DNA of 64,000 bases, taken from positions 128,001 to 192,000 of the forward strand of contig CAXXET010000008.1 of the NCBI GenBank assembly GCA_963666115.2, in the 5' to 3' direction. Shown in pieces: positions 1-64,000 of this stretch. Below the pieces are notes generated by a model. The model made no database searches and had not been told where the DNA came from. It saw nothing but the letters and a program-made list of their open reading frames with translations. This DNA is from Dehalococcoidia bacterium. Lineage in GTDB: Bacteria > Chloroflexota > Dehalococcoidia > UBA6926. The translations under genes and the position numbers were made by a program. Position 1 is the stretch's first letter; each line of letters opens with the position of its first letter.

Positions 1-654
1 GTCTTTCGTCCCCCACCGCCTGAGGCCGTGGGACCGCTCATGACGGAATTGGTGGAATGGCTGAACACGGTGGGCCGCCAGCACAGCGTATACGTGCGCG
101 CGGCGCTGGCCCACCTGAACTTTGTGGCTATTCACCCGTTTGGCGACGGGAACGGCAGAACCGGCCGCATCCTGGAGGCGCTGCTGTTCTACGCCGAGGG
201 CTACATGTCCCATGAACTCATCTCATTGGAGGAGTTCTTTGGCCGCGAGACGCAGGCCTACTATATGGCTCTCAATTCGTCGCTCGGCCCCGTGTATCGA
301 CCAGAGGAAGTGGATGTGTCTCGTTGGGTCAACTACTACGTGCACGCCCACTTCACGCAGGCCACCGCCGCCGTCGGAAGACAGGAGAAGGTTGCTGCTC
401 AGGTCAGTGCTCTTGCTGCCGCGTTCAACCTTGAGCAAGCGCAAGCACTCGCCCTCTACCTTGCCTGCACGGACGGCTCCATCACAAACAGCAGCTATCG
501 TGACTTGGCGGGGGTGTCAAACCAAACGGCAGTCCAGCATCTCACCAGACTGGTCGACCAGGGCGTACTGCGTCGGACGGGAGGCGGGCGCGCCACGCGG
601 TATGAACCCACCGAGCGCGTTCGTGATGTGTTTGAGTCCGCCACGCCAACGTAG
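1..654 (+). CDS. Fic-domain protein with C-terminal HTH (5' end outside window)
   Basis: Canonical Fic motif HPFGDGNGRTGR; C-terminal wHTH-like ITNSSYRDLAGVSNQTAVQHL; frame open to the window edge. Confidence 0.9.
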   Translation, partial: VFRPPPPEAVGPLMTELVEWLNTVGRQHSVYVRAALAHLNFVAIHPFGDGNGRTGRILEALLFYAEGYMSHELISLEEFFGRETQAYYMALNSSLGPVYRPEEVDVSRWVNYYVHAHFTQATAAVGRQEKVAAQVSALAAAFNLEQAQALALYLACTDGSITNSSYRDLAGVSNQTAVQHLTRLVDQGVLRRTGGGRATRYEPTERVRDVFESATPT

Positions 655-696
655 CTTCCGCTGAGCCGCTACGGCGACCATTCGCTCAACGAGGAT

Positions 697-728
697 GTCC
701 CCGCCCCTCCGCTTGGAGGGGCGGGGAC
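697..728. terminator. Perfect hairpin between convergent genes (probable terminator)
   Basis: gtccccgcccctcc-gctt-ggaggggcggggac, 14-bp stem between the Fic and MaoC stop codons. Confidence 0.55.
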
Positions 729-761
729 GCTTGCCGTCCGAGTATCTGAGTCGAGTGCCAG

Positions 762-1853
762 TTAGCCCTTGGTGGGGAGGGTGGCTATTACCGGGCCGGG
801 GCCTACGGAGGTGTTGCCGTTGGTGGAGAGGACGGAGGTGAGCTCCAGCTCGACGAGGTTCTCGCCGTTCTCCTGCCACTTGCGCTTGACCGTGCCGCCC
901 GTGACGACGGTGTCGCCGACGGTGCTGAAGACGCGCATGCGGAAGGAGCCGATCTGCTTGATCGCGCCGCCCAGCCCGATGAACTCTCGCGCGACGCGCT
1001 CCCACATGCCGTTGTGGAAGTAGTTCATGGCGTACATGTCCGCCGCGCCGCCCTCCTGCGCCACGTGGGTGTTGTGGTGGATGGCGTTGAAATCGCGGTT
1101 CGCGCCCGCGGCCATGACCATGCGCTGGATGGTCAGCGGGTAGTGGACGGCGGGCACCTCATCGCCCTCGTTCACGTCCTCCCAGTAGCGCTGGAAGTCC
1201 CAGTCGATGGCCGGGTTGGCGCGGGGCTCGATGGCGCGCGCGGGCTTCTCGGCGTCGCCGCCACCGGAGGCGGCTGCGGCAGCGGCCTGCGGGTTGGGGA
1301 TGTAGGTGTAGCTGACCATGATCTGGCGGCCAACAGGCTCGCCATCCTGGTTGTTCCAGTAGTACTCGTAGCGGAGGAACGCGCCGTCGCCGACTCGCGT
1401 CTTGCGCGGGTTGACGTCGAGCAGCACCTGGGATACCTGCGAGACGCGGTCGCCGAGGTAGAGCGGCCTCAGCGTCTCGACCTCGAGGTCCGTAACGAAG
1501 CCGGCGGTGCCGGGCGACGGGACTTGCAGGGTCTTGCCCGCGCGGCCCGTGCCGGAGTTGCTGTAGTGCGGGTCGTCCGTCGGCCAGATGGAGCCCATCC
1601 CCGGCTCCCACATGGAGCCCTGTTGGAAGACCTGGATCATGTGGGCGGGGGCGAAGATGCCCTCGTAGCCGTACCTGCGCGCGACGGCCTCATCGAAGTG
1701 CAGCGGGCAGTCGAACTCCAGCGTTTCCATCTGGCGGCGGATGCCGCTCTGCTCGACGGCGTCGATGCCGGTCTTCGGCTCGAGCATGATGTCCTTGCCG
1801 AGGAATTCCCGCGTTGGGCCCCATTCCAGTTCCGAGTCGTTGTTTGAGGTCAT
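762..1853 (-). CDS. Double hot-dog MaoC/FAS1-like dehydratase
   Basis: N-terminal CPLHFDEAVARRYGYEGIFAP and C-terminal AGANRDFNAIHHN MaoC motifs; start taken at MTSNND. Confidence 0.8.
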   Translation of the reverse strand: MTSNNDSELEWGPTREFLGKDIMLEPKTGIDAVEQSGIRRQMETLEFDCPLHFDEAVARRYGYEGIFAPAHMIQVFQQGSMWEPGMGSIWPTDDPHYSNSGTGRAGKTLQVPSPGTAGFVTDLEVETLRPLYLGDRVSQVSQVLLDVNPRKTRVGDGAFLRYEYYWNNQDGEPVGRQIMVSYTYIPNPQAAAAAASGGGDAEKPARAIEPRANPAIDWDFQRYWEDVNEGDEVPAVHYPLTIQRMVMAAGANRDFNAIHHNTHVAQEGGAADMYAMNYFHNGMWERVAREFIGLGGAIKQIGSFRMRVFSTVGDTVVTGGTVKRKWQENGENLVELELTSVLSTNGNTSVGPGPVIATLPTKG

Positions 1854-2053
1854 TGTCTTCTCCTTACCCCTTAGCCCTTGTTCTGCCTGTGGCGCGCCTC
1901 GACGCGCCGGACAGGGCAATAGTGGCGTATTGCGCGTTCCCGCGCAAGTGGATGGCGACAGGACGTCGTGAAGAGCGACCAGTAGGTATACTTAAGCTGG
2001 GAATATGTGCGGGCTACTCTGGGCCCAACCGGCAGCCCGAAAGGATGGGATGG

Positions 2054-2737
2054 ATGAATACTGAAGCTCGGCCGAAAAGGCAATCTCACTCATTTGAGGT
2101 CAACGCTATTCTGTGGGTCGCCAAGGCTTCGGAAGAACAGATACGAGGGTTCTTTGTCGACACTGTGGGTGTCAAGAAGAACCGTCTGCAATCAGACCTG
2201 CACCTAACTGTCTACCATGGACGGAGGGTGTTGCCTACACTCACCGAACAGGATGAAGCCGTAACCATCACTCTGCCTACTGTGGAGACACGGTTCATGG
2301 TACTAGCGCCAGGAGGGGAAAATCCGCGTGCTGATCTAGATCTCAATTCTCTTCCGGTAGGAATTCGGCTTACCAAACGAAATTCGGCTATTCATGTCAT
2401 CCAAGATTTGCGCCGCCAAATCTACAGCAGGGAGAATAAGAGGGTTTTGGGTCAGCGCTCTCCTACCACAGCATGGAGAAACGCCTTCGGTTCCCGACAC
2501 TATCAACCGCACATACAACTACTGAAGCCTTGGCACAAGATCAGTGCCCAACTGACCGAGTTCGGAGAACTGTTTAGGTCACAGGTTGATGTCATTGAAT
2601 TTGACAGATTCCAAATTGCAGCAAGGCACAGGATCAATGGAAAGTGGGTGAAGGGTAGCATGACATCTTTGCCTGAGTCCGGCTATCCTGCTCTCACAGA
2701 TGAACAGGCAGATCGGTTGCGGGAGCGGCGGCGATGA
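2054..2737 (+). CDS. Putative 2H-phosphoesterase superfamily protein
   Basis: Two spaced HxT-like motifs, DLHLTV and YQPHIQL; lower GC than core genes; start taken at MNTEAR. Confidence 0.5.
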   Translation: MNTEARPKRQSHSFEVNAILWVAKASEEQIRGFFVDTVGVKKNRLQSDLHLTVYHGRRVLPTLTEQDEAVTITLPTVETRFMVLAPGGENPRADLDLNSLPVGIRLTKRNSAIHVIQDLRRQIYSRENKRVLGQRSPTTAWRNAFGSRHYQPHIQLLKPWHKISAQLTEFGELFRSQVDVIEFDRFQIAARHRINGKWVKGSMTSLPESGYPALTDEQADRLRERRR

Positions 2738-3050
2738 CCAGGGCAAGCCAATTGAACTACTGCCCGGGGCGGTGCAAGATGCCCGCGCCTTCCTTCGTAG
2801 CGAAGGCGAGACGTATCGGCGGATTCAACGGGTCACAGAATTGATTAACGGCTTTGAGACCCCTACGGGCCTCGAACTTCTCACCACCGTTCATTGGGTT
2901 GCCAAGCACGACGGCGCGGACACGCCCGAGAAGGCCGTCCAGGCCACCTATGCCTGGAACGAGCGCAAACGACAGTTCACTGAACGGCATATCCGCATCG
3001 CCTTTGAGCGGCTGGAGGAGCAGGGCTGGCTGTCGCCATCGACTACGTAG
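2720..3050 (+). pseudogene. darG: C-terminal fragment of a DarG-like macrodomain antitoxin
   Basis: GGDDQGKPIELLPGA...INGFETPTGLELLTTVHWV...WNERKRQF resembles the DarG C-terminal region; no macrodomain and no darT nearby. Confidence 0.6.
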
Positions 3051-3609
3051 CGAGTGGGCCGCCGGACGGCCACCCTAGCAAACCCCTCTCTTCAATGCCG
3101 GCGAACCATTCGACGAAATCCGGGATGAGTCTGTCGTTCGCCTTGCTTTTGTGGCCCCGGCGGGCTATCAGCCCTGTGAGATTGGCGGGGAGAGGCGGCC
3201 CGTCGCCGCCCCAATAGATGAAATCGTGGCCGATCAACACATATTGGCCGCGAAGATCGTGATCGATGTGCCTGAATGTGTGGCGAGATCGCTCCTGCTG
3301 CCATTCGCCTGATTCGTTCGTGTGGTAGATATTGTCGCCGACCACTGCGATGCCGCCCGCGCTCCTATCAGGCCGCTTGGCGTGGAAACGCTCGTCAAGC
3401 CAATAGTCGTCGAATTCCAGAATCTCATCGACTTTCATGGCATAGACAACCGTGTTGCCCAAATGCCTGCGCGCAAGCCCGACGATGTAGTCGCCCACCT
3501 TTGCGGTTCTGCGGATGGCAGGTTTGCAGCACGCGACGGTGCACACGCCATGGAACGGATTGGGCGCGAACCCATGGTCACTCGCCACGATGTAAGAATA
3601 GAGGGTCAT
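3043..3609 (-). CDS. Nucleotide modification-associated domain 2 (Nmad2)-like protein
   Basis: YSYIVASDHGFAPNPFHGVCTVACCKPAIRRTAKVGDYIVG and GDNIY signature. Confidence 0.75.
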   Translation of the reverse strand: MTLYSYIVASDHGFAPNPFHGVCTVACCKPAIRRTAKVGDYIVGLARRHLGNTVVYAMKVDEILEFDDYWLDERFHAKRPDRSAGGIAVVGDNIYHTNESGEWQQERSRHTFRHIDHDLRGQYVLIGHDFIYWGGDGPPLPANLTGLIARRGHKSKANDRLIPDFVEWFAGIEERGLLGWPSGGPLAT

Positions 3610-3667
3610 AGGTGTATCAGCCTCCTGATTCATTCTAGGGCTACAGCCCTCCGCCTGTGCGGCGTCC

Positions 3668-3685
3668 CTGCTACAATCGCGGGGC
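3668..3685 (+). repeat. 18-bp direct repeat, copy 1 (ctgctacaatcgcggggc, contains TACAAT)
   Basis: Identical to 5517-5534; the pair brackets the 585-aa gene. Confidence 0.85.
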
Positions 3686-3748
3686 GCGGGAATGACGGGG
3701 GGCCGGGGGATTGGCGGTATGCTTTTGTGGAGGTGAAAGGGGGTTGCA

Positions 3749-5506
3749 ATGATGATGAATTCCGGCGGGCGGCGCTATTCCGAGTGGTTCGCCGCGCTTA
3801 GCAATAGGCATAGCAAGGAGGTGGCGCGCTGGGCCCTCGACCATCGACGTGATGTGTCCGAGGATGCCCGCAACCACCTGAATGAGGCGATCAGCATGGA
3901 CGTCCGCCTCAACGGGTTCAGGGGGGCAAAGGCGCCCGATGCGCCAGTAGAGATCCTGGTGAATCCCGTAAGCGCTGCGGCTCGCGCGAATGGACGGGTG
4001 GCGAATGCAGTCTTTGGGGTTTGGTGGGAATCAAAGGTCGAGTTAAAACGACTGATCACGGATGCCCTCCTAAAAGACATGGGGGAACGCGAATTCAAAC
4101 TTGAGGGAGGGGAGCCAACGCAAGAGGAATTCGAGGAACACCTCAACGCGGCCGCCGACGCGGTGCTGGCAGAGAATCCATCTCTTGAGGAGCACGAGGT
4201 CCGGTTGATGGCGTATCTGACGGGAGACCAGGCCGACGTCAGCTACCGCGACTGGCTGCATGACACGACCGCTGCGGAAAACGCCATGATGGAGGAGGCG
4301 CTTGGGGAGGGGGAGCTTGTTACCTCGGCGGATGGGGAGCGGGTGTTCGCTAGCGTGATGGAGGGGATGGCCTCGCTGCCCGCCGACGCGCCGGATTGGG
4401 ACGCGCCGTTCTTCCGGCTTGCGCATCGTCTTGAGGAGTTGCGCACGGGCAAGCTGGATGAGCGGGCTGTCGTCGCATTCCTCGAGGAGCGGCTCGCCGC
4501 CATGGTTGAGAGGCACGCGGAGACGCTGCCGTTCTTCGAGTGGGACCCGGCTGAGAAGCTGTCGAATCGATCCGGGCCATGGAGCGATGCCGTCGCGCTC
4601 AGCGAGGCGGTGGATCGCCTGGAGGCGGCGCTGCATGAATTTACGCGCATCCGGGAGATGGGGGCGACTTACAGCGAGGAACGCGAGCGGGCGGATCGTC
4701 GTGTCACTCTGCAAGACGAGATTCTGACTACGCTTGAGGCCATTGAAGTCTCGGCGGCGCCGCCTTCACCGGAGGAGAGTGGGGAGAACGGCGTTGCTGT
4801 TCCTGACGCGAGCGCGGAACTTGCCCAACTCCATGAGCAGGCGGACTCGCTGCAGGAGCAGCGCGACCGGGCCGAACAGGAGCGGGATGATGCGAGGACG
4901 CGAATCGGCGAACTCGAAGCGGAGCGGGACGATGCGGCGCAGACACGCGATGACCTGCGGAAGGAGAATGATGAGCTTCGCCAGCAGAAGGCCGAACTCC
5001 AACGCAACCTGGAGAATATGCGGCTGACGTACATCGATTCCCAGCGCGCCGGCGAGTCCGGGGAGACGGTTCCTGATTTCCAGGACGTTGCCGCAGCGCT
5101 GGACTACGTTGAGGGCCGCTGGCCGGACAAACTGCGCATCGCGCTCAACAGCAGCTCTGACCGCAAGCTGGTTTTTGATCAGCCCAACCAGCTGTACACG
5201 GCGCTGGAGTGGCTTGCGACGGTTTACCGCGATGCCAGGATGGGGGAGCGGACGGACCTGAAGGAATCGCTTGCGGCGGCGTGCAATTGGGACTACGTGC
5301 CGCAACAGTCCGAGGTGACGATGGGGAAGTACCCGTCCTATTACGAGACGGTTGACGATGGCGTCACGTTCCGGCTGGAGCCGCACATCGGACGGGGGAT
5401 CAACCGCGGCACGGGGCAGATTCGCGTGGCGTTCGCGTGGGACGATGAGCGAGAGGTCGTGGTCGTCGGATACGTTGGGCGCCATCAGCACACGGACGCG
5501 AGTTGA
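3749..5506 (+). CDS. Hypothetical coiled-coil protein with C-terminal RelE-like/nuclease-like domain
   Basis: 585-aa ORF; heptad region LAQLHEQADSLQEQRDRAEQ...; C-terminal LEPHIGRG...IRVAFAWDDEREVVVVGYVGRH. Confidence 0.6.
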   Translation: MMMNSGGRRYSEWFAALSNRHSKEVARWALDHRRDVSEDARNHLNEAISMDVRLNGFRGAKAPDAPVEILVNPVSAAARANGRVANAVFGVWWESKVELKRLITDALLKDMGEREFKLEGGEPTQEEFEEHLNAAADAVLAENPSLEEHEVRLMAYLTGDQADVSYRDWLHDTTAAENAMMEEALGEGELVTSADGERVFASVMEGMASLPADAPDWDAPFFRLAHRLEELRTGKLDERAVVAFLEERLAAMVERHAETLPFFEWDPAEKLSNRSGPWSDAVALSEAVDRLEAALHEFTRIREMGATYSEERERADRRVTLQDEILTTLEAIEVSAAPPSPEESGENGVAVPDASAELAQLHEQADSLQEQRDRAEQERDDARTRIGELEAERDDAAQTRDDLRKENDELRQQKAELQRNLENMRLTYIDSQRAGESGETVPDFQDVAAALDYVEGRWPDKLRIALNSSSDRKLVFDQPNQLYTALEWLATVYRDARMGERTDLKESLAAACNWDYVPQQSEVTMGKYPSYYETVDDGVTFRLEPHIGRGINRGTGQIRVAFAWDDEREVVVVGYVGRHQHTDAS

Positions 5507-5516
5507 TGCGTGCATA

Positions 5517-5534
5517 CTGCTACAATCGCGGGGC
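5517..5534 (+). repeat. 18-bp direct repeat, copy 2 (likely -10 region of the enoyl-CoA hydratase promoter)
   Basis: Identical to 3668-3685; followed by a dRS3-like palindrome at about 5549-5571. Confidence 0.8.
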
Positions 5535-5583
5535 ACGGAAGGTTGTAGGTTCCCGCTTTCGCGGGAATGACAGGGGGTTATTA

Positions 5584-6486
5584 ATGACGACGCAAGGGAA
5601 TCGGCCGGCGGAGCCTGTGGATGATGAGAGCGGGGGGCGGCCTGTTTTGTATGAGACGGTCGAGGAGGGGAGCATCGCTGTCATTACGCTGCATCGGCCT
5701 GGGGTGCTCAATGCTATCAACGGGGCGTTGACGTCCGCGCTCACGGATTATTTGGCGCAGGCCGAGGCGGATGAGAACGTGCGCGTCGTGATCATTCGCG
5801 GGGCGGGGCGGGCGTTCTCGGCCGGCGGCGACATTACGGAGTCGTCTCGCCGCATCCTCGCCAACGATGAATCGCTGGAGCGCGCGACGCCCGGGGCGGC
5901 GCACATCGCGGTGTGGGAGCTGTCCAAGCCGGTGATCGCCGCCGTACACGGGTACGCGATCGGGCTCGCGTTCGAGCTGGCGGGGGTGTGCGATTTCACG
6001 GTGCTGGCGGAGGACGCGAAGGTGGGGGAAATCCAAATCCGGCACGGGTACGGGCCGCCGGTGCTGATGACGCCGTACGTGGTGACGCTGAAGCGGGCGA
6101 AGGAGATCCTGCTGCTGGGCGACATGGTGGACGCGCGGGAGGCGCTCGCCATGGGGCTGGTGAATCGCGTCGCGCCGGCGGACAAGGTGATGGATGAGGC
6201 GCTGTCCATCGCGCGGCGCATCGCGGCTTTGCCGGCGGCGACGGTCAGCATGAACAAGGCGCTCATCAACCGCTCGTATGAGGTTGGAGGGTTCCGGACG
6301 GCGTTGAATTATCGCGACGATGAGGCGTTTGCCGATCTGTGGGCGTCATCGCAGCAGGACGCGGAGACGCGGGAACGGCTGCAGGTGCTGCAGGACCGCG
6401 GCTGGGAGGCGTTCCGCAATGAGCGCGACGCGCGGTACCACGGTCGGACGGCGGAGGAAGAGGCGGCGGCGCGGGAGGGGGGCTAA
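5584..6486 (+). CDS. Enoyl-CoA hydratase/isomerase family protein
   Basis: ITLHRPGVLNAI, GAGRAFSAGGDI and KPVIAAVHGYAIG crotonase motifs. Confidence 0.92.
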   Translation: MTTQGNRPAEPVDDESGGRPVLYETVEEGSIAVITLHRPGVLNAINGALTSALTDYLAQAEADENVRVVIIRGAGRAFSAGGDITESSRRILANDESLERATPGAAHIAVWELSKPVIAAVHGYAIGLAFELAGVCDFTVLAEDAKVGEIQIRHGYGPPVLMTPYVVTLKRAKEILLLGDMVDAREALAMGLVNRVAPADKVMDEALSIARRIAALPAATVSMNKALINRSYEVGGFRTALNYRDDEAFADLWASSQQDAETRERLQVLQDRGWEAFRNERDARYHGRTAEEEAAAREGG

Positions 6487-6505
6487 TCCTCCCGTCATTC
6501 CTACC

Positions 6506-6658
6506 GTGGCAACAACCATCATCGGCATCGTAATCGGCGTCGCCGTCGGCCTGCTTTACGGCCTCACGGTGGGGCCGCTGTGGCTGGGGATCATGCTGGG
6601 GACGGGGCTGGGGGTGGCGTTGGTTGTTGTTTTGGAGCGGCGGGGGGTAGTAGGCTAA
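6506..6658 (+). CDS. Small two-TM membrane protein (50 aa)
   Basis: GTG start; hydrophobic IIGIVIGVAVGLLYG...LWLGIMLGTGLGVALVVVL; flanked by 11-bp direct repeat ggctaatcctc (6481-6491, 6653-6663). Confidence 0.5.
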   Translation: MATTIIGIVIGVAVGLLYGLTVGPLWLGIMLGTGLGVALVVVLERRGVVG

Positions 6659-6663
6659 TCCTC

Positions 6664-7197
6664 ATGGACGCCAAGATTGAAGTAATCCTTCTGCCGTATG
6701 ACTCATCTGAGGGTGCGAGTATGCTCGCGCGGCTGACCTCCGAGCTCAATAGCGGTGCGTGGACTCGTTTTCGAGCCGCAGTGGCGTTCGCTCGATCTTC
6801 GGGCAATGATACACAGCTAATCGAAGCACTTCAGAATTTTGCCAATCGCGGAGGTCTCATTGCGTTGACTTTTGGCGCGGATACTTTCGCAGGGGACGCC
6901 AAAGGGTCTGATTACGACGCAATCGAGCACATAGTAGCTTCGCTTGATCCCGAGGCGACGCGTGTATATCTCTACCACGAAAATGGTCGCACCTTCCATC
7001 CCAAAGTTTACTTGTTCGACAATAGTGAAGAGCAGCAAGCTCTTCTAATTGTCGGATCATCAAATTGGGGTGAAGGAGGACTAATCACGAATATCGAGGC
7101 GAACATAGTCGTTCATCTGGATCTCTCAGACGCATCGCATGCGGAACTGTACACTAGAGTAAATGACTGTTTCGCATCCTATTGGAGCGAGTCATGA
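6664..7197 (+). CDS. PLD-family (HKD) nuclease, BfiI/NgoFVII-like restriction endonuclease catalytic domain
   Basis: AVAFARSSG, TFHPKVYLFD, IVGSSNW...NIEAN. Confidence 0.85.
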   Translation: MDAKIEVILLPYDSSEGASMLARLTSELNSGAWTRFRAAVAFARSSGNDTQLIEALQNFANRGGLIALTFGADTFAGDAKGSDYDAIEHIVASLDPEATRVYLYHENGRTFHPKVYLFDNSEEQQALLIVGSSNWGEGGLITNIEANIVVHLDLSDASHAELYTRVNDCFASYWSES

Positions 7198-7955
7198 GTA
7201 TTCCCGGAACAGGTTGGGCACGCCGAGTGACCATTGCGACACTAAATGACTTCCGTACATTGCTCCGTACAGGAACGGAGCGGGCTGCCGAAACTCAAGT
7301 CGCCCCAGAGGTCGCCAGCAATGAGGCGCCGGAAGAAGGCCCTGCAGCCTCAGTACAGGGCACGGCTGATCGCGAGGTTACGGACGTCAGCACCCTGTTC
7401 GCGGGCATTTCCATTGAAGTGCCCGCTGAGTTCCACTCGCGATATTCTCGTGTACGCCCTACGGGCCCTATCACTACCCCGTCCTCTACGACCCCGCCTC
7501 CCCCACCTGTGCCCATCCGCCGTTGGTTCAAGCAAATGAGCGCGGCTGATGCGCAGAGACCGCTGGGACAGAACACAAATCCCACTGGCCACGTGACTTT
7601 GGTCAAGGCCGGGCATCCGATTCAGCAGGCCACCTGGTTTCGTCACGAGCTATTCGCTGGGCAGCGTTGGACCGAATTCGCATCGTCCAGGGGTCCACGC
7701 GAGCGCGCAACAATAACATTCCGGCTGCAGATAGACGGAGTCGAACTCGGCAACGTTGAGTTAGACGTTACTTATACTCCAAGCTTTGAAGCCCAGCAAG
7801 CTAATAGGACTACAGTTGTGCACTGGGGTCAGATGATGAATGGTCGCCTAAGAGAAAACGACTACACGAACTACTACATCACCATTGAGAGGTCAGAAGC
7901 CGGAGAATTCCTAATGGTGATTGACACTAGTCCTGCTGGGCAATTTGAAGGTTAG
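7194..7955 (+). CDS. Putative DNA-recognition subunit of the PLD restriction enzyme
   Basis: ATGA overlap with the PLD gene; Pro/Thr linker followed by a beta-rich domain (WFKQMSAADAQR...NPTGHVTL...WFRHELF). Confidence 0.5.
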   Translation: MSIPGTGWARRVTIATLNDFRTLLRTGTERAAETQVAPEVASNEAPEEGPAASVQGTADREVTDVSTLFAGISIEVPAEFHSRYSRVRPTGPITTPSSTTPPPPPVPIRRWFKQMSAADAQRPLGQNTNPTGHVTLVKAGHPIQQATWFRHELFAGQRWTEFASSRGPRERATITFRLQIDGVELGNVELDVTYTPSFEAQQANRTTVVHWGQMMNGRLRENDYTNYYITIERSEAGEFLMVIDTSPAGQFEG

Positions 7956-9715
7956 CCATGACCATTTCGGACCGCTCGCGCCGAAGTGCGCCAATGGGCC
8001 AGCGAGGCGATTCCCTCATACACAAGTTCCAGATCGGAGTCGTTAAGGCCGAGGGTTTCCTTCAGCACTACCCTATCGCCAGCCTTGTAGGCGCCTTCTA
8101 CGTCCCCCATTGCCAGATGCCGGTCAACCTCCTCCAGCCCAGCCCTCGGAGCATTCACATGGCTCACAATGCGGATGTTGCCGGTCTCTCGCGGGACCAT
8201 GATCATCACCCCGCCACCGAGCGAATGAACCTCTGTTTCGATATGGAGGAGAGTAACTGATGTGTACCAGCGGGCGGCAAAACTGGGGGCATCGATCCCG
8301 TCGAGGTAACCACATAGCAAACTGTTGGATGCAGCGATGCCATCATCGTTCACCGCCAAAATGGGGCGTTCTGTAAACACCGTCAAGACAACATCGGGGC
8401 TCTTCACATAGGGCACGATGTACCAGGGATCCCTAACCCGGCACTTGTATCTCTGATCAACGCCAAGCTGCACACCATACCTAACGTAAGCCAGATCGGA
8501 GTCACTCATGCCGGAATCGCCTGCCAAGGGGTAAAAAAGGTTGTCAATGGAAGCGTCGGGCATCCTCGATGTGTACAGCCCTGCTCCTCGAAGACTCCTG
8601 CTTGAGCTTACAGTTCGCACCAAGGACTCGTCGGTAAGCCCGAATCTGGAACGAGCATCATTCGATGGGTGGAAGAAGGACTTATCTCCGGCGATATATC
8701 CGATGTTGAAGCGAGCCATCTTTCTTGCAGGAACCGTGTTTGGCTCAATCACATGGGTCAGCAATTCCCTAAGCTCCGGCTTGATGTGCGCCCAAACAAA
8801 CGGCCTTTCGCCCTCTACAATAGCGGCAACCTCGATGTCGGCCTCCACCTCTGGTGAATCCATCAGAAAGTCCCTTATTTGCAAGTATGCACGATAGCCG
8901 ACTGTGTTGCAGGTGGCCCCTTTATTGCTCGCCATCAGGATAATTACATCCTGCAATATGTTAGGAAATACGCGTTCTCTGCTTCTAATTACTTGCAATT
9001 CCCCGAACTGCGAAGCAAGGTATGCCCATAGGGGACGCGCGTACCGTACATAGGTGGCATCAAGTGGGAGTACTAGAGCTAGTCGACCTCCACGCCGAAC
9101 AAAGGGAACAGCATGAGCCACGAAAGGCATCCACAGACTCCCGGACGGTTCCATATCGATGCCCAGTTGAGCTGAGACTGCGTCCATTGCAACCCCTGCC
9201 TCCATGGCTGTCATATGACGCAACCTGACGTAAGGAGGATTTCCAATCACGGCATCAACTTCTATGGGGTTTACTCGCAAGAAATCGTCGAGGATTGCGT
9301 CTGATGGTTGGATGACTCCAGATTCGACAGTCCGGGAAAATGCCTGCTCATCAATCTCTACTCCGATCAGCCTTGGAGGAGTCTTTTCCATTTCGGACGA
9401 CACCTTATTCAGAGCATGCAGAAACGTACCATCGCCAAAGCTTGGCTCGAGAACTGTTTGGGGAGCACTCTCCAAGACCCAGGCGGCCATGAATTCAGCG
9501 GCGGACGCCGGTGTGTAGAAGGCACCACGGCCCTGGCGCCGCGTGTGAATTATTCTACTAATGTCGCGATATGCCTCTTCGCCATCCAGACCAGTTCTGC
9601 CGATAAATGGATGCAGACCCGTAGCGGAGTCATCGCCACGCCCCAGCCCACTAATCCCGGCACGAGAGCCAATTAATCGAATTTGGGCGGGCGATCCTCC
9701 AGTCTTCTTGGCCAA
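7952..9715 (-). CDS. N6-adenine DNA methyltransferase (gamma class)
   Basis: GAFYTP, VLEPSFGDG and VIGNPPYVR motifs; convergent with the PLD nuclease. Confidence 0.9.
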   Translation of the reverse strand: MAKKTGGSPAQIRLIGSRAGISGLGRGDDSATGLHPFIGRTGLDGEEAYRDISRIIHTRRQGRGAFYTPASAAEFMAAWVLESAPQTVLEPSFGDGTFLHALNKVSSEMEKTPPRLIGVEIDEQAFSRTVESGVIQPSDAILDDFLRVNPIEVDAVIGNPPYVRLRHMTAMEAGVAMDAVSAQLGIDMEPSGSLWMPFVAHAVPFVRRGGRLALVLPLDATYVRYARPLWAYLASQFGELQVIRSRERVFPNILQDVIILMASNKGATCNTVGYRAYLQIRDFLMDSPEVEADIEVAAIVEGERPFVWAHIKPELRELLTHVIEPNTVPARKMARFNIGYIAGDKSFFHPSNDARSRFGLTDESLVRTVSSSRSLRGAGLYTSRMPDASIDNLFYPLAGDSGMSDSDLAYVRYGVQLGVDQRYKCRVRDPWYIVPYVKSPDVVLTVFTERPILAVNDDGIAASNSLLCGYLDGIDAPSFAARWYTSVTLLHIETEVHSLGGGVMIMVPRETGNIRIVSHVNAPRAGLEEVDRHLAMGDVEGAYKAGDRVVLKETLGLNDSDLELVYEGIASLAHWRTSARAVRNGHG

Positions 9716-9771
9716 GATGCGTTGCCTCCCACTAACAGAATGCGCGTTCGCTTTCAGGGACTATAGCACAT

Positions 9772-11553
9772 TCAGACGTCGTTGTCTTGCGCCACCCCAC
9801 CATCATTACCGCGTGTCATCTGCTCGCCCCCTGCTCCGCGCCCCCGTATCAGCGCCTGGTAGTGCCGCCCCCACAAGGGATCGTTCTCCACCGACGTGAA
9901 GTCTTCCTGGCCCCAGATCCAGCTTCTGACTTCTTCGTTGGAGGCTACTGCGGCTCTTAGGGCGTTGACCGCTAGTTCCGCGCGGCCCTGGCGTCCCAGG
10001 ACGCGGGCGTACCAGAATAGGGCCTCCGCCGAATCGTCGGGGCGCGCCTTTACCGATGCGTTCAGGGAGTCCAGGGCCTGGGTTAACATTCCCACGTCGG
10101 CGAAGGCGACGCCGCGGTTGTAGAGGGCGTCGGCGTGATCGGGGGCGACGCGGAGAGCGGCATCGAACGAATCGATGGCCTCCATGGTGCGGCGCATCTG
10201 GGCGAGGGCGTTGCCGCGGTTGTTGAGGGCGTCCGGGTGGTCCGGCCGCAGCGCGAGGACGCGGTTGTATGACTCCAGCGCCGCCGCATAGTCCTGCAGC
10301 TCCATGTACGCATTGCCACGGCTGTTCTCGGCGTCCGCGTGGCGCGGCTCAATCTCAATCGCGCGTTCAAACTCGCCCAGCGCGTCGCCGAGCAGGTCTT
10401 TGCGGTAGAAGACGATGCCGCGCCCGTGGTGGGCGTCCGGGTGCCGCTCCACCAGTTGGAGTGCCAAATTGAACGAGCCGAGGGCATCGTCCAGCCTGTC
10501 CAACTGGTTCAGGACGAGGCCGCGATAGACGAGAGCCTCGACGTGATCGGGGCGCCGGAGGAGGGCGTCCTGGAGGGCGATGAGGGCGTCTTCGGCCTTG
10601 CCGACGGCCAGCAGGGCGCGCCCCCTGGCGGAGAGGGCGCGGGCGTGGCCGGGCTCGAGGGCGATGGCGCGGTCGCACGCCGCAATCGCCTCGTCGTACC
10701 GCTCCAACTCTATGAGGGCGGCGGCGACGTTGACGTGCATGACGGGGAGGTCTTCGTGGTCGTGGAGCGCCTCCTGGAACGACGCCAGGGCCTGCTGCGT
10801 CTGGCCGGCGAGCATGAAGACGTTGCCGGAGTTGACCTTCGGCTCGATCAGGTCAGGGTCGATTTCAATGGCGCGGCGGTAGCTGGCAAAGGCGGGCTCC
10901 ATGCGCCCGAGCCGGACGAGGACGTTGCCGCGGTTGTTGAGGGCGTGGGCCGGGCGGACTGCGCCGAGCCGCAGGACGCGCTCCATCGCCTCCAACGACT
11001 CATCGAAGCGGCTCAGTTCCGCCAGGGCCGCCGCGCGGCCCCCGATGGCGTTCACGTTCTCGGAATCGACGGCGATGACCCTGTCAAAGCTGCGGAGGGC
11101 ATCCTGCGGCTTGGCGAGAGCCAGGAACGAGACACCGCTTGCGTAGGAGACCTTTCCGACGATCTTGCGGTTGCGGCGGGCGAAATCGAAGGATTCAACG
11201 GCGGCATCGAACTGGCGCTGCCGCATGAGCGCGAGGCCGCGCAGATACCAGATGTCCGGGGCCTGCTTGTCCGTTGCGCCGTCAAGCGCGTACTCATAGG
11301 CGACGAGGGCGCGGAGCCAATCGCCGCTGCTTGCCCACGCGCGCCCCTCGAGGAGCCAATCCGGGGTGGTCTTGTCATCGGAGGCCAGCTCGAGGAGGTG
11401 GTCCAGGAGGATGCCGATCTGCCCGGCGGCGTCCGGGAGGCGGGAGGCGAGCAGGTCGGCATTGACCCAATCATCGCCTCGCGGCCAGTCCAGCGGACTC
11501 TCGAGGAGTTCGATGGCGGTGCCCCGGAGATCGAGGAGGGGCGGCAGGCTCAC
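9772..11553 (-). CDS. Tetratricopeptide repeat protein
   Basis: Many 34-aa TPR units (ALNNRGNVL..LGR..A.ASY.RA). Confidence 0.9.
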   Translation of the reverse strand: MSLPPLLDLRGTAIELLESPLDWPRGDDWVNADLLASRLPDAAGQIGILLDHLLELASDDKTTPDWLLEGRAWASSGDWLRALVAYEYALDGATDKQAPDIWYLRGLALMRQRQFDAAVESFDFARRNRKIVGKVSYASGVSFLALAKPQDALRSFDRVIAVDSENVNAIGGRAAALAELSRFDESLEAMERVLRLGAVRPAHALNNRGNVLVRLGRMEPAFASYRRAIEIDPDLIEPKVNSGNVFMLAGQTQQALASFQEALHDHEDLPVMHVNVAAALIELERYDEAIAACDRAIALEPGHARALSARGRALLAVGKAEDALIALQDALLRRPDHVEALVYRGLVLNQLDRLDDALGSFNLALQLVERHPDAHHGRGIVFYRKDLLGDALGEFERAIEIEPRHADAENSRGNAYMELQDYAAALESYNRVLALRPDHPDALNNRGNALAQMRRTMEAIDSFDAALRVAPDHADALYNRGVAFADVGMLTQALDSLNASVKARPDDSAEALFWYARVLGRQGRAELAVNALRAAVASNEEVRSWIWGQEDFTSVENDPLWGRHYQALIRGRGAGGEQMTRGNDGGVAQDNDV

Positions 11554-12252
11554 GCGCGCTGCCTCCCGTTGTCCGCGCCTTCCGCGAGGATATCGCCGAT
11601 GGACGTGCCGGCGGGCGCGGCGTCTTCAGCGGGGGGCGGGGGGGGCTTGCGGCGGGGCGTCCTGGACGGCGAACGGGGAGACGATGGGGATGTCCTCGAA
11701 TGCGGTTGAGCCGTCCGCGCGGAGGCGGCGCAGTTCGGTTTCGGCCTCGGCGAGATAGGAGGCGATTGCGTCGCGCTCGATACGGGCAATCTCGGGGCGG
11801 GCGCGGAGGAATCCACGGAGGACGGCGTGGTAGCGCTCCGCCGCGACCACAAGCTCGGCGGCGAGCGTTTGGCGCTCCTCCTCGCTGTCCCCGGCGGCGG
11901 CTGACAGGCGGAGGCGGATCGCGTTGACAAGCTCGCCCTGCCGCTTGACGGCGTCAGCCTCCGCAGCGGCGGCCTGCTGATCAAGCTCCCTGTTTCGCAG
12001 TTCCGCCTGGCTGCGGAGGGTGAGCGCGAGAATGACCAGGGCGGCGAACGCGATGACGGTGACGGCCATGGGGATGAAGCCGGCGGCGATGCCGCTGCCG
12101 ATGGTTGAGAAGGGGATGGTGATGAGGCCGGTCAGGTGGAGGATGGCGAGAATCGTGGAGGTGAGGATCAGCACGATGGCGGCGGCGAGCGTGAGGATGC
12201 GCCACTCGCCGAGGAGCGATTCAGGGTTCAGCAGGGCGCGGAACGTGTTCAC
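11550..12252 (-). CDS. Hypothetical two-TM membrane protein (frameshift in the G/C run near 11630-11646)
   Basis: 208-aa ORF 11626-12252 continues in another frame (PPPPAEDAAPAGTSIGDILAEG) to a stop overlapping the TPR start (GTGA). Confidence 0.6.
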
Positions 12253-12279
12253 AACGAAATAGGCCGGTTGGTTTGCCGT

Positions 12280-13626
12280 TCACCGCGCGATGAGCTGCTC
12301 AAACCGCGACGCGACGTCCGGGTCCGAATAGAGCGCGCCAAAGTCGGTTTCCGTCTTGGCCTGTTCACGCAGCGTGGGGGATGCGGCGACGGCCTGGCGG
12401 AGGGCGTCAAGGGCTTCCGCCGTCTGTCCCAGCCGGCTTTGCGCCCTGGCCTTGTGGAAGAGCGCGTCGGCAAAGCCGGGGCGCAGGACGGCGGCGCGGT
12501 CAAATGCGGCGACGGCCTCCCGGAACTGCTCCAGCCGCGCAAGGGCGACACCCCGGCCATAGTGGGCCTCCGGGATGTCCAGGCGCAGGCGCAGGCAGCG
12601 CTCAAAGGACTCCGCGGCCTCCTCAAACTGCCCCATGCGGGAGTAGGTGACGCCCCGGTTGTAGTGGGCGCGGGCGAAGGCGGGGCGAAGGCGGATGGCC
12701 TGGTCATAGGAGCGCAGGGCCTCGTCATTGCGGCCGGCGAGGGCGAGCGCATTGCCGAGGTCGTTGTGGAGGTCAGGGTTGTCGGACAGGTAGGCGCGGG
12801 CGCTCTCAAAGCCCGCGATGGCGTCATCGAGGCGACCGGAATCGGAGAGGGCGCGGGCGCGGTCGTAGATGATGTCGCCGTCCTGGCCGCTGATGCGGAG
12901 CGCGGCGTCGAAATCCCGGACGGCATCGTCGAACCTGTCCATGTCGGCAAGGACGTTGCCGCGCCCGGCCAGGATGTCCGGATCGGCATCGCCGCTCGCG
13001 GACACGAGCGCGTCATAGACCTGGAGGGCCTCGCGCAGGTCGCCGTCGCGCTGGAGGGAGACGGCGTAGAGGAGGCGAATTTGGGCGTCGTCCGGCGTTT
13101 CGCGCAGGGCCTGCCTATAGGCGACCGCCGCGCGTTCGTCATCGCCGATGGCAAGGTAGGCGTTGCCGCGAACCACCCAGTCCTGCGCCGAGAAGGACTC
13201 CAGGACGGCGGAGCTTTCAAGGAGCTTGCGCACGTCGGCCCGCAGATTGGCCTGGACAGCGTTGGCGGAGGCGGCATCGCGGGAGGAGGGGGCGCGGCTC
13301 CTCAAGGCGCGCTGGGCGCGCCACGCCTCCTCGTGGGATTCATACATGCGGCGGAGGCGCTCGGCCTCCTCGTTGTCGCCGCGCCGCTCGGCGGAGGCGA
13401 TCTGGCGCTCAAAGCTGCGCCAGAAGTCCTGCTCCACCTCGGCGCGGACTTCCTCGCGGTCGGGGGCGTCAGCGCCGTCTGCGTCCTCCGGCAGGGCTTG
13501 GGCGCGGCGTCGCTCGGACATGTCGCGGAGGAGGCTGCTGAAGAATTGCGCGCGCCATTCGAGGTACGCGCCGCCGATCAGCGCGGCCACAACAAGCACA
13601 ACAATTATGAGCGTTAAGTCCAACAT
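12280..13626 (-). CDS. Membrane-anchored TPR protein
   Basis: N-terminal TM LTLIIVVLVVAALIGGAYL followed by TPR units (AHYNRGVTY, AHYGRGVAL). Confidence 0.88.
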   Translation of the reverse strand: MLDLTLIIVVLVVAALIGGAYLEWRAQFFSSLLRDMSERRRAQALPEDADGADAPDREEVRAEVEQDFWRSFERQIASAERRGDNEEAERLRRMYESHEEAWRAQRALRSRAPSSRDAASANAVQANLRADVRKLLESSAVLESFSAQDWVVRGNAYLAIGDDERAAVAYRQALRETPDDAQIRLLYAVSLQRDGDLREALQVYDALVSASGDADPDILAGRGNVLADMDRFDDAVRDFDAALRISGQDGDIIYDRARALSDSGRLDDAIAGFESARAYLSDNPDLHNDLGNALALAGRNDEALRSYDQAIRLRPAFARAHYNRGVTYSRMGQFEEAAESFERCLRLRLDIPEAHYGRGVALARLEQFREAVAAFDRAAVLRPGFADALFHKARAQSRLGQTAEALDALRQAVAASPTLREQAKTETDFGALYSDPDVASRFEQLIAR

Positions 13627-13685
13627 ATAGGGGAAAGGGTACTCCGTACGGGGGCAGACGGCAACATGGGGGGCTCCGGGCATGG

Positions 13686-13722
13686 GGGTTCACCCTTCGA
13701 CAGGCTCAGGGTGAACGGGGGG
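13686..13722. repeat. REP-like palindrome (cccttcgacaggctcagggtgaac family)
   Basis: Same motif at about 24985, 37921, 38982 and 48840 (inverted). Confidence 0.7.
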
Positions 13723-13749
13723 GTCATTGAGGCTTTGGATTCTTCCCGG

Positions 13750-13776
13750 TAGTCTACCGCCTACTCCGCCGCGAAC
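13750..13776 (+). repeat. 27-bp copy of the 3' end of the RND permease gene
   Basis: tagtctaccgcctactccgccgcgaac is identical to 45648-45674. Confidence 0.85.
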
Positions 13777-13972
13777 ACCGAGACCTGCCAGCCCCGCCGG
13801 TCAGGGTAGCGGCGGAGTGACTCCATACCCTGCCAAGCCCTTGTATAGTGAGTGTGAACGAGAGAAATCCGGATGAGGCGATGCGAGTAATTGCAGCAGA
13901 TACCAGGGAGACACCAGCGGACACTGGAGCGAATGCGATCAAGCCCCACGCCTGTGGACATGGAGAGGGCTG

Positions 13973-14203
13973 ATGCTTGAATACAAGGGGTACGTCGGCG
14001 AGGTGGTCTATGACGATGAGGCCGAGGTTCTGCACGCCAGGGTCATCAACAGCGGCCCATACTCGATAGCCAATGCCGAGGCGACCGACGTGGAGGGCAT
14101 CAAGCGTGAGTTCCGCGTCTCGATCGATGTCTATCTTGCCGGCTGCGCCGAGCTTGGAATCGAGCCGATCAAGCCCATTGCAGTTCCCGTTGCGTCCGGT
14201 TAA
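13973..14203 (+). CDS. hicB: HicB-family antitoxin (short, no recognisable hicA)
   Basis: MLEYKGYVGEVVYDDEAEVLHARV...FRVSIDVYLAGCAELGIEP. Confidence 0.75.
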   Translation: MLEYKGYVGEVVYDDEAEVLHARVINSGPYSIANAEATDVEGIKREFRVSIDVYLAGCAELGIEPIKPIAVPVASG

Positions 14204-14260
14204 GGCGCCCCATCACCCCTCCCCAAACAACCCCCCCTCACCCCAGAACCGGCGCCAACG
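14197..14260 (+). repeat. Left direct repeat of the EcoRII cassette (PIG-L 3'-end sequence)
   Basis: Core tcacccctccccaaacaaccccccctc is identical at 14213, 17181 and 46308. Confidence 0.85.
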
Positions 14261-14322
14261 GGCGGAAGCGCTTGGGAGTGCTCACGCTGGCCTCGTCACC
14301 TTGGGGCTGGAGGAGATGGCGC

Positions 14323-15533
14323 TTATTGGAGTAGCCTCAAATCGCCAAGAAAGCTCTCCAGAGTCTGTAGATGCGGCCGGATGCTGGACGAATAGCTGTC
14401 GTGCAAAGACTTCGGCACAACAAGGCTCAGATTGGCCTCCTGAATCTCCCTGAACTGATTGTCAGACAAGCCGGGTTGCAGAGTGAGAACGTGCTTGTTC
14501 GGAATTCTGGCTGCCTCCTGCATTATTTGGCGCCAACGGTCGCGCAACGTCGTCTTCACAGCCAACATTCGCAGCCGATTGCCGGGAAAGGCAGAGTCAT
14601 GATATGAGGCGGCGCTTGGGAATAGAAAGTCCGGTTCACGCTTGTCTTCAGTGCGCTGCTTGTAGTCGAAGGTGGTTCCTTCCAGGAAGTTCTCTTCCAG
14701 GAGGATTTGCCTCACATTTAGTTCTAACGCCCCGCCTGCGCGAGACCGGCGTCTCTGCAACACAGACTGGGCGTGCCTGCGAAATTCAGCCATAGTCCTC
14801 GTAGCCCTCCTTAACCCTGGGCAACTCTACGGCCTCTTCAAGGCTGTCAGTTAGCCTATGCTGGCAGTCCCATCGGGTTGTGAGTCTTTCTATCAACGTC
14901 GTCGAATGCGCCGGGCCTCAACTCCAATACCTTACCAAGAAGCTCATTTCCCGAAGGATAGTTCTCAAGCCATTCTGATGGCAGTTCGTCGACGGAGAGT
15001 ACGCAGCCGCTCCTTCCTGCTCGATAGCTGCCGTCTCTCGACCACGTGCGAGGCATACCGGGTTCAACCGGGCCCATCAGTTCGGTAACCAGGTCCTCTT
15101 CCGTGGCGTAGTCGCACACCCAGACTTGGCAGCGCGGACTGCCGTTGCCAGAGGCTCCGTGAAAGGCGAAGACTGTCAGTGCCCCGGTGCTCTCCGGATC
15201 CAGGAGTGGGCTGGATGCGCCACCCCAATTCGTAATCCGTGTCTCATTGCGCGTCCTTCCTTGCGTCACCTTGTTGTTGTACCAGGTGGCCGTCACAGTT
15301 CTGAAATCGGCATGGCTGTCAATCGCAACATCGAACTGAATCTTGGGGTTATGCACTTCGGGGCTGTGCAACTCAGGCAGGAAACTGAACATCGTCTGAT
15401 TCGGAACCAGCAAACCTGCCTGATGGCTGTCATTGGCCTGGGTATCGTTGGCCGATAGACGTTTGGCCCACAGAAAAGTAGCCTGCTCCGCTTGCTCCTC
15501 AAGCCAATCACCCAGATACTGTATCGGCATCAC
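14323..15533 (-). CDS. EcoRII-like type IIE restriction endonuclease, split by two +1 frameshifts (about 14797 and 14889)
   Basis: N-terminal KRLSANDT..NDSHQAG effector domain; C-terminal RRRSRAGGALE, EPDFLFP, MLAVKTTLRDRWRQI; the intervening frame reads DRRLTTRWDCQHRL...LEEAVELPRVKEGY. Confidence 0.8.
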
Positions 15534-15985
15534 AGCCCTCCAATTTCATGATCCGGCGTGTCGCCATTCAGCCATTCTTCGATCTCATCCAACAATCGAT
15601 CCAACGGCTTCCGAGTCTTACCTTTCAGGGCGCATTCCCAAACGCGGAGTTGTCGCCAGCCTTGGTGGGCAATCGATTGCCGTACTACTGTATCGCGATT
15701 CACTGAGGAGCCGATCTTTTCCCGCCAGAACCTCTGATTTGTCGATGGCCACTTGAAGAGATGGCAGCCGTGGGCATGCCAGAAACAGCCGTGAACGAAG
15801 ATCACGGCTGTTCTTGAAGCAAAAACCAGATCCGGTCTGCCGACCACGTTATTGGCATAGAGCCGGTACCGGAAGCCTCTACGATGCAGGCCGCGTCGAA
15901 TCAGTAGCTCTGGCTTCGTGTTCGAGCCCTTGATCCCCGCCATCATGCGGCTGCGGGTCTCGGTGTCTACGACGTCAGGGGCCAT
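15530..15985 (-). CDS. vsr: Very short patch repair endonuclease
   Basis: RSRMMAGIKGSNTKPE, GRPDLVF, FVHGCFWHAH, LRVWEC. Confidence 0.95.
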   Translation of the reverse strand: MAPDVVDTETRSRMMAGIKGSNTKPELLIRRGLHRRGFRYRLYANNVVGRPDLVFASRTAVIFVHGCFWHAHGCHLFKWPSTNQRFWREKIGSSVNRDTVVRQSIAHQGWRQLRVWECALKGKTRKPLDRLLDEIEEWLNGDTPDHEIGGL

Positions 15986-16009
15986 GTCACGGCCTTTCCG
16001 GAACCTGGC

Positions 16010-17134
16010 TCACCGGGAAAGTAGCGGGGATAGGGCATGTTCCGCGACGGCCTCCCCTACGGTGGCAACGACTGCGTTTCCAAATTGCTTGTATGCTTGC
16101 GTGTCAGAAACCGGAATCCTGAATTTGTGAACGGCTGTATCAAAGCCCATGAGGCGTGCGCATTCCCGAGGTGTCAGACGGCGCGGGTTGCCCCTTCCTC
16201 GCTTGACGAGGATTTCAGACCCGTCCTTGTAGTATCGTGCCGACATAGTTCGTGCAACATCTTCGGGCCCCACCAGACCAAAGCCAAAGCCATTGCCCCG
16301 CTTCCTGTGCTTTTCGGCGTAGTCACGCAGATAACGCCACAGGTGGTTAGTCAGAACGTACCGCCTATGCACTTTGCCTGATTTTTCCGTATATCGCTCC
16401 TCGCGTTCCTCGGTTCCATCCTCAGGGTGAAGTATCGCATTTAGCCTTGGTCCGTGATGCGGGTCCGGTACGTTCATCGTGTCGAGCGAGATGCCGTCGT
16501 TGTCCCGATAGCCAACAATGAAAATACGCTCGCGATGCTGTGGCACATACCCTTTGGCGTCTATCACCCGATAAGTGATGTTGTAGCCGAGCTCAACTTG
16601 CAGCGTCTCGCGAATAATCCTGAAAGTGTTTCCCTTGTCGTGATTGACGAGATTCTTGACGTTCTCCAGGACAAACATCTTGGGGCGATGGTGAGCAATG
16701 ACCCGGGCCGTATCGAAGAAGAGGGTCCCCTGAGTGTCACAGCGGAATCCTGTGGGCTGACCAATCGCGTTCTTCTTGCTGATGCCTGCTATGGAGAAGG
16801 GCTGGCAGGGAAAGCCCGCAAGTAACACGTCGTGCTGGGGGATTTGCTCCTCGCGGACTTGCCTGATGTCCCCCGCCATCATGTGACCGAATGGATCCTC
16901 GAAATTTGCGCGGTAAGTCCGTTGGGCATTGGCGTCGATTTCGCTGGTGAATACGCACTGCCCGCCAGCGATGTCGAAGCCTCGCCGAAGTCCGCCAATC
17001 CCTGCAAACAGATCGATGAAACGGAATTGAGGCCTTGATCGTCCGTCCGTCCCACTCAAACCGCAATGCCTCCCTGTCAGGTTAGTGAACGCCTGTTCTT
17101 TGGAAATGTTACCACACATTCGCGGCATTTGCAT
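16010..17134 (-). CDS. dcm: DNA cytosine-5 methyltransferase (Dcm/M.EcoRII-like); start uncertain
   Basis: [54 protein letters not shown]. Confidence 0.92.
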
Positions 17135-17180
17135 CCTTCGTCCGTAGCCAGCTGCACTTGACCGGTAAGGCCGCCCCCCC

Positions 17181-17545
17181 TCACCCCTCCCCAAACAACC
17201 CCCCCTCCAATCCCCCCCCCGCCATCCAAAACCGCCGGCGCCAACCGCGCATAAAGCTCCCGCGGCGCCAGCCGCCTCCGCAGCCCAGGCGAAAGCAGCT
17301 CCCACCGCCGCATCCACCAGGCCCCCTCCCTCAACGCCGTCGTATAGCACTGCGCAGCCTCCAGCCGTTGCGCCAGCACGCTCCGCACGTCAATCGCCGT
17401 CGTCGGTCGTTGCGATTCCTGCGCGCTCCGCAGCGCGTCGCCCATGTCGTCCAGGTTCTTGCTCCGGGCCAGCCGTCCAATACGCAGCCGCACCGATGAG
17501 GATGTGGGCGAGGTCGCCCGTTGCGCCGGTGGCGTCGAAGGGGGG
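17181..17545 (-). pseudogene. Divergent, internally deleted 3' fragment of the PIG-L deacetylase gene
   Basis: Encodes FDATGATGDLAHILIGAA then LRIGRL...[13 protein letters not shown]...[23 protein letters not shown], paralogous to 46308-46760. Confidence 0.85.
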
Positions 17546-17627
17546 TGTGACATGGGGGGTTGCGCGGTTGGGACGGGTGTTCTTATTTTGGTGGCATTGA
17601 GCGGCGCATGGCATGGAGGTGAGGCGG

Positions 17628-18518
17628 ATGGCTCTTACATTGACGGAGGCGGGGAAGCTTTCGAACGACGTTCTGCTGCAGGGCGTGATCGAGACGGTGA
17701 TCAAGGACAGCCCGGTTTTGCAGACGCTGCCGTTCATCGAGATCGTCGGGAACGGCCTGACGTACAACCGGGAGCGGACGGCGCCGACGGTGGGGTTCTA
17801 CGGCGTGGGCGACACGTGGTCGGAAAGCACGCCGCGGTTCACGCAGTTGACGGCGACGCTCTCAATCATGGGCGGCGACGCGGACGTGGACAACTACCTG
17901 CTGACGACGCGCTCCAACATCCAGGACCTGGAGGCGGCGGTGGTGCAGTTGAAGGCGCGGGCGCTCCAGCACAAGTTCGAGGACACGTTCATCAACGGGG
18001 ACACGGACAGCGATTCGGACTCGTTCGACGGCGTCGGCGTGCTGGCGACGGGGGACCAGGCGCTCTCGATGGGGGCGAACGGGGGCACGCTGACGCTGGA
18101 CAAGCTGGATGAGTTGATCGACGCGGTGCAGGGCGGGAAGCCGGACATGATCCTGATGAGCCGCCGCTCCCGCCGCGCGCTGAATTCGCTGGCGCGGAGC
18201 TCCGGCTCGGGCATCGTCGTGTCTGACCGCGATGAGCTTGGGCAGATGGTCCAGTACTACGACGGCGTTCCCATCGGCGTGAACGACTGGATCTCGGACG
18301 CGCAGACGGTGGGGACAAGCTCGGACTGCTCGACGATCTTCGCGTACCAGGCGGGCGAGGGCGGCCTGGTGGGGTTGACGTCGCCGGGCGGCTTGCAGGT
18401 GGAGCGCGTGGGGAGCCTGGAGACGAAGGACGCGCGGCGGACGCGGATGAAGTGGTACGTGGGGATGGCGTTGTTCAATGCGGCGAAGCTGGCGAAGTTG
18501 GAGGGGGTTCGCGGGTAG
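17628..18518 (+). CDS. Phage major capsid protein (HK97-like)
   Basis: MALTLTEAGKLSND...LPFIEIVGNGLTYNRE, GGDADVD, FINGD...FDG, LDKLDELID, YDGVPI; RBS GGAGGTGA. Confidence 0.85.
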   Translation: MALTLTEAGKLSNDVLLQGVIETVIKDSPVLQTLPFIEIVGNGLTYNRERTAPTVGFYGVGDTWSESTPRFTQLTATLSIMGGDADVDNYLLTTRSNIQDLEAAVVQLKARALQHKFEDTFINGDTDSDSDSFDGVGVLATGDQALSMGANGGTLTLDKLDELIDAVQGGKPDMILMSRRSRRALNSLARSSGSGIVVSDRDELGQMVQYYDGVPIGVNDWISDAQTVGTSSDCSTIFAYQAGEGGLVGLTSPGGLQVERVGSLETKDARRTRMKWYVGMALFNAAKLAKLEGVRG

Positions 18519-19124
18519 ATGAGCACGTTGACGGAGGTGCGGACGCGGGTGCGGCGCGACCTGCACGACGAGGATTCGACGGGGTACCGCTGGACGGACG
18601 ACGTTCTGGACCGGCACATCGAACGCGCGCTGGCCAAGGTGTCAACGGTCGCGCCGCAGGAGAAGACGGCGTCCAGGACTTTGGCGGGCGGGAGCCGGGA
18701 GATCTCCGTCGCCGACCTGACGGACCGCGTGGCAGTGGAGGCGGTGGAGTATCCCGTGGGCCACTACCCGCCGGCCCGCGTGCGGTTCAACCAGTGGGGC
18801 GACACGCTCCTGCTGAGCCTGCCCGCGGCGCCGGCGGGCGGGGAGAGCGTGACGGTGTACTACGGGGCGCTGCACCGGCTGACGGACAGCGCGTCCACGC
18901 TGCCGGAGTCGCTGGAGGAGCTGGTGATCACGGGGGCGGCGGCATACGCGGCGGTGGAATGGGCGGGGTACGCGGTGAACCGGCTCAACGTCGGGGGGCA
19001 GGACGTGTGGCGGCAGTACCTGACGTGGGGGGAGGAGCGGATGGCGGACTTTGAACTGCAACTTGCGCGAATCGGGCGGCGCTCCGGCTTCCGCCTCCAC
19101 CAACTCTTCAATCCGGACGAATAA
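18519..19124 (+). CDS. Putative head-tail adaptor/connector protein
   Basis: Directly abuts the capsid stop; MSTLTEVRTRVRRDLHD...RWTDDVLDRHI resembles adaptor N-termini. Confidence 0.55.
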   Translation: MSTLTEVRTRVRRDLHDEDSTGYRWTDDVLDRHIERALAKVSTVAPQEKTASRTLAGGSREISVADLTDRVAVEAVEYPVGHYPPARVRFNQWGDTLLLSLPAAPAGGESVTVYYGALHRLTDSASTLPESLEELVITGAAAYAAVEWAGYAVNRLNVGGQDVWRQYLTWGEERMADFELQLARIGRRSGFRLHQLFNPDE

Positions 19125-19139
19125 CAGGAGCGGTCAGTC

Positions 19140-21125
19140 ATGCACACACTTTCCAAGACGCTTTTGACGGCGCAGCGCGGCCGCTCGGCCATCCCGTACG
19201 TGGACGTTTCGCTGGCGGCGCGGTGGGGCGGGACGGCACAGCTGCGGTGGGAGCGGCTGTACACGGGGACGGAGCCGGACGGGGCGCACGCGGCCATCGT
19301 CAGCGCGAGCGGGGCGTTGATCCGCGTGAGGACGCAGACCAAACCCAACGGGTTTTTTGTCCAACGGGCGGCATCGCCGGGGCCGACGGCGCAGTTTGGG
19401 ACGTGGCAGAGCCTGGGGGCGACATCCACCGGAGGCGGGGTCGCGATAGCGGAAATCGGCAGCCGCGTTCGCGTCTTCGACGTTGGGTCGAACGGGCGGG
19501 ACATCCGAGAGTGGTCAAGCCTGAACGACGGGGCCTCGTTCGGCTCGCCCACCACGATTGCGACGAACGCGGCGCCGGTGAGGTCGCTTGCGGCGGCGTC
19601 CGGGGCGGGCGGGGCGGCGCTGATTCTCTACGCGGATTCCACGGGCGCGCTGCGCGCCATGACACGCGAGGCGGGGGCGTGGACGGCGGCAACGACGTGG
19701 AGCAACACGCTCTCCAGCATCGACGGGGTCACATGCGCGTCTATCGACGGGGATTGGGCGGTTGTCGTGTGCGGGACGCTCGAGGACGGGTCATCGGGCG
19801 TGTGGAGCTGCGTGCTGGGGGCGGGGTCATCGCAGACGGCCGGCACGTGGTCGGCGCTCCGGGAGGTCATCGCCTCGGCGTCCGGGGCAGGTGTGACGTA
19901 CCGGCAGCCGAGCCTGTGCGTCGCGGACGGGCCGCGGCTGAGCTTCGTCGAGTCGTTCGGCGGGGTGAAGGGCTACGTCCAGACGCTGACGACGCACGCG
20001 CCGGCGTCGGCGCGGTTTCGCGACCACCGCTGGCGGGAGCCGTCGCCGTTCGTCGGAACGCCGCGGGTAGGGCCTGCGCTGGCCGCGAATTCATCGCACG
20101 CGTGGCTGACGACGCCGTCCGGGGTGTGGCGGGCGGGGATCGCCGCGCCGGACATCGATCTATCAGACTCGGTCATCTATGCGGATGTCAAAGAGACGCC
20201 GCGCGGGTCGTCGTTGACGCTGCACCTGGCGGAGGATTCGCGGCTCGATTCGTCAATCACCCAGGGCTCCGGGCCGCTGGGGCATGAGGTCAGCATCGCG
20301 TGGGGGTATGAGACGAGCGCGGGCGGGGAGACGGGGCAGGCGCAGCGGTACTGGACGCGGGAGGTGCGGCGGGAGACGCGGCGGGGCGGCCCGGTGACGG
20401 TGCTGGAGGCGGAGGACGCATGGTGGTTCCTGGCCAACACGCGGACGCGCCGGCAGTTGGTCTGGCCGGCGCACACGACGTCCGTGTGGAACATCCTGCT
20501 TCGCCTGTTGACGATGGCGGGGCTGTCCGCGTCGCTGGCCCGCTCAAGCCCGTCGATCGTGTCGACGTATCCGGCGATGACGGTGTCGCCGAATGAGAGC
20601 CTCGCGGTGGCGATCAACCGGCTGATGGCGCGCGTTCCCGATCTGCTGCGGTTTTCGGACGGGGTCATGGAGGCCATCCAGGCGCTGGCGACAGACTCGG
20701 CGGCGTACGCGTACGGCGGGACGGGCGAGCACGCGCTGCTGGACGCGGGGCGGTCATCGACGCTGTCGCGGGTGAATCACGTGCAGGTGTACGGGGACGG
20801 GGCGGTTGGACAGGCGGTCAACGAGGCGGAGGTGGAGTCGATCGGCAACCTGCTGGTGCAGGTGGTGGACCGCTCGCTGACGACGGCGCACGTGGCCACG
20901 ATCCGGGCGGAGGCGGAACTGCGGACGCGCGGGGCGCTCCAGCCGTTCGCGCGGATCACGGTTCCGGTGAACGCGGGGCAGCAGCTGCATGACGTGGTGA
21001 CGGTGACCGCGCCGGACGTGGGGTGGGACAAGGAGCGCCTGCGCGTGGCGGGGCTGCGGACGCGGTACGACGTGGGCGGGCCGCAGTCGGTCTACCGGCA
21101 GGACATCGACCTGGGCGGGGTGTAG
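19140..21125 (+). CDS. Putative virion structural (tail/baseplate-like) protein
   Basis: 661 aa, beta-rich with a BNR-like SLNDGASFG motif and a tail-hub-like C-terminus (VPVNAGQQLHDVVTV); in the capsid operon. Confidence 0.5.
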   Translation: MHTLSKTLLTAQRGRSAIPYVDVSLAARWGGTAQLRWERLYTGTEPDGAHAAIVSASGALIRVRTQTKPNGFFVQRAASPGPTAQFGTWQSLGATSTGGGVAIAEIGSRVRVFDVGSNGRDIREWSSLNDGASFGSPTTIATNAAPVRSLAAASGAGGAALILYADSTGALRAMTREAGAWTAATTWSNTLSSIDGVTCASIDGDWAVVVCGTLEDGSSGVWSCVLGAGSSQTAGTWSALREVIASASGAGVTYRQPSLCVADGPRLSFVESFGGVKGYVQTLTTHAPASARFRDHRWREPSPFVGTPRVGPALAANSSHAWLTTPSGVWRAGIAAPDIDLSDSVIYADVKETPRGSSLTLHLAEDSRLDSSITQGSGPLGHEVSIAWGYETSAGGETGQAQRYWTREVRRETRRGGPVTVLEAEDAWWFLANTRTRRQLVWPAHTTSVWNILLRLLTMAGLSASLARSSPSIVSTYPAMTVSPNESLAVAINRLMARVPDLLRFSDGVMEAIQALATDSAAYAYGGTGEHALLDAGRSSTLSRVNHVQVYGDGAVGQAVNEAEVESIGNLLVQVVDRSLTTAHVATIRAEAELRTRGALQPFARITVPVNAGQQLHDVVTVTAPDVGWDKERLRVAGLRTRYDVGGPQSVYRQDIDLGGV

Positions 21126-21129
21126 GGCT

Positions 21130-21345
21130 ATGGAACTGCGGCGCGGGACGATCAAGGAGTTCGATAAGACGTCGTTCACCGCCTCCGTGCAGTTGGACGG
21201 GAGCGTGCCGGCGTGGCTGACGGGGGCGCGCGTGAGCCGCGCCATCGCGGCGACGGCGATGCTGGCGGGCCGCTCGTGCATCGTGGCGTTCGCGGCCGAT
21301 CCGTCCGATCCGACGGAGGCGGTGGTGATTGCGGTGTACGTGTGA
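21130..21345 (+). CDS. Small hypothetical protein (OB/spike-like), capsid operon
   Basis: 71 aa, RGTIKEFDKTSFTASVQLDGS; 4 nt after the preceding stop. Confidence 0.55.
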   Translation: MELRRGTIKEFDKTSFTASVQLDGSVPAWLTGARVSRAIAATAMLAGRSCIVAFAADPSDPTEAVVIAVYV

Positions 21346-21363
21346 GCAAATCATACTGGCGGC

Positions 21364-21711
21364 ATGATCCTCTTCAAGGAGCCGAGCGTTCAACTGATCC
21401 TGCGCGGTGAGAAATCGCAGGCGCGCAAGCTGTGGGCGCGGGCGCGAGCCAAGGAGGGCGCGGAGCACCTCCTGTACCGCCGCCCGCCGATGACGGGCGA
21501 GAAGCCGTTCGCGCGAATCCTGGTGACGCGCGTCTGGAAGCAGCGCATCGGGGACATGACACCCGAAGAAGCGCGCGCGGAGGGGTGGCCGGATAAGGCG
21601 TCGTGGATCGAGCAGTTCAGCGCGGGGCGGAAGTTTGACGGGCCCATAGAAGACGTAGAAGTCTACGCCCTGGAATTCACAGTAATAGACCGCTTCGAAG
21701 AACCCGCCTAG
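21364..21711 (+). CDS. ASCH/PUA-like domain protein
   Basis: MILFKEPSVQLILRGEKSQARK...IGDMTPEEARAEG. Confidence 0.65.
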   Translation: MILFKEPSVQLILRGEKSQARKLWARARAKEGAEHLLYRRPPMTGEKPFARILVTRVWKQRIGDMTPEEARAEGWPDKASWIEQFSAGRKFDGPIEDVEVYALEFTVIDRFEEPA

Positions 21712-21716
21712 CGGCG

Positions 21717-22020
21717 GATTCCCGCCCCCCCACTCCCCCTGAGCCGCCCCCCCACTCCCCCTGAGCCGCCCGCCCGCTCACCCTGAGCCGCCCGCCCGCT
21801 CACCCTGACCCCGTCGAAGAGCGCCCCCCCGTCCGTCATTCCCGCGCACGCGGGAATCCGGCACACATTACGCAACCCACTTCGTAACGCCTGACAACCC
21901 CAATGCCATGTCATTCTGAGCGCAGCGAAGAATCCAAAGACCCAATGGTGCCCCCCACTCCCCCTGACCCCGTCGAAGAGCGCCCCCCTCCGTCATTCCC
22001 GCGCACGCGGGAATCTAAAT
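21717..22020. repeat. REP/dRS3-like repeat cluster
   Basis: ccctgagccgccc tandem units, gtcattcccgcgcacgcgggaatc x2, gtcattctgagcgcagcgaagaatc. Confidence 0.85.
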
Positions 22021-22187
22021 CTCACTGGCCTAGCAAGCCCCCACCTAGCTGCAAAACAAACCCTTGTGCTATTCTCGATCGAGAACGGGTGAACAGGAAG
22101 AGGAGAGACAACGAGCCATGTTCTTTGCAGCAGCCTCAATAAGTTTGACTGCGGCTGTGGCACTAGACGCAATAAGGCGGTGAGGGA

Positions 22188-23417
22188 TTGCCTGACCTAA
22201 ACGTCCCCAACCGCACCCTCTTCCACGGCGACAACCTGCCGTTCCTCCGCGGCTTGAACAGCGAGTCGGTCCACCTAATCGCGACGGACCCGCCGTTCAA
22301 CAAGGGACGCGATTTCCACGCGACTCCGGACAGCCTCGCGCGCGGCGCAAAGTTCCAGGACCGCTGGAAGTGGGACGAGGATGTCCAGGGCGAGTGGGTC
22401 GACCAGATCACGGACGACTGGCCGAAAGTGATGAACGTCATCAACGGCTCGCGAGAGAGCTACGGCGACGACATGGGCGCGTTCCTGTGCTTTATGGCCG
22501 TCCGGTTGATCGAGATGCGTCGCGTGCTGCGCGATGACGGCAGCATCTACCTTCATTGCGATCCGACAGCGAGCCACTATCTGAAGGAACTGATGGACGC
22601 CATTTTTGGCAAGAAGAACTTTCAGAACGAGATCATCTGGAGTTATGGCTTGGGAGGCTCTTCACAACGTCGCTATTCCCGTAAACACGACATAATTCTC
22701 TTCTACTCAAAGTCCAGCAACTACACATTCAATAAGCCCCAAATCCCAGCTTCTTCCCAGATGCTAAAGGGACAGTCGAAAGGTGCCACCGACGTTTGGG
22801 AAATCCCCTCCATCAACAATATGGCAAAGGAGAGAACGGGATACCCTACCCAAAAGCCTCTACCACTGTACGAGCGCATCATCAGCGCGAGCAGCAATGA
22901 GGGTGACGTCGTGCTCGATCCATTCGCGGGATGCGCGACGACACCCATCGCGGCTGAGCGGCTCGGTCGACAGTGGGTTGGGGCGGATATTTGGGACGGG
23001 GCGTTGGAAGTCGTCAAGCAGCGAATGGAGGACAACCGGCAGTTGTTGACGGAACCTAATCCGCAGATCAACTTCATCACTGAGCCCCCAGAGCGAACGG
23101 ACGACGCAGAAGAGGCAGTGCCGTTCCTACAGGTGAAGGAGCGCTACAAGGAACCTGCCGGGCCTCGAATGACGCGGCAAGAGATGTTCGACCATCTCAT
23201 CGCACAGAACGGCCAGAAATGCCAGGGCTGCGACCGGACGTTTGATGATCCGCTCTACCTGGAGTTGGATCACAACACGCCGCGCTCGCAGGGCGGGTGG
23301 AATCACATTATGAATCGGGTGCTGCTGTGCGGGCCGTGTAATCGGATCAAGAGCAACGTCTACACGCTGGAGGGCCTGCGGCGGGAGAACCGGCGGCGTG
23401 GGCGGATGGCAGGGTAA
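22188..23417 (+). CDS. N4/N6 DNA methyltransferase fused to C-terminal HNH nuclease
   Basis: ATDPPFN, GYPTQKP, VVLDPFAGCATT; C-terminal CQGC...LELDHNTPRSQGG...N..LLCGPCN. Confidence 0.88.
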   Translation: MPDLNVPNRTLFHGDNLPFLRGLNSESVHLIATDPPFNKGRDFHATPDSLARGAKFQDRWKWDEDVQGEWVDQITDDWPKVMNVINGSRESYGDDMGAFLCFMAVRLIEMRRVLRDDGSIYLHCDPTASHYLKELMDAIFGKKNFQNEIIWSYGLGGSSQRRYSRKHDIILFYSKSSNYTFNKPQIPASSQMLKGQSKGATDVWEIPSINNMAKERTGYPTQKPLPLYERIISASSNEGDVVLDPFAGCATTPIAAERLGRQWVGADIWDGALEVVKQRMEDNRQLLTEPNPQINFITEPPERTDDAEEAVPFLQVKERYKEPAGPRMTRQEMFDHLIAQNGQKCQGCDRTFDDPLYLELDHNTPRSQGGWNHIMNRVLLCGPCNRIKSNVYTLEGLRRENRRRGRMAG

Positions 23418-23547
23418 GGCGATATGAGAATTCACATCAAAATGGGGCGCCGTTCACGGCGTAGCCTAATGTGCCTCCAACCCGCAGTGAACGCCAATAA
23501 CAAGCAGACGCTGAGGACGTTGGTGGAGGCGGGGATTGAGGGGTAGG

Positions 23548-24627
23548 ATGGCAACCTTTCGCGCAGCCACTAGAGCACTCCGGGTGACCCTTGGTCTAAT
23601 CTTCTTTGGGGTCATCCTCACGGTCATACTCGAATTGTACGTCGCCGGTATTGTGTCGCTTGGACCACGCTTTGTGCCATCGGCCTTTATCGCGCTTCTA
23701 ATCGCGACATCGATACTTGTGGTCGGGTGGAGGGTACTTGGAAGCCTTGATGAACGCCGAACTCGCATATTGACCAAACGCTATTCGCGGCGATTCGTCA
23801 GGCGGTACATTCGGCCACGTGCACGGAGATACTATTCTTTGCTTCTCATATTTCTCTTGGCTGGGCTAGTGATCTTTCTTGCTTCGATGGCTTTCGCATC
23901 AGGTTCGCGTTCCAAAGATGCGGATGTCGCTCTTCAATCATTCAACCTAAAGCACGTTGCGGAAGCAGGAAACGGCGCTCTAGAGAGTACGCTGGTCGAG
24001 TATGAGAGAGCCCGGCGGCAACTTGCAAAGCGCTGGGCGGTATCCAATCCCAGTCCTCCTATTGACCTGTATCTTTTCAAGGATCTTGAAGAGTATAGAG
24101 AATTCTCCGGTGACGATTGGTCCGGTGGCGCCGCAAGTTGCCAAGAAAACAACGCGGCTGTTTTTGCTCCCCTCGAAAAGGCGTGGAGCATGTTTCAATC
24201 GGACTTTACATCACTCACTCCACGACATGAAATGCTGCACGCCATTTGGTGCCAGATTTTGGGGCGGGAGTCCTTCTATTCGATTCCGCTCTGGTTCCAC
24301 GAGGGCATGGCGGGACACTTTGCAAACGAAGAGACGGCTCTCTTTAATAGGGGGCTAAATCGCTGGTGGGTGTGGATTAGCCGCGGTAGCTTGCTACGTA
24401 CAGCTGAGTTTTGCGTTTATGAACCCAGGGACAACCATACTGAGATAGGTCTCTTCTACGGTGCCTCGTATGAGTTCATCCGGTCGCTTGAGGCAAAGCA
24501 TGGAATCGAGAATCTCGACGCGGTGATAGACGACATCAGAGATGGAAAGACTTTCGACGATAGTTTGCGTGATCGCCTGGGCGGTACTTGCAACGAGCTG
24601 TACGCCGAATGGCGTGAGAGCCTGTAG
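23548..24627 (+). CDS. Membrane-anchored gluzincin (peptidase MA-like)
   Basis: Three TM segments, HEMLH zinc motif and PLWFHEGMA. Confidence 0.75.
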   Translation: MATFRAATRALRVTLGLIFFGVILTVILELYVAGIVSLGPRFVPSAFIALLIATSILVVGWRVLGSLDERRTRILTKRYSRRFVRRYIRPRARRYYSLLLIFLLAGLVIFLASMAFASGSRSKDADVALQSFNLKHVAEAGNGALESTLVEYERARRQLAKRWAVSNPSPPIDLYLFKDLEEYREFSGDDWSGGAASCQENNAAVFAPLEKAWSMFQSDFTSLTPRHEMLHAIWCQILGRESFYSIPLWFHEGMAGHFANEETALFNRGLNRWWVWISRGSLLRTAEFCVYEPRDNHTEIGLFYGASYEFIRSLEAKHGIENLDAVIDDIRDGKTFDDSLRDRLGGTCNELYAEWRESL

Positions 24628-24654
24628 GCGCTCCACGCTCTAGGCGCATCGCCC

Positions 24655-25110
24655 GATGGATTCCCGCTTTCGCGGGAAAAAGGGGGGGCGGGGGGGGGGG
24701 GTCTTCGACGGGGGCGGGGGCTGACGGTCGTCGGTTGGCGGCACGGGGTTTGGTTGGCGGAGTATGCGCCAGATTCCCGCGTGCGCGGGAATGACGGAGG
24801 GGGCGGCCCCCACCTACGCGGGGGATACGGAGGGGGGCGGGAGAAGGGGGAGCCCGATGGATTCCGGCTTTCGCCGGAATGAGGGGAGGGGGGCGCCCGT
24901 CGACGGGCTCAGGGTGAACGGGGGGGGCGGAAAAGGCGGAGGGGCCCGATGGATTCCGGCTTTCGCCGGAATGACGGAGGGGGGCGCCCTTCGACAGGCT
25001 CAGGGTGAACGGGGGGGGCGGTCGTCGGTTGGCGGCACGGGGTTTGGTTGGGGGGGTATGCGCCAGATTCCCGCGTGCGCGGGAATGACGGAGGGGGGCG
25101 GCCCCCGCCC
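24655..25110. repeat. REP/dRS3-like repeat cluster (reverse orientation) with an internal ~80-bp duplication
   Basis: gattcccgcgtgcgcgggaatgac x2, gattccggctttcgccggaatga x2; 24724-24810 matches 25020-25105. Confidence 0.85.
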
Positions 25111-25166
25111 ACGTCCGTCAGAATCCCCCGCGCTCGTGGTTCATGCCCATCCATTATCATTACCCC

Positions 25167-26819
25167 ATGACAACACCAACACCCACCGCCTGGCGCAACA
25201 AGCTCCACTTCGGAGACAACCTCCCCATCATGCGGGAGCACATCCCCGATGAGTCCGTTGACCTCATCTACCTTGACCCCCCCTTCAACTCCAACGCCAC
25301 CTACAACGTCCTCTTCCGCGAGCACGACAGCAGCGAGTCCGCCGCCCAGATCCAGGCGTTCGATGACACCTGGCACTGGAGCACGGAGGCCGAATGGGCC
25401 TATGAACAGATCGTCACCAACGGCCCGTCCCGCCTCGCGGACATGCTCCAGTCCATGCGCGGGTTCCTGGGACGGAACGACATGATGGCCTACCTCACCA
25501 TGATGGCCCCGCGCATGGTGGAGCTTCATCGCGTCCTCAAGCCCACCGGCAGCATCTACCTCCACTGCGACGCTACCGCCAGCCACTACCTCAAGCTTCT
25601 CATGGACGCCGTGTTCGGGCCGGACAATTTCAGAAATCAGATCATCTGGAAGCGGACATCCGCCCACAGCGATGCCAGGGCAATGGGGCGAACCCACGAC
25701 ACCATCCTCTTGTACTCAAGGCAAGTCAGGTCGTTCCAATGGAACTCTCAGTATCAGGACTACGATCCCGATTACATCAGGACCCACTATCGCTATACCA
25801 GTGAGGATGGCCGGGTATTCCGTACCGACAATCTAACCGCCGGCGGCCTAAGCGGCGGCGGTTACCAATATGAATGGAATGGTGTCAGCCGCACGTGGCG
25901 CGCGCCCATAGAGACGATGCAACGCTGGGAAAACGAAGGGAGAATCCGCTACACGCGCAACGGGGTTGCGGAGTATATTCGCTATCTCGATGAGATGCCG
26001 GGCGTGCCGCTCCAGGACGTATGGAACGATATACCTCCCCTGAATCCACAGGCGCGCGAGCGCCTTGGCTACCCCACCCAGAAGCCGGAGGCCCTGCTTG
26101 AGCGCATCATCGCCGCGTCCAGCAACGAGGGCGACGTCGTGCTCGACCCATTCTGCGGATGCGGCACCGCCGTCGCAGTCGCAGAGAGGCTGGACCGCAA
26201 GTGGATCGGAATCGATATTACCCACCTGGCCATCTCTCTCATCCGCAGTCGGCTGCGCGATGCCTTTGGCGACGACGTCTCAGCTTATGACGTAATAGGC
26301 TCACCGGCGGATGTGGAAAGCGCCCGTGCCTTGTCGCTGGGAAACGGCAACACGGGCCGCTACCAGTTCGAATACTGGGCGCTTGGCCTCGTTGAGGCGC
26401 GACCTGCAAATGAGCGGCGCAAGGGCGCGGACTCCGGCGTCGACGGCATCATCCGATTCTTCGACGACAATTCCGGCAAGGCGAAAACCATCATCGTGCA
26501 GGTCAAGAGCGGGCAGGTTGGCCGCAACGTCATCGCCACCCTCAAGGGCGACATGGAGCGGGAGAACGCGGAGATGGGCCTGCTCATCACCCTTGAGCCG
26601 CCCACGAGGCCAATGACCGATGAGGCAACCGCCGCCGGATTCTACGTGCCGGAAGCATTCCCGGACAGGCAATTCCCGCGCGTCCAAATCGCCACCGTCG
26701 AAGACATCCTGAACGGCAACGGTCCCGCCATACCCCAACTCGGCCTTTCCCAGTCCCCCACCTTCCGCCGCGCCCCCCGCCAACGCCGCGCCCAGGGCCG
26801 CTCTCAGCGAATGGTGTAA
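25167..26819 (+). CDS. N4/N6 DNA methyltransferase with C-terminal Mrr-like nuclease domain
   Basis: LIYLDPPFNS, GYPTQKPEALL, LDPFCGCGT; C-terminal GADSGVDG...IIVQVKSG; TATCAT-6nt-ATG leaderless start. Confidence 0.88.
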   Translation: MTTPTPTAWRNKLHFGDNLPIMREHIPDESVDLIYLDPPFNSNATYNVLFREHDSSESAAQIQAFDDTWHWSTEAEWAYEQIVTNGPSRLADMLQSMRGFLGRNDMMAYLTMMAPRMVELHRVLKPTGSIYLHCDATASHYLKLLMDAVFGPDNFRNQIIWKRTSAHSDARAMGRTHDTILLYSRQVRSFQWNSQYQDYDPDYIRTHYRYTSEDGRVFRTDNLTAGGLSGGGYQYEWNGVSRTWRAPIETMQRWENEGRIRYTRNGVAEYIRYLDEMPGVPLQDVWNDIPPLNPQARERLGYPTQKPEALLERIIAASSNEGDVVLDPFCGCGTAVAVAERLDRKWIGIDITHLAISLIRSRLRDAFGDDVSAYDVIGSPADVESARALSLGNGNTGRYQFEYWALGLVEARPANERRKGADSGVDGIIRFFDDNSGKAKTIIVQVKSGQVGRNVIATLKGDMERENAEMGLLITLEPPTRPMTDEATAAGFYVPEAFPDRQFPRVQIATVEDILNGNGPAIPQLGLSQSPTFRRAPRQRRAQGRSQRMV

Positions 26820-26837
26820 GTCTTTGGCGATTCTCCG

Positions 26838-27107
26838 CTATGCCTGCTCAGCGAGCGCCAGTTCATTCAGCGTTTTCCCCGTAATCTCCATATAAAGCGC
26901 GTCCGCGCAGATATCGATGTCGTCGCCCCACGCAATCGCCCGGTACTCGGTCAAGCGAACCGACTCAAAGAAAGAGCGGTCGTTCCACGCGGCGAAGACG
27001 CCCTTCCCCGCCATGTCGGACAGGTCTATCTCGCCGGACGCCCCATCGTTGAAGCGCACCCAGATGCGGCAGCCCTCACGGGCCTCGACTGCTATCGGCT
27101 TGAGCAC
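26838..27107 (-). CDS. DUF2442-family protein (orphan antitoxin-like)
   Basis: IWVRFNDGASGEIDLS...GVFAAW.D..FF...IAWGDDIDICADALY. Confidence 0.8.
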   Translation of the reverse strand: MLKPIAVEAREGCRIWVRFNDGASGEIDLSDMAGKGVFAAWNDRSFFESVRLTEYRAIAWGDDIDICADALYMEITGKTLNELALAEQA

Positions 27108-27205
27108 CCCTGTCCTTCACGCGCAGTATACCAACGTTGGGGGGTGGGGGGTGGGCGGCTAATTGGTTGGGGTATGCGTGCGGGAAAGGCTACACTTGTT
27201 CCGTC

Positions 27206-30143
27206 ATGCCGCATACGGAACCTACAGTCAATGCAGCCCTCGCGGGTCTCCTGCGGCCTATGTTCGCCGGGGGGACGGTGGCGGGCGAGGACACGGGCGG
27301 GGTCAGCGAGAATCCGTCCCTCCGGTTGGACGCGCTGATCACTGCGCCTGGGCGGTCTCCGGTTTCGATCGAGGCGGAGTTTATGCCGGCTCGCACGGTG
27401 GAGGATGACGCGACGGCCCGGCTCGGCCTGACCGCGCGTCGAGACAACAAGACGATTGAGGCGGCATTGGCCGTGCGCTACCCGGAGCGGTTGAGAGACG
27501 ACCGGGTCGATATCGATTCCGAGTTGGGTGATGCGCGCCTGTCGTATGCCGTCTACACGCTCGAAGGTCCCCGCAACGCGCCCAGGCACGCGCGCTTTCC
27601 GGAGAGCGGCTGGCTTGAAGGAGACGTGGGAGACCTTGCGAACTTGGCACGGTTGGTTTCCACCTCTCAGCGCACGGTAGACGATGCCACGACGAATCTG
27701 GAGACAGGCATCAACGCCGGGGCGAGAATCCTTGGAGAAATGGATACTCGCCAGCCGGGCGTCAATATCGAGGTCGCACGAGAACTCGGCATGGAAAATG
27801 GCGAGCAAACACGCCGGATGGCCTGCGCCATCATCACAAATGCCCTGATCTTTCACGAGCGCATGGTCGGGATGCTCCCCGAACTACGCCTTACGTCTCT
27901 GCGCGGCGTCGCGGGCGCCGACGTGCTCGATCCGCAGGGCCGCGTCCTCGACGCGTGGCGGGAGATTCTGCACGTCAACTATTTCCCGATATTCCATATT
28001 GCGCGGCGCGTTCTGACACAACTGCCGGCGGCACATGGAAGTCACTTGATACGGGTGCTAAGCCAGACGGCCTGGGAGACAACGTCCACGGGAATTGACA
28101 ACGCGCACGATTTGACCGGGCGCGTCTTTCAGCGGCTAATCGCCGACCGCAAGTACCTGGCCACGTTCTACACCCGGCCGGGCGTCGGCAGCTCTCCTCG
28201 CTCAACTCGCGATTGCGAAATTGCAGGGTGTCGATTGGTCAAGCGCGGACGACATCGGCCGGCTGCGGATAGCGGACTTCGCGTGCGGGACAGGCGCGCT
28301 GCTCTCGGCAACATACGAACAGATCGCCTCTCGCTACGCCCGGACGGGGGGCGATTCGCGGAACCTGCACACAACGATGATGGAAGACGTGCTGATCGGC
28401 TGCGACGTGATGCCGTCCGCCGTTCACATCACAGCGTCGACCCTGGCAGGCATCGAGCCGGTTGTGCCGTACGGCAGCGCAAAGCTGTACACGATGTTCT
28501 ATGGGCGCCAGCCCAACGATGACGTGCAGATCGGCTCCCTGGAGTTCCTGGCGGCAGACAGCGTCTTGACGAATACCCGTGAGGGCGGCACGTCAGCGCA
28601 GATGGGCGACGGCGGCGAGGAGACCCCTGATAACGTCTTCGCAGACGTGCCTGACGGGAGCCTGGACCTTGTCATCATGAACCCGCCGTTTACGCGGGCG
28701 GGGTCCGATTGGGAGGGGGCGAACAGAGACGAAGACTACGTTAAGCAGTTCAGGGGGCTGAGCACTGCGCTCGATACGCAGAAGGAGATGTCGGAACGGC
28801 TGCGCCGCTTTACCCGCAATACGGCGTATCACGGGTATGCGGGGATTGCCTCGGCATTCGTCGCGCTCGCCGACAAGAAGCTCAAGCCCGGCGGCGCGCT
28901 CGCTCTCGTCTTGCCCATCTCCGCTGCCGCCGGAATGTCGTGGCAGTCGTTTAGACGACTCATCGGTCGTTCGTACACGGACGTCGAGGTTCTTACCATC
29001 ACGTCGAACGGCGGAGGGATTTCGTTCTCGGCGGATACCAACATCGCGGAATGCCTGGTCATTGCCACGAAGAATGACGGCGCGGGCAATGAGAATACGG
29101 GGCGATTCGCGTCATTGGAGCGCCGCCCGCGCGACATGATGCAGGCCTCGGTGCTCGCGGACGCGATCACGGGGATAACGGCGCCCCGGTCGATTGACGA
29201 CGGACCGTATGGGGGCACGGCAATCATGGTTGGCGAGCAGCCGACCGGCGAACTCATGGCGCTGCCTGTCACGAGAGACGGGGACATTTGGGGGACGGTG
29301 CGGCTGCTGGACGGCTCCGTCGCGCAGACGGCGCACGCGCTGAGCGAGTCACGCTTGTGGCTGCCGGGGAATGCAAACGGGACCGATCTGCCAATAGCAG
29401 CTCTGTCTGAAGTAGGCCATCGGGGCTGGCACGACATAAACATTGCCAGCTCCTCGGGGCCATTTACAAGGACTCCGCCACGCCCTACAGCTACTTACCC
29501 CGCGTTGTGGAGCCATGATGCAAAGAGAGAGACTCGACTGGTCTGTGAACCTGACACCGAATTGCGCGTCAAGCAGGGGCAGGAGGCAAGAGCAAGCGAG
29601 GCGTGGGCAACGGCAGGCCGGGCCCATTTGAGCAAGGGGTTTCGGTTCAATTCCCAGCCCCTGTCGGCAGCATACACCGCAACACTGTCCTTGGGCGGCG
29701 GCGGATGGCCAAACGTCAACTTCGCCAACGAGGCTTCCGACAAGGGGTTTATCCTCTGGTCGAACTCTACTCTGGGATTAGTTTCCTACTGGTGGCATGC
29801 GAACCGCCAACAAAGCGGGCGGGGAATGATGACGGTTACTTCTATGGACTCTCTGCCCGTCCTGGATTTTCGGGGGATGAGCGATGAGCAGCTCGCCGCG
29901 GCGGAGCGCATCTTCGAGGAGTTCAGTGACAAGGATTTGATGCCGGCCTACCTGGCGGACGCTGATCCGAACCGCGATCTGCTCGATAGGCGGGTCGTCA
30001 TGGACATGCTGGGATTCGATGAGGACGTCTATCGGGGGGTGCGTCGGCTGGCGCAGAAGTGGTGCGCGGAGCCGTCCGTTCACGGGGGCAAGGCGCGTCC
30101 TCGTGACGCGCGTCCTATCCTGGGGGATTCTTCGCTGGGCTGA
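27206..30143 (+). CDS. Type IIG restriction-modification fusion (REase-m6A MTase-TRD), +1 frameshift at about 28180
   Basis: N-terminal LDALI...SIEAE nuclease motif, ATFYT, IADFACGTG, IMNPPF; removing one G at 28180-28182 gives YTRPASAALLAQLA and joins the two ORFs. Confidence 0.8.
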
Positions 30144-30158
30144 GGGCGGGCGGGGGGG

Positions 30159-30629
30159 CTACTCCGTCGGCGCGCGCAGAATCAGCACCGGCACCCGGGC
30201 GCGGCGCATGACGCGGTCTGAGACGCTGCCTACTATGAAATCGCTTACTTTGCCGGCGCCGTGCCAGCCCATCGCGATGATGTCGCAGTTGTTGGCCTCG
30301 GCGGCTTCGAGAATCACATCCGGCGTGGGGCCCCATTCGACCATCGTGGTTACGGTGAAGCCGTAGTCATCGAGGTCGTCCTTTGCCGCGTTGACGATCT
30401 CGTCCGCCTCCGTGCGCGTCTGCTGCTCAATGCCCCGGAGGTCTTCATGGGACGGCAGGCGGGGGACGAAGCCGAGGCGGATGGAGGACGGCCCGGGCAT
30501 CCTGAGGTGGGCGACGTTGAGCACGATGATTTCAACGGCGTCCGCCACGTCGCCGAACAGCCTGCCCAACCACTCCACGGACGACACGTCCTGGTCGGAC
30601 CCGTCCAGGGCCAAGAGTATGCGCGTCAT
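30159..30629 (-). CDS. Universal stress protein
   Basis: RILLALDGS...DIIAMGWHG...GSVSDRVMRRARVPVLI. Confidence 0.92.
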   Translation of the reverse strand: MTRILLALDGSDQDVSSVEWLGRLFGDVADAVEIIVLNVAHLRMPGPSSIRLGFVPRLPSHEDLRGIEQQTRTEADEIVNAAKDDLDDYGFTVTTMVEWGPTPDVILEAAEANNCDIIAMGWHGAGKVSDFIVGSVSDRVMRRARVPVLILRAPTE

Positions 30630-30639
30630 GGGCTGCTGC

Positions 30640-30771
30640 CTACTGCGCGGCGCGGCGGCGCCTGAGCCTGCTCATGATGAAGCCGGCGGCGATGCCGATG
30701 ACGGGGGCGGCGGTGAGGAGGGCGAGGGAGCCGACGATGAGCCAGTGGGTGTAGTCGTATCCGAGGATCAT
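30640..30771 (-). CDS. Small single-TM protein (43 aa) upstream of the USP gene
   Basis: MILGYDYTHWLIVGSLALLTAAPVIGIAAGFIMSRLRRRRAAQ; below the ORF-track cut-off; TM followed by a basic tail. Confidence 0.55.
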   Translation of the reverse strand: MILGYDYTHWLIVGSLALLTAAPVIGIAAGFIMSRLRRRRAAQ

Positions 30772-30921
30772 GGTGTCTTGCCTTTGCACGTGGTGCTCTA
30801 TCGAGTACATGGTACTCCGTTTGGGGGCGGTTGGGGCGGGGATGATGACGGGTTGCGAACGCTTGTTGCATTTGCATGCGCGGCGTGGTACGGTTCACAG
30901 AACGCGCGTTCGCCGGAGAGG

Positions 30922-30949
30922 TAGATTCTTCGCTGCGCTCAGAATGACA
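30922..30949. repeat. REP-like palindrome (gattcttcgctgcgctcagaatgac)
   Basis: Reverse complement of the motif at about 21909 and 39708. Confidence 0.7.
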
Positions 30950-30971
30950 TGCGCGCGTGGGGAGGAAAGCA

Positions 30972-32519
30972 ATGACGTTGGCACACGTGCGGAGCTGCGC
31001 GGTTGTTGGGCTTGAGGGTTCGATTGTGGAGGTGGAGGTGGACATCGCGCCCGGGCTGCCCGCGTTCACGATCGTGGGGCTGCCGGACATGGCCGTGCAG
31101 GAGGCGCGGGAGCGGGTTCGCGCGGCGATCAGGAACTCCGGGTATGAGTTCCCGCAGCGCCGGATCACGGTCTCCCTCGCGCCCGCGGATCTCAAGAAGA
31201 ACGGCACGTCGTACGACCTGCCCATCGCCGCCGGGATTCTCATCGGATCGGGGCAGGCGGGGGCGCAGTTCTCGATGGAGGACGTCGCGTTCCTGGGCGA
31301 GCTCTCCCTCGAAGGGCAGGTGCGCCACACACAGGGGGTGCTGCCGATGACGGCGCTGGCGCGCGAGAACGGTTTGACGCAGATCGTCGTGCCGGCGGTC
31401 GACGCGCCGGAGGCCGCGCTGGTGGACGGGGTCGAGGTGCTGCCGGCGGGGAACCTGCGGGAACTGGTGGAGCACATCAGCGGCGAGCAGTCGTTCAGGC
31501 CGTTCTACCAGACGGAGCCGCCGGCGGACCCGGGCGGGGCGGACACGCTCGACGGGTTCGACATGTCGCTCGTTCGCGGGCAGGAGAACGTGAAGCGGGC
31601 GATGGAGGTGGCGGCGGCGGGGGGCCACAACCTGGTGATGATGGGGCCGCCGGGGAGCGGAAAGACGCTGCTGGCGCGCTGCCTGCCGTCCGTTCTTCCC
31701 ACGATGACGCGGGAGGAATCGCTGGACGTGACGAAGATTTACAGCGTGGCGGGGCTGCTGCCGCCGGAGCGGCCGTTGATCTCCGCGAGACCGTTCCGCG
31801 CGCCGCATTACACGGTGTCCAACGCGGGGCTGGTTGGCGGGGGGCACTGGCCCAGGCCCGGGGAGATCACGCTGTCGCACCGAGGCGTCCTGTTCCTGGA
31901 TGAGATGCCGGAGTTCGGCCACCACATCCTGGAGGTTCTGCGTCAGCCGCTGGAGGACAAGGCGGTGACGATCAGCCGCGCACAGGGCTCGATCACGTTT
32001 CCCGCCAATTTCATGCTCGTGGGCGCGATGAATCCGTGCCCGTGCGGTTTCTACGGGGACGTGGTGAAGGCGTGCTCCTGCTCGCCGGCTGCAATCGACC
32101 GCTACCAGCGCAGGATCAGCGGGCCGCTGCTGGACCGCATCGACATCTTCGTGGACGTGCCGCGCGTGGAGTACGAGAAGCTGACGGACGAGCGGAAGGG
32201 CGAGACGTCGGCGGTCGTCAGGAACCGCGTGGAGGAGGCGCGCACGAGGCAGCGGGCGCGATTCGGCAATTCGCCGGGCGTGCTGACGAATGCCGACATG
32301 GGGCCGGTGCAGGTGCGGGAGTTCTGCGGGCTGGACGACGCCTCGCACGGGCTTCTGCGGGCGGCGATGCAGCAGCTTCACCTGAGCGCCCGGGGGTTCC
32401 ACCGGATTCTCAAGCTGGCTCGGACGATTGCGGACCTGGCGGAAGAGCCGACCATTACGTCGCGCCACCTGAGTGAGGCGCTCCAGTACAGGCCACGCGA
32501 GTTGGGAGCGGCGGCGTAA
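30972..32519 (+). CDS. comM: YifB/ComM Mg-chelatase-like AAA+ ATPase
   Basis: GLPAFTIVGLPD..VQEARERV, GPPGSGKT, PFRAPH, GVLFLDE, MNPCPCG, SARGFHRILK. Confidence 0.95.
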   Translation: MTLAHVRSCAVVGLEGSIVEVEVDIAPGLPAFTIVGLPDMAVQEARERVRAAIRNSGYEFPQRRITVSLAPADLKKNGTSYDLPIAAGILIGSGQAGAQFSMEDVAFLGELSLEGQVRHTQGVLPMTALARENGLTQIVVPAVDAPEAALVDGVEVLPAGNLRELVEHISGEQSFRPFYQTEPPADPGGADTLDGFDMSLVRGQENVKRAMEVAAAGGHNLVMMGPPGSGKTLLARCLPSVLPTMTREESLDVTKIYSVAGLLPPERPLISARPFRAPHYTVSNAGLVGGGHWPRPGEITLSHRGVLFLDEMPEFGHHILEVLRQPLEDKAVTISRAQGSITFPANFMLVGAMNPCPCGFYGDVVKACSCSPAAIDRYQRRISGPLLDRIDIFVDVPRVEYEKLTDERKGETSAVVRNRVEEARTRQRARFGNSPGVLTNADMGPVQVREFCGLDDASHGLLRAAMQQLHLSARGFHRILKLARTIADLAEEPTITSRHLSEALQYRPRELGAAA

Positions 32520-32615
32520 CGCCCCCTCCGTCATTCCCGCCCCCTCTCCGTCATTCCCGCGAAAGCGGGAATCCAGAATCCCTTCCCCCTTGATGGGGGA
32601 AGGTCAGGGTGACAG
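32519..32615. repeat. dRS3-like palindromes between convergent genes
   Basis: ccgtcattcccgc x2, attcccgcgaaagcgggaat, ccttcccccttgatgggggaagg. Confidence 0.75.
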
Positions 32616-33869
32616 GGTGACGCGGATGGGGTGCGGCAACGGCTGGTTGAAGAGGTAGCCCTTCTCGTTGAAGGGGACGTGATCGGGCTGTGTGTTGCCG
32701 GCAGAGTCGGTCGCGCGCGTCATGATGGTGTGGTTGCCTGTTTCAGCGTCCCACGTGAAGGCGAACTGTACCCATGAGTGGTCGGGCTGGGGTGTGGTGA
32801 GTTCTGCGTTGCGCCAGATTCGACCGCCGTCGGCGCTCCATTCGACACGGAAGATGGGGCCGGCGGGTGATTGGGCGTAGCCGTGGATGCGGCGGGGGCC
32901 GGGGGCAATCGTCGCGGGCCAGGGGAGCGCCAGCGCGCTCTTGATGGCCTGCGCCGTCACCGGCTTGCCGCGCGCTTCGCCCTCCGGCGGGTAGTCTTCT
33001 CCAATGAGCACGTAGGACGTCGTGTTGTTGCGCGTCCACAGCCGTTCCGACGACACGACGATGCGGCCAAGCCACTTGATGTGGGAGCTGCCCACCCAGC
33101 CCGGCACGACGGCGCGGAGGGGGAAGCCGTGGTCTTTCGGCAGCGGTTCGCCGTTCAGCGAGTAGGCCAGCAGGGTGTCGTCGTCCATCGCCTTGTCGAC
33201 GGGCAGCACGTAGCGAAAACCGTTCTCAGGGGCATCGGCGTCCAGGCCAATGAGCAGCACGCTGACCGCGGCATCGGTGATGCCCGCGAGCGTCAACACG
33301 TCGCGCAGCGCCACACCCGTCCATTCGCCGTTGCCGATCGCGCCTCTCTCCCACTGCGTTCCCTTCGCCTGCCGCCCGTGGAGCAGGCCGAACATGGCGC
33401 GGTGATTTCCGGCGCACTCCAGGTAGGAGATCAGCGCGCGGCTCGGCAGGCGTCGCAGCTCGTCGAATGAGAGCTGCACCGGCTCGGTTATCGCGTCGCC
33501 CTCGATGGAGAGACGCCAGCCGGACACGTCGATCTCGGGTGTCGCGCCGTTGTTGCGGACGAAGAACAGCTCGTTGGGCGTGATCAGCCCCTTCATGTGT
33601 TCCAGCCGGGCCTCCAGGCCGATGTCATCGCGCCGGATGAAGGGGCGGGGGTCCTTGAATAGCAGCCGCTGCCGCGTGGGGGTGAGCGCCGGATCAGCCG
33701 AATCCCCGTTGAACAGGCTGCCGGAGCAGGCGGCGATGACCATCGCCGCGCCGCCCATGACCAGGAGGCGCAGGAATTCGCGGCGTCCCATCCCGTTCGC
33801 GCTGGCGTACTGCCACAGCGACTCATCGGTGGGGGTCGTCGGGGCTTGTCCCGTGTCCTGGTTCGTCAT
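32604..33869 (-). CDS. Tat-exported sulfite oxidase family molybdoenzyme
   Basis: GRREFL Tat signal, FFVRNN, LECAGN, HGFPLRAVVPGWVG, C-terminal dimerisation domain. Confidence 0.9.
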   Translation of the reverse strand: MTNQDTGQAPTTPTDESLWQYASANGMGRREFLRLLVMGGAAMVIAACSGSLFNGDSADPALTPTRQRLLFKDPRPFIRRDDIGLEARLEHMKGLITPNELFFVRNNGATPEIDVSGWRLSIEGDAITEPVQLSFDELRRLPSRALISYLECAGNHRAMFGLLHGRQAKGTQWERGAIGNGEWTGVALRDVLTLAGITDAAVSVLLIGLDADAPENGFRYVLPVDKAMDDDTLLAYSLNGEPLPKDHGFPLRAVVPGWVGSSHIKWLGRIVVSSERLWTRNNTTSYVLIGEDYPPEGEARGKPVTAQAIKSALALPWPATIAPGPRRIHGYAQSPAGPIFRVEWSADGGRIWRNAELTTPQPDHSWVQFAFTWDAETGNHTIMTRATDSAGNTQPDHVPFNEKGYLFNQPLPHPIRVTLSP

Positions 33870-33941
33870 AAGGTAAACTCTACAGTAGAGCCGCAGGGAA
33901 TTATCGGCGGCGCGTTGCACACAGACAAGGCTGAAACAACC

Positions 33942-34634
33942 ATGACAAGCGCAAACGGAACGACGTTGACCCTCGAAGGCGAACGGCGCGAGGCGCTGGG
34001 CCGCCACGTGAAGGCGCTCCGGCGCGGCGGCATCACGCCCGCCAACCTCTATGGCCGGGGGGCGGAGTCCGTCAGCTTCCAGGCCGAGACGCGGGCGCTG
34101 GACAGGCTGGTCACGGACGGGGGGCGCGGGTCGCTCGTCGAGTTGACCATCGACGGGGAGACGCACCAGACGCTGCTGCGGAACTTGCAGCGGCACCCGG
34201 TGACGCGGGCGATTTTGCACGCGGATTTCTACATCGTGGAGATGAACCGGCCGGTGCAGACGACGGTTCCGGTTCACCTGGTGGGCGAGGCGCCGGCGGC
34301 GCGGCTGCCGGGGGCGGTCATCACGCACCTGACGCACGAGGTCACCATCGAGTGCCTGCCCGCCAACATTCCCCCGGCGGTGGAACTGGACGTGTCCGCG
34401 CTGGAGGAGCTGGAGACATCGCTGTACGTTGGCAACATCGCCGCGCCGGAGGGCGTGGAGATACTGACGGATTCCGAGACAATCATCGTGCGGGCAACCC
34501 ACTCCCGCGTAGCGGCAACGGTCGAGGCGGACGAGGCGGAGGCCGCGGCGGAGGGTGTCGAGGAGGGGGCTGAGGGGGCGGCGGCGGCGGATGGCGCCGG
34601 TGGTTCGGCGGAGGAGGCTGGGGGCGGGGAGTAG
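33942..34634 (+). CDS. rplY: 50S ribosomal protein L25 (Ctc form)
   Basis: KALRRGGITPANLYG, LQRHPVTRAILHADF, ECLPANIP, acidic tail. Confidence 0.95.
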   Translation: MTSANGTTLTLEGERREALGRHVKALRRGGITPANLYGRGAESVSFQAETRALDRLVTDGGRGSLVELTIDGETHQTLLRNLQRHPVTRAILHADFYIVEMNRPVQTTVPVHLVGEAPAARLPGAVITHLTHEVTIECLPANIPPAVELDVSALEELETSLYVGNIAAPEGVEILTDSETIIVRATHSRVAATVEADEAEAAAEGVEEGAEGAAAADGAGGSAEEAGGGE

Positions 34635-34645
34635 GATCCAGATTG

Positions 34646-36100
34646 ATGAGGTTGCTCGCAGCGCTGTTCGCGGCAACGGCGATTGTCCTGATCGGAGCCG
34701 GCGCCTGTACAACGGACAGTTCGCCTTATATCGAACCGTCTGACTCCGATTCATCGTATGTCGAGCCGTCCGACCCTGACTCATCGCCTGACGAGCCCTC
34801 TGACCCTGATTCACTGTCTGACGAGCCCTCCGATTCCGCTCCAGCAGACGCCGGGCCTTCTGACTCCGATTCATTGGGGGATGAGACGGTGGGTGACGAG
34901 ACGGACGGGATCAGCGGCCAGATTGAATTTAGCCAATTGGTGAGGGACGGTACGGTGTGGCCTACGCATGCAGGCTACGAACTACAGCCTGAGGACTTCA
35001 TTGTCATAGACTACGTCGAGATATTCGGAAGATTCAATTACGCCAACTACATCTTTATTGTGTTTGACGCAGACGGCTCAGAGTGCGGCATGTATTTCCG
35101 GGAGGAGGGCAAGTTCCGCGTCGGGGACAACCCTCCCCAACGGTTGGTAATTAGCTGGTTGTACTATAACAGTTACTTTTTGGCCGATACGCCCGGCTAC
35201 GAAGCCGGAGACGTATTCTTGGGCTCATGTAGAGTGCCGAAAGCAGCAATTGTTGGATTTGGGGCGCCGAAATATCTCGCAGATCACGTGAGCGCGGCGT
35301 TGGATTCCTACGAGCGAGCAAGCACGGAGTCGGACCGCGCCCGGGCCACACGAGAATCTAGGGAGGCGCAGCTTGATCGCGTTCTGGCGCGCTACTGCTT
35401 CAATCCTCCGTGCAGGGTCGCCAACTATAGCGGCGATAAACTGCGTGACGTGTATTCAACCGTGGATGCAGTCGACAAGAGGGCGTTTCAGGATTACAAC
35501 GAGGCGGTATATGACCAAGAGATGGCTCGCGATGCCTGGATTGAGGCGAAAGAATATGCCGGGTGCTGGTTACAAAACCTTGCGAGCGCACAGCACATAA
35601 ATCACTTCAACCAAGCTTGCGGGTCGGAAACAGTCGCGGCAACGGCTACAGCTGTCGCGGCAACGGCCATAGCACGGGAGACTGCAACAGCTGTCGCGGA
35701 ACGTGACTTTCCCAACGCCAACTTGGTCACAATTTCGCTGGACGATCGGGGCGGCACGTACGCGTTGACCGCCTACCCCGCGTCAGTTCAAGCAGGAGCA
35801 GTCACCTTTTACGTTGCGAACGATGGCCTAATCGCCCATGAGTTCAAGATCGTGAAACTCAACGATGCAGGCCTGGCGGCGAATCTCTCCGACTTGTCCA
35901 CGGAGGCCGGACTCATCTCGGAGACCGGCAACACGGTCGAGGGCGTCGGAACGATTCTCGGCAGCGTGCTTGAAGCGGATCTGCCAGCCGGTGGCTCTCA
36001 TGAGTTGACTCTGCTACTGGAACCAGGTGAGTACATGCTGCTCTGCAACGTAGCGACCCACTACCAACTGGGCATGTGGAACAGGTTCACTGTCACGTAG
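34646..36100 (+). CDS. Lipoprotein with acidic repeats and C-terminal cupredoxin (type 1 copper) domain
   Basis: Lipobox GAGAC; EPSDSDS repeats; AHEF...LLCNVATHYQLGM copper ligands. Confidence 0.75.
   Translation: MRLLAALFAATAIVLIGAGACTTDSSPYIEPSDSDSSYVEPSDPDSSPDEPSDPDSLSDEPSDSAPADAGPSDSDSLGDETVGDETDGISGQIEFSQLVRDGTVWPTHAGYELQPEDFIVIDYVEIFGRFNYANYIFIVFDADGSECGMYFREEGKFRVGDNPPQRLVISWLYYNSYFLADTPGYEAGDVFLGSCRVPKAAIVGFGAPKYLADHVSAALDSYERASTESDRARATRESREAQLDRVLARYCFNPPCRVANYSGDKLRDVYSTVDAVDKRAFQDYNEAVYDQEMARDAWIEAKEYAGCWLQNLASAQHINHFNQACGSETVAATATAVAATAIARETATAVAERDFPNANLVTISLDDRGGTYALTAYPASVQAGAVTFYVANDGLIAHEFKIVKLNDAGLAANLSDLSTEAGLISETGNTVEGVGTILGSVLEADLPAGGSHELTLLLEPGEYMLLCNVATHYQLGMWNRFTVT
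34721..34870 (+). repeat. 30-bp in-frame tandem repeat, about 5 units
   Basis: tcatcg...gagccgtctgactccgat units encoding SxxxEPSDxD. Confidence 0.8.
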
Positions 36101-36173
36101 CCCGCCGACAACTGAAGGGAACAAGAGAGGTGAACCATGCTGATCGATACCGAGGCAAAGGGAGGGTAGGCAC

Positions 36174-36533
36174 ATGCCCCTGGATGAGCGGGACTATATG
36201 ACCGGGCGTAGCCGACGGCGCGAGGGCGTCTACCACACGGACAACTACTACGACCCTAGCACTGCGAAGCGGCGCAGAGTACCCCGGGCGCTAGTCCTGC
36301 CTGTACTGGCTCTCATTGTTGGCGCGCTGATTGCGGCTACTGCGTTCACCAGTTACGGGCAAGATGCGTATGGGGAAGCATCCTACTTCGTTCAGGAACG
36401 CTGGCTGGATATTCGCTGGCAGATTGAGGCTGCTAAAGATGTCGGGATTAGCCGTCAAGAAGCATTGGAGCTTGACCGGGCCGGGGTGATCAGAATCGCC
36501 GATGAGTTCAGGGACACACGAGGGCGTGGGTAA
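36174..36533 (+). CDS. Hypothetical single-TM protein
   Basis: RBS GGAGG; MPLDERDYM start; one TM; possibly truncated. Confidence 0.5.
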   Translation: MPLDERDYMTGRSRRREGVYHTDNYYDPSTAKRRRVPRALVLPVLALIVGALIAATAFTSYGQDAYGEASYFVQERWLDIRWQIEAAKDVGISRQEALELDRAGVIRIADEFRDTRGRG

Positions 36534-36638
36534 CGTCGTATGTGATTCCCCGACTGGATATCCGGCGTCGCTGTCCCAGCTACAGCGGTGCAATCTCCAC
36601 TATCCACTGGCGTTCGGAACGCACGAGGAGGTGCGAGA

Positions 36639-37664
36639 ATGACTCCAGAAAGACTGAAGCTGGCAGGCTTGATAATCGTGACCCTCTATCTGGCCGTGGG
36701 TCCCGTGCTCTTCCTGTGGGAAGATTACCTACAGGATGTTGATGCTGGTGAAGGAGTGACCCAATGGGTTTTCTGGTGGGCGCTGCCTGTGCTCGCCGCG
36801 CTACCCGTGATCGCCTCAATTTTTGTGCGGTCACCCGAGTCGAGCATTCACCCCAACTTGTTCCGCGGGTTAGTCTTCGGCGTTGCCGCGCTCTGGACTC
36901 TCCTCGCCGGATGGATTCTATGGGTCCCCTACGTGCTCGCGCCGGAGCTTGGCGACAGCGTGTATCGCTGGTGGACCGCTGTGGTGATCCTTTTGATCAG
37001 CGTAGCATCCGTCATACCTTACGTGCCATTCCGCTCAGCCAAAGAAGACGTATCAGAGTCGAGGCGCCAGGTCCACTGGAAGAGCACTGCGCTCAATCTG
37101 GCAGCATGTGGACTGATGTTGGCTGCGCTCGCTGTAGCGTTATGGGTAACTACCGTCGATGCAGTAGACATAGATGATCCAGTCTATCTCTGGGCGGTGC
37201 TACTCTCCGCCGCCAGCCTGACGTGTTGGGCAGTCCTGCACTGGAAGCGCACAGTGGTCGGCGCATTCATAGCCTTATACGCAGGCATCGTGCTCGCGCT
37301 GGCCGTGGATGCCCTGGAGGGCAGTCCGGGTTGGCGCTTCTGGGCACTGATTGCTGTTTTCGTGGGGGTGATATGGGCATCATGGTTCTTGCTGGATAAT
37401 CGGTTTGTGCAGCACGTGAAGAGGATCGTAACGATAGGACTAGTGGTCCTTGTGTTCGCCTCCGGCGTTGCTCTCTTTGGGATAGTCCTCTTCAGCGGAG
37501 TACTCGAGCATGAACGTGGTCTAGTGACGGACATCCTCGCAAAGCTGCTCAACTTCCTCGTTAAGATTGGATTGCCGGCAGCAGGCATGGTGGGCGGAAT
37601 TGAGATTGCGCAAAAATTGAGCGGCTGGTTGGGTCTTGGCGATGCGCCCAACGTCACTAGGTAA
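36639..37664 (+). CDS. Multi-pass membrane protein
   Basis: RBS AGGAGGTG; about 10 hydrophobic segments. Confidence 0.7.
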   Translation: MTPERLKLAGLIIVTLYLAVGPVLFLWEDYLQDVDAGEGVTQWVFWWALPVLAALPVIASIFVRSPESSIHPNLFRGLVFGVAALWTLLAGWILWVPYVLAPELGDSVYRWWTAVVILLISVASVIPYVPFRSAKEDVSESRRQVHWKSTALNLAACGLMLAALAVALWVTTVDAVDIDDPVYLWAVLLSAASLTCWAVLHWKRTVVGAFIALYAGIVLALAVDALEGSPGWRFWALIAVFVGVIWASWFLLDNRFVQHVKRIVTIGLVVLVFASGVALFGIVLFSGVLEHERGLVTDILAKLLNFLVKIGLPAAGMVGGIEIAQKLSGWLGLGDAPNVTR

Positions 37665-37724
37665 GGACAGGACTGCCTACAAACTTGCTGCCCGTTTTAG
37701 GGCTCACTGCGCTCTGTCCTCGCT

Positions 37725-37970
37725 CCCCTCACCCTAGCCCTCTCCCTCAGGGAGAGGGGATTTTGTGGTGGGCCTGGTGGCGGCGTGGGCCCCCGCCTGC
37801 GCGGGGGATGCGGTAGGGGGCGGGGGGTTGTCTGGTTGGCTTCACGAGGGTTGGCTGCATCCCGTGTCCTGGATTCCCGTTTTCACGGGAAAAAGAGGGG
37901 GTGCGGGTCTTTGGTTGGGTTCACCCTTCGACTGGGCTCAGGGCGGGCGGGGTTGGCTCAGGGTGGATGC
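37725..37970. repeat. REP-like cluster
   Basis: ccctctccctcagggagaggg, ccccgcctgcgcgggg, gattcccgttttcacgggaa, cccttcgactgggctcaggg. Confidence 0.7.
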
Positions 37971-37976
37971 GGCTGA

Positions 37977-38189
37977 TTAGGTGGCGGGTGCTGGGAGGGG
38001 CAGTGATTCGGCTTCCAGCGTGGACAGGTCCAGGCGTCGGGATGCCTGATCGATGTCGAAGCCAACGACGTTGCCGTTCGCGTCCAGATCAACGTTGAGT
38101 CCCTCGGTGACCTCAATCGTTTCGGCGCCGGGCTGGGCTGTGAACTCGACATAGAGGCTATCGGTCTCAGGATAGTAGTGCAGCTTCAT
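37977..38189 (-). CDS. DUF2283 antitoxin-like protein
   Basis: MKLHYYPETDSLYVEF...LNVDLDANGNVVGFDI. Confidence 0.88.
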   Translation of the reverse strand: MKLHYYPETDSLYVEFTAQPGAETIEVTEGLNVDLDANGNVVGFDIDQASRRLDLSTLEAESLPLPAPAT

Positions 38190-38191
38190 CG

Positions 38192-38440
38192 TTATTTCTC
38201 CACTCGGAACCGTCGATCAAAGAACGCGTTGTGGATCGTCTCTCCATCCTCCAGTGTAACGACTCGAAGAAAGCGGGGCGCTGTCTCACCAGGCACGTTG
38301 ATCGCTCCCCAGAATCGCACACGCCCGTCCGCCTGCCTCTCCTGACGCATCGGGGAAGCAATGACTTGAGCGCACCACGCCAATTCGATATAGGGACGCT
38401 TTCGCAGCACTTGCTCATCGAAATAGCGTGTGGTCTTCAA
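38192..38440 (-). CDS. Putative toxin partner of DUF2283 (DUF4258/RelE-like)
   Basis: KTTRYF...QADGRVRFWG...LRVVTLEDGETIHNAFFDR; directly upstream of DUF2283. Confidence 0.7.
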   Translation of the reverse strand: MKTTRYFDEQVLRKRPYIELAWCAQVIASPMRQERQADGRVRFWGAINVPGETAPRFLRVVTLEDGETIHNAFFDRRFRVEK

Positions 38441-38565
38441 CTGCCCTCCTGCTCCATGAGGGCAGTATAGTCCCCGCGTGGGGGGGCGTGGGATTCAGAG
38501 GAGGGGGCTCTTCAACGGGCGTGCAGCCGCTTCTCAGGTTGTACGGTTTACCGTACAATGGGCTC

Positions 38566-38682
38566 ATGTTCACGATTATACGCAGCGCGACGTTTGATCG
38601 GTGGCTGCGCGGGCTGCGAGATCGGCGGGCTGTGAGCCGCATCGTGGCCGGGGTGCTAGCAGCGGGAGGGGATGATGCCTGA
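38566..38682 (+). pseudogene. Truncated RelE/HigB addiction-module toxin
   Basis: MFTIIRSATFDRWLRGLRDRRAVSRI, then the catalytic half is missing; TACAAT-6nt-ATG. Confidence 0.7.
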
Positions 38683-39004
38683 GGAGTATCGGAGATTTGA
38701 TGCGGCGGATTATGTGCGAACCGGGGGGGACGCGCAGGAACTTCTCAGGGCTGCCGTCGATGAGGACCCTGGGGACGGGATTGTGATTCGCGCTGCCCTG
38801 AGGCACGTCGCGCAAACAAGGAACATGAGCGCCCTCGCCCGCGCCACCGGGCTGAACCGGGTCAACCTCTATGAGGCGCTGTCTGAAGACGGCAACCCGA
38901 CCCTGACAACGCTGCTCAGGATCACCCGCGCCCTGGGCTTGAGGCTGCGCCTTGAGCCGGTGGAGAGTTCTGCGGAGGGCGGCCCTTCGACAGGCTCAGG
39001 GTGA
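38675..39004 (+). CDS. Addiction-module antidote HTH protein (HigA-like)
   Basis: FDAADY...MSALARATGLNRVNLYEALSEDGNPTLTT. Confidence 0.88.
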   Translation: MPEEYRRFDAADYVRTGGDAQELLRAAVDEDPGDGIVIRAALRHVAQTRNMSALARATGLNRVNLYEALSEDGNPTLTTLLRITRALGLRLRLEPVESSAEGGPSTGSG

Positions 39005-39099
39005 CAGAGGGGGAGGACTGTACCGGCCGCCGCCAGAGACCTTTGGAGCGAGATGAACGAGGATTGGGATGCCTTTGTGGAAGAATCTACGCTTGCCCG

Positions 39100-39480
39100 G
39101 CAGAGTCACGGGTTGGGCAAGACTTCTTCCGCACCGCCGTCATGACTGCGTACAACTACAGATGCTGCATCTCCGGACTGGGAGAAACGGAACTGCTTGT
39201 TGCAAGCCACATTGTGCCTTGGAGTGGAGGGTCGACGAGAAGAACAGGGTGAATCCTCGCAACGGCCTCTTGCTTTCGGTCTTGCATGACAAGGCTTTTG
39301 ACCGCGGCTTCATCACTTTGGGCGACGATCTCGTGGTTCATGTGTCACGCAATAGTCTGCCGAGAGATGACCGGTTCTTCTCGCAGACGGTCGCCGCCTA
39401 CGATGGGCAGCCAATCGCCCCGCCTGAGAAGCTGCGGCCCGCCCCAGAGTTCCTCGCCTATCACCGGGAGCATACATTCC
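39100..39480 (+). pseudogene. HNH endonuclease remnant
   Basis: RVGQDFFRTAV..AYNYRCCISG...ASHIVPW / NPRNGLLLSVLHDKAFDRG; frame broken by a tggag duplication at about 39220; N-terminus missing. Confidence 0.8.
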
Positions 39481-39737
39481 CGCCCCCCCGTCCGTCATTC
39501 CCGCCCCCCTCCGTCATTCCCTCCCCCCGTCCGTCATTCCCTCCCCCCGTCCGTCATTCCCGCGCACGCGGGAATCCACAACACAGTGCGCAACCCACTC
39601 CGTAACGCCGCCCAACCCAAATGCCATGCCATTCTGAGCAACCCCATGTCACCCTGAGCAACCCCATGTCACCCTGAGCGACCCCATGTCATTCTGAGCG
39701 ACCCCATGTCATTCTGAGCGCAGCGAAGAATCCAAAG
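39478..39737. repeat. dRS3/REP composite with 20-bp tandem expansions
   Basis: ccgtcattccc x4, then ccccatgtca(cc/tt)ctgagc x5; core matches 21832-21939. Confidence 0.85.
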
Positions 39738-39783
39738 CCTCAATTGTGCAACCGCCCCCACCCCGTGACGTTGCTGACCGTCC

Positions 39784-40339
39784 CTAATTGAGCCGCCGAA
39801 GCAGCGGCAGCGCCTCCCCCAATCGGCTGCCGGAATTCCCCAGGCAGGCGAGCGCGACCTCAACAGCCGTGCTGTCGATGACGAACCGGGCGACATCATA
39901 GCGTTCGCCCGGTCGTTCGTTGCTCAGCAGCTCCACGAAGCGAGTTTTCCCCTCTATCTCGACGTTGTAGCCGGGCTGTGGGGAAAGGCCAATCGGCCCT
40001 GCTGGGCCCGGCCCCAACTCCACAATCATCACTGCGAGGTCCCGTTCCACGAGAGGAGTTGCGAGAGGGCCGCTGGGGACGCTCTCAAGGGTTCTGCTCG
40101 TGACGAGAGCCTTCATAGGTTCACCTTCCAGCCACCGATACTTGACCCGGACTGTATGGACCGGGCCCCGCCCCTTGCCCTCGCCCCACGAATCGAGGAC
40201 CGCGAGATCCGGCCCCAACGTCCAACCCGAACGCGACCATTGCCGCCTCCTGAACGATAGTCTCGAGCGGCCTCGCGGGTACCGGTAACTCCCGGTTCAG
40301 AGAGTCACTTTTTCCGATGAAGAGAACGCGGCGCGCCAT
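39784..40339 (-). CDS. Hypothetical protein (probable +1 frameshift at the G run near 40213-40216)
   Basis: ORFs 40121-40339 and 39784-40218 join as FGLDVGPDLAVLDSW if one G is removed. Confidence 0.45.
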
Positions 40340-40345
40340 GATTAT

Positions 40346-40822
40346 CTAGCACCAGAATGGTCCGGACGCCGAATCGTCATAGTCTGACTGACCCTGATTC
40401 CGAACTATATGAGTGCCTTCGACTCGGAAGTAGCCCGGGTTCACACATTCGTATACACCGGATGCCTTACATCCATAAGTGTTGGAGCAGAACTTCGTCG
40501 GAATTTTCACGGAGTGCCAGCCGAGGGTTTCAGAGTACTTCTGAAGGTCAGCCGCTACCGTGTGGTGATCAATCGGGGCAGTGCAGGATTGGGCACTCTC
40601 AAACCAGATCGAGCGACCGTGTACATTGTGCGAGGACCAACCCCAGCAGATGATCACTTCGTCCGACTGTGTGTACGCTTCGGCTTCCGAGGCGAAGCTC
40701 ACCGCCGGAGGCGTGCTCGACCCAACGACATCGTCCGCTTTGGCAGAAGCAACCCCCGGCGCCAAGGCCAACACCATAAGCGCAATTACCAACGCCTGAA
40801 CCGCGTGCTTCACTCTTAGCAT
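40346..40822 (-). CDS. Secreted Cys-containing hypothetical protein
   Basis: Signal peptide ending ALAPGVASA; several Cys residues. Confidence 0.55.
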   Translation of the reverse strand: MLRVKHAVQALVIALMVLALAPGVASAKADDVVGSSTPPAVSFASEAEAYTQSDEVIICWGWSSHNVHGRSIWFESAQSCTAPIDHHTVAADLQKYSETLGWHSVKIPTKFCSNTYGCKASGVYECVNPGYFRVEGTHIVRNQGQSDYDDSASGPFWC

Positions 40823-41015
40823 TGTTCCACTCCCTGCGAGCGTTAGTGGCCAGACCACCCAAAGTGTACACGTGACGCGTGAAATTGCCACCCCTCTTGC
40901 CAACGTGGCAGAAGTGACTGCTTGACCCCGAATCCCCCCCCCGCCGCTTGCGCCGCATCGCCGTCCTGTATGACACTAATCCTGAAACAACACACACGGT
41001 GGGGGGCATAGCCGG

Positions 41016-42170
41016 ATGAAGATTCACGAATACCAGGCCAAAGACGTCCTCAAGTCCTTCGGCGTCGCCGTGCCCAACGGGCGCGTCGCCGCCACTCCCG
41101 ATGAGGCGAGAGCCATCGCCGAGGAACTCGGCGGCAGGGGCGTCGTCAAGGCGCAGGTCCACGCCGGCGGGCGCGGCAAGGCCGGCGGCGTCAAGGTCGT
41201 CTCAAGCCCGGATGAGGCTGCGGAGTTCGCCGCCGGCCTGCTCGGCTCCAACCTCGTCACAGCGCAGACCGGCCCCGCCGGCGTCCCCGTCAACACCGTC
41301 CTGGTCGAAGAGCCGGTGGACATCGCCCAGGAACTCTACCTGAGCGTCACCGTGGACGGCGCGGCAAAATCGCCCGTCATCATCGCCTCCGCGGCGGGCG
41401 GCATGGAGATTGAGGAGATCGCCGAAACGTCGCCGGAAAAGATCACCCAGGTGCATATCGACCCGCTCATCGGCTACCAGCCCTTCGTTGGCCGTCGCGT
41501 CGCCGCGGCCCTGGAGCTTGACGCCGCTTTGGCGAGACCCTTTGGCGCGCTCCTTGGCGGCGTCGTCAACGCCTTCATCAAGAACGACTTGAACCTCGTC
41601 GAAATCAACCCCCTCGTCGTCACCGCCGAGGGCGCGCTTCTCGCCGCAGACGGCAAGATCGACACCGACGAAAACAGCCACTTCCGCCACCGCGACCTTG
41701 CCGAGCTGCGCGACGCAGACCAGGAAGACCCGCTGGAGCGCAACGCCAATGACAAGGGCGTCCAGTACGTCAAGCTGGACGGCGACGTTGGCTGCATGGT
41801 GAACGGCGCCGGCCTCGCCATGGCCACCATGGACGTGATCGCGCAGGTCGGCCACGCGCCCGCCAACTTCCTTGACGTGGGCGGCGGCGGCACCGAGGAG
41901 CAGGTCGCCGAGGCCTTCAAGATCATCGTCTCCGACCCGGACGTGAAGAAGGTCCTCATCAACGTCTTTGGCGGCATCCTCCGCTGCGACGTGCTGGCCA
42001 ACGGCATCGTCTCCGCCTACAAGGAGGTCGATGTCAACGTCCCCATCATCGTCCGCATGACCGGCACCAACGCCGACCAGGGCGCGGAAATCCTCCGCAA
42101 CTCGGACATCACCGTCGCAGTCGCCGCCGACCTCAACGACGCAGCCACCAAGGTTGCAGAGATTTCGTAG
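41016..42170 (+). CDS. sucC: Succinyl-CoA synthetase beta subunit
   Basis: [44 protein letters not shown]. Confidence 0.98.
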
Positions 42171-42183
42171 GAGAAACAGATAA

Positions 42184-43074
42184 ATGAGCATTCTTGTTGG
42201 CGAGAACACCCGCGTCCTGGTTCAGGGCATGAGCGGACGCGAGGGAACCTTCCAGACCGAGCGCTGCATCGCCTTTGGCACCAACGTCGTGGCAGGCGTG
42301 ACGCCCGGCCGCGGCGGCACGACACACATCGACCGCCCCATGTACGACTCCGTTGCCGAGGCAGTAGAGCAGGAGGGCGCGAACGTCTCCCTCATCTTCG
42401 TCCCCGCCGCGTTCGCAACGGACGCTCTGCTTGAGGCCGCCGAGGGCGGCGTAGACCTGATCGTCTGCATCACGGACGGCCTGCCCACGCTGGACATGGC
42501 GCAGGTCGCCCAGTACCTCACAAAGAAGGGCGTCCGCCTCATCGGCCCCAACTGCCCCGGCCTCACCTCCGTCGCGGAGAAGCAAAAGGTCGGCATCATC
42601 CCCGGCAACATCCACGCGGAGGGGCGCATCGGCGTCATCTCCCGCTCCGGCACGCTGACCTATGAAGCCGTCTCCCAGCTAACCGCGCTCGGCATCGGCC
42701 AGTCCACCTGCGTCGGCGTCGGCGGCGACCCCATCATCGGCCTGCGCCACCGCGATGTGCTGGAACTATTCGAGAACGACCCTGACACGGACGCCGTCGT
42801 CCTCATCGGCGAGATCGGCGGCACTGGCGAGCAGGAAGCCGCGGACTACATCAAGAACCACATGAGCAAGCCCGTCACGGGATTCATCGCGGGTGCGACT
42901 GCCCCGCCCGGGCGCCGCATGGGACACGCCGGCGCCATCATCACGGGCACGGCGGCGACGGCGGAGGCCAAGAAACAGGCCCTCCGTGACGCCGGCTGCT
43001 ACGTCTCGGACAGCCCTGGCCAGATCGGCCTCACCGTCCAGCGGATGCTGGCAGAACGGAGGATTTCGGCTTAA
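42184..43074 (+). CDS. sucD: Succinyl-CoA synthetase alpha subunit
   Basis: [27 protein letters not shown]. Confidence 0.98.
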
Positions 43075-43159
43075 TTTGCCGATTTCGCGCACAGGCGCAT
43101 ACTGGTACTAGTGACAACATTCACAACTTGATCGGGTAGCCCCGGGGAGTCCTTTCGGT

Positions 43160-45697
43160 ATGCTTCTCACCCGCCTCGCCCTCCGCGCGCGCATCGTAAC
43201 GCTCGTTATCCTCGCCCTCCTGATCGCGGGCGGCATCTGGTCGTACTCCCGCCTCCAGGTCGAGTTCCTCCCCTCCGTCGATTTCCCCCTCGTCACCGTC
43301 GTCACCTTCTATCCGCAGGCGAGCCCGGAGACCGTCCTGGAGGACGTGACGATCCCCGTGGAGGACATCCTGCTGGAACAGGAATCCGTCTTGACGGTCT
43401 CCTCCACGTCCTCCCTCAACCTGTCGATCGCCTTTGCGGAGTTCGAATTCGGAACCGACGTGGTGGCAATCGAGGAGGCCGTCAAGGAAGAGATTGCCCG
43501 CCTCCAATTGCCTCCAACGGTTGCCGCGCCGCGCGTGGGGCGGCTCAGCTTCGAGCAGTTCCCCGTTTTCCAGGTGTCCATACGCAGCGGCCTCCCGCCC
43601 GAAGACCTGCAGGAGCTCGCGGAGAGCGAAGTCCTGCCCCGCCTGGAACAAGTCCCGGGCGTCGACAGCGCGACCATTCCCGCGAGCGCCGGCGCCGCAG
43701 GCGTCATCAGCCGCACGAACGGGCAGCCCAGCCTGACCATCGATGTGGTCAAGGGGCCGGACGACAACACCGTTGAGGTGGTCGACGCCGTGCAGGCCGA
43801 GCTGGAGCGGATCAAGGCAGACCTGCCCGTGGACGTGCAATTCACGGAAATATCCAACCAGGGGCCGGAGATCGAGGACTCCATCAACAAGCTGGGGCGG
43901 GAAGTCGCCCTGGGCGCGGCGCTGGCCGTCCTCGTCATCCTGGCCTTCCTCCTCAGCGTCCGCCCCACCTTCGTCACAGGCATATCCATCCCCGCCAGCC
44001 TGCTCATCGGCGTCATCGTCATGCACTGGCAGGGCATGAGCCTCAACATCGTCACGCTTGGCGGCCTGGCCATCTCGGCGGGCCGCGTCGTCGATGACTC
44101 CATCGTCGTCATGGAGAATATCTACCGCCACATCCAGGATGGCGAGGACCGCCTCCACGCCGCGTTCGAGGGCACGAAGGAAGTCGCCCTCCCAATCACC
44201 ATCGCAACCCTCACCACCATCGCCGTCTTTGCCCCCCTCGGCTTCATCGGCGGCATCGTCAGCGAGTTCTTCCTCCCCTTCGCCCTCGTCATCACCTACG
44301 CCCTGCTCGCCTCGCTGGTCGTCGCCCTCACGGCGGTGCCCGTCCTGGCGAGCCTGCTCATCAGGCGGCACGGCGAGGACACGGCGGCGGAAGCCCTCAC
44401 GCGCCGCATCGTCCGCGTCTACACCCCGATGATCACCTGGGCGCTTGGACACCGCCTCATCACCGTCCTCGGCGCGATTGTCCTGTTCCTCGGCAGCATG
44501 TCGCTTCTCGCCGGCATCCCCATCGGTTTCCTGCCCAGCAGCACACAGAACGTCTTGAGCATCGAAATCGAGGCCCCGCTGCCCACCCCGCCGGACGTCG
44601 TCGTCCAATATCTGGACGATGCGGAGGCGCGGCTGGAGCAACTGCGACTGGCCGGCGACGTTGAGGCGTACTCATCCCGTGTTGGCGGCGGCGGCGTGTT
44701 CCAGGGCGGCGCGGCCGGGCTCACGTCGATCAACATCACCGCCCGGCTGACCGAGGAGACGGACGCCGAGGCGATGGCCGCCATGCTCCGCGAGGACTTT
44801 GCTGGGCCCGGCCGCACCGTCTTCATCCAGCAGGCGCAGGGCGGCGGCCCCCCCGCCGGCGATCTCGAAGTGCGCCTGATCAGCGAGGACTACGCCCTTC
44901 TCCAGGAGGCCTCCGACAGGCTCATAGGGCCGATCAGCGAGCTCGACGGCGTGCTCAACGTTCGCTCCAACGCCATAGACGTCTCTGCCGCCGGCCCGTT
45001 CGCCGCGTCGATCCCCATTACGCGCGTGAACGGCCAGAGGACCGTCACCATCTCCGGCGTGATCACCGCGCAGGACACGCGCGCCGTGAGCGCGGAGATC
45101 GACCGTGTCGTTGCGGAGGTTGGCCTGCCGCCGGGCGTGGAGCGTGAGACGGGCGGCGTGTTCAGCGATATTCAGGAAGTCTTCACGCAGATGATCATCG
45201 CCATGGGCATCGGCGCGGTGCTGGTCTACGTCGTCATGTTCCTGGCGCAGCGTTCATTCATCACGCCGTTGATCATCCTGATCGCCGTGCCGCTCGCGTT
45301 CACGGGCGCGGTAATCGCGCTCTTCATCACGGGGCGCGCGCTGAGCCTGCCCGGGCTGATGGGGCTGCTAATGCTGATCGGCCTGGTCGTAACGAACGCC
45401 GTCGTCCTGATCGCCTTCGTAGACCAGGAAAGAGCGCGAGGCGCGCGCATACAGGACGCCCTGATAACGGGCGGCCAGGCGAGAATCCGCCCCATCCTGA
45501 TGACAGCCCTAACAACAAGCTTCGTCCTCCTCCCGCTAGCCCTGGAAGAAGCCGAAGGCGGCGGAGGCATAATAGGAGCAGAACTGGCGACAGTAATAAT
45601 AGGCGGCCTAATGACCTCCACAGTCCTAACCCTGGTAGTAATCCCAATAGTCTACCGCCTACTCCGCCGCGAACCCCCCACCGCTACAGGGACTTAG
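43160..45697 (+). CDS. RND (AcrB/SwrC-like) efflux permease, short form
   Basis: GRVVDDSIVVMENI, IGLVVTNAVVL, RIRPILMTA; 845 aa. Confidence 0.92.
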   Translation: MLLTRLALRARIVTLVILALLIAGGIWSYSRLQVEFLPSVDFPLVTVVTFYPQASPETVLEDVTIPVEDILLEQESVLTVSSTSSLNLSIAFAEFEFGTDVVAIEEAVKEEIARLQLPPTVAAPRVGRLSFEQFPVFQVSIRSGLPPEDLQELAESEVLPRLEQVPGVDSATIPASAGAAGVISRTNGQPSLTIDVVKGPDDNTVEVVDAVQAELERIKADLPVDVQFTEISNQGPEIEDSINKLGREVALGAALAVLVILAFLLSVRPTFVTGISIPASLLIGVIVMHWQGMSLNIVTLGGLAISAGRVVDDSIVVMENIYRHIQDGEDRLHAAFEGTKEVALPITIATLTTIAVFAPLGFIGGIVSEFFLPFALVITYALLASLVVALTAVPVLASLLIRRHGEDTAAEALTRRIVRVYTPMITWALGHRLITVLGAIVLFLGSMSLLAGIPIGFLPSSTQNVLSIEIEAPLPTPPDVVVQYLDDAEARLEQLRLAGDVEAYSSRVGGGGVFQGGAAGLTSINITARLTEETDAEAMAAMLREDFAGPGRTVFIQQAQGGGPPAGDLEVRLISEDYALLQEASDRLIGPISELDGVLNVRSNAIDVSAAGPFAASIPITRVNGQRTVTISGVITAQDTRAVSAEIDRVVAEVGLPPGVERETGGVFSDIQEVFTQMIIAMGIGAVLVYVVMFLAQRSFITPLIILIAVPLAFTGAVIALFITGRALSLPGLMGLLMLIGLVVTNAVVLIAFVDQERARGARIQDALITGGQARIRPILMTALTTSFVLLPLALEEAEGGGGIIGAELATVIIGGLMTSTVLTLVVIPIVYRLLRREPPTATGT

Positions 45698-45704
45698 TGA
45701 ACCG

Positions 45705-45935
45705 CTAGAGAGATTCTAGATGGGCAAAGAACGGCGCGACATCAATGCCTTCCAGGTCAAAGACTATTCGCAAGTCCTCTTCGCTAATCTGACCGTCCTT
45801 GAAGTCGAACAGGATCATGCGGCCAGGCACGAGAGGATGCACGAAAGCCTCGATCCCCTCATCTTCAACCACGCCATATCCCATCCTCATGAGAGCTGCG
45901 CGGACGGCGCTTCCTGAATATGACCTAGCTTGCAT
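45705..45935 (-). CDS. Small HicA-like hypothetical protein
   Basis: SGSAVRAALMRMGY...FVHP; overlaps the HicB-like gene. Confidence 0.4.
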   Translation of the reverse strand: MQARSYSGSAVRAALMRMGYGVVEDEGIEAFVHPLVPGRMILFDFKDGQISEEDLRIVFDLEGIDVAPFFAHLESL

Positions 45936-46218
45936 GTAGCAAAGCCTTGTCATCGACGGGCGTAACCGTCACGAGATCATCATCGCTGACAAGGTATGGA
46001 ATGGAATGCTTATCCAGATATGCCTTGACGCTCGTCACACCGCCGGAACTATACAGCGCATTCAGCCCCAATCTGACTGCCTTCACCAACCTCTCGTTGA
46101 CTGCCTCCTCGGTGTCGGCGTATACGCGAATGCTCGTGCCTGGAACAAACGCCACCCATCCTCCGTCTCCGTCGGAATCAAAGCGAAACAGTGACTTCAG
46201 ATCGATATGGAAAAGCAT
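45925..46218 (-). CDS. HicB-like protein
   Basis: DGDGGWVAFVPGTSIRVYADTEEAVNERLVKAV. Confidence 0.55.
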   Translation of the reverse strand: MLFHIDLKSLFRFDSDGDGGWVAFVPGTSIRVYADTEEAVNERLVKAVRLGLNALYSSGGVTSVKAYLDKHSIPYLVSDDDLVTVTPVDDKALLHAS

Positions 46219-46307
46219 GGCCTTATCCTTGGTGCTCCTTTCGTGATGGGGCTGGAAAAGCCCACACGCAATCAACTATACGCGCGTGCCGCAAACCTGT
46301 CACCCGC

Positions 46308-47093
46308 TCACCCCTCCCCAAACAACCCCCCCTCCACCCCCGCCCCATCCCCCGCCGCCGGTATCAACCGCGCAAACAACTCCCGCGGCGCCAACCGCCC
46401 CCGAAGCCCAGGCGAAAGCAGCTCCCACCGCCGCATCCACCAAGCCCCCTCCCTCAGCGCCGTCGTATAGCATCTCGCCGCCTCCCGCCGTTGCGCCAGC
46501 ACGCCGCGCACGTCAACCGCCGTCGTCGGACGCTGCGACTCCTGCGCGATCCGCAGCGCATCCCCCACGTCGCCCAGGCCCTTCCGCCGCGTCAACCTCC
46601 CGATCCGCAGCCGCGCCGCAAGCTGCCGCCGCGCAAACACGGCGGCATACAGCCGCGGCGCGCTGATCCCCGTCATCGACCCCACCGCCTGCAAGGTAGC
46701 CGCCCCAATCAGGATATGCTCGAGGTTCCCCGTCGCCCCCGTCGCATCGAAGGTGATGACAACGTCCGGACGAAGTCCGCGCAGTTCCGCGTGGATAGAG
46801 TTCGCGAGGTGGGGCAGGGAGGGATAAGTTGGCGCCAAAAACGTCTCCGCCGTAATCCCCAGCACGTCCGCCGCCGCCCCCAGCTCCGCCAGCCGCTGCG
46901 CCGACGGCCTCCCGTCCGCCTCCGGCCCAAACGGCCCGTAGATGACGTGAACGTCGTGCCCGCGTGATGCGTAGAGAGCCAGCGTCCCCCCGATGATGAA
47001 CGTCTCATCGTCCGGGTGGGCAAGCACGGCGACGATCGTGCGCGGCCCCGCCGCCCCGTGCTCCGCGCGTCCGTTTGAACCTGGCCGGCTCAT
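46308..47093 (-). CDS. PIG-L/LmbE family deacetylase
   Basis: VLAHPDDETFIIGGTLA, LRPDVVITFD. Confidence 0.85.
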   Translation of the reverse strand: MSRPGSNGRAEHGAAGPRTIVAVLAHPDDETFIIGGTLALYASRGHDVHVIYGPFGPEADGRPSAQRLAELGAAADVLGITAETFLAPTYPSLPHLANSIHAELRGLRPDVVITFDATGATGNLEHILIGAATLQAVGSMTGISAPRLYAAVFARRQLAARLRIGRLTRRKGLGDVGDALRIAQESQRPTTAVDVRGVLAQRREAARCYTTALREGAWWMRRWELLSPGLRGRLAPRELFARLIPAAGDGAGVEGGLFGEG

Positions 47094-47212
47094 GCCCGGA
47101 AGCCGTTCACCAGGCCCCGCGCATTCGGCGTGCGGGACGCCTATAATAGACGGAACCCTGACCGGTTTCCGGAACGGGAATCGGACGGGCGCGGCCACTG
47201 AGGGGAGGAAAA

Positions 47213-48115
47213 ATGCGCATCGGCGCCTTTGAAGTCGAGGAACCACTGCCGGAACTGCGTGATCCGCACATATTCGCTATCCTCCAGCCGTGGATCGACG
47301 TGGGCTCCGTCGGCACGCTCACCCTCGGCACGCTTGAAGACCAGTTTAACGCCACCGAACTGGGACGCCTCGCCCGCCCCAGCCAATTCTACGACCTCAC
47401 CCGCTACCGCCCCATGCTGCACCGCCGCGGCGGCGAGCGCTACGTGGAGATCCCCAACACCATCGTACGGTACGCGCAGGGCGACGGCGGCAACGATTTC
47501 GTCTTCCTCCACATCCTGGAGCCGCACTCCAACGGCGAGGATTTCGTCGAATCCCTGCTCGAATTGTCGGAGCGCCTGAACGTGCGCCGCTACTGCCAGG
47601 TCGGCGCGATGTACGGCTCCACCCCCCACACGCGGCCCCTGCTGGCGAGCGGGCAGGCGTCCGACCCAAACGTGCAGACGGTATTGGAGCGGGCGGGCGT
47701 TCGCACGTCCAACTACGAGGGGCCGACGAGCATGATGGCCATCGCCACGCAGGAGCTCCAGCGCCGTGGCGTCGAGACCCTCTCGGCGCTGATCCAACTC
47801 CCGCCCTACGCGCGCCTTGAGGAAGACCATCGCGGCCAGGAGAAGCTCCTCAAGCTCCTCTCGCCCGTCTACGGCTTCCAGATACCCGACCTCAACAAGA
47901 TCGAGCAGGACGGCGACCGCCAGTACGCGGAGATCGACCGCATGGCGCAGCGCGAGCCGCGCGTCCGCTCGCTGGTCAAGCAGCTCGAAGAGGCCTACGA
48001 CAGCGAGGTAGGCGCGAACCAGGGCGAGATCGGCGAAATGGAAGAGCAGGAGCCCCCGCGCCTCGCCCCGGACGTAGAAGACTTCCTCCGAGAACTGGAG
48101 CAGCGCGACGAATAG
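47213..48115 (+). CDS. PAC2 (proteasome assembly chaperone) family protein
   Basis: PWIDVGSVG, FYDLTRYRP, PHTRP, YEGPTS, LVKQLEEAYD. Confidence 0.88.
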   Translation: MRIGAFEVEEPLPELRDPHIFAILQPWIDVGSVGTLTLGTLEDQFNATELGRLARPSQFYDLTRYRPMLHRRGGERYVEIPNTIVRYAQGDGGNDFVFLHILEPHSNGEDFVESLLELSERLNVRRYCQVGAMYGSTPHTRPLLASGQASDPNVQTVLERAGVRTSNYEGPTSMMAIATQELQRRGVETLSALIQLPPYARLEEDHRGQEKLLKLLSPVYGFQIPDLNKIEQDGDRQYAEIDRMAQREPRVRSLVKQLEEAYDSEVGANQGEIGEMEEQEPPRLAPDVEDFLRELEQRDE

Positions 48116-48143
48116 GGGCGGGGACGCCGCCGCGCAGAAGCGC

Positions 48144-48836
48144 ATGGGACGTTATCACGTGAGACGGTCAGGCCGCATCCTCCCCGCCGCAGTTCTCATT
48201 GCGCTGGGCCTCCTCTTTCTCGCCGGCAACCTCTGGTCGTTCGACCTCTGGTCAACGCTGTGGCCGCTCGTCCTGATCGCCCTCGGCGTGCTGTGGGTCA
48301 TTCGCGGGCCGCTCTGGCTCGGCCTGCTGATCCTCACCACGGGCGGCATCTTCCTGGCCGACGGCCTGGGCATGGACGTCAGCATGGGCACGTACTGGCC
48401 CCTGCTCATCGTCGCGCTCGGCCTCGGCATCCTCCTGGAACGCACGAAATCAGGCCGCCGCCGCGCAAGCCCCCTCCCCGACGGGCAGGAGGTCCTGACC
48501 GACGACGAAAGCACGATCGAGGTATCCGCGACGTTCTCCTCCGCGAGCCGCTCTGTCCTCTCGCAGTCGTTCCGGGGAGGGACGGTTGCGGCGACGTTCG
48601 CCAACGTGGAGGTCGATATGCGGCAGGCGCGCCTGCACGAAAACGGGGCGGACCTGCAGATTTCCGCAACGTTCGGCGGCGTGACCCTCCGCGTGCCGCG
48701 CGATTGGGTCATCCACCAGGACGGCTCCGCAGTGCTGTCCGAGATAGACGACGTGCGGAGCAGCCACCCAACTGAAGGCCCGCCCCTCCGCCTGCGAACG
48801 TCAACAACATTCGGCAACGTGACAATAGAAGACTAG
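48144..48836 (+). CDS. LiaF-like cell-envelope stress membrane protein
   Basis: N-terminal TMs (LWPLVLIALG), then FRGGTVAATFANVEVDMRQA...VTLRVPRDW. Confidence 0.8.
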   Translation: MGRYHVRRSGRILPAAVLIALGLLFLAGNLWSFDLWSTLWPLVLIALGVLWVIRGPLWLGLLILTTGGIFLADGLGMDVSMGTYWPLLIVALGLGILLERTKSGRRRASPLPDGQEVLTDDESTIEVSATFSSASRSVLSQSFRGGTVAATFANVEVDMRQARLHENGADLQISATFGGVTLRVPRDWVIHQDGSAVLSEIDDVRSSHPTEGPPLRLRTSTTFGNVTIED

Positions 48837-48885
48837 GCGCCGTTCACCGTGAGCTTGTCGAAGGGTGAACAGAAAGGGAGGAATA

Positions 48886-49617
48886 ATGGGCACGAATAGG
48901 GCAGGGACGGGTGGCATTCTGTGGGCGCAGGTCATCGCGATGATGGTGCTGGGCATGGTGTTCGCCCAGGCGCTCGGCTGGATATTCTCCGATGAGCCGT
49001 GGAGCAGATTCGTCAGCATCGGCCTGGTATTCGGCCTCTCAAGCATCGCGTCCGTCCGCAAACGCCACCTCGCAAGCCTGCTCATCTTCGGCGGCGGCAT
49101 ACTCTGGTTCCTCCAGATCGTCCGCTTGGACTCCGCCGGCTGGATCGCCTTCGTCGGCTGGGCGCTGGTCGTGGCCGGACTCATCGTCTGGGTCTTCTTC
49201 AGCCACGGTCGCGTCGCCGCGTCTGACTCTGACGCTGAGTCCGAGGACGGGGAGAGCGTCATCGGCGGCGGCGTCACCGAGACGTCCGCAGACGAGATTC
49301 ACCTGAGCGGCAAGGCAACCAGCGCGCGCCGCATAGTAACGTCCCAGTCATTCCGGGGCGGCGAGGTCTCCGTCTCCCTCGGCACGTTGGAAATCGACCT
49401 CACATCCGCGCAGCTCGCCGAGGAAGGCGCATCCCTCGCGCTATCGTCGCAGATGGGCAACCTAACGCTGCGAGTCCCCGCCGATTGGACGCTCCAAATC
49501 GACGGCTCATTCAAAATGGGCGCAGTCAACGATGACCGCCCCGAAAAGCCAACGGAAGGCCCCGAACTCCGCCTAAACGTAAACACCTCAATGGGCAACA
49601 TCCACATCACAAACTAG
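48886..49617 (+). CDS. LiaF-like membrane protein (paralog)
   Basis: TMs followed by SQSFRGGEVSVSLGTLEIDLTSA...LTLRVPADW. Confidence 0.75.
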   Translation: MGTNRAGTGGILWAQVIAMMVLGMVFAQALGWIFSDEPWSRFVSIGLVFGLSSIASVRKRHLASLLIFGGGILWFLQIVRLDSAGWIAFVGWALVVAGLIVWVFFSHGRVAASDSDAESEDGESVIGGGVTETSADEIHLSGKATSARRIVTSQSFRGGEVSVSLGTLEIDLTSAQLAEEGASLALSSQMGNLTLRVPADWTLQIDGSFKMGAVNDDRPEKPTEGPELRLNVNTSMGNIHITN

Positions 49618-51025
49618 GCGCCCGCCTATGCCACTCCGTAGCCCCCTGGTAAGCGTGCCCCACGTTAAAGGCAGTCTGCTCATCCCACACGTTGGCAACG
49701 ATCTGCATCCCTGCCGGCAGCCCCCCCTGATCGAACCCGATCGGCACGCTCAACGCAGGCATCCCCGTCAAATTGAACGGGAAGAGGTTGCGCGTCCGCA
49801 GGAATGAGGCCTCCTCCTCCCCGTCGCCCACCTGCACCATGATCTGCCCAAGCCGCGCCGCCGTATAGGGAACAGTCGGCATGACAAGAACATCGTAACG
49901 CTTCAGTGCGCTTTGGACCGATTCCTCCCACACCGCGCGCGCCCGTTGCGCGTTCACATAATCCATCGCGGGGATGGCATAGCCCGGGATCAGGCGGTCG
50001 AGAATAGCGTAGCCGTACTCCCCGCCCTTGCCCTCCCGTATCCACCGGTGATGGTAGGCGGCGGCCTCCGCCGGCAGGATGGTGGCGAACAGCGCCGGCA
50101 GCACGTCCGTGTGCTCCAGTTCGACGTCCTCCATCTCCATGCCGAGGCCGCGCAGGACATCGTACGCCTGCTCATTGAGCCGCGCCACCTCCGGCACAAT
50201 CGGCTCCCAAAAGTAGCCGCGCACGATGCCGGCGCGCAAGCGGCCCACCTCCCCGTCCAGGTTCGCCGCGTAGTTCGGAACGGTGCGCCGCCCGGTCGTC
50301 TCATCCTTCGGGTCGTGCCCCGCGATCGCGCTCAACACGAGCGCGGCATCCTCCACGCTCCGGGCGAGCGGCCCAGCATGGTCGAGCGTCCACGCCAGCG
50401 GCACGACGCCGAACTTGCTGACCCGCCCAAACGACGGCTTGATCCCCGTGACCCCGTTGAAGTGCGACGGGTTGCGGATGGACGCGGCGGTGTCCGTGCC
50501 GAGCGCGGCATACGCGAGCCGTGCGGCGACGACAGCCCCTGAGCCCCCCGACGACCCGCCCGAGCTCCGCTCCAAATCCCACGGGTTGTGCGTCGCGCCG
50601 TAGTGCGTATTCTCAGTCGTGCCGCCGAACGCGAACTCGTCCATGTTGGCGCGGCCAATGATGATCGCCCCCGCCTGCCGCAGCTTGTGGACGGCGGTGG
50701 AATCCTCGTCCGGTATCCAGTCCGCCAGGATGCTGGAACCGGCGGACGAAGGAATCCCCCGCTCCGCAAACAGGTCCTTGACGGCGATAGGCACGCCGTG
50801 AAGCGGGCCGTGGTCGACGCCCGCGTTCAGCAGGGCGTCAGCCGCTCGCGCCTGCGCCATCGCCCGCTCCGTGTGGACGGCCACGTACCCGTTCACCGTC
50901 GGCTCAACCCGCTCGATGCGCTCAAGCAGCGCCCGCGTCACCTCCTCGCAGGTAACCTCCCGCGCGTGGATGCGCGCGGAAATCTCCGCAAGCGTCAGGG
51001 CTGTCAGGTCGGTAGCGGATGTCAT
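49607..51025 (-). CDS. Amidase (GatA/AtzE family)
   Basis: GPLHGVPIAVKD, SGGSSGGS, LGTDTAASIRNP. Confidence 0.92.
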   Translation of the reverse strand: MTSATDLTALTLAEISARIHAREVTCEEVTRALLERIERVEPTVNGYVAVHTERAMAQARAADALLNAGVDHGPLHGVPIAVKDLFAERGIPSSAGSSILADWIPDEDSTAVHKLRQAGAIIIGRANMDEFAFGGTTENTHYGATHNPWDLERSSGGSSGGSGAVVAARLAYAALGTDTAASIRNPSHFNGVTGIKPSFGRVSKFGVVPLAWTLDHAGPLARSVEDAALVLSAIAGHDPKDETTGRRTVPNYAANLDGEVGRLRAGIVRGYFWEPIVPEVARLNEQAYDVLRGLGMEMEDVELEHTDVLPALFATILPAEAAAYHHRWIREGKGGEYGYAILDRLIPGYAIPAMDYVNAQRARAVWEESVQSALKRYDVLVMPTVPYTAARLGQIMVQVGDGEEEASFLRTRNLFPFNLTGMPALSVPIGFDQGGLPAGMQIVANVWDEQTAFNVGHAYQGATEWHRRAPSL

Positions 51026-51056
51026 GTCGCGCGTCCGTTAAAGTCAGATAGCAAAA

Positions 51057-52484
51057 CTAGGGAGTCGTGTCCGCCGGCGGACGCCACGTGTGCCAATCGG
51101 TTTCCTGCTGGTAGGCGTGTCCGGCGCGAAGAACCGTCGCCTCATCGAATGGCCGCCCCGCAAGCTGCAGGCCGATGGGCAGCTCGTCGCCGCTGAACCC
51201 GCACGGCACGGACATCGCGGGAACGCCCAGCAGGTTGAACGCCCCCATGTTCCGCGTCAGCGCGCGTGTGAGTTGCAGTTCGCCGCTCCCGACGGCCACC
51301 GTCTCATACGCATGGCCGATCCTCGGCGCCGTGACGGGCGAAGTCGGCAGCGCGAGCACGTCGACCCTCCGCCACACGTCGCGCATCTTCTCGCGCAGGA
51401 CCGACCGCAAGCGTTGGGCGTTCACATAATCGACCGCCGGAACCGTCGCCCCCTGCCGCAGACCGGCCAGCACGCGCGAATCGTAATCTCCAGGCCGCTC
51501 CCGCATCCACCGGTGGTGGTAGGCGGCGGCGTCCGCGAACAGGATGGCCGTCTGCATCGGCGCAACCTCGTCCGCAAGCGGAAACTCCACGTCGATAACC
51601 CGCGCCCCCTGCCCCGTGAGCACGTCGATTCCCGCCCGAACCGCGGCCTCCACCTCCGGATCGATCGGGTCCCAGAACGGCTCGCCGGGCACGCCGATGG
51701 TCAGGCCGTCGATGGGATCGTTCAGCGTGGCGAGATAGTCCGGCACGGGGCGGTTGGCGGACGTGGGATCGAGCGGATCGTGCCCCGCGAGAACGTTGAG
51801 GGCGCGCGCGCAGTCCTCAGCCGTCCGCGCAATCGGCCCAACGTGATCCAGCGACCATGACAACGGCAGGCACCCGTAGCGGCTGACGCGGCCATACGTG
51901 GGCTTGATGCCCGTAACGCCGCACAGCGTGGCGGGGATGCGAATGGAGCCGCCCGTGTCCGTGCCGATGGCCATGTACCCCATGCCCATGGCAACCGCCG
52001 CGCCGGAGCCGCCGCTTGACCCGCCCGGCACGTGCTCAGGATTCCAGGGGTTGCGCGTGTTGCCGTGATGCGGATTCTCCGTGGTCACGCCAAACGCGAA
52101 CTCGTGGAGGTTCGTCTTGCCGATGATCACCGCGCCCGCCTGTCGCAGCTTGCGGACGACGGTCGCGTCAAAGTCAGGCGTCCAGTCGGCCAGTATCTTT
52201 GAGCCTGCCGTCGTCGTGATGCCGGCGGTGGTCAGGATGTCTTTGACAGCGACGGGCACGCCGTGAAGCGGCCCAAGCAGGTGCCCGGCGCGGAGCATGT
52301 GGTCCGCGGCCTCCGCCTCCTGCAAAGCCTGGTCCCGCAGGACGGTGACGAACGCGTTGATGGTGTCATCCGCGTGGGCGACGTGCTCCAGCACGTCCTC
52401 CAGCGCATGCGTGGCAGACACCTCCTGCGAGTGGATGCGCCGCGCCATCTCCGTAAGGGAGAGCCCAACGCGCTCTTCATTCAT
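51057..52484 (-). CDS. Amidase (GatA/AtzE family)
   Basis: GPLHGVPVAVKD, PGGSSGGS, IGTDTGGSIRIP. Confidence 0.93.
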   Translation of the reverse strand: MNEERVGLSLTEMARRIHSQEVSATHALEDVLEHVAHADDTINAFVTVLRDQALQEAEAADHMLRAGHLLGPLHGVPVAVKDILTTAGITTTAGSKILADWTPDFDATVVRKLRQAGAVIIGKTNLHEFAFGVTTENPHHGNTRNPWNPEHVPGGSSGGSGAAVAMGMGYMAIGTDTGGSIRIPATLCGVTGIKPTYGRVSRYGCLPLSWSLDHVGPIARTAEDCARALNVLAGHDPLDPTSANRPVPDYLATLNDPIDGLTIGVPGEPFWDPIDPEVEAAVRAGIDVLTGQGARVIDVEFPLADEVAPMQTAILFADAAAYHHRWMRERPGDYDSRVLAGLRQGATVPAVDYVNAQRLRSVLREKMRDVWRRVDVLALPTSPVTAPRIGHAYETVAVGSGELQLTRALTRNMGAFNLLGVPAMSVPCGFSGDELPIGLQLAGRPFDEATVLRAGHAYQQETDWHTWRPPADTTP

Positions 52485-52489
52485 GCCCG

Positions 52490-52693
52490 CTAGCTCCCGC
52501 CCGGCGAGGCATCGGGATCGTAAACAACGGCAGGCTCAGTAAGCCCAAAATCCATCTCATCGAGCCGGCTCATAGCCTCCTGGTAAAAAGCAACCCGCCG
52601 CTCCAACCCGGGCAGCGATTCCTCATCCACACTCACCCCCAAAAGCGCCAACTGCGCCTTAAGTTCCTCCGCCGTCGGTATTGGTCGCCCCAT
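52490..52693 (-). CDS. GatC/AtzG-like small amidase partner
   Basis: 67 aa ending LDEMDFGLTEPAVVYDP; directly upstream of the amidases. Confidence 0.6.
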   Translation of the reverse strand: MGRPIPTAEELKAQLALLGVSVDEESLPGLERRVAFYQEAMSRLDEMDFGLTEPAVVYDPDASPGGS

Positions 52694-52831
52694 GGGCCCA
52701 CCCCCTATTCCAAAACATCCACCGCCATAATACGCCATCGGAGAGGGTAGGTGAGCCGCATGGCATTCGGCTCGCCCTTGCTTTAGAATTGATCCCACCA
52801 ACGAAATCACCGAGCGCTTGGGGAGTCAAGG

Positions 52832-54574
52832 ATGCACCAGCAGGGCGGCACTATCGAAAGTACCCTAAAGAGCATCGAGTCACATCAATTTGTTCTGCCC
52901 GCCATCCAACGGGAGTTTGTCTGGCAGCCTGAGCAGGTATGTGATCTGTTCGACAGCCTGATGCAGGGATTCCCGTTCGGCGAGTTCATGTACTGGAAAG
53001 TTGAGCCGCAGAACTCCAGCCAATACCGCTGGTACGACTTTGTGCGTCACTACCACGAGAAGGATAGCCCTCACTGCCCGGAGTTGGGCATCAGGCACAA
53101 CGAAGCCCTGACAGCCGTGCTGGACGGGCAGCAGCGGCTGACCGCGTTCAACATCGGGCTCAAGGGCTCAATGGCAAAGAAGCTGCCGTACAAGTGGTGG
53201 GCAAGCCCTGATGCATTTCCCAAGCGGGTGCTGGCGCTTGACCTTCTATCGCCCACAGAGCCGGACGAAGACGGCAGGCGCTATCGATTCGAGTTCATTG
53301 ACGAACGCCGCATTGGGATGGAGGACGATCGGCTCTGGTTCCGTGTGTCCGAGATTCTCGGCCTTGACTCCGGGTCACCCATGCTCCAGTGGCTCCTTGA
53401 CAAGGATCTGGATAATGACAGGCTCCATCAAGCCTTTGGCACACTCGACCGTCTGCACCACGTTATTCGTAAAGACCCCGTCATCGCATGGTACGAGGAA
53501 ACGAGCCAGGACATTGAGCGCGTTCTACAGATATTCATCAGGTGCAACAGCGGCGGCACCCCGCTTTCTTACTCCAATCTCCTGTTGAGCATCGCGGTTT
53601 CCCAGTGGGAAAAGCTGGACGCGCGGGCTGAGGTGCATGGACTCGTTGATGAACTCAACGGCATCAGGGACGGATTGCGATTCAATGCCGACTTCGTGCT
53701 GAAGGCCGGTCTGATGCTGACGGACATTGCCAGCGTGGGTTTCCGCGTGGAGAACTTCACGCACGAGAACATGGCCGCACTTGAGAAAAACTGGCAGCGA
53801 CTCAGGACCGCCCTGCTCACAACGGCACAACTCATTGACCGCTTCGGATTTGACTCGCGCACTGTCCGCGCCATGAATGCGCTGCTGCCAATCGCCTACT
53901 ACGTGTACCTGCGGCAATTGCCCGAGAGTTTTGTGACGAGCGACCAATTCCTTGAAGATCGGCGAAGGATCAAGAACTGGCTCACTCGTTCAATCCTGAA
54001 GCAGTCAGGAATCTGGGGCGCTGCCGACGCTCTGTTGACCGCTCTCCGGGAAACTATCCGTAACCTTGGGGAGGCCGGTTTCCCTGCTCATGAAATCGGC
54101 CGGGTCATGGCACAGCGGGGCAGGGGGCTGGAATTCCAGGGCGAGGAGATTGACGACCTCGCGGATATGCGGATTTCCGACTCGCGGACGTTCCCGCTGC
54201 TTTCAATGCTGTTCCCAACTCTTGGTACGCACGGCAGCACCGACATAGACCACGTCTTCCCCAAGAGCAGATTAACGACGACGCAGCTCAACAACATAGG
54301 CATCGAATCCGACACGGCGGAGCGCCTGCAAGACTGGCGTGACCGCCTAGCCAACCTGCAACTCCTCGACTCTACGGTGAACAACGAGAAGCGCGCCGTC
54401 ATGCCGGCCGAGTGGCTCGATACCCACTGCCCCGACCCGCAGTCGCGCCAGGCTTACGTTGATCGTCACCTGTTGGGAGATGTCCCGCAAGAACTGCACG
54501 GGTTCGAGCAGTTCTACGAATCCCGTCGCCAAGCCCTCCGAGACAGGCTCTCCCAACTGGTCAACACTGTTTAG
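52832..54574 (+). CDS. GmrSD-like type IV (modification-dependent) restriction protein, DUF262 plus HNH-like domain
   Basis: LPAIQREFVW, VLDGQQRLT, IFIRCNSGG, DIDHVFP, ANLQLL...N. Confidence 0.85.
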   Translation: MHQQGGTIESTLKSIESHQFVLPAIQREFVWQPEQVCDLFDSLMQGFPFGEFMYWKVEPQNSSQYRWYDFVRHYHEKDSPHCPELGIRHNEALTAVLDGQQRLTAFNIGLKGSMAKKLPYKWWASPDAFPKRVLALDLLSPTEPDEDGRRYRFEFIDERRIGMEDDRLWFRVSEILGLDSGSPMLQWLLDKDLDNDRLHQAFGTLDRLHHVIRKDPVIAWYEETSQDIERVLQIFIRCNSGGTPLSYSNLLLSIAVSQWEKLDARAEVHGLVDELNGIRDGLRFNADFVLKAGLMLTDIASVGFRVENFTHENMAALEKNWQRLRTALLTTAQLIDRFGFDSRTVRAMNALLPIAYYVYLRQLPESFVTSDQFLEDRRRIKNWLTRSILKQSGIWGAADALLTALRETIRNLGEAGFPAHEIGRVMAQRGRGLEFQGEEIDDLADMRISDSRTFPLLSMLFPTLGTHGSTDIDHVFPKSRLTTTQLNNIGIESDTAERLQDWRDRLANLQLLDSTVNNEKRAVMPAEWLDTHCPDPQSRQAYVDRHLLGDVPQELHGFEQFYESRRQALRDRLSQLVNTV

Positions 54575-54624
54575 CCAGCAGCGCCGCCCTCACCCCAACC
54601 CTCTCCCACCGGGAGAAGGGGGCG

Positions 54625-55350
54625 CTACCCCCCGCCGTCGCAGTGCACCAGGTGAGAACCGTCAGCGTTCGTATGCACCGCGTAGGATGCCTCCCCAAGC
54701 GTGAAGACGAATTTGTACCCCGGCGTGATCACCTGGGCATAGCCAAACCCCTCTTGCGGGCATCCCAGGCTGGCATCCGGCCATGACACGCTTTCAGAGC
54801 TGATGAGGGTGAAATCGTCTTCATCAGCGTTGATCTCATTCGCCAATAGCTCACGCGCAGCAGCCGCTATCTCGCTTGGCGCCGCCTCGCCCTCTTGGTC
54901 AGCGCCACCCCCGACCTCCGGGTGGGCGCTCCAGGTTTCGAAGGGCTGTTGCGAGGCGTCCAGCCTGACGTCTGCCATCTCTCCCGGGGCGAGGTCCAGG
55001 GTGGGCGTTGGGCCGAGTTCGATGCCGTTGGAGAGGTGGACTTCGATGCGGACGCGGCGCAGGGTCCGGTTCGTCGTATTTTCCACCGTGCCCGTGAAGG
55101 CGTTGGCCGTCGCGTCGTAAGAGAGCATCAGCCGCGCGCCGGCGCGAACGACGTCATAGGTGTCCGTCAGGCCGTACTGTATGGCGGATTCTTCGCCGTC
55201 GCCCTCACCCGACTCCGATTCGCCGTTATGTTCGCCGGATTCCCCGCCCTCGCCATGCTCCCCGGTCTCTTCGCTCCCAGGGGAACACGCCGCGAGCACG
55301 GCGACTGTCATGGCAACCATCAGCAGCAGGGCGGCCAGCAAACTTTTCAT
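54625..55350 (-). CDS. Lipoprotein
   Basis: Lipobox VLAAC, EHGEGGESGEH linker, C-terminal WPDASLGCP...AQVITPGY. Confidence 0.7.
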   Translation of the reverse strand: MKSLLAALLLMVAMTVAVLAACSPGSEETGEHGEGGESGEHNGESESGEGDGEESAIQYGLTDTYDVVRAGARLMLSYDATANAFTGTVENTTNRTLRRVRIEVHLSNGIELGPTPTLDLAPGEMADVRLDASQQPFETWSAHPEVGGGADQEGEAAPSEIAAAARELLANEINADEDDFTLISSESVSWPDASLGCPQEGFGYAQVITPGYKFVFTLGEASYAVHTNADGSHLVHCDGGG

Positions 55351-55431
55351 GGAGTACGCGAACCTCTCGTCATCTCAAGTAATCACGATAACGTCGGGGA
55401 GCGGGTAAAGGATAGGTGACGGGTGTATCCC

Positions 55432-55471
55432 AAAAGAATTGCCCCCCGATGGCGCCGCCATCGGGGGGCAA
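55432..55471 (-). terminator. Rho-independent terminator
   Basis: 15-bp stem ttgccccccgatggc/gccatcggggggcaa followed by TTCTTTT on the minus strand, downstream of the hydratase. Confidence 0.8.
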
Positions 55472-55500
55472 CAGATTCCCGTGGTTATCGAAAGGTCAGC

Positions 55501-56316
55501 TTACCCGCCAACCCACTGCGGCTTGCGCTTCTCCACGAACGCCCGCGGGCCCTCCGCCGTGTCCTTCGGCGACAGCTGCCGCAGCCGGTTGCTGTTCAGC
55601 GACTGGATCTGCAGCGCCTCCCGCGTGGGCAGGTGCAGCGTCCGCGTGATGTGCTCCTTCGCGACGCGCGTCGCGATCGGCGAGCACTCCGTCACGATCT
55701 CCGTCGCCATCGCGACGGCCGTGTCCATCAACTCCGCCTGCGGAACGACCTGGCTGACGAGGCCCATCCGGTAGCAGTCCGGAGCCTTGTAGCGCCGCCC
55801 GGTGATGATGAGTTCCATCGCGAGGCCGATGGGGATGGCGCGAGACATGCGCGTCGTGCCGCTGATGGAGAGCAGGCCGCGCCGCGGCTCGAGCAGGCCC
55901 ATCTCCGCGTTCTCGGACATGATGCGGATGTCCGCCCACAGCGCCATCTCGGACCCGCCGCCGAACGCGTACCCGTTGATGGCCGCGATGACCGGCTTGA
56001 AGACCTCGATGCTCGGATAGGAGTGCAGGCCCTCATTCGGCACCTGCGGCGGGGGCGGCGGCTCCTCGTTGGAGGCGTCCTGCTGCGACTGCCTGCGAAG
56101 ATCGAGCCCCGTTGAGAAAGACCGCTCGCCGGCGCCCGTCAGGATGAGCACCCAAGCGTCCGGGTCGTCGCGGAACTCGCGGACGTAGTTGAGCATGGCG
56201 GCATTGCCGTCCAGGGTCAGAGAGTTCAGCGTCTCCGGCCTGTTCATCGTGATCAGCCGGACGTGCTCCGCCGGCGTCGTGTACATAATCTCGGGCTGCG
56301 CGTTTTCCTGGGTCAT
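55501..56316 (-). CDS. Enoyl-CoA hydratase/isomerase family protein
   Basis: ITMNRPETLNSL, KPVIAAINGYAFGGG, EGPRAFVEKRKP. Confidence 0.92.
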   Translation of the reverse strand: MTQENAQPEIMYTTPAEHVRLITMNRPETLNSLTLDGNAAMLNYVREFRDDPDAWVLILTGAGERSFSTGLDLRRQSQQDASNEEPPPPPQVPNEGLHSYPSIEVFKPVIAAINGYAFGGGSEMALWADIRIMSENAEMGLLEPRRGLLSISGTTRMSRAIPIGLAMELIITGRRYKAPDCYRMGLVSQVVPQAELMDTAVAMATEIVTECSPIATRVAKEHITRTLHLPTREALQIQSLNSNRLRQLSPKDTAEGPRAFVEKRKPQWVGG

Positions 56317-56426
56317 CTCCTACCTCCCGCCAGTATTGTCCGTATGGCGCGCCACTTGCGCGCCCAAGCGCAAAAACTATAGCACGCCCAAGGCAACCCC
56401 GTCAGTTCTTGGAGGAGCGAAAGGAA

Positions 56427-56798
56427 TCAGCCCCCGTTGCTGAGAACGCCCTCAACCCTGTCAACAAACTGGGCGACCTGTTCGAGACTATCCCGGATGT
56501 CCCGGCTAGTGAACTGACCCTCGTAGAAGTTCTCATGCAACCCGCCCGCCTCGTTGAAGAGGGTGCGGTAACTGTTATCGTCCGTCTCCTCCACGAGCAG
56601 ACTCACCACGCCATACAGGCGGGCATGGCTGTTGTGGTCAAACCCGCGCCGGTCGGCGTAAGCCTTGACCATCTGCGAGGCCGCCCCCCATCCCTTCTCG
56701 GACGCCTGACGGAGATCCTCCGCCTCAAGTTCCACCCAAGCCTGGCCAAGAAACCGCCGGCTCTGCTCCTGGTACCCATTGCTGTCGTGATTCGTCAT
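56427..56798 (-). CDS. PaREP1/HEPN-like protein, copy 1
   Basis: DLRQASEKGWGAA...LHENFYE; TATACT-6nt-ATG. Confidence 0.8.
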   Translation of the reverse strand: MTNHDSNGYQEQSRRFLGQAWVELEAEDLRQASEKGWGAASQMVKAYADRRGFDHNSHARLYGVVSLLVEETDDNSYRTLFNEAGGLHENFYEGQFTSRDIRDSLEQVAQFVDRVEGVLSNGG

Positions 56799-56850
56799 GG
56801 AGACAGTATACGACATGGGCAGACGGGCAGATTCGCCTCTGAGCGCGGCT

Positions 56851-57228
56851 CTATCCGCTGCCGTTCCGCCCGTTCAGCAAGCCCTCCACCTTATCAACGA
56901 ATTGCGCGACGCTTTCCAGGCCGCCCTGCACATCCCGACCGGAGAGCTGTCCCTCATAGAAGTTAGTGTGGAGGCCGCCGGCGTCATGGAAAAGGACGCG
57001 GAAGCTGTCATCGTCCGTCTCGGCGACCAGGCGGCTGACAGCGCCAAAGAGGAGGCCGTGACTATCGTGATTCAGACCCCGCAGAACCGCGTAGGCCTTG
57101 ACCATCTGGGAAGCAGCCCCCCACCCCTTCTCGGAGGCCTGGTGGAGGTCTTCGGCTTCCAACTCCACCCAAGCCTGGTCAAGAAACCGCCGCCCCTGCC
57201 GCTGGTACCCATTGCTAAAGCTAGTCAT
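56851..57228 (-). CDS. PaREP1/HEPN-like protein, copy 2
   Basis: DLHQASEKGWGAA...LHTNFYE; TATACT-6nt-ATG. Confidence 0.8.
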   Translation of the reverse strand: MTSFSNGYQRQGRRFLDQAWVELEAEDLHQASEKGWGAASQMVKAYAVLRGLNHDSHGLLFGAVSRLVAETDDDSFRVLFHDAGGLHTNFYEGQLSGRDVQGGLESVAQFVDKVEGLLNGRNGSG

Positions 57229-57287
57229 AGGCACAGTATACGGGATGCGGAACACGCGGACGGGCAGATTCGCTTGTGAGCGTTGTG

Positions 57288-57668
57288 TTATCCGCTGCCG
57301 TTCCGCCCATTCAGCAGCCCCTCAACCTTGTCAACAAACTGCGCGATCTGCCCCAGCGTTGCCCGCAGCACTTCTTTATCCATGCCGCCTTCGTAATAGT
57401 TCACGTGGAGGCCGCTGGCAGTGCTGAAGAGAGTGCCGATGGACGTGTCCCCCGTTTCGCGCGCGAGGGCGCTCGCAACGCTGAAGAGGAAGCCATGCGT
57501 ATCATGTCGGAGCCCGCGTTCCTCCGCCGCAGCCTTCACGAGTTGGGCCGCCGCCCCCCATCCCTTCTCGGAGGCCTGGTGCAGATCATCCGCCTCCAGT
57601 TCCACCCAAGCCTGATCGAGGAATACGCGCCCCTGCTGAGCATAAGTCATCCCATAACCATTCATCAT
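57288..57668 (-). CDS. PaREP1/HEPN-like protein, copy 3
   Basis: DLHQASEKGWGAA...LHVNYYE; TACACT-6nt-ATG. Confidence 0.8.
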   Translation of the reverse strand: MMNGYGMTYAQQGRVFLDQAWVELEADDLHQASEKGWGAAAQLVKAAAEERGLRHDTHGFLFSVASALARETGDTSIGTLFSTASGLHVNYYEGGMDKEVLRATLGQIAQFVDKVEGLLNGRNGSG

Positions 57669-57714
57669 CGAAACAGTGTACCTGAGTCTGCTCTACGTTC
57701 CCGGAGGCACGGCG

Positions 57715-58095
57715 TTATCCGCTGCCGTTCCGACCGTTCAGCAGCCCCTCGATCCTCTCAACAAGCAGCTCGATGTCCTGCAGCGCGGCGCGGATGTCCT
57801 CCGCGCTGATCCCCCCTTCATAGTAGTTGACGTGGAGTCCGCTCGCGATCTGAAACCCGCGGCGAATGACGCCGTCGCCGTCGTCCTCGCCGATGATGCC
57901 GGTCGCGCGAAACAGCAGCCCATGAGTGTCATGCGGGATGCCGCGCTCATCCGCCGCAGCCTTCACCAGTAGCGCCGCCGCGCCCCACCCCTTCTCCGCC
58001 GCCTGCGACAGATCCCCCCGCGCAAGCTCATCAAAAGCCTGCGACAGGTAAACCCGCCCCTGCTCCGCATAGGTCACGCCGTAGCCATTCATCAT
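57715..58095 (-). CDS. PaREP1/HEPN-like protein, copy 4
   Basis: DLSQAAEKGWGAA...LHVNYYE; TATACT-6nt-ATG. Confidence 0.8.
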   Translation of the reverse strand: MMNGYGVTYAEQGRVYLSQAFDELARGDLSQAAEKGWGAAALLVKAAADERGIPHDTHGLLFRATGIIGEDDGDGVIRRGFQIASGLHVNYYEGGISAEDIRAALQDIELLVERIEGLLNGRNGSG

Positions 58096-58101
58096 GCAAG
58101 C

Positions 58102-58107
58102 AGTATA
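58102..58107 (-). promoter_or_regulatory. -10 box TATACT of a leaderless promoter (equivalents at 56805-10, 57235-40, 57675-80, 61799-804, 62728-33)
   Basis: Hexamer 6-9 nt upstream of ATG in all six paralogs; no Shine-Dalgarno. Confidence 0.7.
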
Positions 58108-58199
58108 CAGGGGTGGAATGGCTGTAAAGAAAACCCTTCAGCAGTTCAGGAGTGAAGGTGAAAGGGCTTGGCGTCAGTCTGCGGAAAGAGAGCGGACTA

Positions 58200-58427
58200 C
58201 TAAGAGTTCTGGCTGGCCTGTTTTTCTGCCCGTTCATCAATCAGATCAAGAACGGCGGGAACGAGGTCTCTCGGCACCGCAACCCACGTCATATCGGGGT
58301 CCAAATCGACAGCCTCGATATCCGCAGCCAGAGCGTCTTCATCGTCGAGAAGCCCGTTGTGGTGGTCGAGCACCTTTTGGACGCGCTCCGCGTCCCAGCC
58401 GGGGGGATAGACGTTCGGGTCCTTCAT
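58200..58427 (-). CDS. Putative antitoxin
   Basis: YPPGWDAERVQKVLDHH...VAVPRDLVPAV; ATGA-coupled to the upstream toxin-like gene. Confidence 0.6.
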   Translation of the reverse strand: MKDPNVYPPGWDAERVQKVLDHHNGLLDDEDALAADIEAVDLDPDMTWVAVPRDLVPAVLDLIDERAEKQASQNS

Positions 58428-58708
58428 CGGCCTCTCCTTCTCATTCGGCGTCTATAAGATGCGAGCGGGCTGCCTCTCAGTTCATATGCAGTGATGACGA
58501 ACGTCTCATCTGCGGGGTGCCTGCGAGCATAGATGACGCGCAAAATGCGACCGGCAAAGGTCGGGCCGGTAGCGATGCGCGACCCTTCACGGCTGCGCAG
58601 GTTGTCCCTTGCCGTCTGAAGAACCTCCTCCACTTCATCTTCCGTGACGCCATGATCCAGTATATGCGGTTGGCCGGTTTCAGGGTTGACGTGGAATCTG
58701 ATGGGCAC
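58424..58708 (-). CDS. BrnT/DUF4258-like toxin
   Basis: HILDHGVTEDEVEEVL...ATGPTFAGRILRVIY...FVITAY. Confidence 0.7.
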   Translation of the reverse strand: MPIRFHVNPETGQPHILDHGVTEDEVEEVLQTARDNLRSREGSRIATGPTFAGRILRVIYARRHPADETFVITAYELRGSPLASYRRRMRRRGR

Positions 58709-58989
58709 TGAGGCGACTCATTTCAATACGGCATCCCGTACCACCCCAACAGCCGGATAGTGAAAGAAAGGTTTTAGTCTTGCGTTCTTTTGTTGCGATT
58801 TAAAGACAGCAACAGGTCTCGTTGCGCCGAAGCGCGCAGCGATCTATGGTGCCCTGCCCCTGGTCCGACCGGGGTTCCGCCACCCTTGGAAGGGCGGTTC
58901 ATGCCACTCAGACACCGGACGTCAACGCAGGAGAATCGCTGACCGACCTGGGTGCAATGCGCCCCGCCAAAGCGGAGCGATTAGCTCCC

Positions 58990-60504
<1,515 letters not shown>

Positions 60505-60588
60505 ATTGAACGGAAGACCTCTGCCTTCCTTTTCACTATCCAACTGTTAAGGCTCTCGCACCCCTCCCGAAAGAAGGGCGCAACGCTC

Positions 60589-60617
60589 AGAATATGCCCC
60601 CCCACCAACCCTGTCAA
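60589..60617 (-). promoter_or_regulatory. Sigma70-type rRNA promoter
   Basis: TTGACA (60617-60612), 17 nt spacer, TATTCT (60594-60589). Confidence 0.85.
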
Positions 60618-60672
60618 CCCCAACCAACCCGTCAACCACGCGGCGCACAGCCACGCGACTACACGGCGCCGC
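60618..60672 (+). repeat. Direct repeat copy 1 (35 bp exact, about 55 bp imperfect) upstream of the rRNA promoter
   Basis: ccccaaccaacccgtcaaccacgcggcgcacagcc is identical at 63143-63177. Confidence 0.85.
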
Positions 60673-61129
60673 GTAGTGGAGTGAACAAGCTCGCGCTGCC
60701 CCCAATTGCCAGCGCGGCGGCAAACAGGCGGGCATCCGCAGTAAGCAGAAGGTACCCGCGTGACACCGCCTCCAGTAGTGCGCTGTCGGTTAGGCCGAAC
60801 CTCTCGAATTCCTCCCGTCGCGCCGCGGTTTGGCTGGCAATGACAATCTCCTCTCCCTGGTCGATCACGCGGCGCAGCAGCGCCAAAAGGCGAGAGCGAT
60901 CCGGCTGGCCATGCTGTGCAAGAAGGTTGCCTGCCTCCGTCAAGGTATTCGGCGTGACCACGATGGGCTCGTGCCCCGAAATGATCCCCCTCAACTCCTC
61001 GAAGTCGTCCGGCGCATAGCCGGAGAGCCGCCGGTGCGTGAGGATAAGATTCCGGTCAAATCGGCCAACGATCAGGAGGACAAGCAGATTCGAATCGATG
61101 AGTATTCTGTTCGCGGCGGGTATGCTCAT
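60659..61129 (-). CDS. PIN-domain protein
   Basis: ILIDSNLLVL, TPNTLTEA, GLTDSA, LLTADARL. Confidence 0.85.
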   Translation of the reverse strand: MSIPAANRILIDSNLLVLLIVGRFDRNLILTHRRLSGYAPDDFEELRGIISGHEPIVVTPNTLTEAGNLLAQHGQPDRSRLLALLRRVIDQGEEIVIASQTAARREEFERFGLTDSALLEAVSRGYLLLTADARLFAAALAIGGSASLFTPLRGAV

Positions 61130-61425
61130 TCGGCCTCGGGGAAGTCAAGCAGGGCGCGGTCCGTCACCCGCAGCACCCGGCTGCTCCCGTCATCGATGGT
61201 GACCATCTTGAACGTGCGCGGATGGCGCGTCTTCATCAGCGAATCGACCCACGGCCCGTCCTGCTCCCACGGACGCGCAAAGCCGATAGTAATCATCCAC
61301 CGCCCTGTATCGGGATTGTGGACGACCTCTTCAAGCCCAACGTTGGCAATCTCCTCGTCCTCGAAGAGAGTCACAATCTCCGCGCGGGCAATCTCGACGG
61401 CTTTCTTCACGTGCAGTTGCGGCAT
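61126..61425 (-). CDS. Hypothetical PIN partner, paralog A
   Basis: VKKAVEIAR...NVGLEEVVH...WMITIGFARPW; ATGA-coupled to the PIN gene. Confidence 0.65.
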   Translation of the reverse strand: MPQLHVKKAVEIARAEIVTLFEDEEIANVGLEEVVHNPDTGRWMITIGFARPWEQDGPWVDSLMKTRHPRTFKMVTIDDGSSRVLRVTDRALLDFPEAE

Positions 61426-61429
61426 CGTT

Positions 61430-61723
61430 TCACCTGAACATGCGCGGCGTCGCGCGCTCGGCAAGCCCGATAACTTGCCGGCTCTCATCATCGATTGTCA
61501 CGAGCTTATACGTCCTGGGATGCTCGGAAGTATCGTAAGGGCTGTGGCGCGGAGGCCTGAAAGCCCAGGGCCGCTTGAATCCGATGGTAATCTTCCATCT
61601 GCCAGCCTCCGGATCGTGGACGACCTCCTCCAGGCCGACGTTCTCAATCCCCTCAACGTCAAAGAGGCCCCGTACCTCCCGCTTGGCGATGTCCACCGCC
61701 GCCCTAACCTCAAGATTAGCCAT
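61430..61723 (-). CDS. Hypothetical PIN partner, paralog B
   Basis: VRAAVDIAK...NVGLEEVVH...WKITIGFKRPW. Confidence 0.65.
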   Translation of the reverse strand: MANLEVRAAVDIAKREVRGLFDVEGIENVGLEEVVHDPEAGRWKITIGFKRPWAFRPPRHSPYDTSEHPRTYKLVTIDDESRQVIGLAERATPRMFR

Positions 61724-61813
61724 GCCCGCCTCGCCACTCCCTCCCAACACACAACCATTCTATAGCAGAGTGTCAGTTGCCCTCACCCGCCCCCCATGTA
61801 TACTGTCCCCACC

Positions 61814-62197
61814 ATGAACGGATACGGCAGAACATACGCAGAGCAGGGCCGCATCTACCTTGCGCAGGCTTATGAGGAGCTTGAGCGGGGCGACCTCCCG
61901 CAGACCGCGGAGAAAGGCTGGGGCGCAGCGTCTCAGCTCGTCAAAGCCGCCGCCGATGAGCGAGGCCTGCCCCATCACTCCCACGGCTTCCTCTTCCGCG
62001 CCGTCGGAGTCCTCGGTGAAGAGCAGGGCGGCGATGTTATCCGGCAAGGCTTCTTCTCCGCGCACGGCCTCCACGGCAACTACTACGAAGGCGGAAGCCC
62101 CGAAGCCGACATCCGAGCCGCCCTAAAAGACGTAGAATCCCTAGTTGAAACAATCGAGGGAATGCTGAACGGGCGCAATGGAGCGACAACTCCCTAG
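61814..62197 (+). CDS. PaREP1/HEPN-like protein, copy 5
   Basis: DLPQTAEKGWGAA...LHGNYYE. Confidence 0.8.
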   Translation: MNGYGRTYAEQGRIYLAQAYEELERGDLPQTAEKGWGAASQLVKAAADERGLPHHSHGFLFRAVGVLGEEQGGDVIRQGFFSAHGLHGNYYEGGSPEADIRAALKDVESLVETIEGMLNGRNGATTP

Positions 62198-62295
62198 CCT
62201 GGCCCTCACCGCCCCGTACACAACCCTCGCCGCGTAAGTAGTAAACAGTGTAGGCTTGGCGGCGAGAACGAGAGGCACGCTCTGATTCCAGATGC

Positions 62296-62673
62296 GTGCC
62301 GGGGCTCAAACACATGAAGCTCACCAAAATAGCAGCCTGGGCAGCCCACCTCTGGGCTTGGGCCGTCGGCCTCTGGATGACCTTCGGCCCCTTCTACAGC
62401 GATGGCGCGACGCTGGTCGAACAGAACGGCGCATACGTTCTCCTGATACTGCTCTTCCCCATTCTGATGTCCGGCATCGCGCTCCTGGCCATCCGCTTCA
62501 TCGATGCCGGACGGGTAGCGCGCAAAGCGCTCCTGTGGACAATAGCCCTGGTTCTCGTGGCCCTCTGCATAGCGACCTATATCTCCCTCTGCATATTCTA
62601 TCTCCCAATGGTGATCGTACTGCTGGTTGTGGCCATACGCGAGGGAGGGCTTACGGCTGTTCGGTGGCGATGA
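62296..62673 (+). CDS. Small four-TM membrane protein
   Basis: Hydrophobic throughout; lies between two near-duplicate HEPN genes. Confidence 0.6.
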   Translation: MPGLKHMKLTKIAAWAAHLWAWAVGLWMTFGPFYSDGATLVEQNGAYVLLILLFPILMSGIALLAIRFIDAGRVARKALLWTIALVLVALCIATYISLCIFYLPMVIVLLVVAIREGGLTAVRWR

Positions 62674-62742
62674 GCGCCATCTCCGCCTCCGGGTCCGACA
62701 CCCCAAACCGCGCCCCCGCCCCCCATGTATACTGTCCCCACC

Positions 62743-63126
62743 ATGAACGGCTACGGCAGGACATACGCTGAACAGGGGCGCATCTACCTTGCCCAGGCTT
62801 ACGAAGAGCTTGAGCGCGGAGACCTCCCGCAGGCCGCGGAGAAAGGCTGGGGCGCAGCGTCTCAGCTCGTCAAAGCCGCCGCCGATGAGCGTGGCCTGCC
62901 GCATCACTCCCACGGGCTGCTTTTCCGGACTGTGGGGGTTCTTACCGAGGAATCCGGAGATGATGCCATTCGCCGGGGGTTTGACTCCGCCAGTTCCCTT
63001 CACGTCAACTACTATGAGGGCGGCGCAGCGAAGGTGAATATCCGCGCAAGCTTGCAGGACGTCGAGTCCCTCGTCGAAACAATCGAAACCATGCTAAACG
63101 GCCACAACGGCGCAACAACTCCCTAG
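62743..63126 (+). CDS. PaREP1/HEPN-like protein, copy 6
   Basis: DLPQAAEKGWGAA...LHVNYYE; 5' half nearly identical to copy 5. Confidence 0.8.
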   Translation: MNGYGRTYAEQGRIYLAQAYEELERGDLPQAAEKGWGAASQLVKAAADERGLPHHSHGLLFRTVGVLTEESGDDAIRRGFDSASSLHVNYYEGGAAKVNIRASLQDVESLVETIETMLNGHNGATTP

Positions 63127-63142
63127 CGCCCCCCGCCGCCTA

Positions 63143-63200
63143 CCCCAACCAACCCGTCAACCACGCGGCGCACAGCCGCGCGAGACTACACTGCGCCGCC
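63143..63200 (+). repeat. Direct repeat copy 2
   Basis: Matches 60618-60672. Confidence 0.85.
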
Positions 63201-63320
63201 GGTGGTGACCTTCCAGCGACCTGCGTCCGGTTCACACGGAGTCAGGCGGTTCCTCGTCAAGCTGGAAAACGGTGAGGATTCCTTCCATCATGGAAGGATA
63301 TGGCAACTGGGAGGTTGAGC

Positions 63321-63779
63321 ATGGACAAGACATGGAAAGTCGCCGGCATTACCGTTGTGATGGCTTTAGTCACGCTGACAATGACGGCATGTCAGGGCCC
63401 TCAGGGGCCAGCAGGTCCGGTTGGGCCTCAAGGACTAATTGGCCCGGTGGGACCCCAAGGAGCAGTAGGGCCAGTTGGACCCCAAGGACCAATAGGGCCG
63501 CAGGGTCCGGAAGGACAGCCTGGCTCACAGGTGACCGCACCGAGCGAAGAGATGCAGGAGCCCTATAGTGCAGAGATGTATGACGACTGCCGAGACGCTT
63601 TCGGCAGCATGAGCGCCACCACCTTGAGGCTCCTCTTGGCATCCGGAGCGGACGAAGATGACTACCAATTTCTACTTGAAATGTCAGATTCAGACGTTCG
63701 TGGTGTGATGAAGCTGGGGTGCCTGGCTATTGCCTCAGGTGGTCGTGCACCCTTCGGCTCTTTTTGGGATGAAACGTAG
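63321..63779 (+). CDS. Collagen-like lipoprotein
   Basis: Lipobox MTAC followed by G-X-Y repeats ([12 protein letters not shown]...). Confidence 0.8.
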
Positions 63780-63898
63780 CTCATTTGGGGTTTGGATGGT
63801 AGAACCCAAGAGCGTCTCGATAGGGTTGGTGCCCTCCGCTTGTCCCCCTCCAGGGGTTCACATAGAATGGCGTGGACAGTAATGAGGGAGACACAGCC

Positions 63899-64000
63899 AT
63901 GAGCCGCGTCGTTGTACTGCTGGAACCGACTTTCCTGCGTGACCGCGAGAACGGCGAGTACGCGGCGCGATTCCGCAGCCTCGGCCTCACCGCCTACGGC
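63899..64000 (+). CDS. HicB-like protein (partial, runs off the window)
   Basis: MSRVVVLLEPTFLRDRENGEYAARFRSLGLTAYG. Confidence 0.5.
   Translation, partial: MSRVVVLLEPTFLRDRENGEYAARFRSLGLTAYG

Follow-up and report, generated by a model that had tools for sequence, protein, structure and literature searches.

Three of the four pairs of direct repeats in a 64,000-nt stretch of a Dehalococcoidia genome (hereafter the window), together with at least three further cases, mark insertions of defence-type genes that have a stretch of their target on both sides. The duplicated target sequence, either a promoter-like region or the end of a gene, measures 18-85 bp. The initial annotation had proposed a general, integron-like process. 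Rather than being a new system of this kind, the phenomenon matches the published "insertion with long target duplication", as outlined in the relevant parts of Furuta, Abe and Kobayashi (2010; PMC2853133); this integrase-free route is known, though poorly understood, and is extended here to defence genes other than restriction-modification (R-M) systems. The observation at the core of that annotation, recombinase-free insertions that use a promoter-like site or the ends of genes, with host sequence duplicated on either side, is borne out: the insertions are real and recurrent, and relatives have the empty sites. We regard recombinase-free insertion with target duplication as highly probable and put forward only tentatively a specific one-ended route that combines homologous with illegitimate joining; for the two taken together, the balance tips slightly in favour.

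All four annotated repeat pairs (R1 to R4, Table 1) were found and, as had been noted, comparison of the repeats reveals no common consensus. The exact 18-bp match of R1, which has only these two copies in the genome, grows to 34 of 35 positions over the 62-bp target once a 26-nt hairpin segment, which the upstream copy lacks, is left out of the comparison; this alignment was read off the sequence, and automatic local alignment set the gaps otherwise. R3 has 27 bp exact within segments of ~68 and ~85 bp, and R4 has 35-36 bp exact within 58 bp of 93% identity; R4 and the exact 11-bp pair R2 each have two copies genome-wide. In random pairs of 200-bp windows of the same genome at the same spacing (1500 draws per spacing), the probability of a shared exact word is 0.005 for at least 18 bp, 0.0007 for at least 27 bp, 0.0007 for at least 35 bp and 0.04-0.06 for at least 11 bp, the last being 0.007 for 80-bp windows 172 bp apart (4000 draws). 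R1, R3 and R4 are far beyond chance and R2 is not, because the window has ~65 gene boundaries among which an 11-mer may recur; as a cassette flank, R2 is a chance-level match. Dispersed hairpin repeats are abundant in the genome and yield many short matches. The ~50-aa membrane ORF associated with R2 was ruled out as a cassette because it is conserved downstream of the hydratase gene (6 of 7 relatives' loci), and a second copy of the 11-mer is found in none of the seven loci. Where the insert ends were compared, neither a common motif nor a terminal inverted repeat was found.

Table 1. Features of the repeat-flanked loci in the window (positions from the first letter of the window; E-values from Pfam unless stated).
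Feature	Position	Strand	Remarks
Nmad2-domain gene	3043..3633	-	Left neighbour of insertion 1; Nmad2, E 1.2e-56
R1a	3668..3702	+	Upstream copy of promoter-like/5'UTR segment of hydratase gene; 18 bp identical to 5517-5534
585-aa gene (cargo 1)	3749..5506	+	PADLOC HEC-07, E 7.1e-15, residues 355-585
R1b	5517..5578	+	Downstream copy, from alignment with 7 relatives' loci; contains REP-like hairpin, runs into hydratase
Enoyl-CoA hydratase gene (core)	5584..6486	+	ECH_1, E 1.7e-46; right boundary of variable slot
R2 and ~50-aa membrane ORF	6481..6663	+	11-bp copies at 6481 and 6653; judged non-cassette
3.9-kb block	13668..17577	.	In divergent TPR/capsid-like intergenic region, ~45 nt replaced
HicB-like antitoxin gene	13973..14203	+	Left flank of EcoRII insertion; ORF named by eye
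R3a	14197..14264	+	Upstream copy of hicB-stop/PIG-L-stop intergenic segment
EcoRII endonuclease gene	14323..15533	-	Frameshift; separate ORFs in different frames: EcoRII-C, 5.4e-54 (14323-14793), and EcoRII-N, 1.8e-43 (14856-15533)
Vsr mismatch endonuclease gene	15530..15985	-	Vsr, 1e-25
Dcm-type C5 cytosine methyltransferase gene	16010..17030	-	DNA_methylase, 6e-79; start approximate (listed 446-aa ORF extends upstream, match from residue 109)
R3b	17162..17246	+	Downstream copy; retains PIG-L-side flank
Truncated PIG-L 3' fragment	17181..17541	-	Travels with cassette; no full-length ORF overlapped
Third R3 core copy	46307..46336	+	3' end of resident full-length PIG-L gene (46308-47246, minus strand; Pfam PIG-L)
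R4a	60617..60672	+	Sequence upstream of 16S rRNA promoter and last codons of PIN-like gene
PIN-like gene	60659..61129	-	Named by eye and in initial annotation; no Pfam match
HEPN-type (PaREP1) gene 1	61796..62197	+	PaREP1, 7e-16
Repeat a	62204..62241	+	Partner G000:C8:192204-192241, just beyond window end; 84% identity over 38 bp
Repeat b	62675..62720	+	Duplicated 3'-end fragment of portal-like core gene; partner G000:C8:192597-192642; 89% identity over 46 bp
HEPN-type (PaREP1) gene 2	62725..63126	+	Cargo between b copies; PaREP1, 1.7e-19
R4b	63142..63199	+	Second R4 copy

The 585-aa gene is a true insertion, since relatives in the genus have an empty site with a single repeat copy. It is missing from the hydratase site in all seven relatives' loci aligned, and in G007 a homologue of the Nmad2 gene (74% identical), a single promoter-like copy and the hydratase gene follow one another with nothing between. 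In this alignment the ancestral flanks are divided between the copies, the left one being retained at R1a and the right one at R1b, and G007 and G012 match bases 3662-3690 at 100% identity. The R1 motif is found upstream of the hydratase gene throughout the genus, although R1b is not called a sigma-70 promoter by a consensus scan; all 18 genomes of the genus compared have the hydratase gene itself, at 78-87% nucleotide identity. The cargo has no Pfam family above cut-off, and its similarity to HEC-07, a candidate defence family in PADLOC, lies in the C-terminal half; G011 has a 47% identical homologue at another locus, and a paralogue is located at G000:C7. The same target is used recurrently, with different cargo in different species: in G002 a gene for an Eco29kI-type endonuclease and one for an HTH-methyltransferase are flanked by two 21-bp copies of the hydratase motif, and G008 has the same cargo with a diverged proximal copy.

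EcoRII-vsr-dcm is likewise a true insertion. In G003, G005 and G031, hicB (91-95% identical to that of the window), one copy of R3 and the 3' end of the PIG-L gene follow one another, which is the empty site, and R3a retains the hicB-side flank seen there. The repeats had been described as copies of neighbouring core sequence; they came along instead with hicB and the truncated PIG-L fragment, and the whole is itself set between two other genes. The fragment shares ~82-84% identity with the 3' end of the resident PIG-L gene (46303-46618) and 71-79% with the PIG-L genes of relatives. The ends of this 3.9-kb block are marked only by a 10-bp microhomology; the spacing from the TPR gene to the capsid-like gene, which starts at 17613 in the window, is ~130-140 bp in the eight relatives' loci aligned, and matches to the two genes lie close together in a search of 21 relatives of the genus. 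Illegitimate joining occurs in this lineage, as the microhomology at the ends and the truncated PIG-L fragment indicate. In a metagenome contig (run X1), hicB (1 difference in 113) is joined to capsid-side sequence with 101 other letters replacing 3.3 kb, which may be the pre-insertion state. In G007, where EcoRII is unbroken (403 aa), the EcoRII-type cassette has no flanking repeats.

The PIN/HEPN block next to the rRNA promoter had been annotated as one bracketed cassette, which proved too simple. R4 is a real repeat, and the hypervariable slot in which it lies holds two further pairs interleaved with it, in the order R4a, a, b, R4b, a', b', where a 121-aa ORF has a' as its 3' end. Such an order is impossible by independent nested insertions and fits two alleles in tandem. 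Repeat b is single in G002, G005, G018 and G013 and duplicated around a HEPN gene in G000 (this genome), G007 and G032, the lone gene between the b copies of G007 being 78% identical to HEPN gene 2. R4a can be aligned only in part to the rRNA-upstream sequence of relatives, no counterpart to the right flank of R4b exists among the 15 relatives' loci examined, and an empty site for R4 was not found.

Outside the window, ftsZ and ispH are separated by an inserted NYN-domain gene that lies between two perfectly matching 84-bp copies; all 21 relatives compared lack the gene and have an empty site with a single copy. Direct repeats of at least 10 bp were looked for at four other boundary pairs in the window, those of suspected variable blocks, and none was found; among these blocks only that at 21.7-30.2 kb is a proven insertion by comparison.

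As had been stated, the window encodes no recognizable recombinase or transposase, none of its 71 ORF translations matching such a Pfam family. The whole genome encodes two tyrosine recombinases, three DDE_Tnp_1 proteins and one TnpB, all outside the window; resolvases, rve and Y1 proteins number zero, and Ku, an ATP-dependent ligase and Cas1 were not found. RecA, ComEC and DprA are encoded. ComEC and DprA do not demonstrate DNA uptake, because both are also encoded in control genomes not known as naturally competent. A search for a donor genome found none for any cargo.

It is unlikely that these repeats are in general true target-site duplications, formed when opposite strands are nicked 20-85 bp apart by a cargo-encoded or host nuclease, double-stranded DNA is ligated in and the gaps are filled. 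PaREP1/HEPN and NYN domains belong mostly to RNases, the Ku and ATP-dependent ligase for end joining were not found, the interleaved repeats of the rRNA-side slot are left unexplained and a structure-specific cut is not general, significant hairpin folds being predicted in only two of five duplicated segments. The copies at sites other than the NYN site also differ by 7-11% and by indels. Nevertheless, every cargo is a nuclease or a nuclease-linked defence gene, and staggered breakage is the idea favoured in the literature for R-M systems, double-strand breakage being suggested as their common property in a section of PMC2853133. The NYN insertion, with two identical 84-bp copies, core genes on both sides and no alternative allele in 21 relatives, fits the one-ended route poorly and is explained more simply by a staggered break with fill-in.

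Campbell-type integration, in which a small circle bearing a single copy of the host segment along with the cargo, and excised between repeats in another cell, enters by a RecA crossover with the chromosomal copy, appears improbable. RecA is present, the repeats are direct and host-derived, and a circle from the same population would give the identical 84-bp copies; however, the origin of the first copy is left unexplained, 18-58 bp is short for an efficient RecA crossover, DNA acquired by transformation is linear and single-stranded, and neither a circle nor an excision joint is seen in the contigs, where rare forms are invisible. A virus-like cycle of this kind is proposed for R-M systems in part of PMC2853133. 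An unrecognized site-specific recombinase or transposase acting in trans, for which the two Xer-like tyrosine recombinases, the DDE transposases and TnpB elsewhere in the genome would be candidates, is very improbable given repeats of 18 to 85 bp that lack a core or consensus, insert ends that lack inverted repeats or a common motif, and the location of all those genes outside the window. Hardly credible are chance matches or assembly artefacts: the 11-bp pair and the many short matches from hairpin repeats do agree with them, but the per-site probability is 0.005 or less for an exact match of 18, 27, 35 or 84 bp, independent assemblies of relatives have empty sites and like structures, and ordinary reads exceed the repeats in length.

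Insertion with long target duplication of R-M systems was reportedly described by Nobusato et al. in 2000. In the parts of the later account that bear on this comparison (PMC2853133), inserts are shorter than 20 kb with no mobility gene, and repeats often cross a translation start or stop and are unique in the genome, as here, where the EcoRII-vsr-dcm and Eco29kI-type cases are R-M systems. The present cases differ in that HEC-07-like, PaREP1/HEPN and NYN-domain genes are also inserted, one target serves different cargoes in different species and one repeat-flanked cassette later moved, flanks included, to another site; the R1 duplication, only 18-22 bp contiguous, is under the 30-bp criterion of the published class. 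Homology-facilitated illegitimate recombination is proposed for T6SS effector-immunity arrays of Vibrio cholerae, and displacement of Rhs C-termini is likewise ascribed to it in work cited there (PMC5361080). In the arrays as presented in that paper's pertinent sections, a conserved border serves as anchor, a new module is added while the old one is pushed aside and kept, remnants of the conserved segment repeat along the array and no integrase is involved; there, however, one large gene provides the anchor, with its conserved 5' part, and the modules are of a single functional kind, whereas in the present cases a promoter-like region, intergenic terminators and the 3' ends of genes serve as anchors, defence genes unrelated to one another are the cargoes and the evidence is sequence comparison. 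The same sections liken the immunity arrays to an integron. As in integrons, single-gene cassettes gather here at a fixed place by a promoter-like sequence that may express them, but the window lacks an IntI-type integrase, the genome's only two tyrosine recombinases are elsewhere, the cassette ends have neither attC-like sites nor a common sequence or fold, and the repeats are copies of the host target. In Streptococcus pneumoniae, natural transformation reportedly yields merodiploids and tandem duplications (PMC3784515), so that incoming DNA and host recombination give duplications without mobile-element enzymes; those duplications are large chromosome segments between existing repeats, in contrast to short duplications around foreign cargo here.

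Campbell-type circles and homology-facilitated illegitimate recombination, both suggested in the initial annotation, are possible. In the one-ended route that we tentatively prefer, DNA of a related strain would be taken up by the cell and pair by homology with the conserved gene bordering a variable slot, and its other end would be joined illegitimately, through microhomology, inside the recipient's own copy of the border. The donor cargo would then end up between direct repeats, one being the border fragment of the recipient and the other the border of the donor, and the new gene would stack beside the resident gene with no replacement. Because integrases and transposases are nearly absent from the genus, the insertions must be the work of recombination and repair enzymes of the host itself. 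A cargo placed downstream of the duplicated promoter-like segment of the hydratase gene may use that segment for its transcription.

The genome (G000; 2.07 Mb, 63.5% G+C, 9 contigs) was compared with 21 other genomes of the same genus, whose core genes are ~80-85% identical to its own and permit empty-site tests. All four direct-repeat pairs that the initial annotation had placed around unrelated cargo blocks were found at their positions, and the single-copy empty sites expected in relatives exist for the 585-aa gene at site 1 (in G007) and for EcoRII-vsr-dcm at site 3 (in G003, G005 and G031). Repeat-bracketed cargo is a real feature, partly in the form that the annotation describes. As a chance control, shared exact words were counted in random window pairs of this genome at matched spacing: matches of 18, 27 and 35 bp turned up in 0.5, 0.07 and 0.07% of draws, respectively, and an 11-mer in 4-6% of draws with 200-bp windows or 0.7% with 80-bp windows 172 bp apart. 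Because there are ~65 gene boundaries in the window, these per-draw rates put the 11-bp pair at site 2 within chance. The 50-aa membrane ORF that this pair was thought to bracket is found 3' of the enoyl-CoA hydratase gene in 6 of 7 relatives' loci, with a second 11-mer copy in none, and is a conserved hydratase neighbor rather than a cassette. The R1 18-mer core, the 58-bp R4 repeat and the repeat around an NYN-domain gene outside the window each have exactly two copies in the genome, while the R3 27-mer has a third at 46307, the 3' end of a resident paralogous PIG-L gene.

Genome-wide, exact repeats number 3704 direct and 478 inverted, a count that is invalid as a test because repeat-protein genes and dispersed hairpins dominate it. 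Many of these "direct repeats" come from L072, an array of five to six paralogous genes for Yip1-domain membrane proteins in which 76-nt segments are conserved. The hairpins form a dispersed family, also present in relatives, of which the genome contains well over 100 copies and whose core is TTCCCGC-loop-GCGGGAATGAC with a G run after it; no Y1/RAYT-type transposase to accompany it was found in the genome. Of 133 pairs, 10 survived a stricter screen for unique direct repeats, which is incomplete, since it also dropped R1 and R3.

Coordinates of repeats and associated features (plain positions refer to the window, which is C8:128001-192000; positions with C refer to contigs of the same genome)
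Feature	Position	Size, identity or strand	Remark
R1a/R1b	3668..3702 / 5517..5578		around 585-aa gene (3749..5506), 5' of hydratase gene (5584..6486)
Site 2 pair	6481 / 6653	11 bp	around 50-aa ORF
R3a/R3b	14197..14264 / 17162..17246		around EcoRII-vsr-dcm
R4a/R4b	60617..60672 / 63142..63199		around PIN-like and HEPN block
Direct pair a	62204 / C8:192204	38 bp, 84%	self-comparison
Direct pair b	62675 / C8:192597	46 bp, 89%	self-comparison; segment 46-56 bp
NYN repeat	C9:38288/39820	84 bp, perfect	between ftsZ and ispH
hsdM/DUF2442 candidate pair	C4:97440/97901	29 bp	
Further candidate pairs	C8:216110/217223; C4:316305/317889; C3:89744/95492		from repeat screen
DarG-like and 307-aa ORFs	1814-3050		overlapping
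HicB-like gene	13973-14203		left flank of R-M cassette inside block
Truncated PIG-L 3' fragment	17181-17541		right flank of R-M cassette inside block; block end
Phage-like structural genes	17613-21125		
Portal-like gene	C8:192549-193481		past window end
G000-specific block	21704-30172	8.5 kb	
Methyltransferase-Mrr fusion	25143-26819		inside G000-specific block
Further fusion copies	C6:418377-420031; C4:212023-213650; C3:89793-93921	82-86%	
Slot between AcrB-type transporter gene and PIG-L	45672-46303		allelic in genus
GmrSD-type endonuclease gene	52832-54574		between core genes
PaREP1/HEPN array	56427-58095	65-73%, period ~430 bp	inverted relative to slot copies
16S rRNA gene	58993-60503	minus	sole copy in window
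Tyrosine recombinases (PF00589)	C4:393394-393900; C6:475347-475817		only matches; none on window's stretch of C8
Yip1-domain array (L072)	C4:164700-169700		tandem
Hairpin family, window examples	5547-5577; 21825-21850; 24651-25105; 32520-32578; 39484-39581		
Short tandem arrays	21700-21809; 39484-39723	22-nt units; 20-nt units	
Direct repeat	21825-21921 / 39543-39639	97 nt, 89%	17.7 kb apart; variable and core genes between

At site 1, all 7 aligned relatives' loci have, 5' of the hydratase gene, the motif gtccCTGCTACAATCGCGG, then a REP-like hairpin and then the start codon. Allowing at most 1 mismatch, the motif was found in each of the 21 relatives, and for most of them it is next to where the hydratase gene matched. 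At the empty site in G007, a DarG-like ORF and an Nmad2 gene, which are the left neighbors also in G000, come before a single motif copy and the hydratase gene; in G000 the ancestral left flank is found with the upstream copy and the ancestral right flank with the downstream copy. The contiguous duplication is 18-22 bp; agreement between the copies reaches 34 of 35 positions, across a 62-bp target, only when one skips a 26-nt hairpin segment that the downstream copy alone has. The C-terminal half of the 585-aa cargo is similar to the PADLOC candidate defence family HEC-07 (E 7e-15), and its homologue in G011 has no notable flanking repeats. In G002, two 21-bp motif copies at the hydratase target lie ~2.3 kb apart and enclose genes for an Eco29kI-type endonuclease and an HTH-methyltransferase; this Eco29kI-type cargo recurs in G008, where the proximal motif copy has diverged. 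The motif resembles TGnTAnAAT, the extended -10 consensus, and from this form and its conservation we infer that it may be a promoter; a sigma-70 consensus scan called neither R1 copy a promoter. Upstream of site 1, the 307-aa ORF, which matches no known family, overlaps at its end with a 116-aa ORF whose PADLOC match (E 2e-23) is to the C-terminal portion of the DarG antitoxin; beside the Nmad2 gene, these two ORFs may be a DarTG-like pair.

The EcoRII-vsr-dcm cassette at site 3 is nested in a larger block. The gap between the TPR and capsid-like genes is 130-140 bp in 8 aligned relatives' loci, and in a search of 21 genus relatives the matches to both genes are likewise close together, so that 13668-17577 is an insertion in G000. 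The block replaces ~45 nt, and the sole mark at its ends is a 10-bp microhomology. In G003, G005 and G031, which have a single R3 segment at the true PIG-L locus, the same hicB abuts the PIG-L 3' end there, while in G000 the hicB flank stays with R3a and the PIG-L flank with R3b, the duplication being ~68 vs. 85 bp with an indel. These empty sites and the split of the flanks indicate that, in some genome, the cassette was first inserted between hicB and PIG-L with a long target duplication. The hicB-cassette-PIG-L piece, both flanks included, was placed later at a non-homologous site. A contig of the metagenome run X1 links hicB (1 difference in 113) with the capsid side (14 differences in 358), and where G000 has the 3.3 kb it has 101 other letters. 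The EcoRII gene is frameshifted (14794-14855), vsr and dcm appear intact, and the cassette is an R-M system decaying to an orphan methylase. G007 possesses a 69%-identical EcoRII-vsr-dcm cassette elsewhere in its genome, with no long flanking repeat, and a search of metagenome contigs with the HicB-like protein found no donor among 29 loci, the closest 5 sharing hicB alone with the window.

The slot between the AcrB-type transporter gene and PIG-L varies within the genus, with two small ORFs of unknown family in G000 and hicAB-like genes in G003, G005 and G031. Phage-like structural genes, ~80% identical and syntenic across the genus, look like a domesticated or ancient phage-derived module. 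To the right of the site 3 block they encode an SU10-type major capsid protein, an SU10 adaptor and a 661-aa protein, and a further member 43 kb away is a portal-like gene, recognized by eye only.

At the rRNA-side slot, the relatives' homology to the rRNA promoter region stops at 60600-60621, and the onward sequence differs between genomes. R4a is only loosely alignable to the relatives' rRNA-upstream sequence, the right flank of R4b is without counterpart, and no empty site for R4 was found in the 15 relatives' loci examined. Of the two further direct pairs there, repeat b is a 3'-end fragment of the conserved portal-like gene. It is single in G002 and G005, in the order membrane gene, b and core, and also in G018 and G013, and it is duplicated in G007, with one HEPN gene between the copies, and in G032, with small ORFs and a HEPN gene between them. 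The b-flanked HEPN gene is a validated further case that the initial annotation had not listed. The two PaREP1/HEPN genes of the slot in G000 (61796 and 62725) are 79% identical, and the order of the repeats is interleaved (R4a, a, b, R4b, a', b'), so that independent nested insertions are excluded as its source. The interleaved slot fits a tandem arrangement of two alternative alleles, or else a 2-kb duplication with a subsequent replacement. Across the 16S rRNA gene there is also a tandem array of four PaREP1/HEPN-type paralogues.

Beyond the window, the unique-direct-repeat screen identified the perfect 84-bp pair, between whose copies there is one NYN-domain gene (Pfam 1.5e-30) on an insert of 1448 bp with 56.8% G+C. 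In 21 of 21 relatives, ftsZ and ispH are adjacent, with a single 84-bp copy and no NYN gene. Homologues of the NYN protein in species genomes are at best ~60% identical, 12 of the 15 loci being from Dehalococcoidia or Chloroflexota MAGs, and as donors they are too distant to define the insert ends. For a candidate pair in which 29 bp of the hsdM 3' end are repeated on either side of a DUF2442 gene, no clean empty site was found in 21 relatives. Within the window, four other boundary pairs, of which only the 8.5-kb block (21.7-30.2 kb) is demonstrated to be G000-specific by comparison, have no direct repeat of at least 10 bp, and these count against the generality of repeat-flanked insertion that the initial annotation had proposed. 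The 8.5-kb block, itself without a flanking direct repeat, contains a DNA methyltransferase-Mrr-type nuclease fusion. Three more copies of the fusion are found in G000 and others at varied places in relatives; the gene itself therefore appears mobile. The GmrSD-type (type IV) restriction endonuclease gene has no flanking repeat of at least 10 bp.

As the initial annotation had stated, no recombinase or transposase is encoded in the window, where 0 of 71 ORF translations match such a family; the two tyrosine recombinases, three DDE_Tnp_1 proteins and one TnpB of the genome are all outside it. Resolvase, rve (IS30-like), Y1 transposase, Cas1, Ku and ATP-dependent ligase were found nowhere in the genome. 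Capture by NHEJ (no Ku or ATP-dependent ligase), Cas1-type integration, a REP-associated transposase (no Y1_Tnp) and IS30-like transposition (no rve) were rejected accordingly. Homologues of RecA, ComEC and DprA are present in G000, and ComEC and DprA are also present in control genomes not known to be competent. Targeting of hairpins was rejected as well, since only 2 of the 5 duplicated segments fold significantly, the other 3 folding no better than shuffles.

This kind of gene mobility is already known and rarely discussed; the new aspects are the cargo, the reuse of targets and the lineage. As defined by Furuta, Abe and Kobayashi (PMC2853133), insertion with long target duplication requires R-M genes within an insert <20 kb, a target duplicated over >30 bp, the lack of mobility genes and a relative whose site is empty. 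The repeats there frequently cover a start or stop of translation, most cases are from naturally competent species, and the proposed cause is a property that R-M systems have in common, for instance DNA breakage. In text searches for this term, no later paper on its mechanism was recognizable by title or the start of its abstract. In our cases, site 1, site 3, b and NYN have empty sites, and none was found for R4. The duplications exceed 30 bp for R3 (~68-85 bp), b (46-56 bp), NYN (84 bp) and, in length only, R4 (58 bp), whereas site 1 (18-22 bp contiguous) and the G002 case (21 bp) are shorter. The NYN, 585-aa, R4-block and EcoRII inserts are 1.4-2.9 kb, the HEPN insert of G007 ~0.5 kb and the Eco29kI-type insert of G002 ~2.3 kb between the copies. 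No mobility genes accompany them, the genome-wide family matches lying outside the window. The R1 core, R4 and the NYN repeat are absent elsewhere in the genome, and R3 has its third copy at the paralogous PIG-L 3' end. Both R and M genes are found in EcoRII-vsr-dcm (R frameshifted) and the Eco29kI-type pair of G002/G008, whereas the 585-aa, HEPN and NYN cargoes are not R-M systems and so speak against an R-M-specific cause.

The annotation had also likened the process to an integron without attC sites. The same analogy is drawn for stacked T6SS immunity genes, which are ascribed there to homology-facilitated illegitimate recombination (Kirchberger et al., PMC5361080). The inserts are not integron cassettes: no IntI is next to the cassettes, the PF00589 matches being only on C4 and C6, and attC-type imperfect inverted repeats are absent, the ends of the 6 inserts sharing no common motif or inverted repeat. 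The inserts also differ from transposons and insertion sequences, as the window is without a transposase, terminal repeats are lacking and the duplications, at 18-85 bp, are not of fixed length.

The inserts have duplicated targets and empty sites in relatives and come without dedicated enzymes. As the route of insertion, we infer and favor one-ended homologous plus illegitimate recombination of incoming related DNA. The donor cargo would lie immediately beyond a conserved border, and the join made illegitimately would land within the recipient's copy of that border, which would leave border copies on both sides of the cargo and keep the resident genes. Such a route would explain why repeat length varies and no consensus exists, why the borders are those of variable slots (such as the hydratase motif, the PIG-L end, the portal-gene end and the rRNA upstream region), why copies differ from each other and why one target is reused. 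It would also account for the interleaved repeats and for the truncated gene end of the transplanted EcoRII block, whose truncated PIG-L end, ~45 replaced nt and 10-bp microhomology can be set beside a product of homology-facilitated illegitimate recombination. The NYN case is poorly accounted for by one-ended recombination, and a staggered break with fill-in is the simpler explanation for it. Integration of circles by homology is possible, too; no excision or circle joint between the repeats was found in contigs of two runs that contained small shares of the window, and contigs cannot exclude such joints.

Movement of defence genes between genomes without an attached mobile element is poorly explained so far. 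The genus is a natural data set for it, with 22 genomes almost free of integrases and transposases, dated events that range from a perfect 84-bp duplication to diverged copies, one target with different cargoes, and non-R-M cargo that argues against the published idea of restriction enzymes causing insertion; fewer mechanisms are therefore worth testing. We tentatively propose, as a reading with well under even chances, that the defence islands of the genus might be built by a recombinase-free, integron-like stacking, in which any incoming gene linked to a conserved border, be it a gene end or a promoter-like region, is added beside residents with duplication of the border and the promoter-like hydratase site serves as a reusable expression platform for different defence cargoes. 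If this is true, insertion with long target duplication would be a general host-driven route for defence genes without mobile elements rather than a property of R-M systems.
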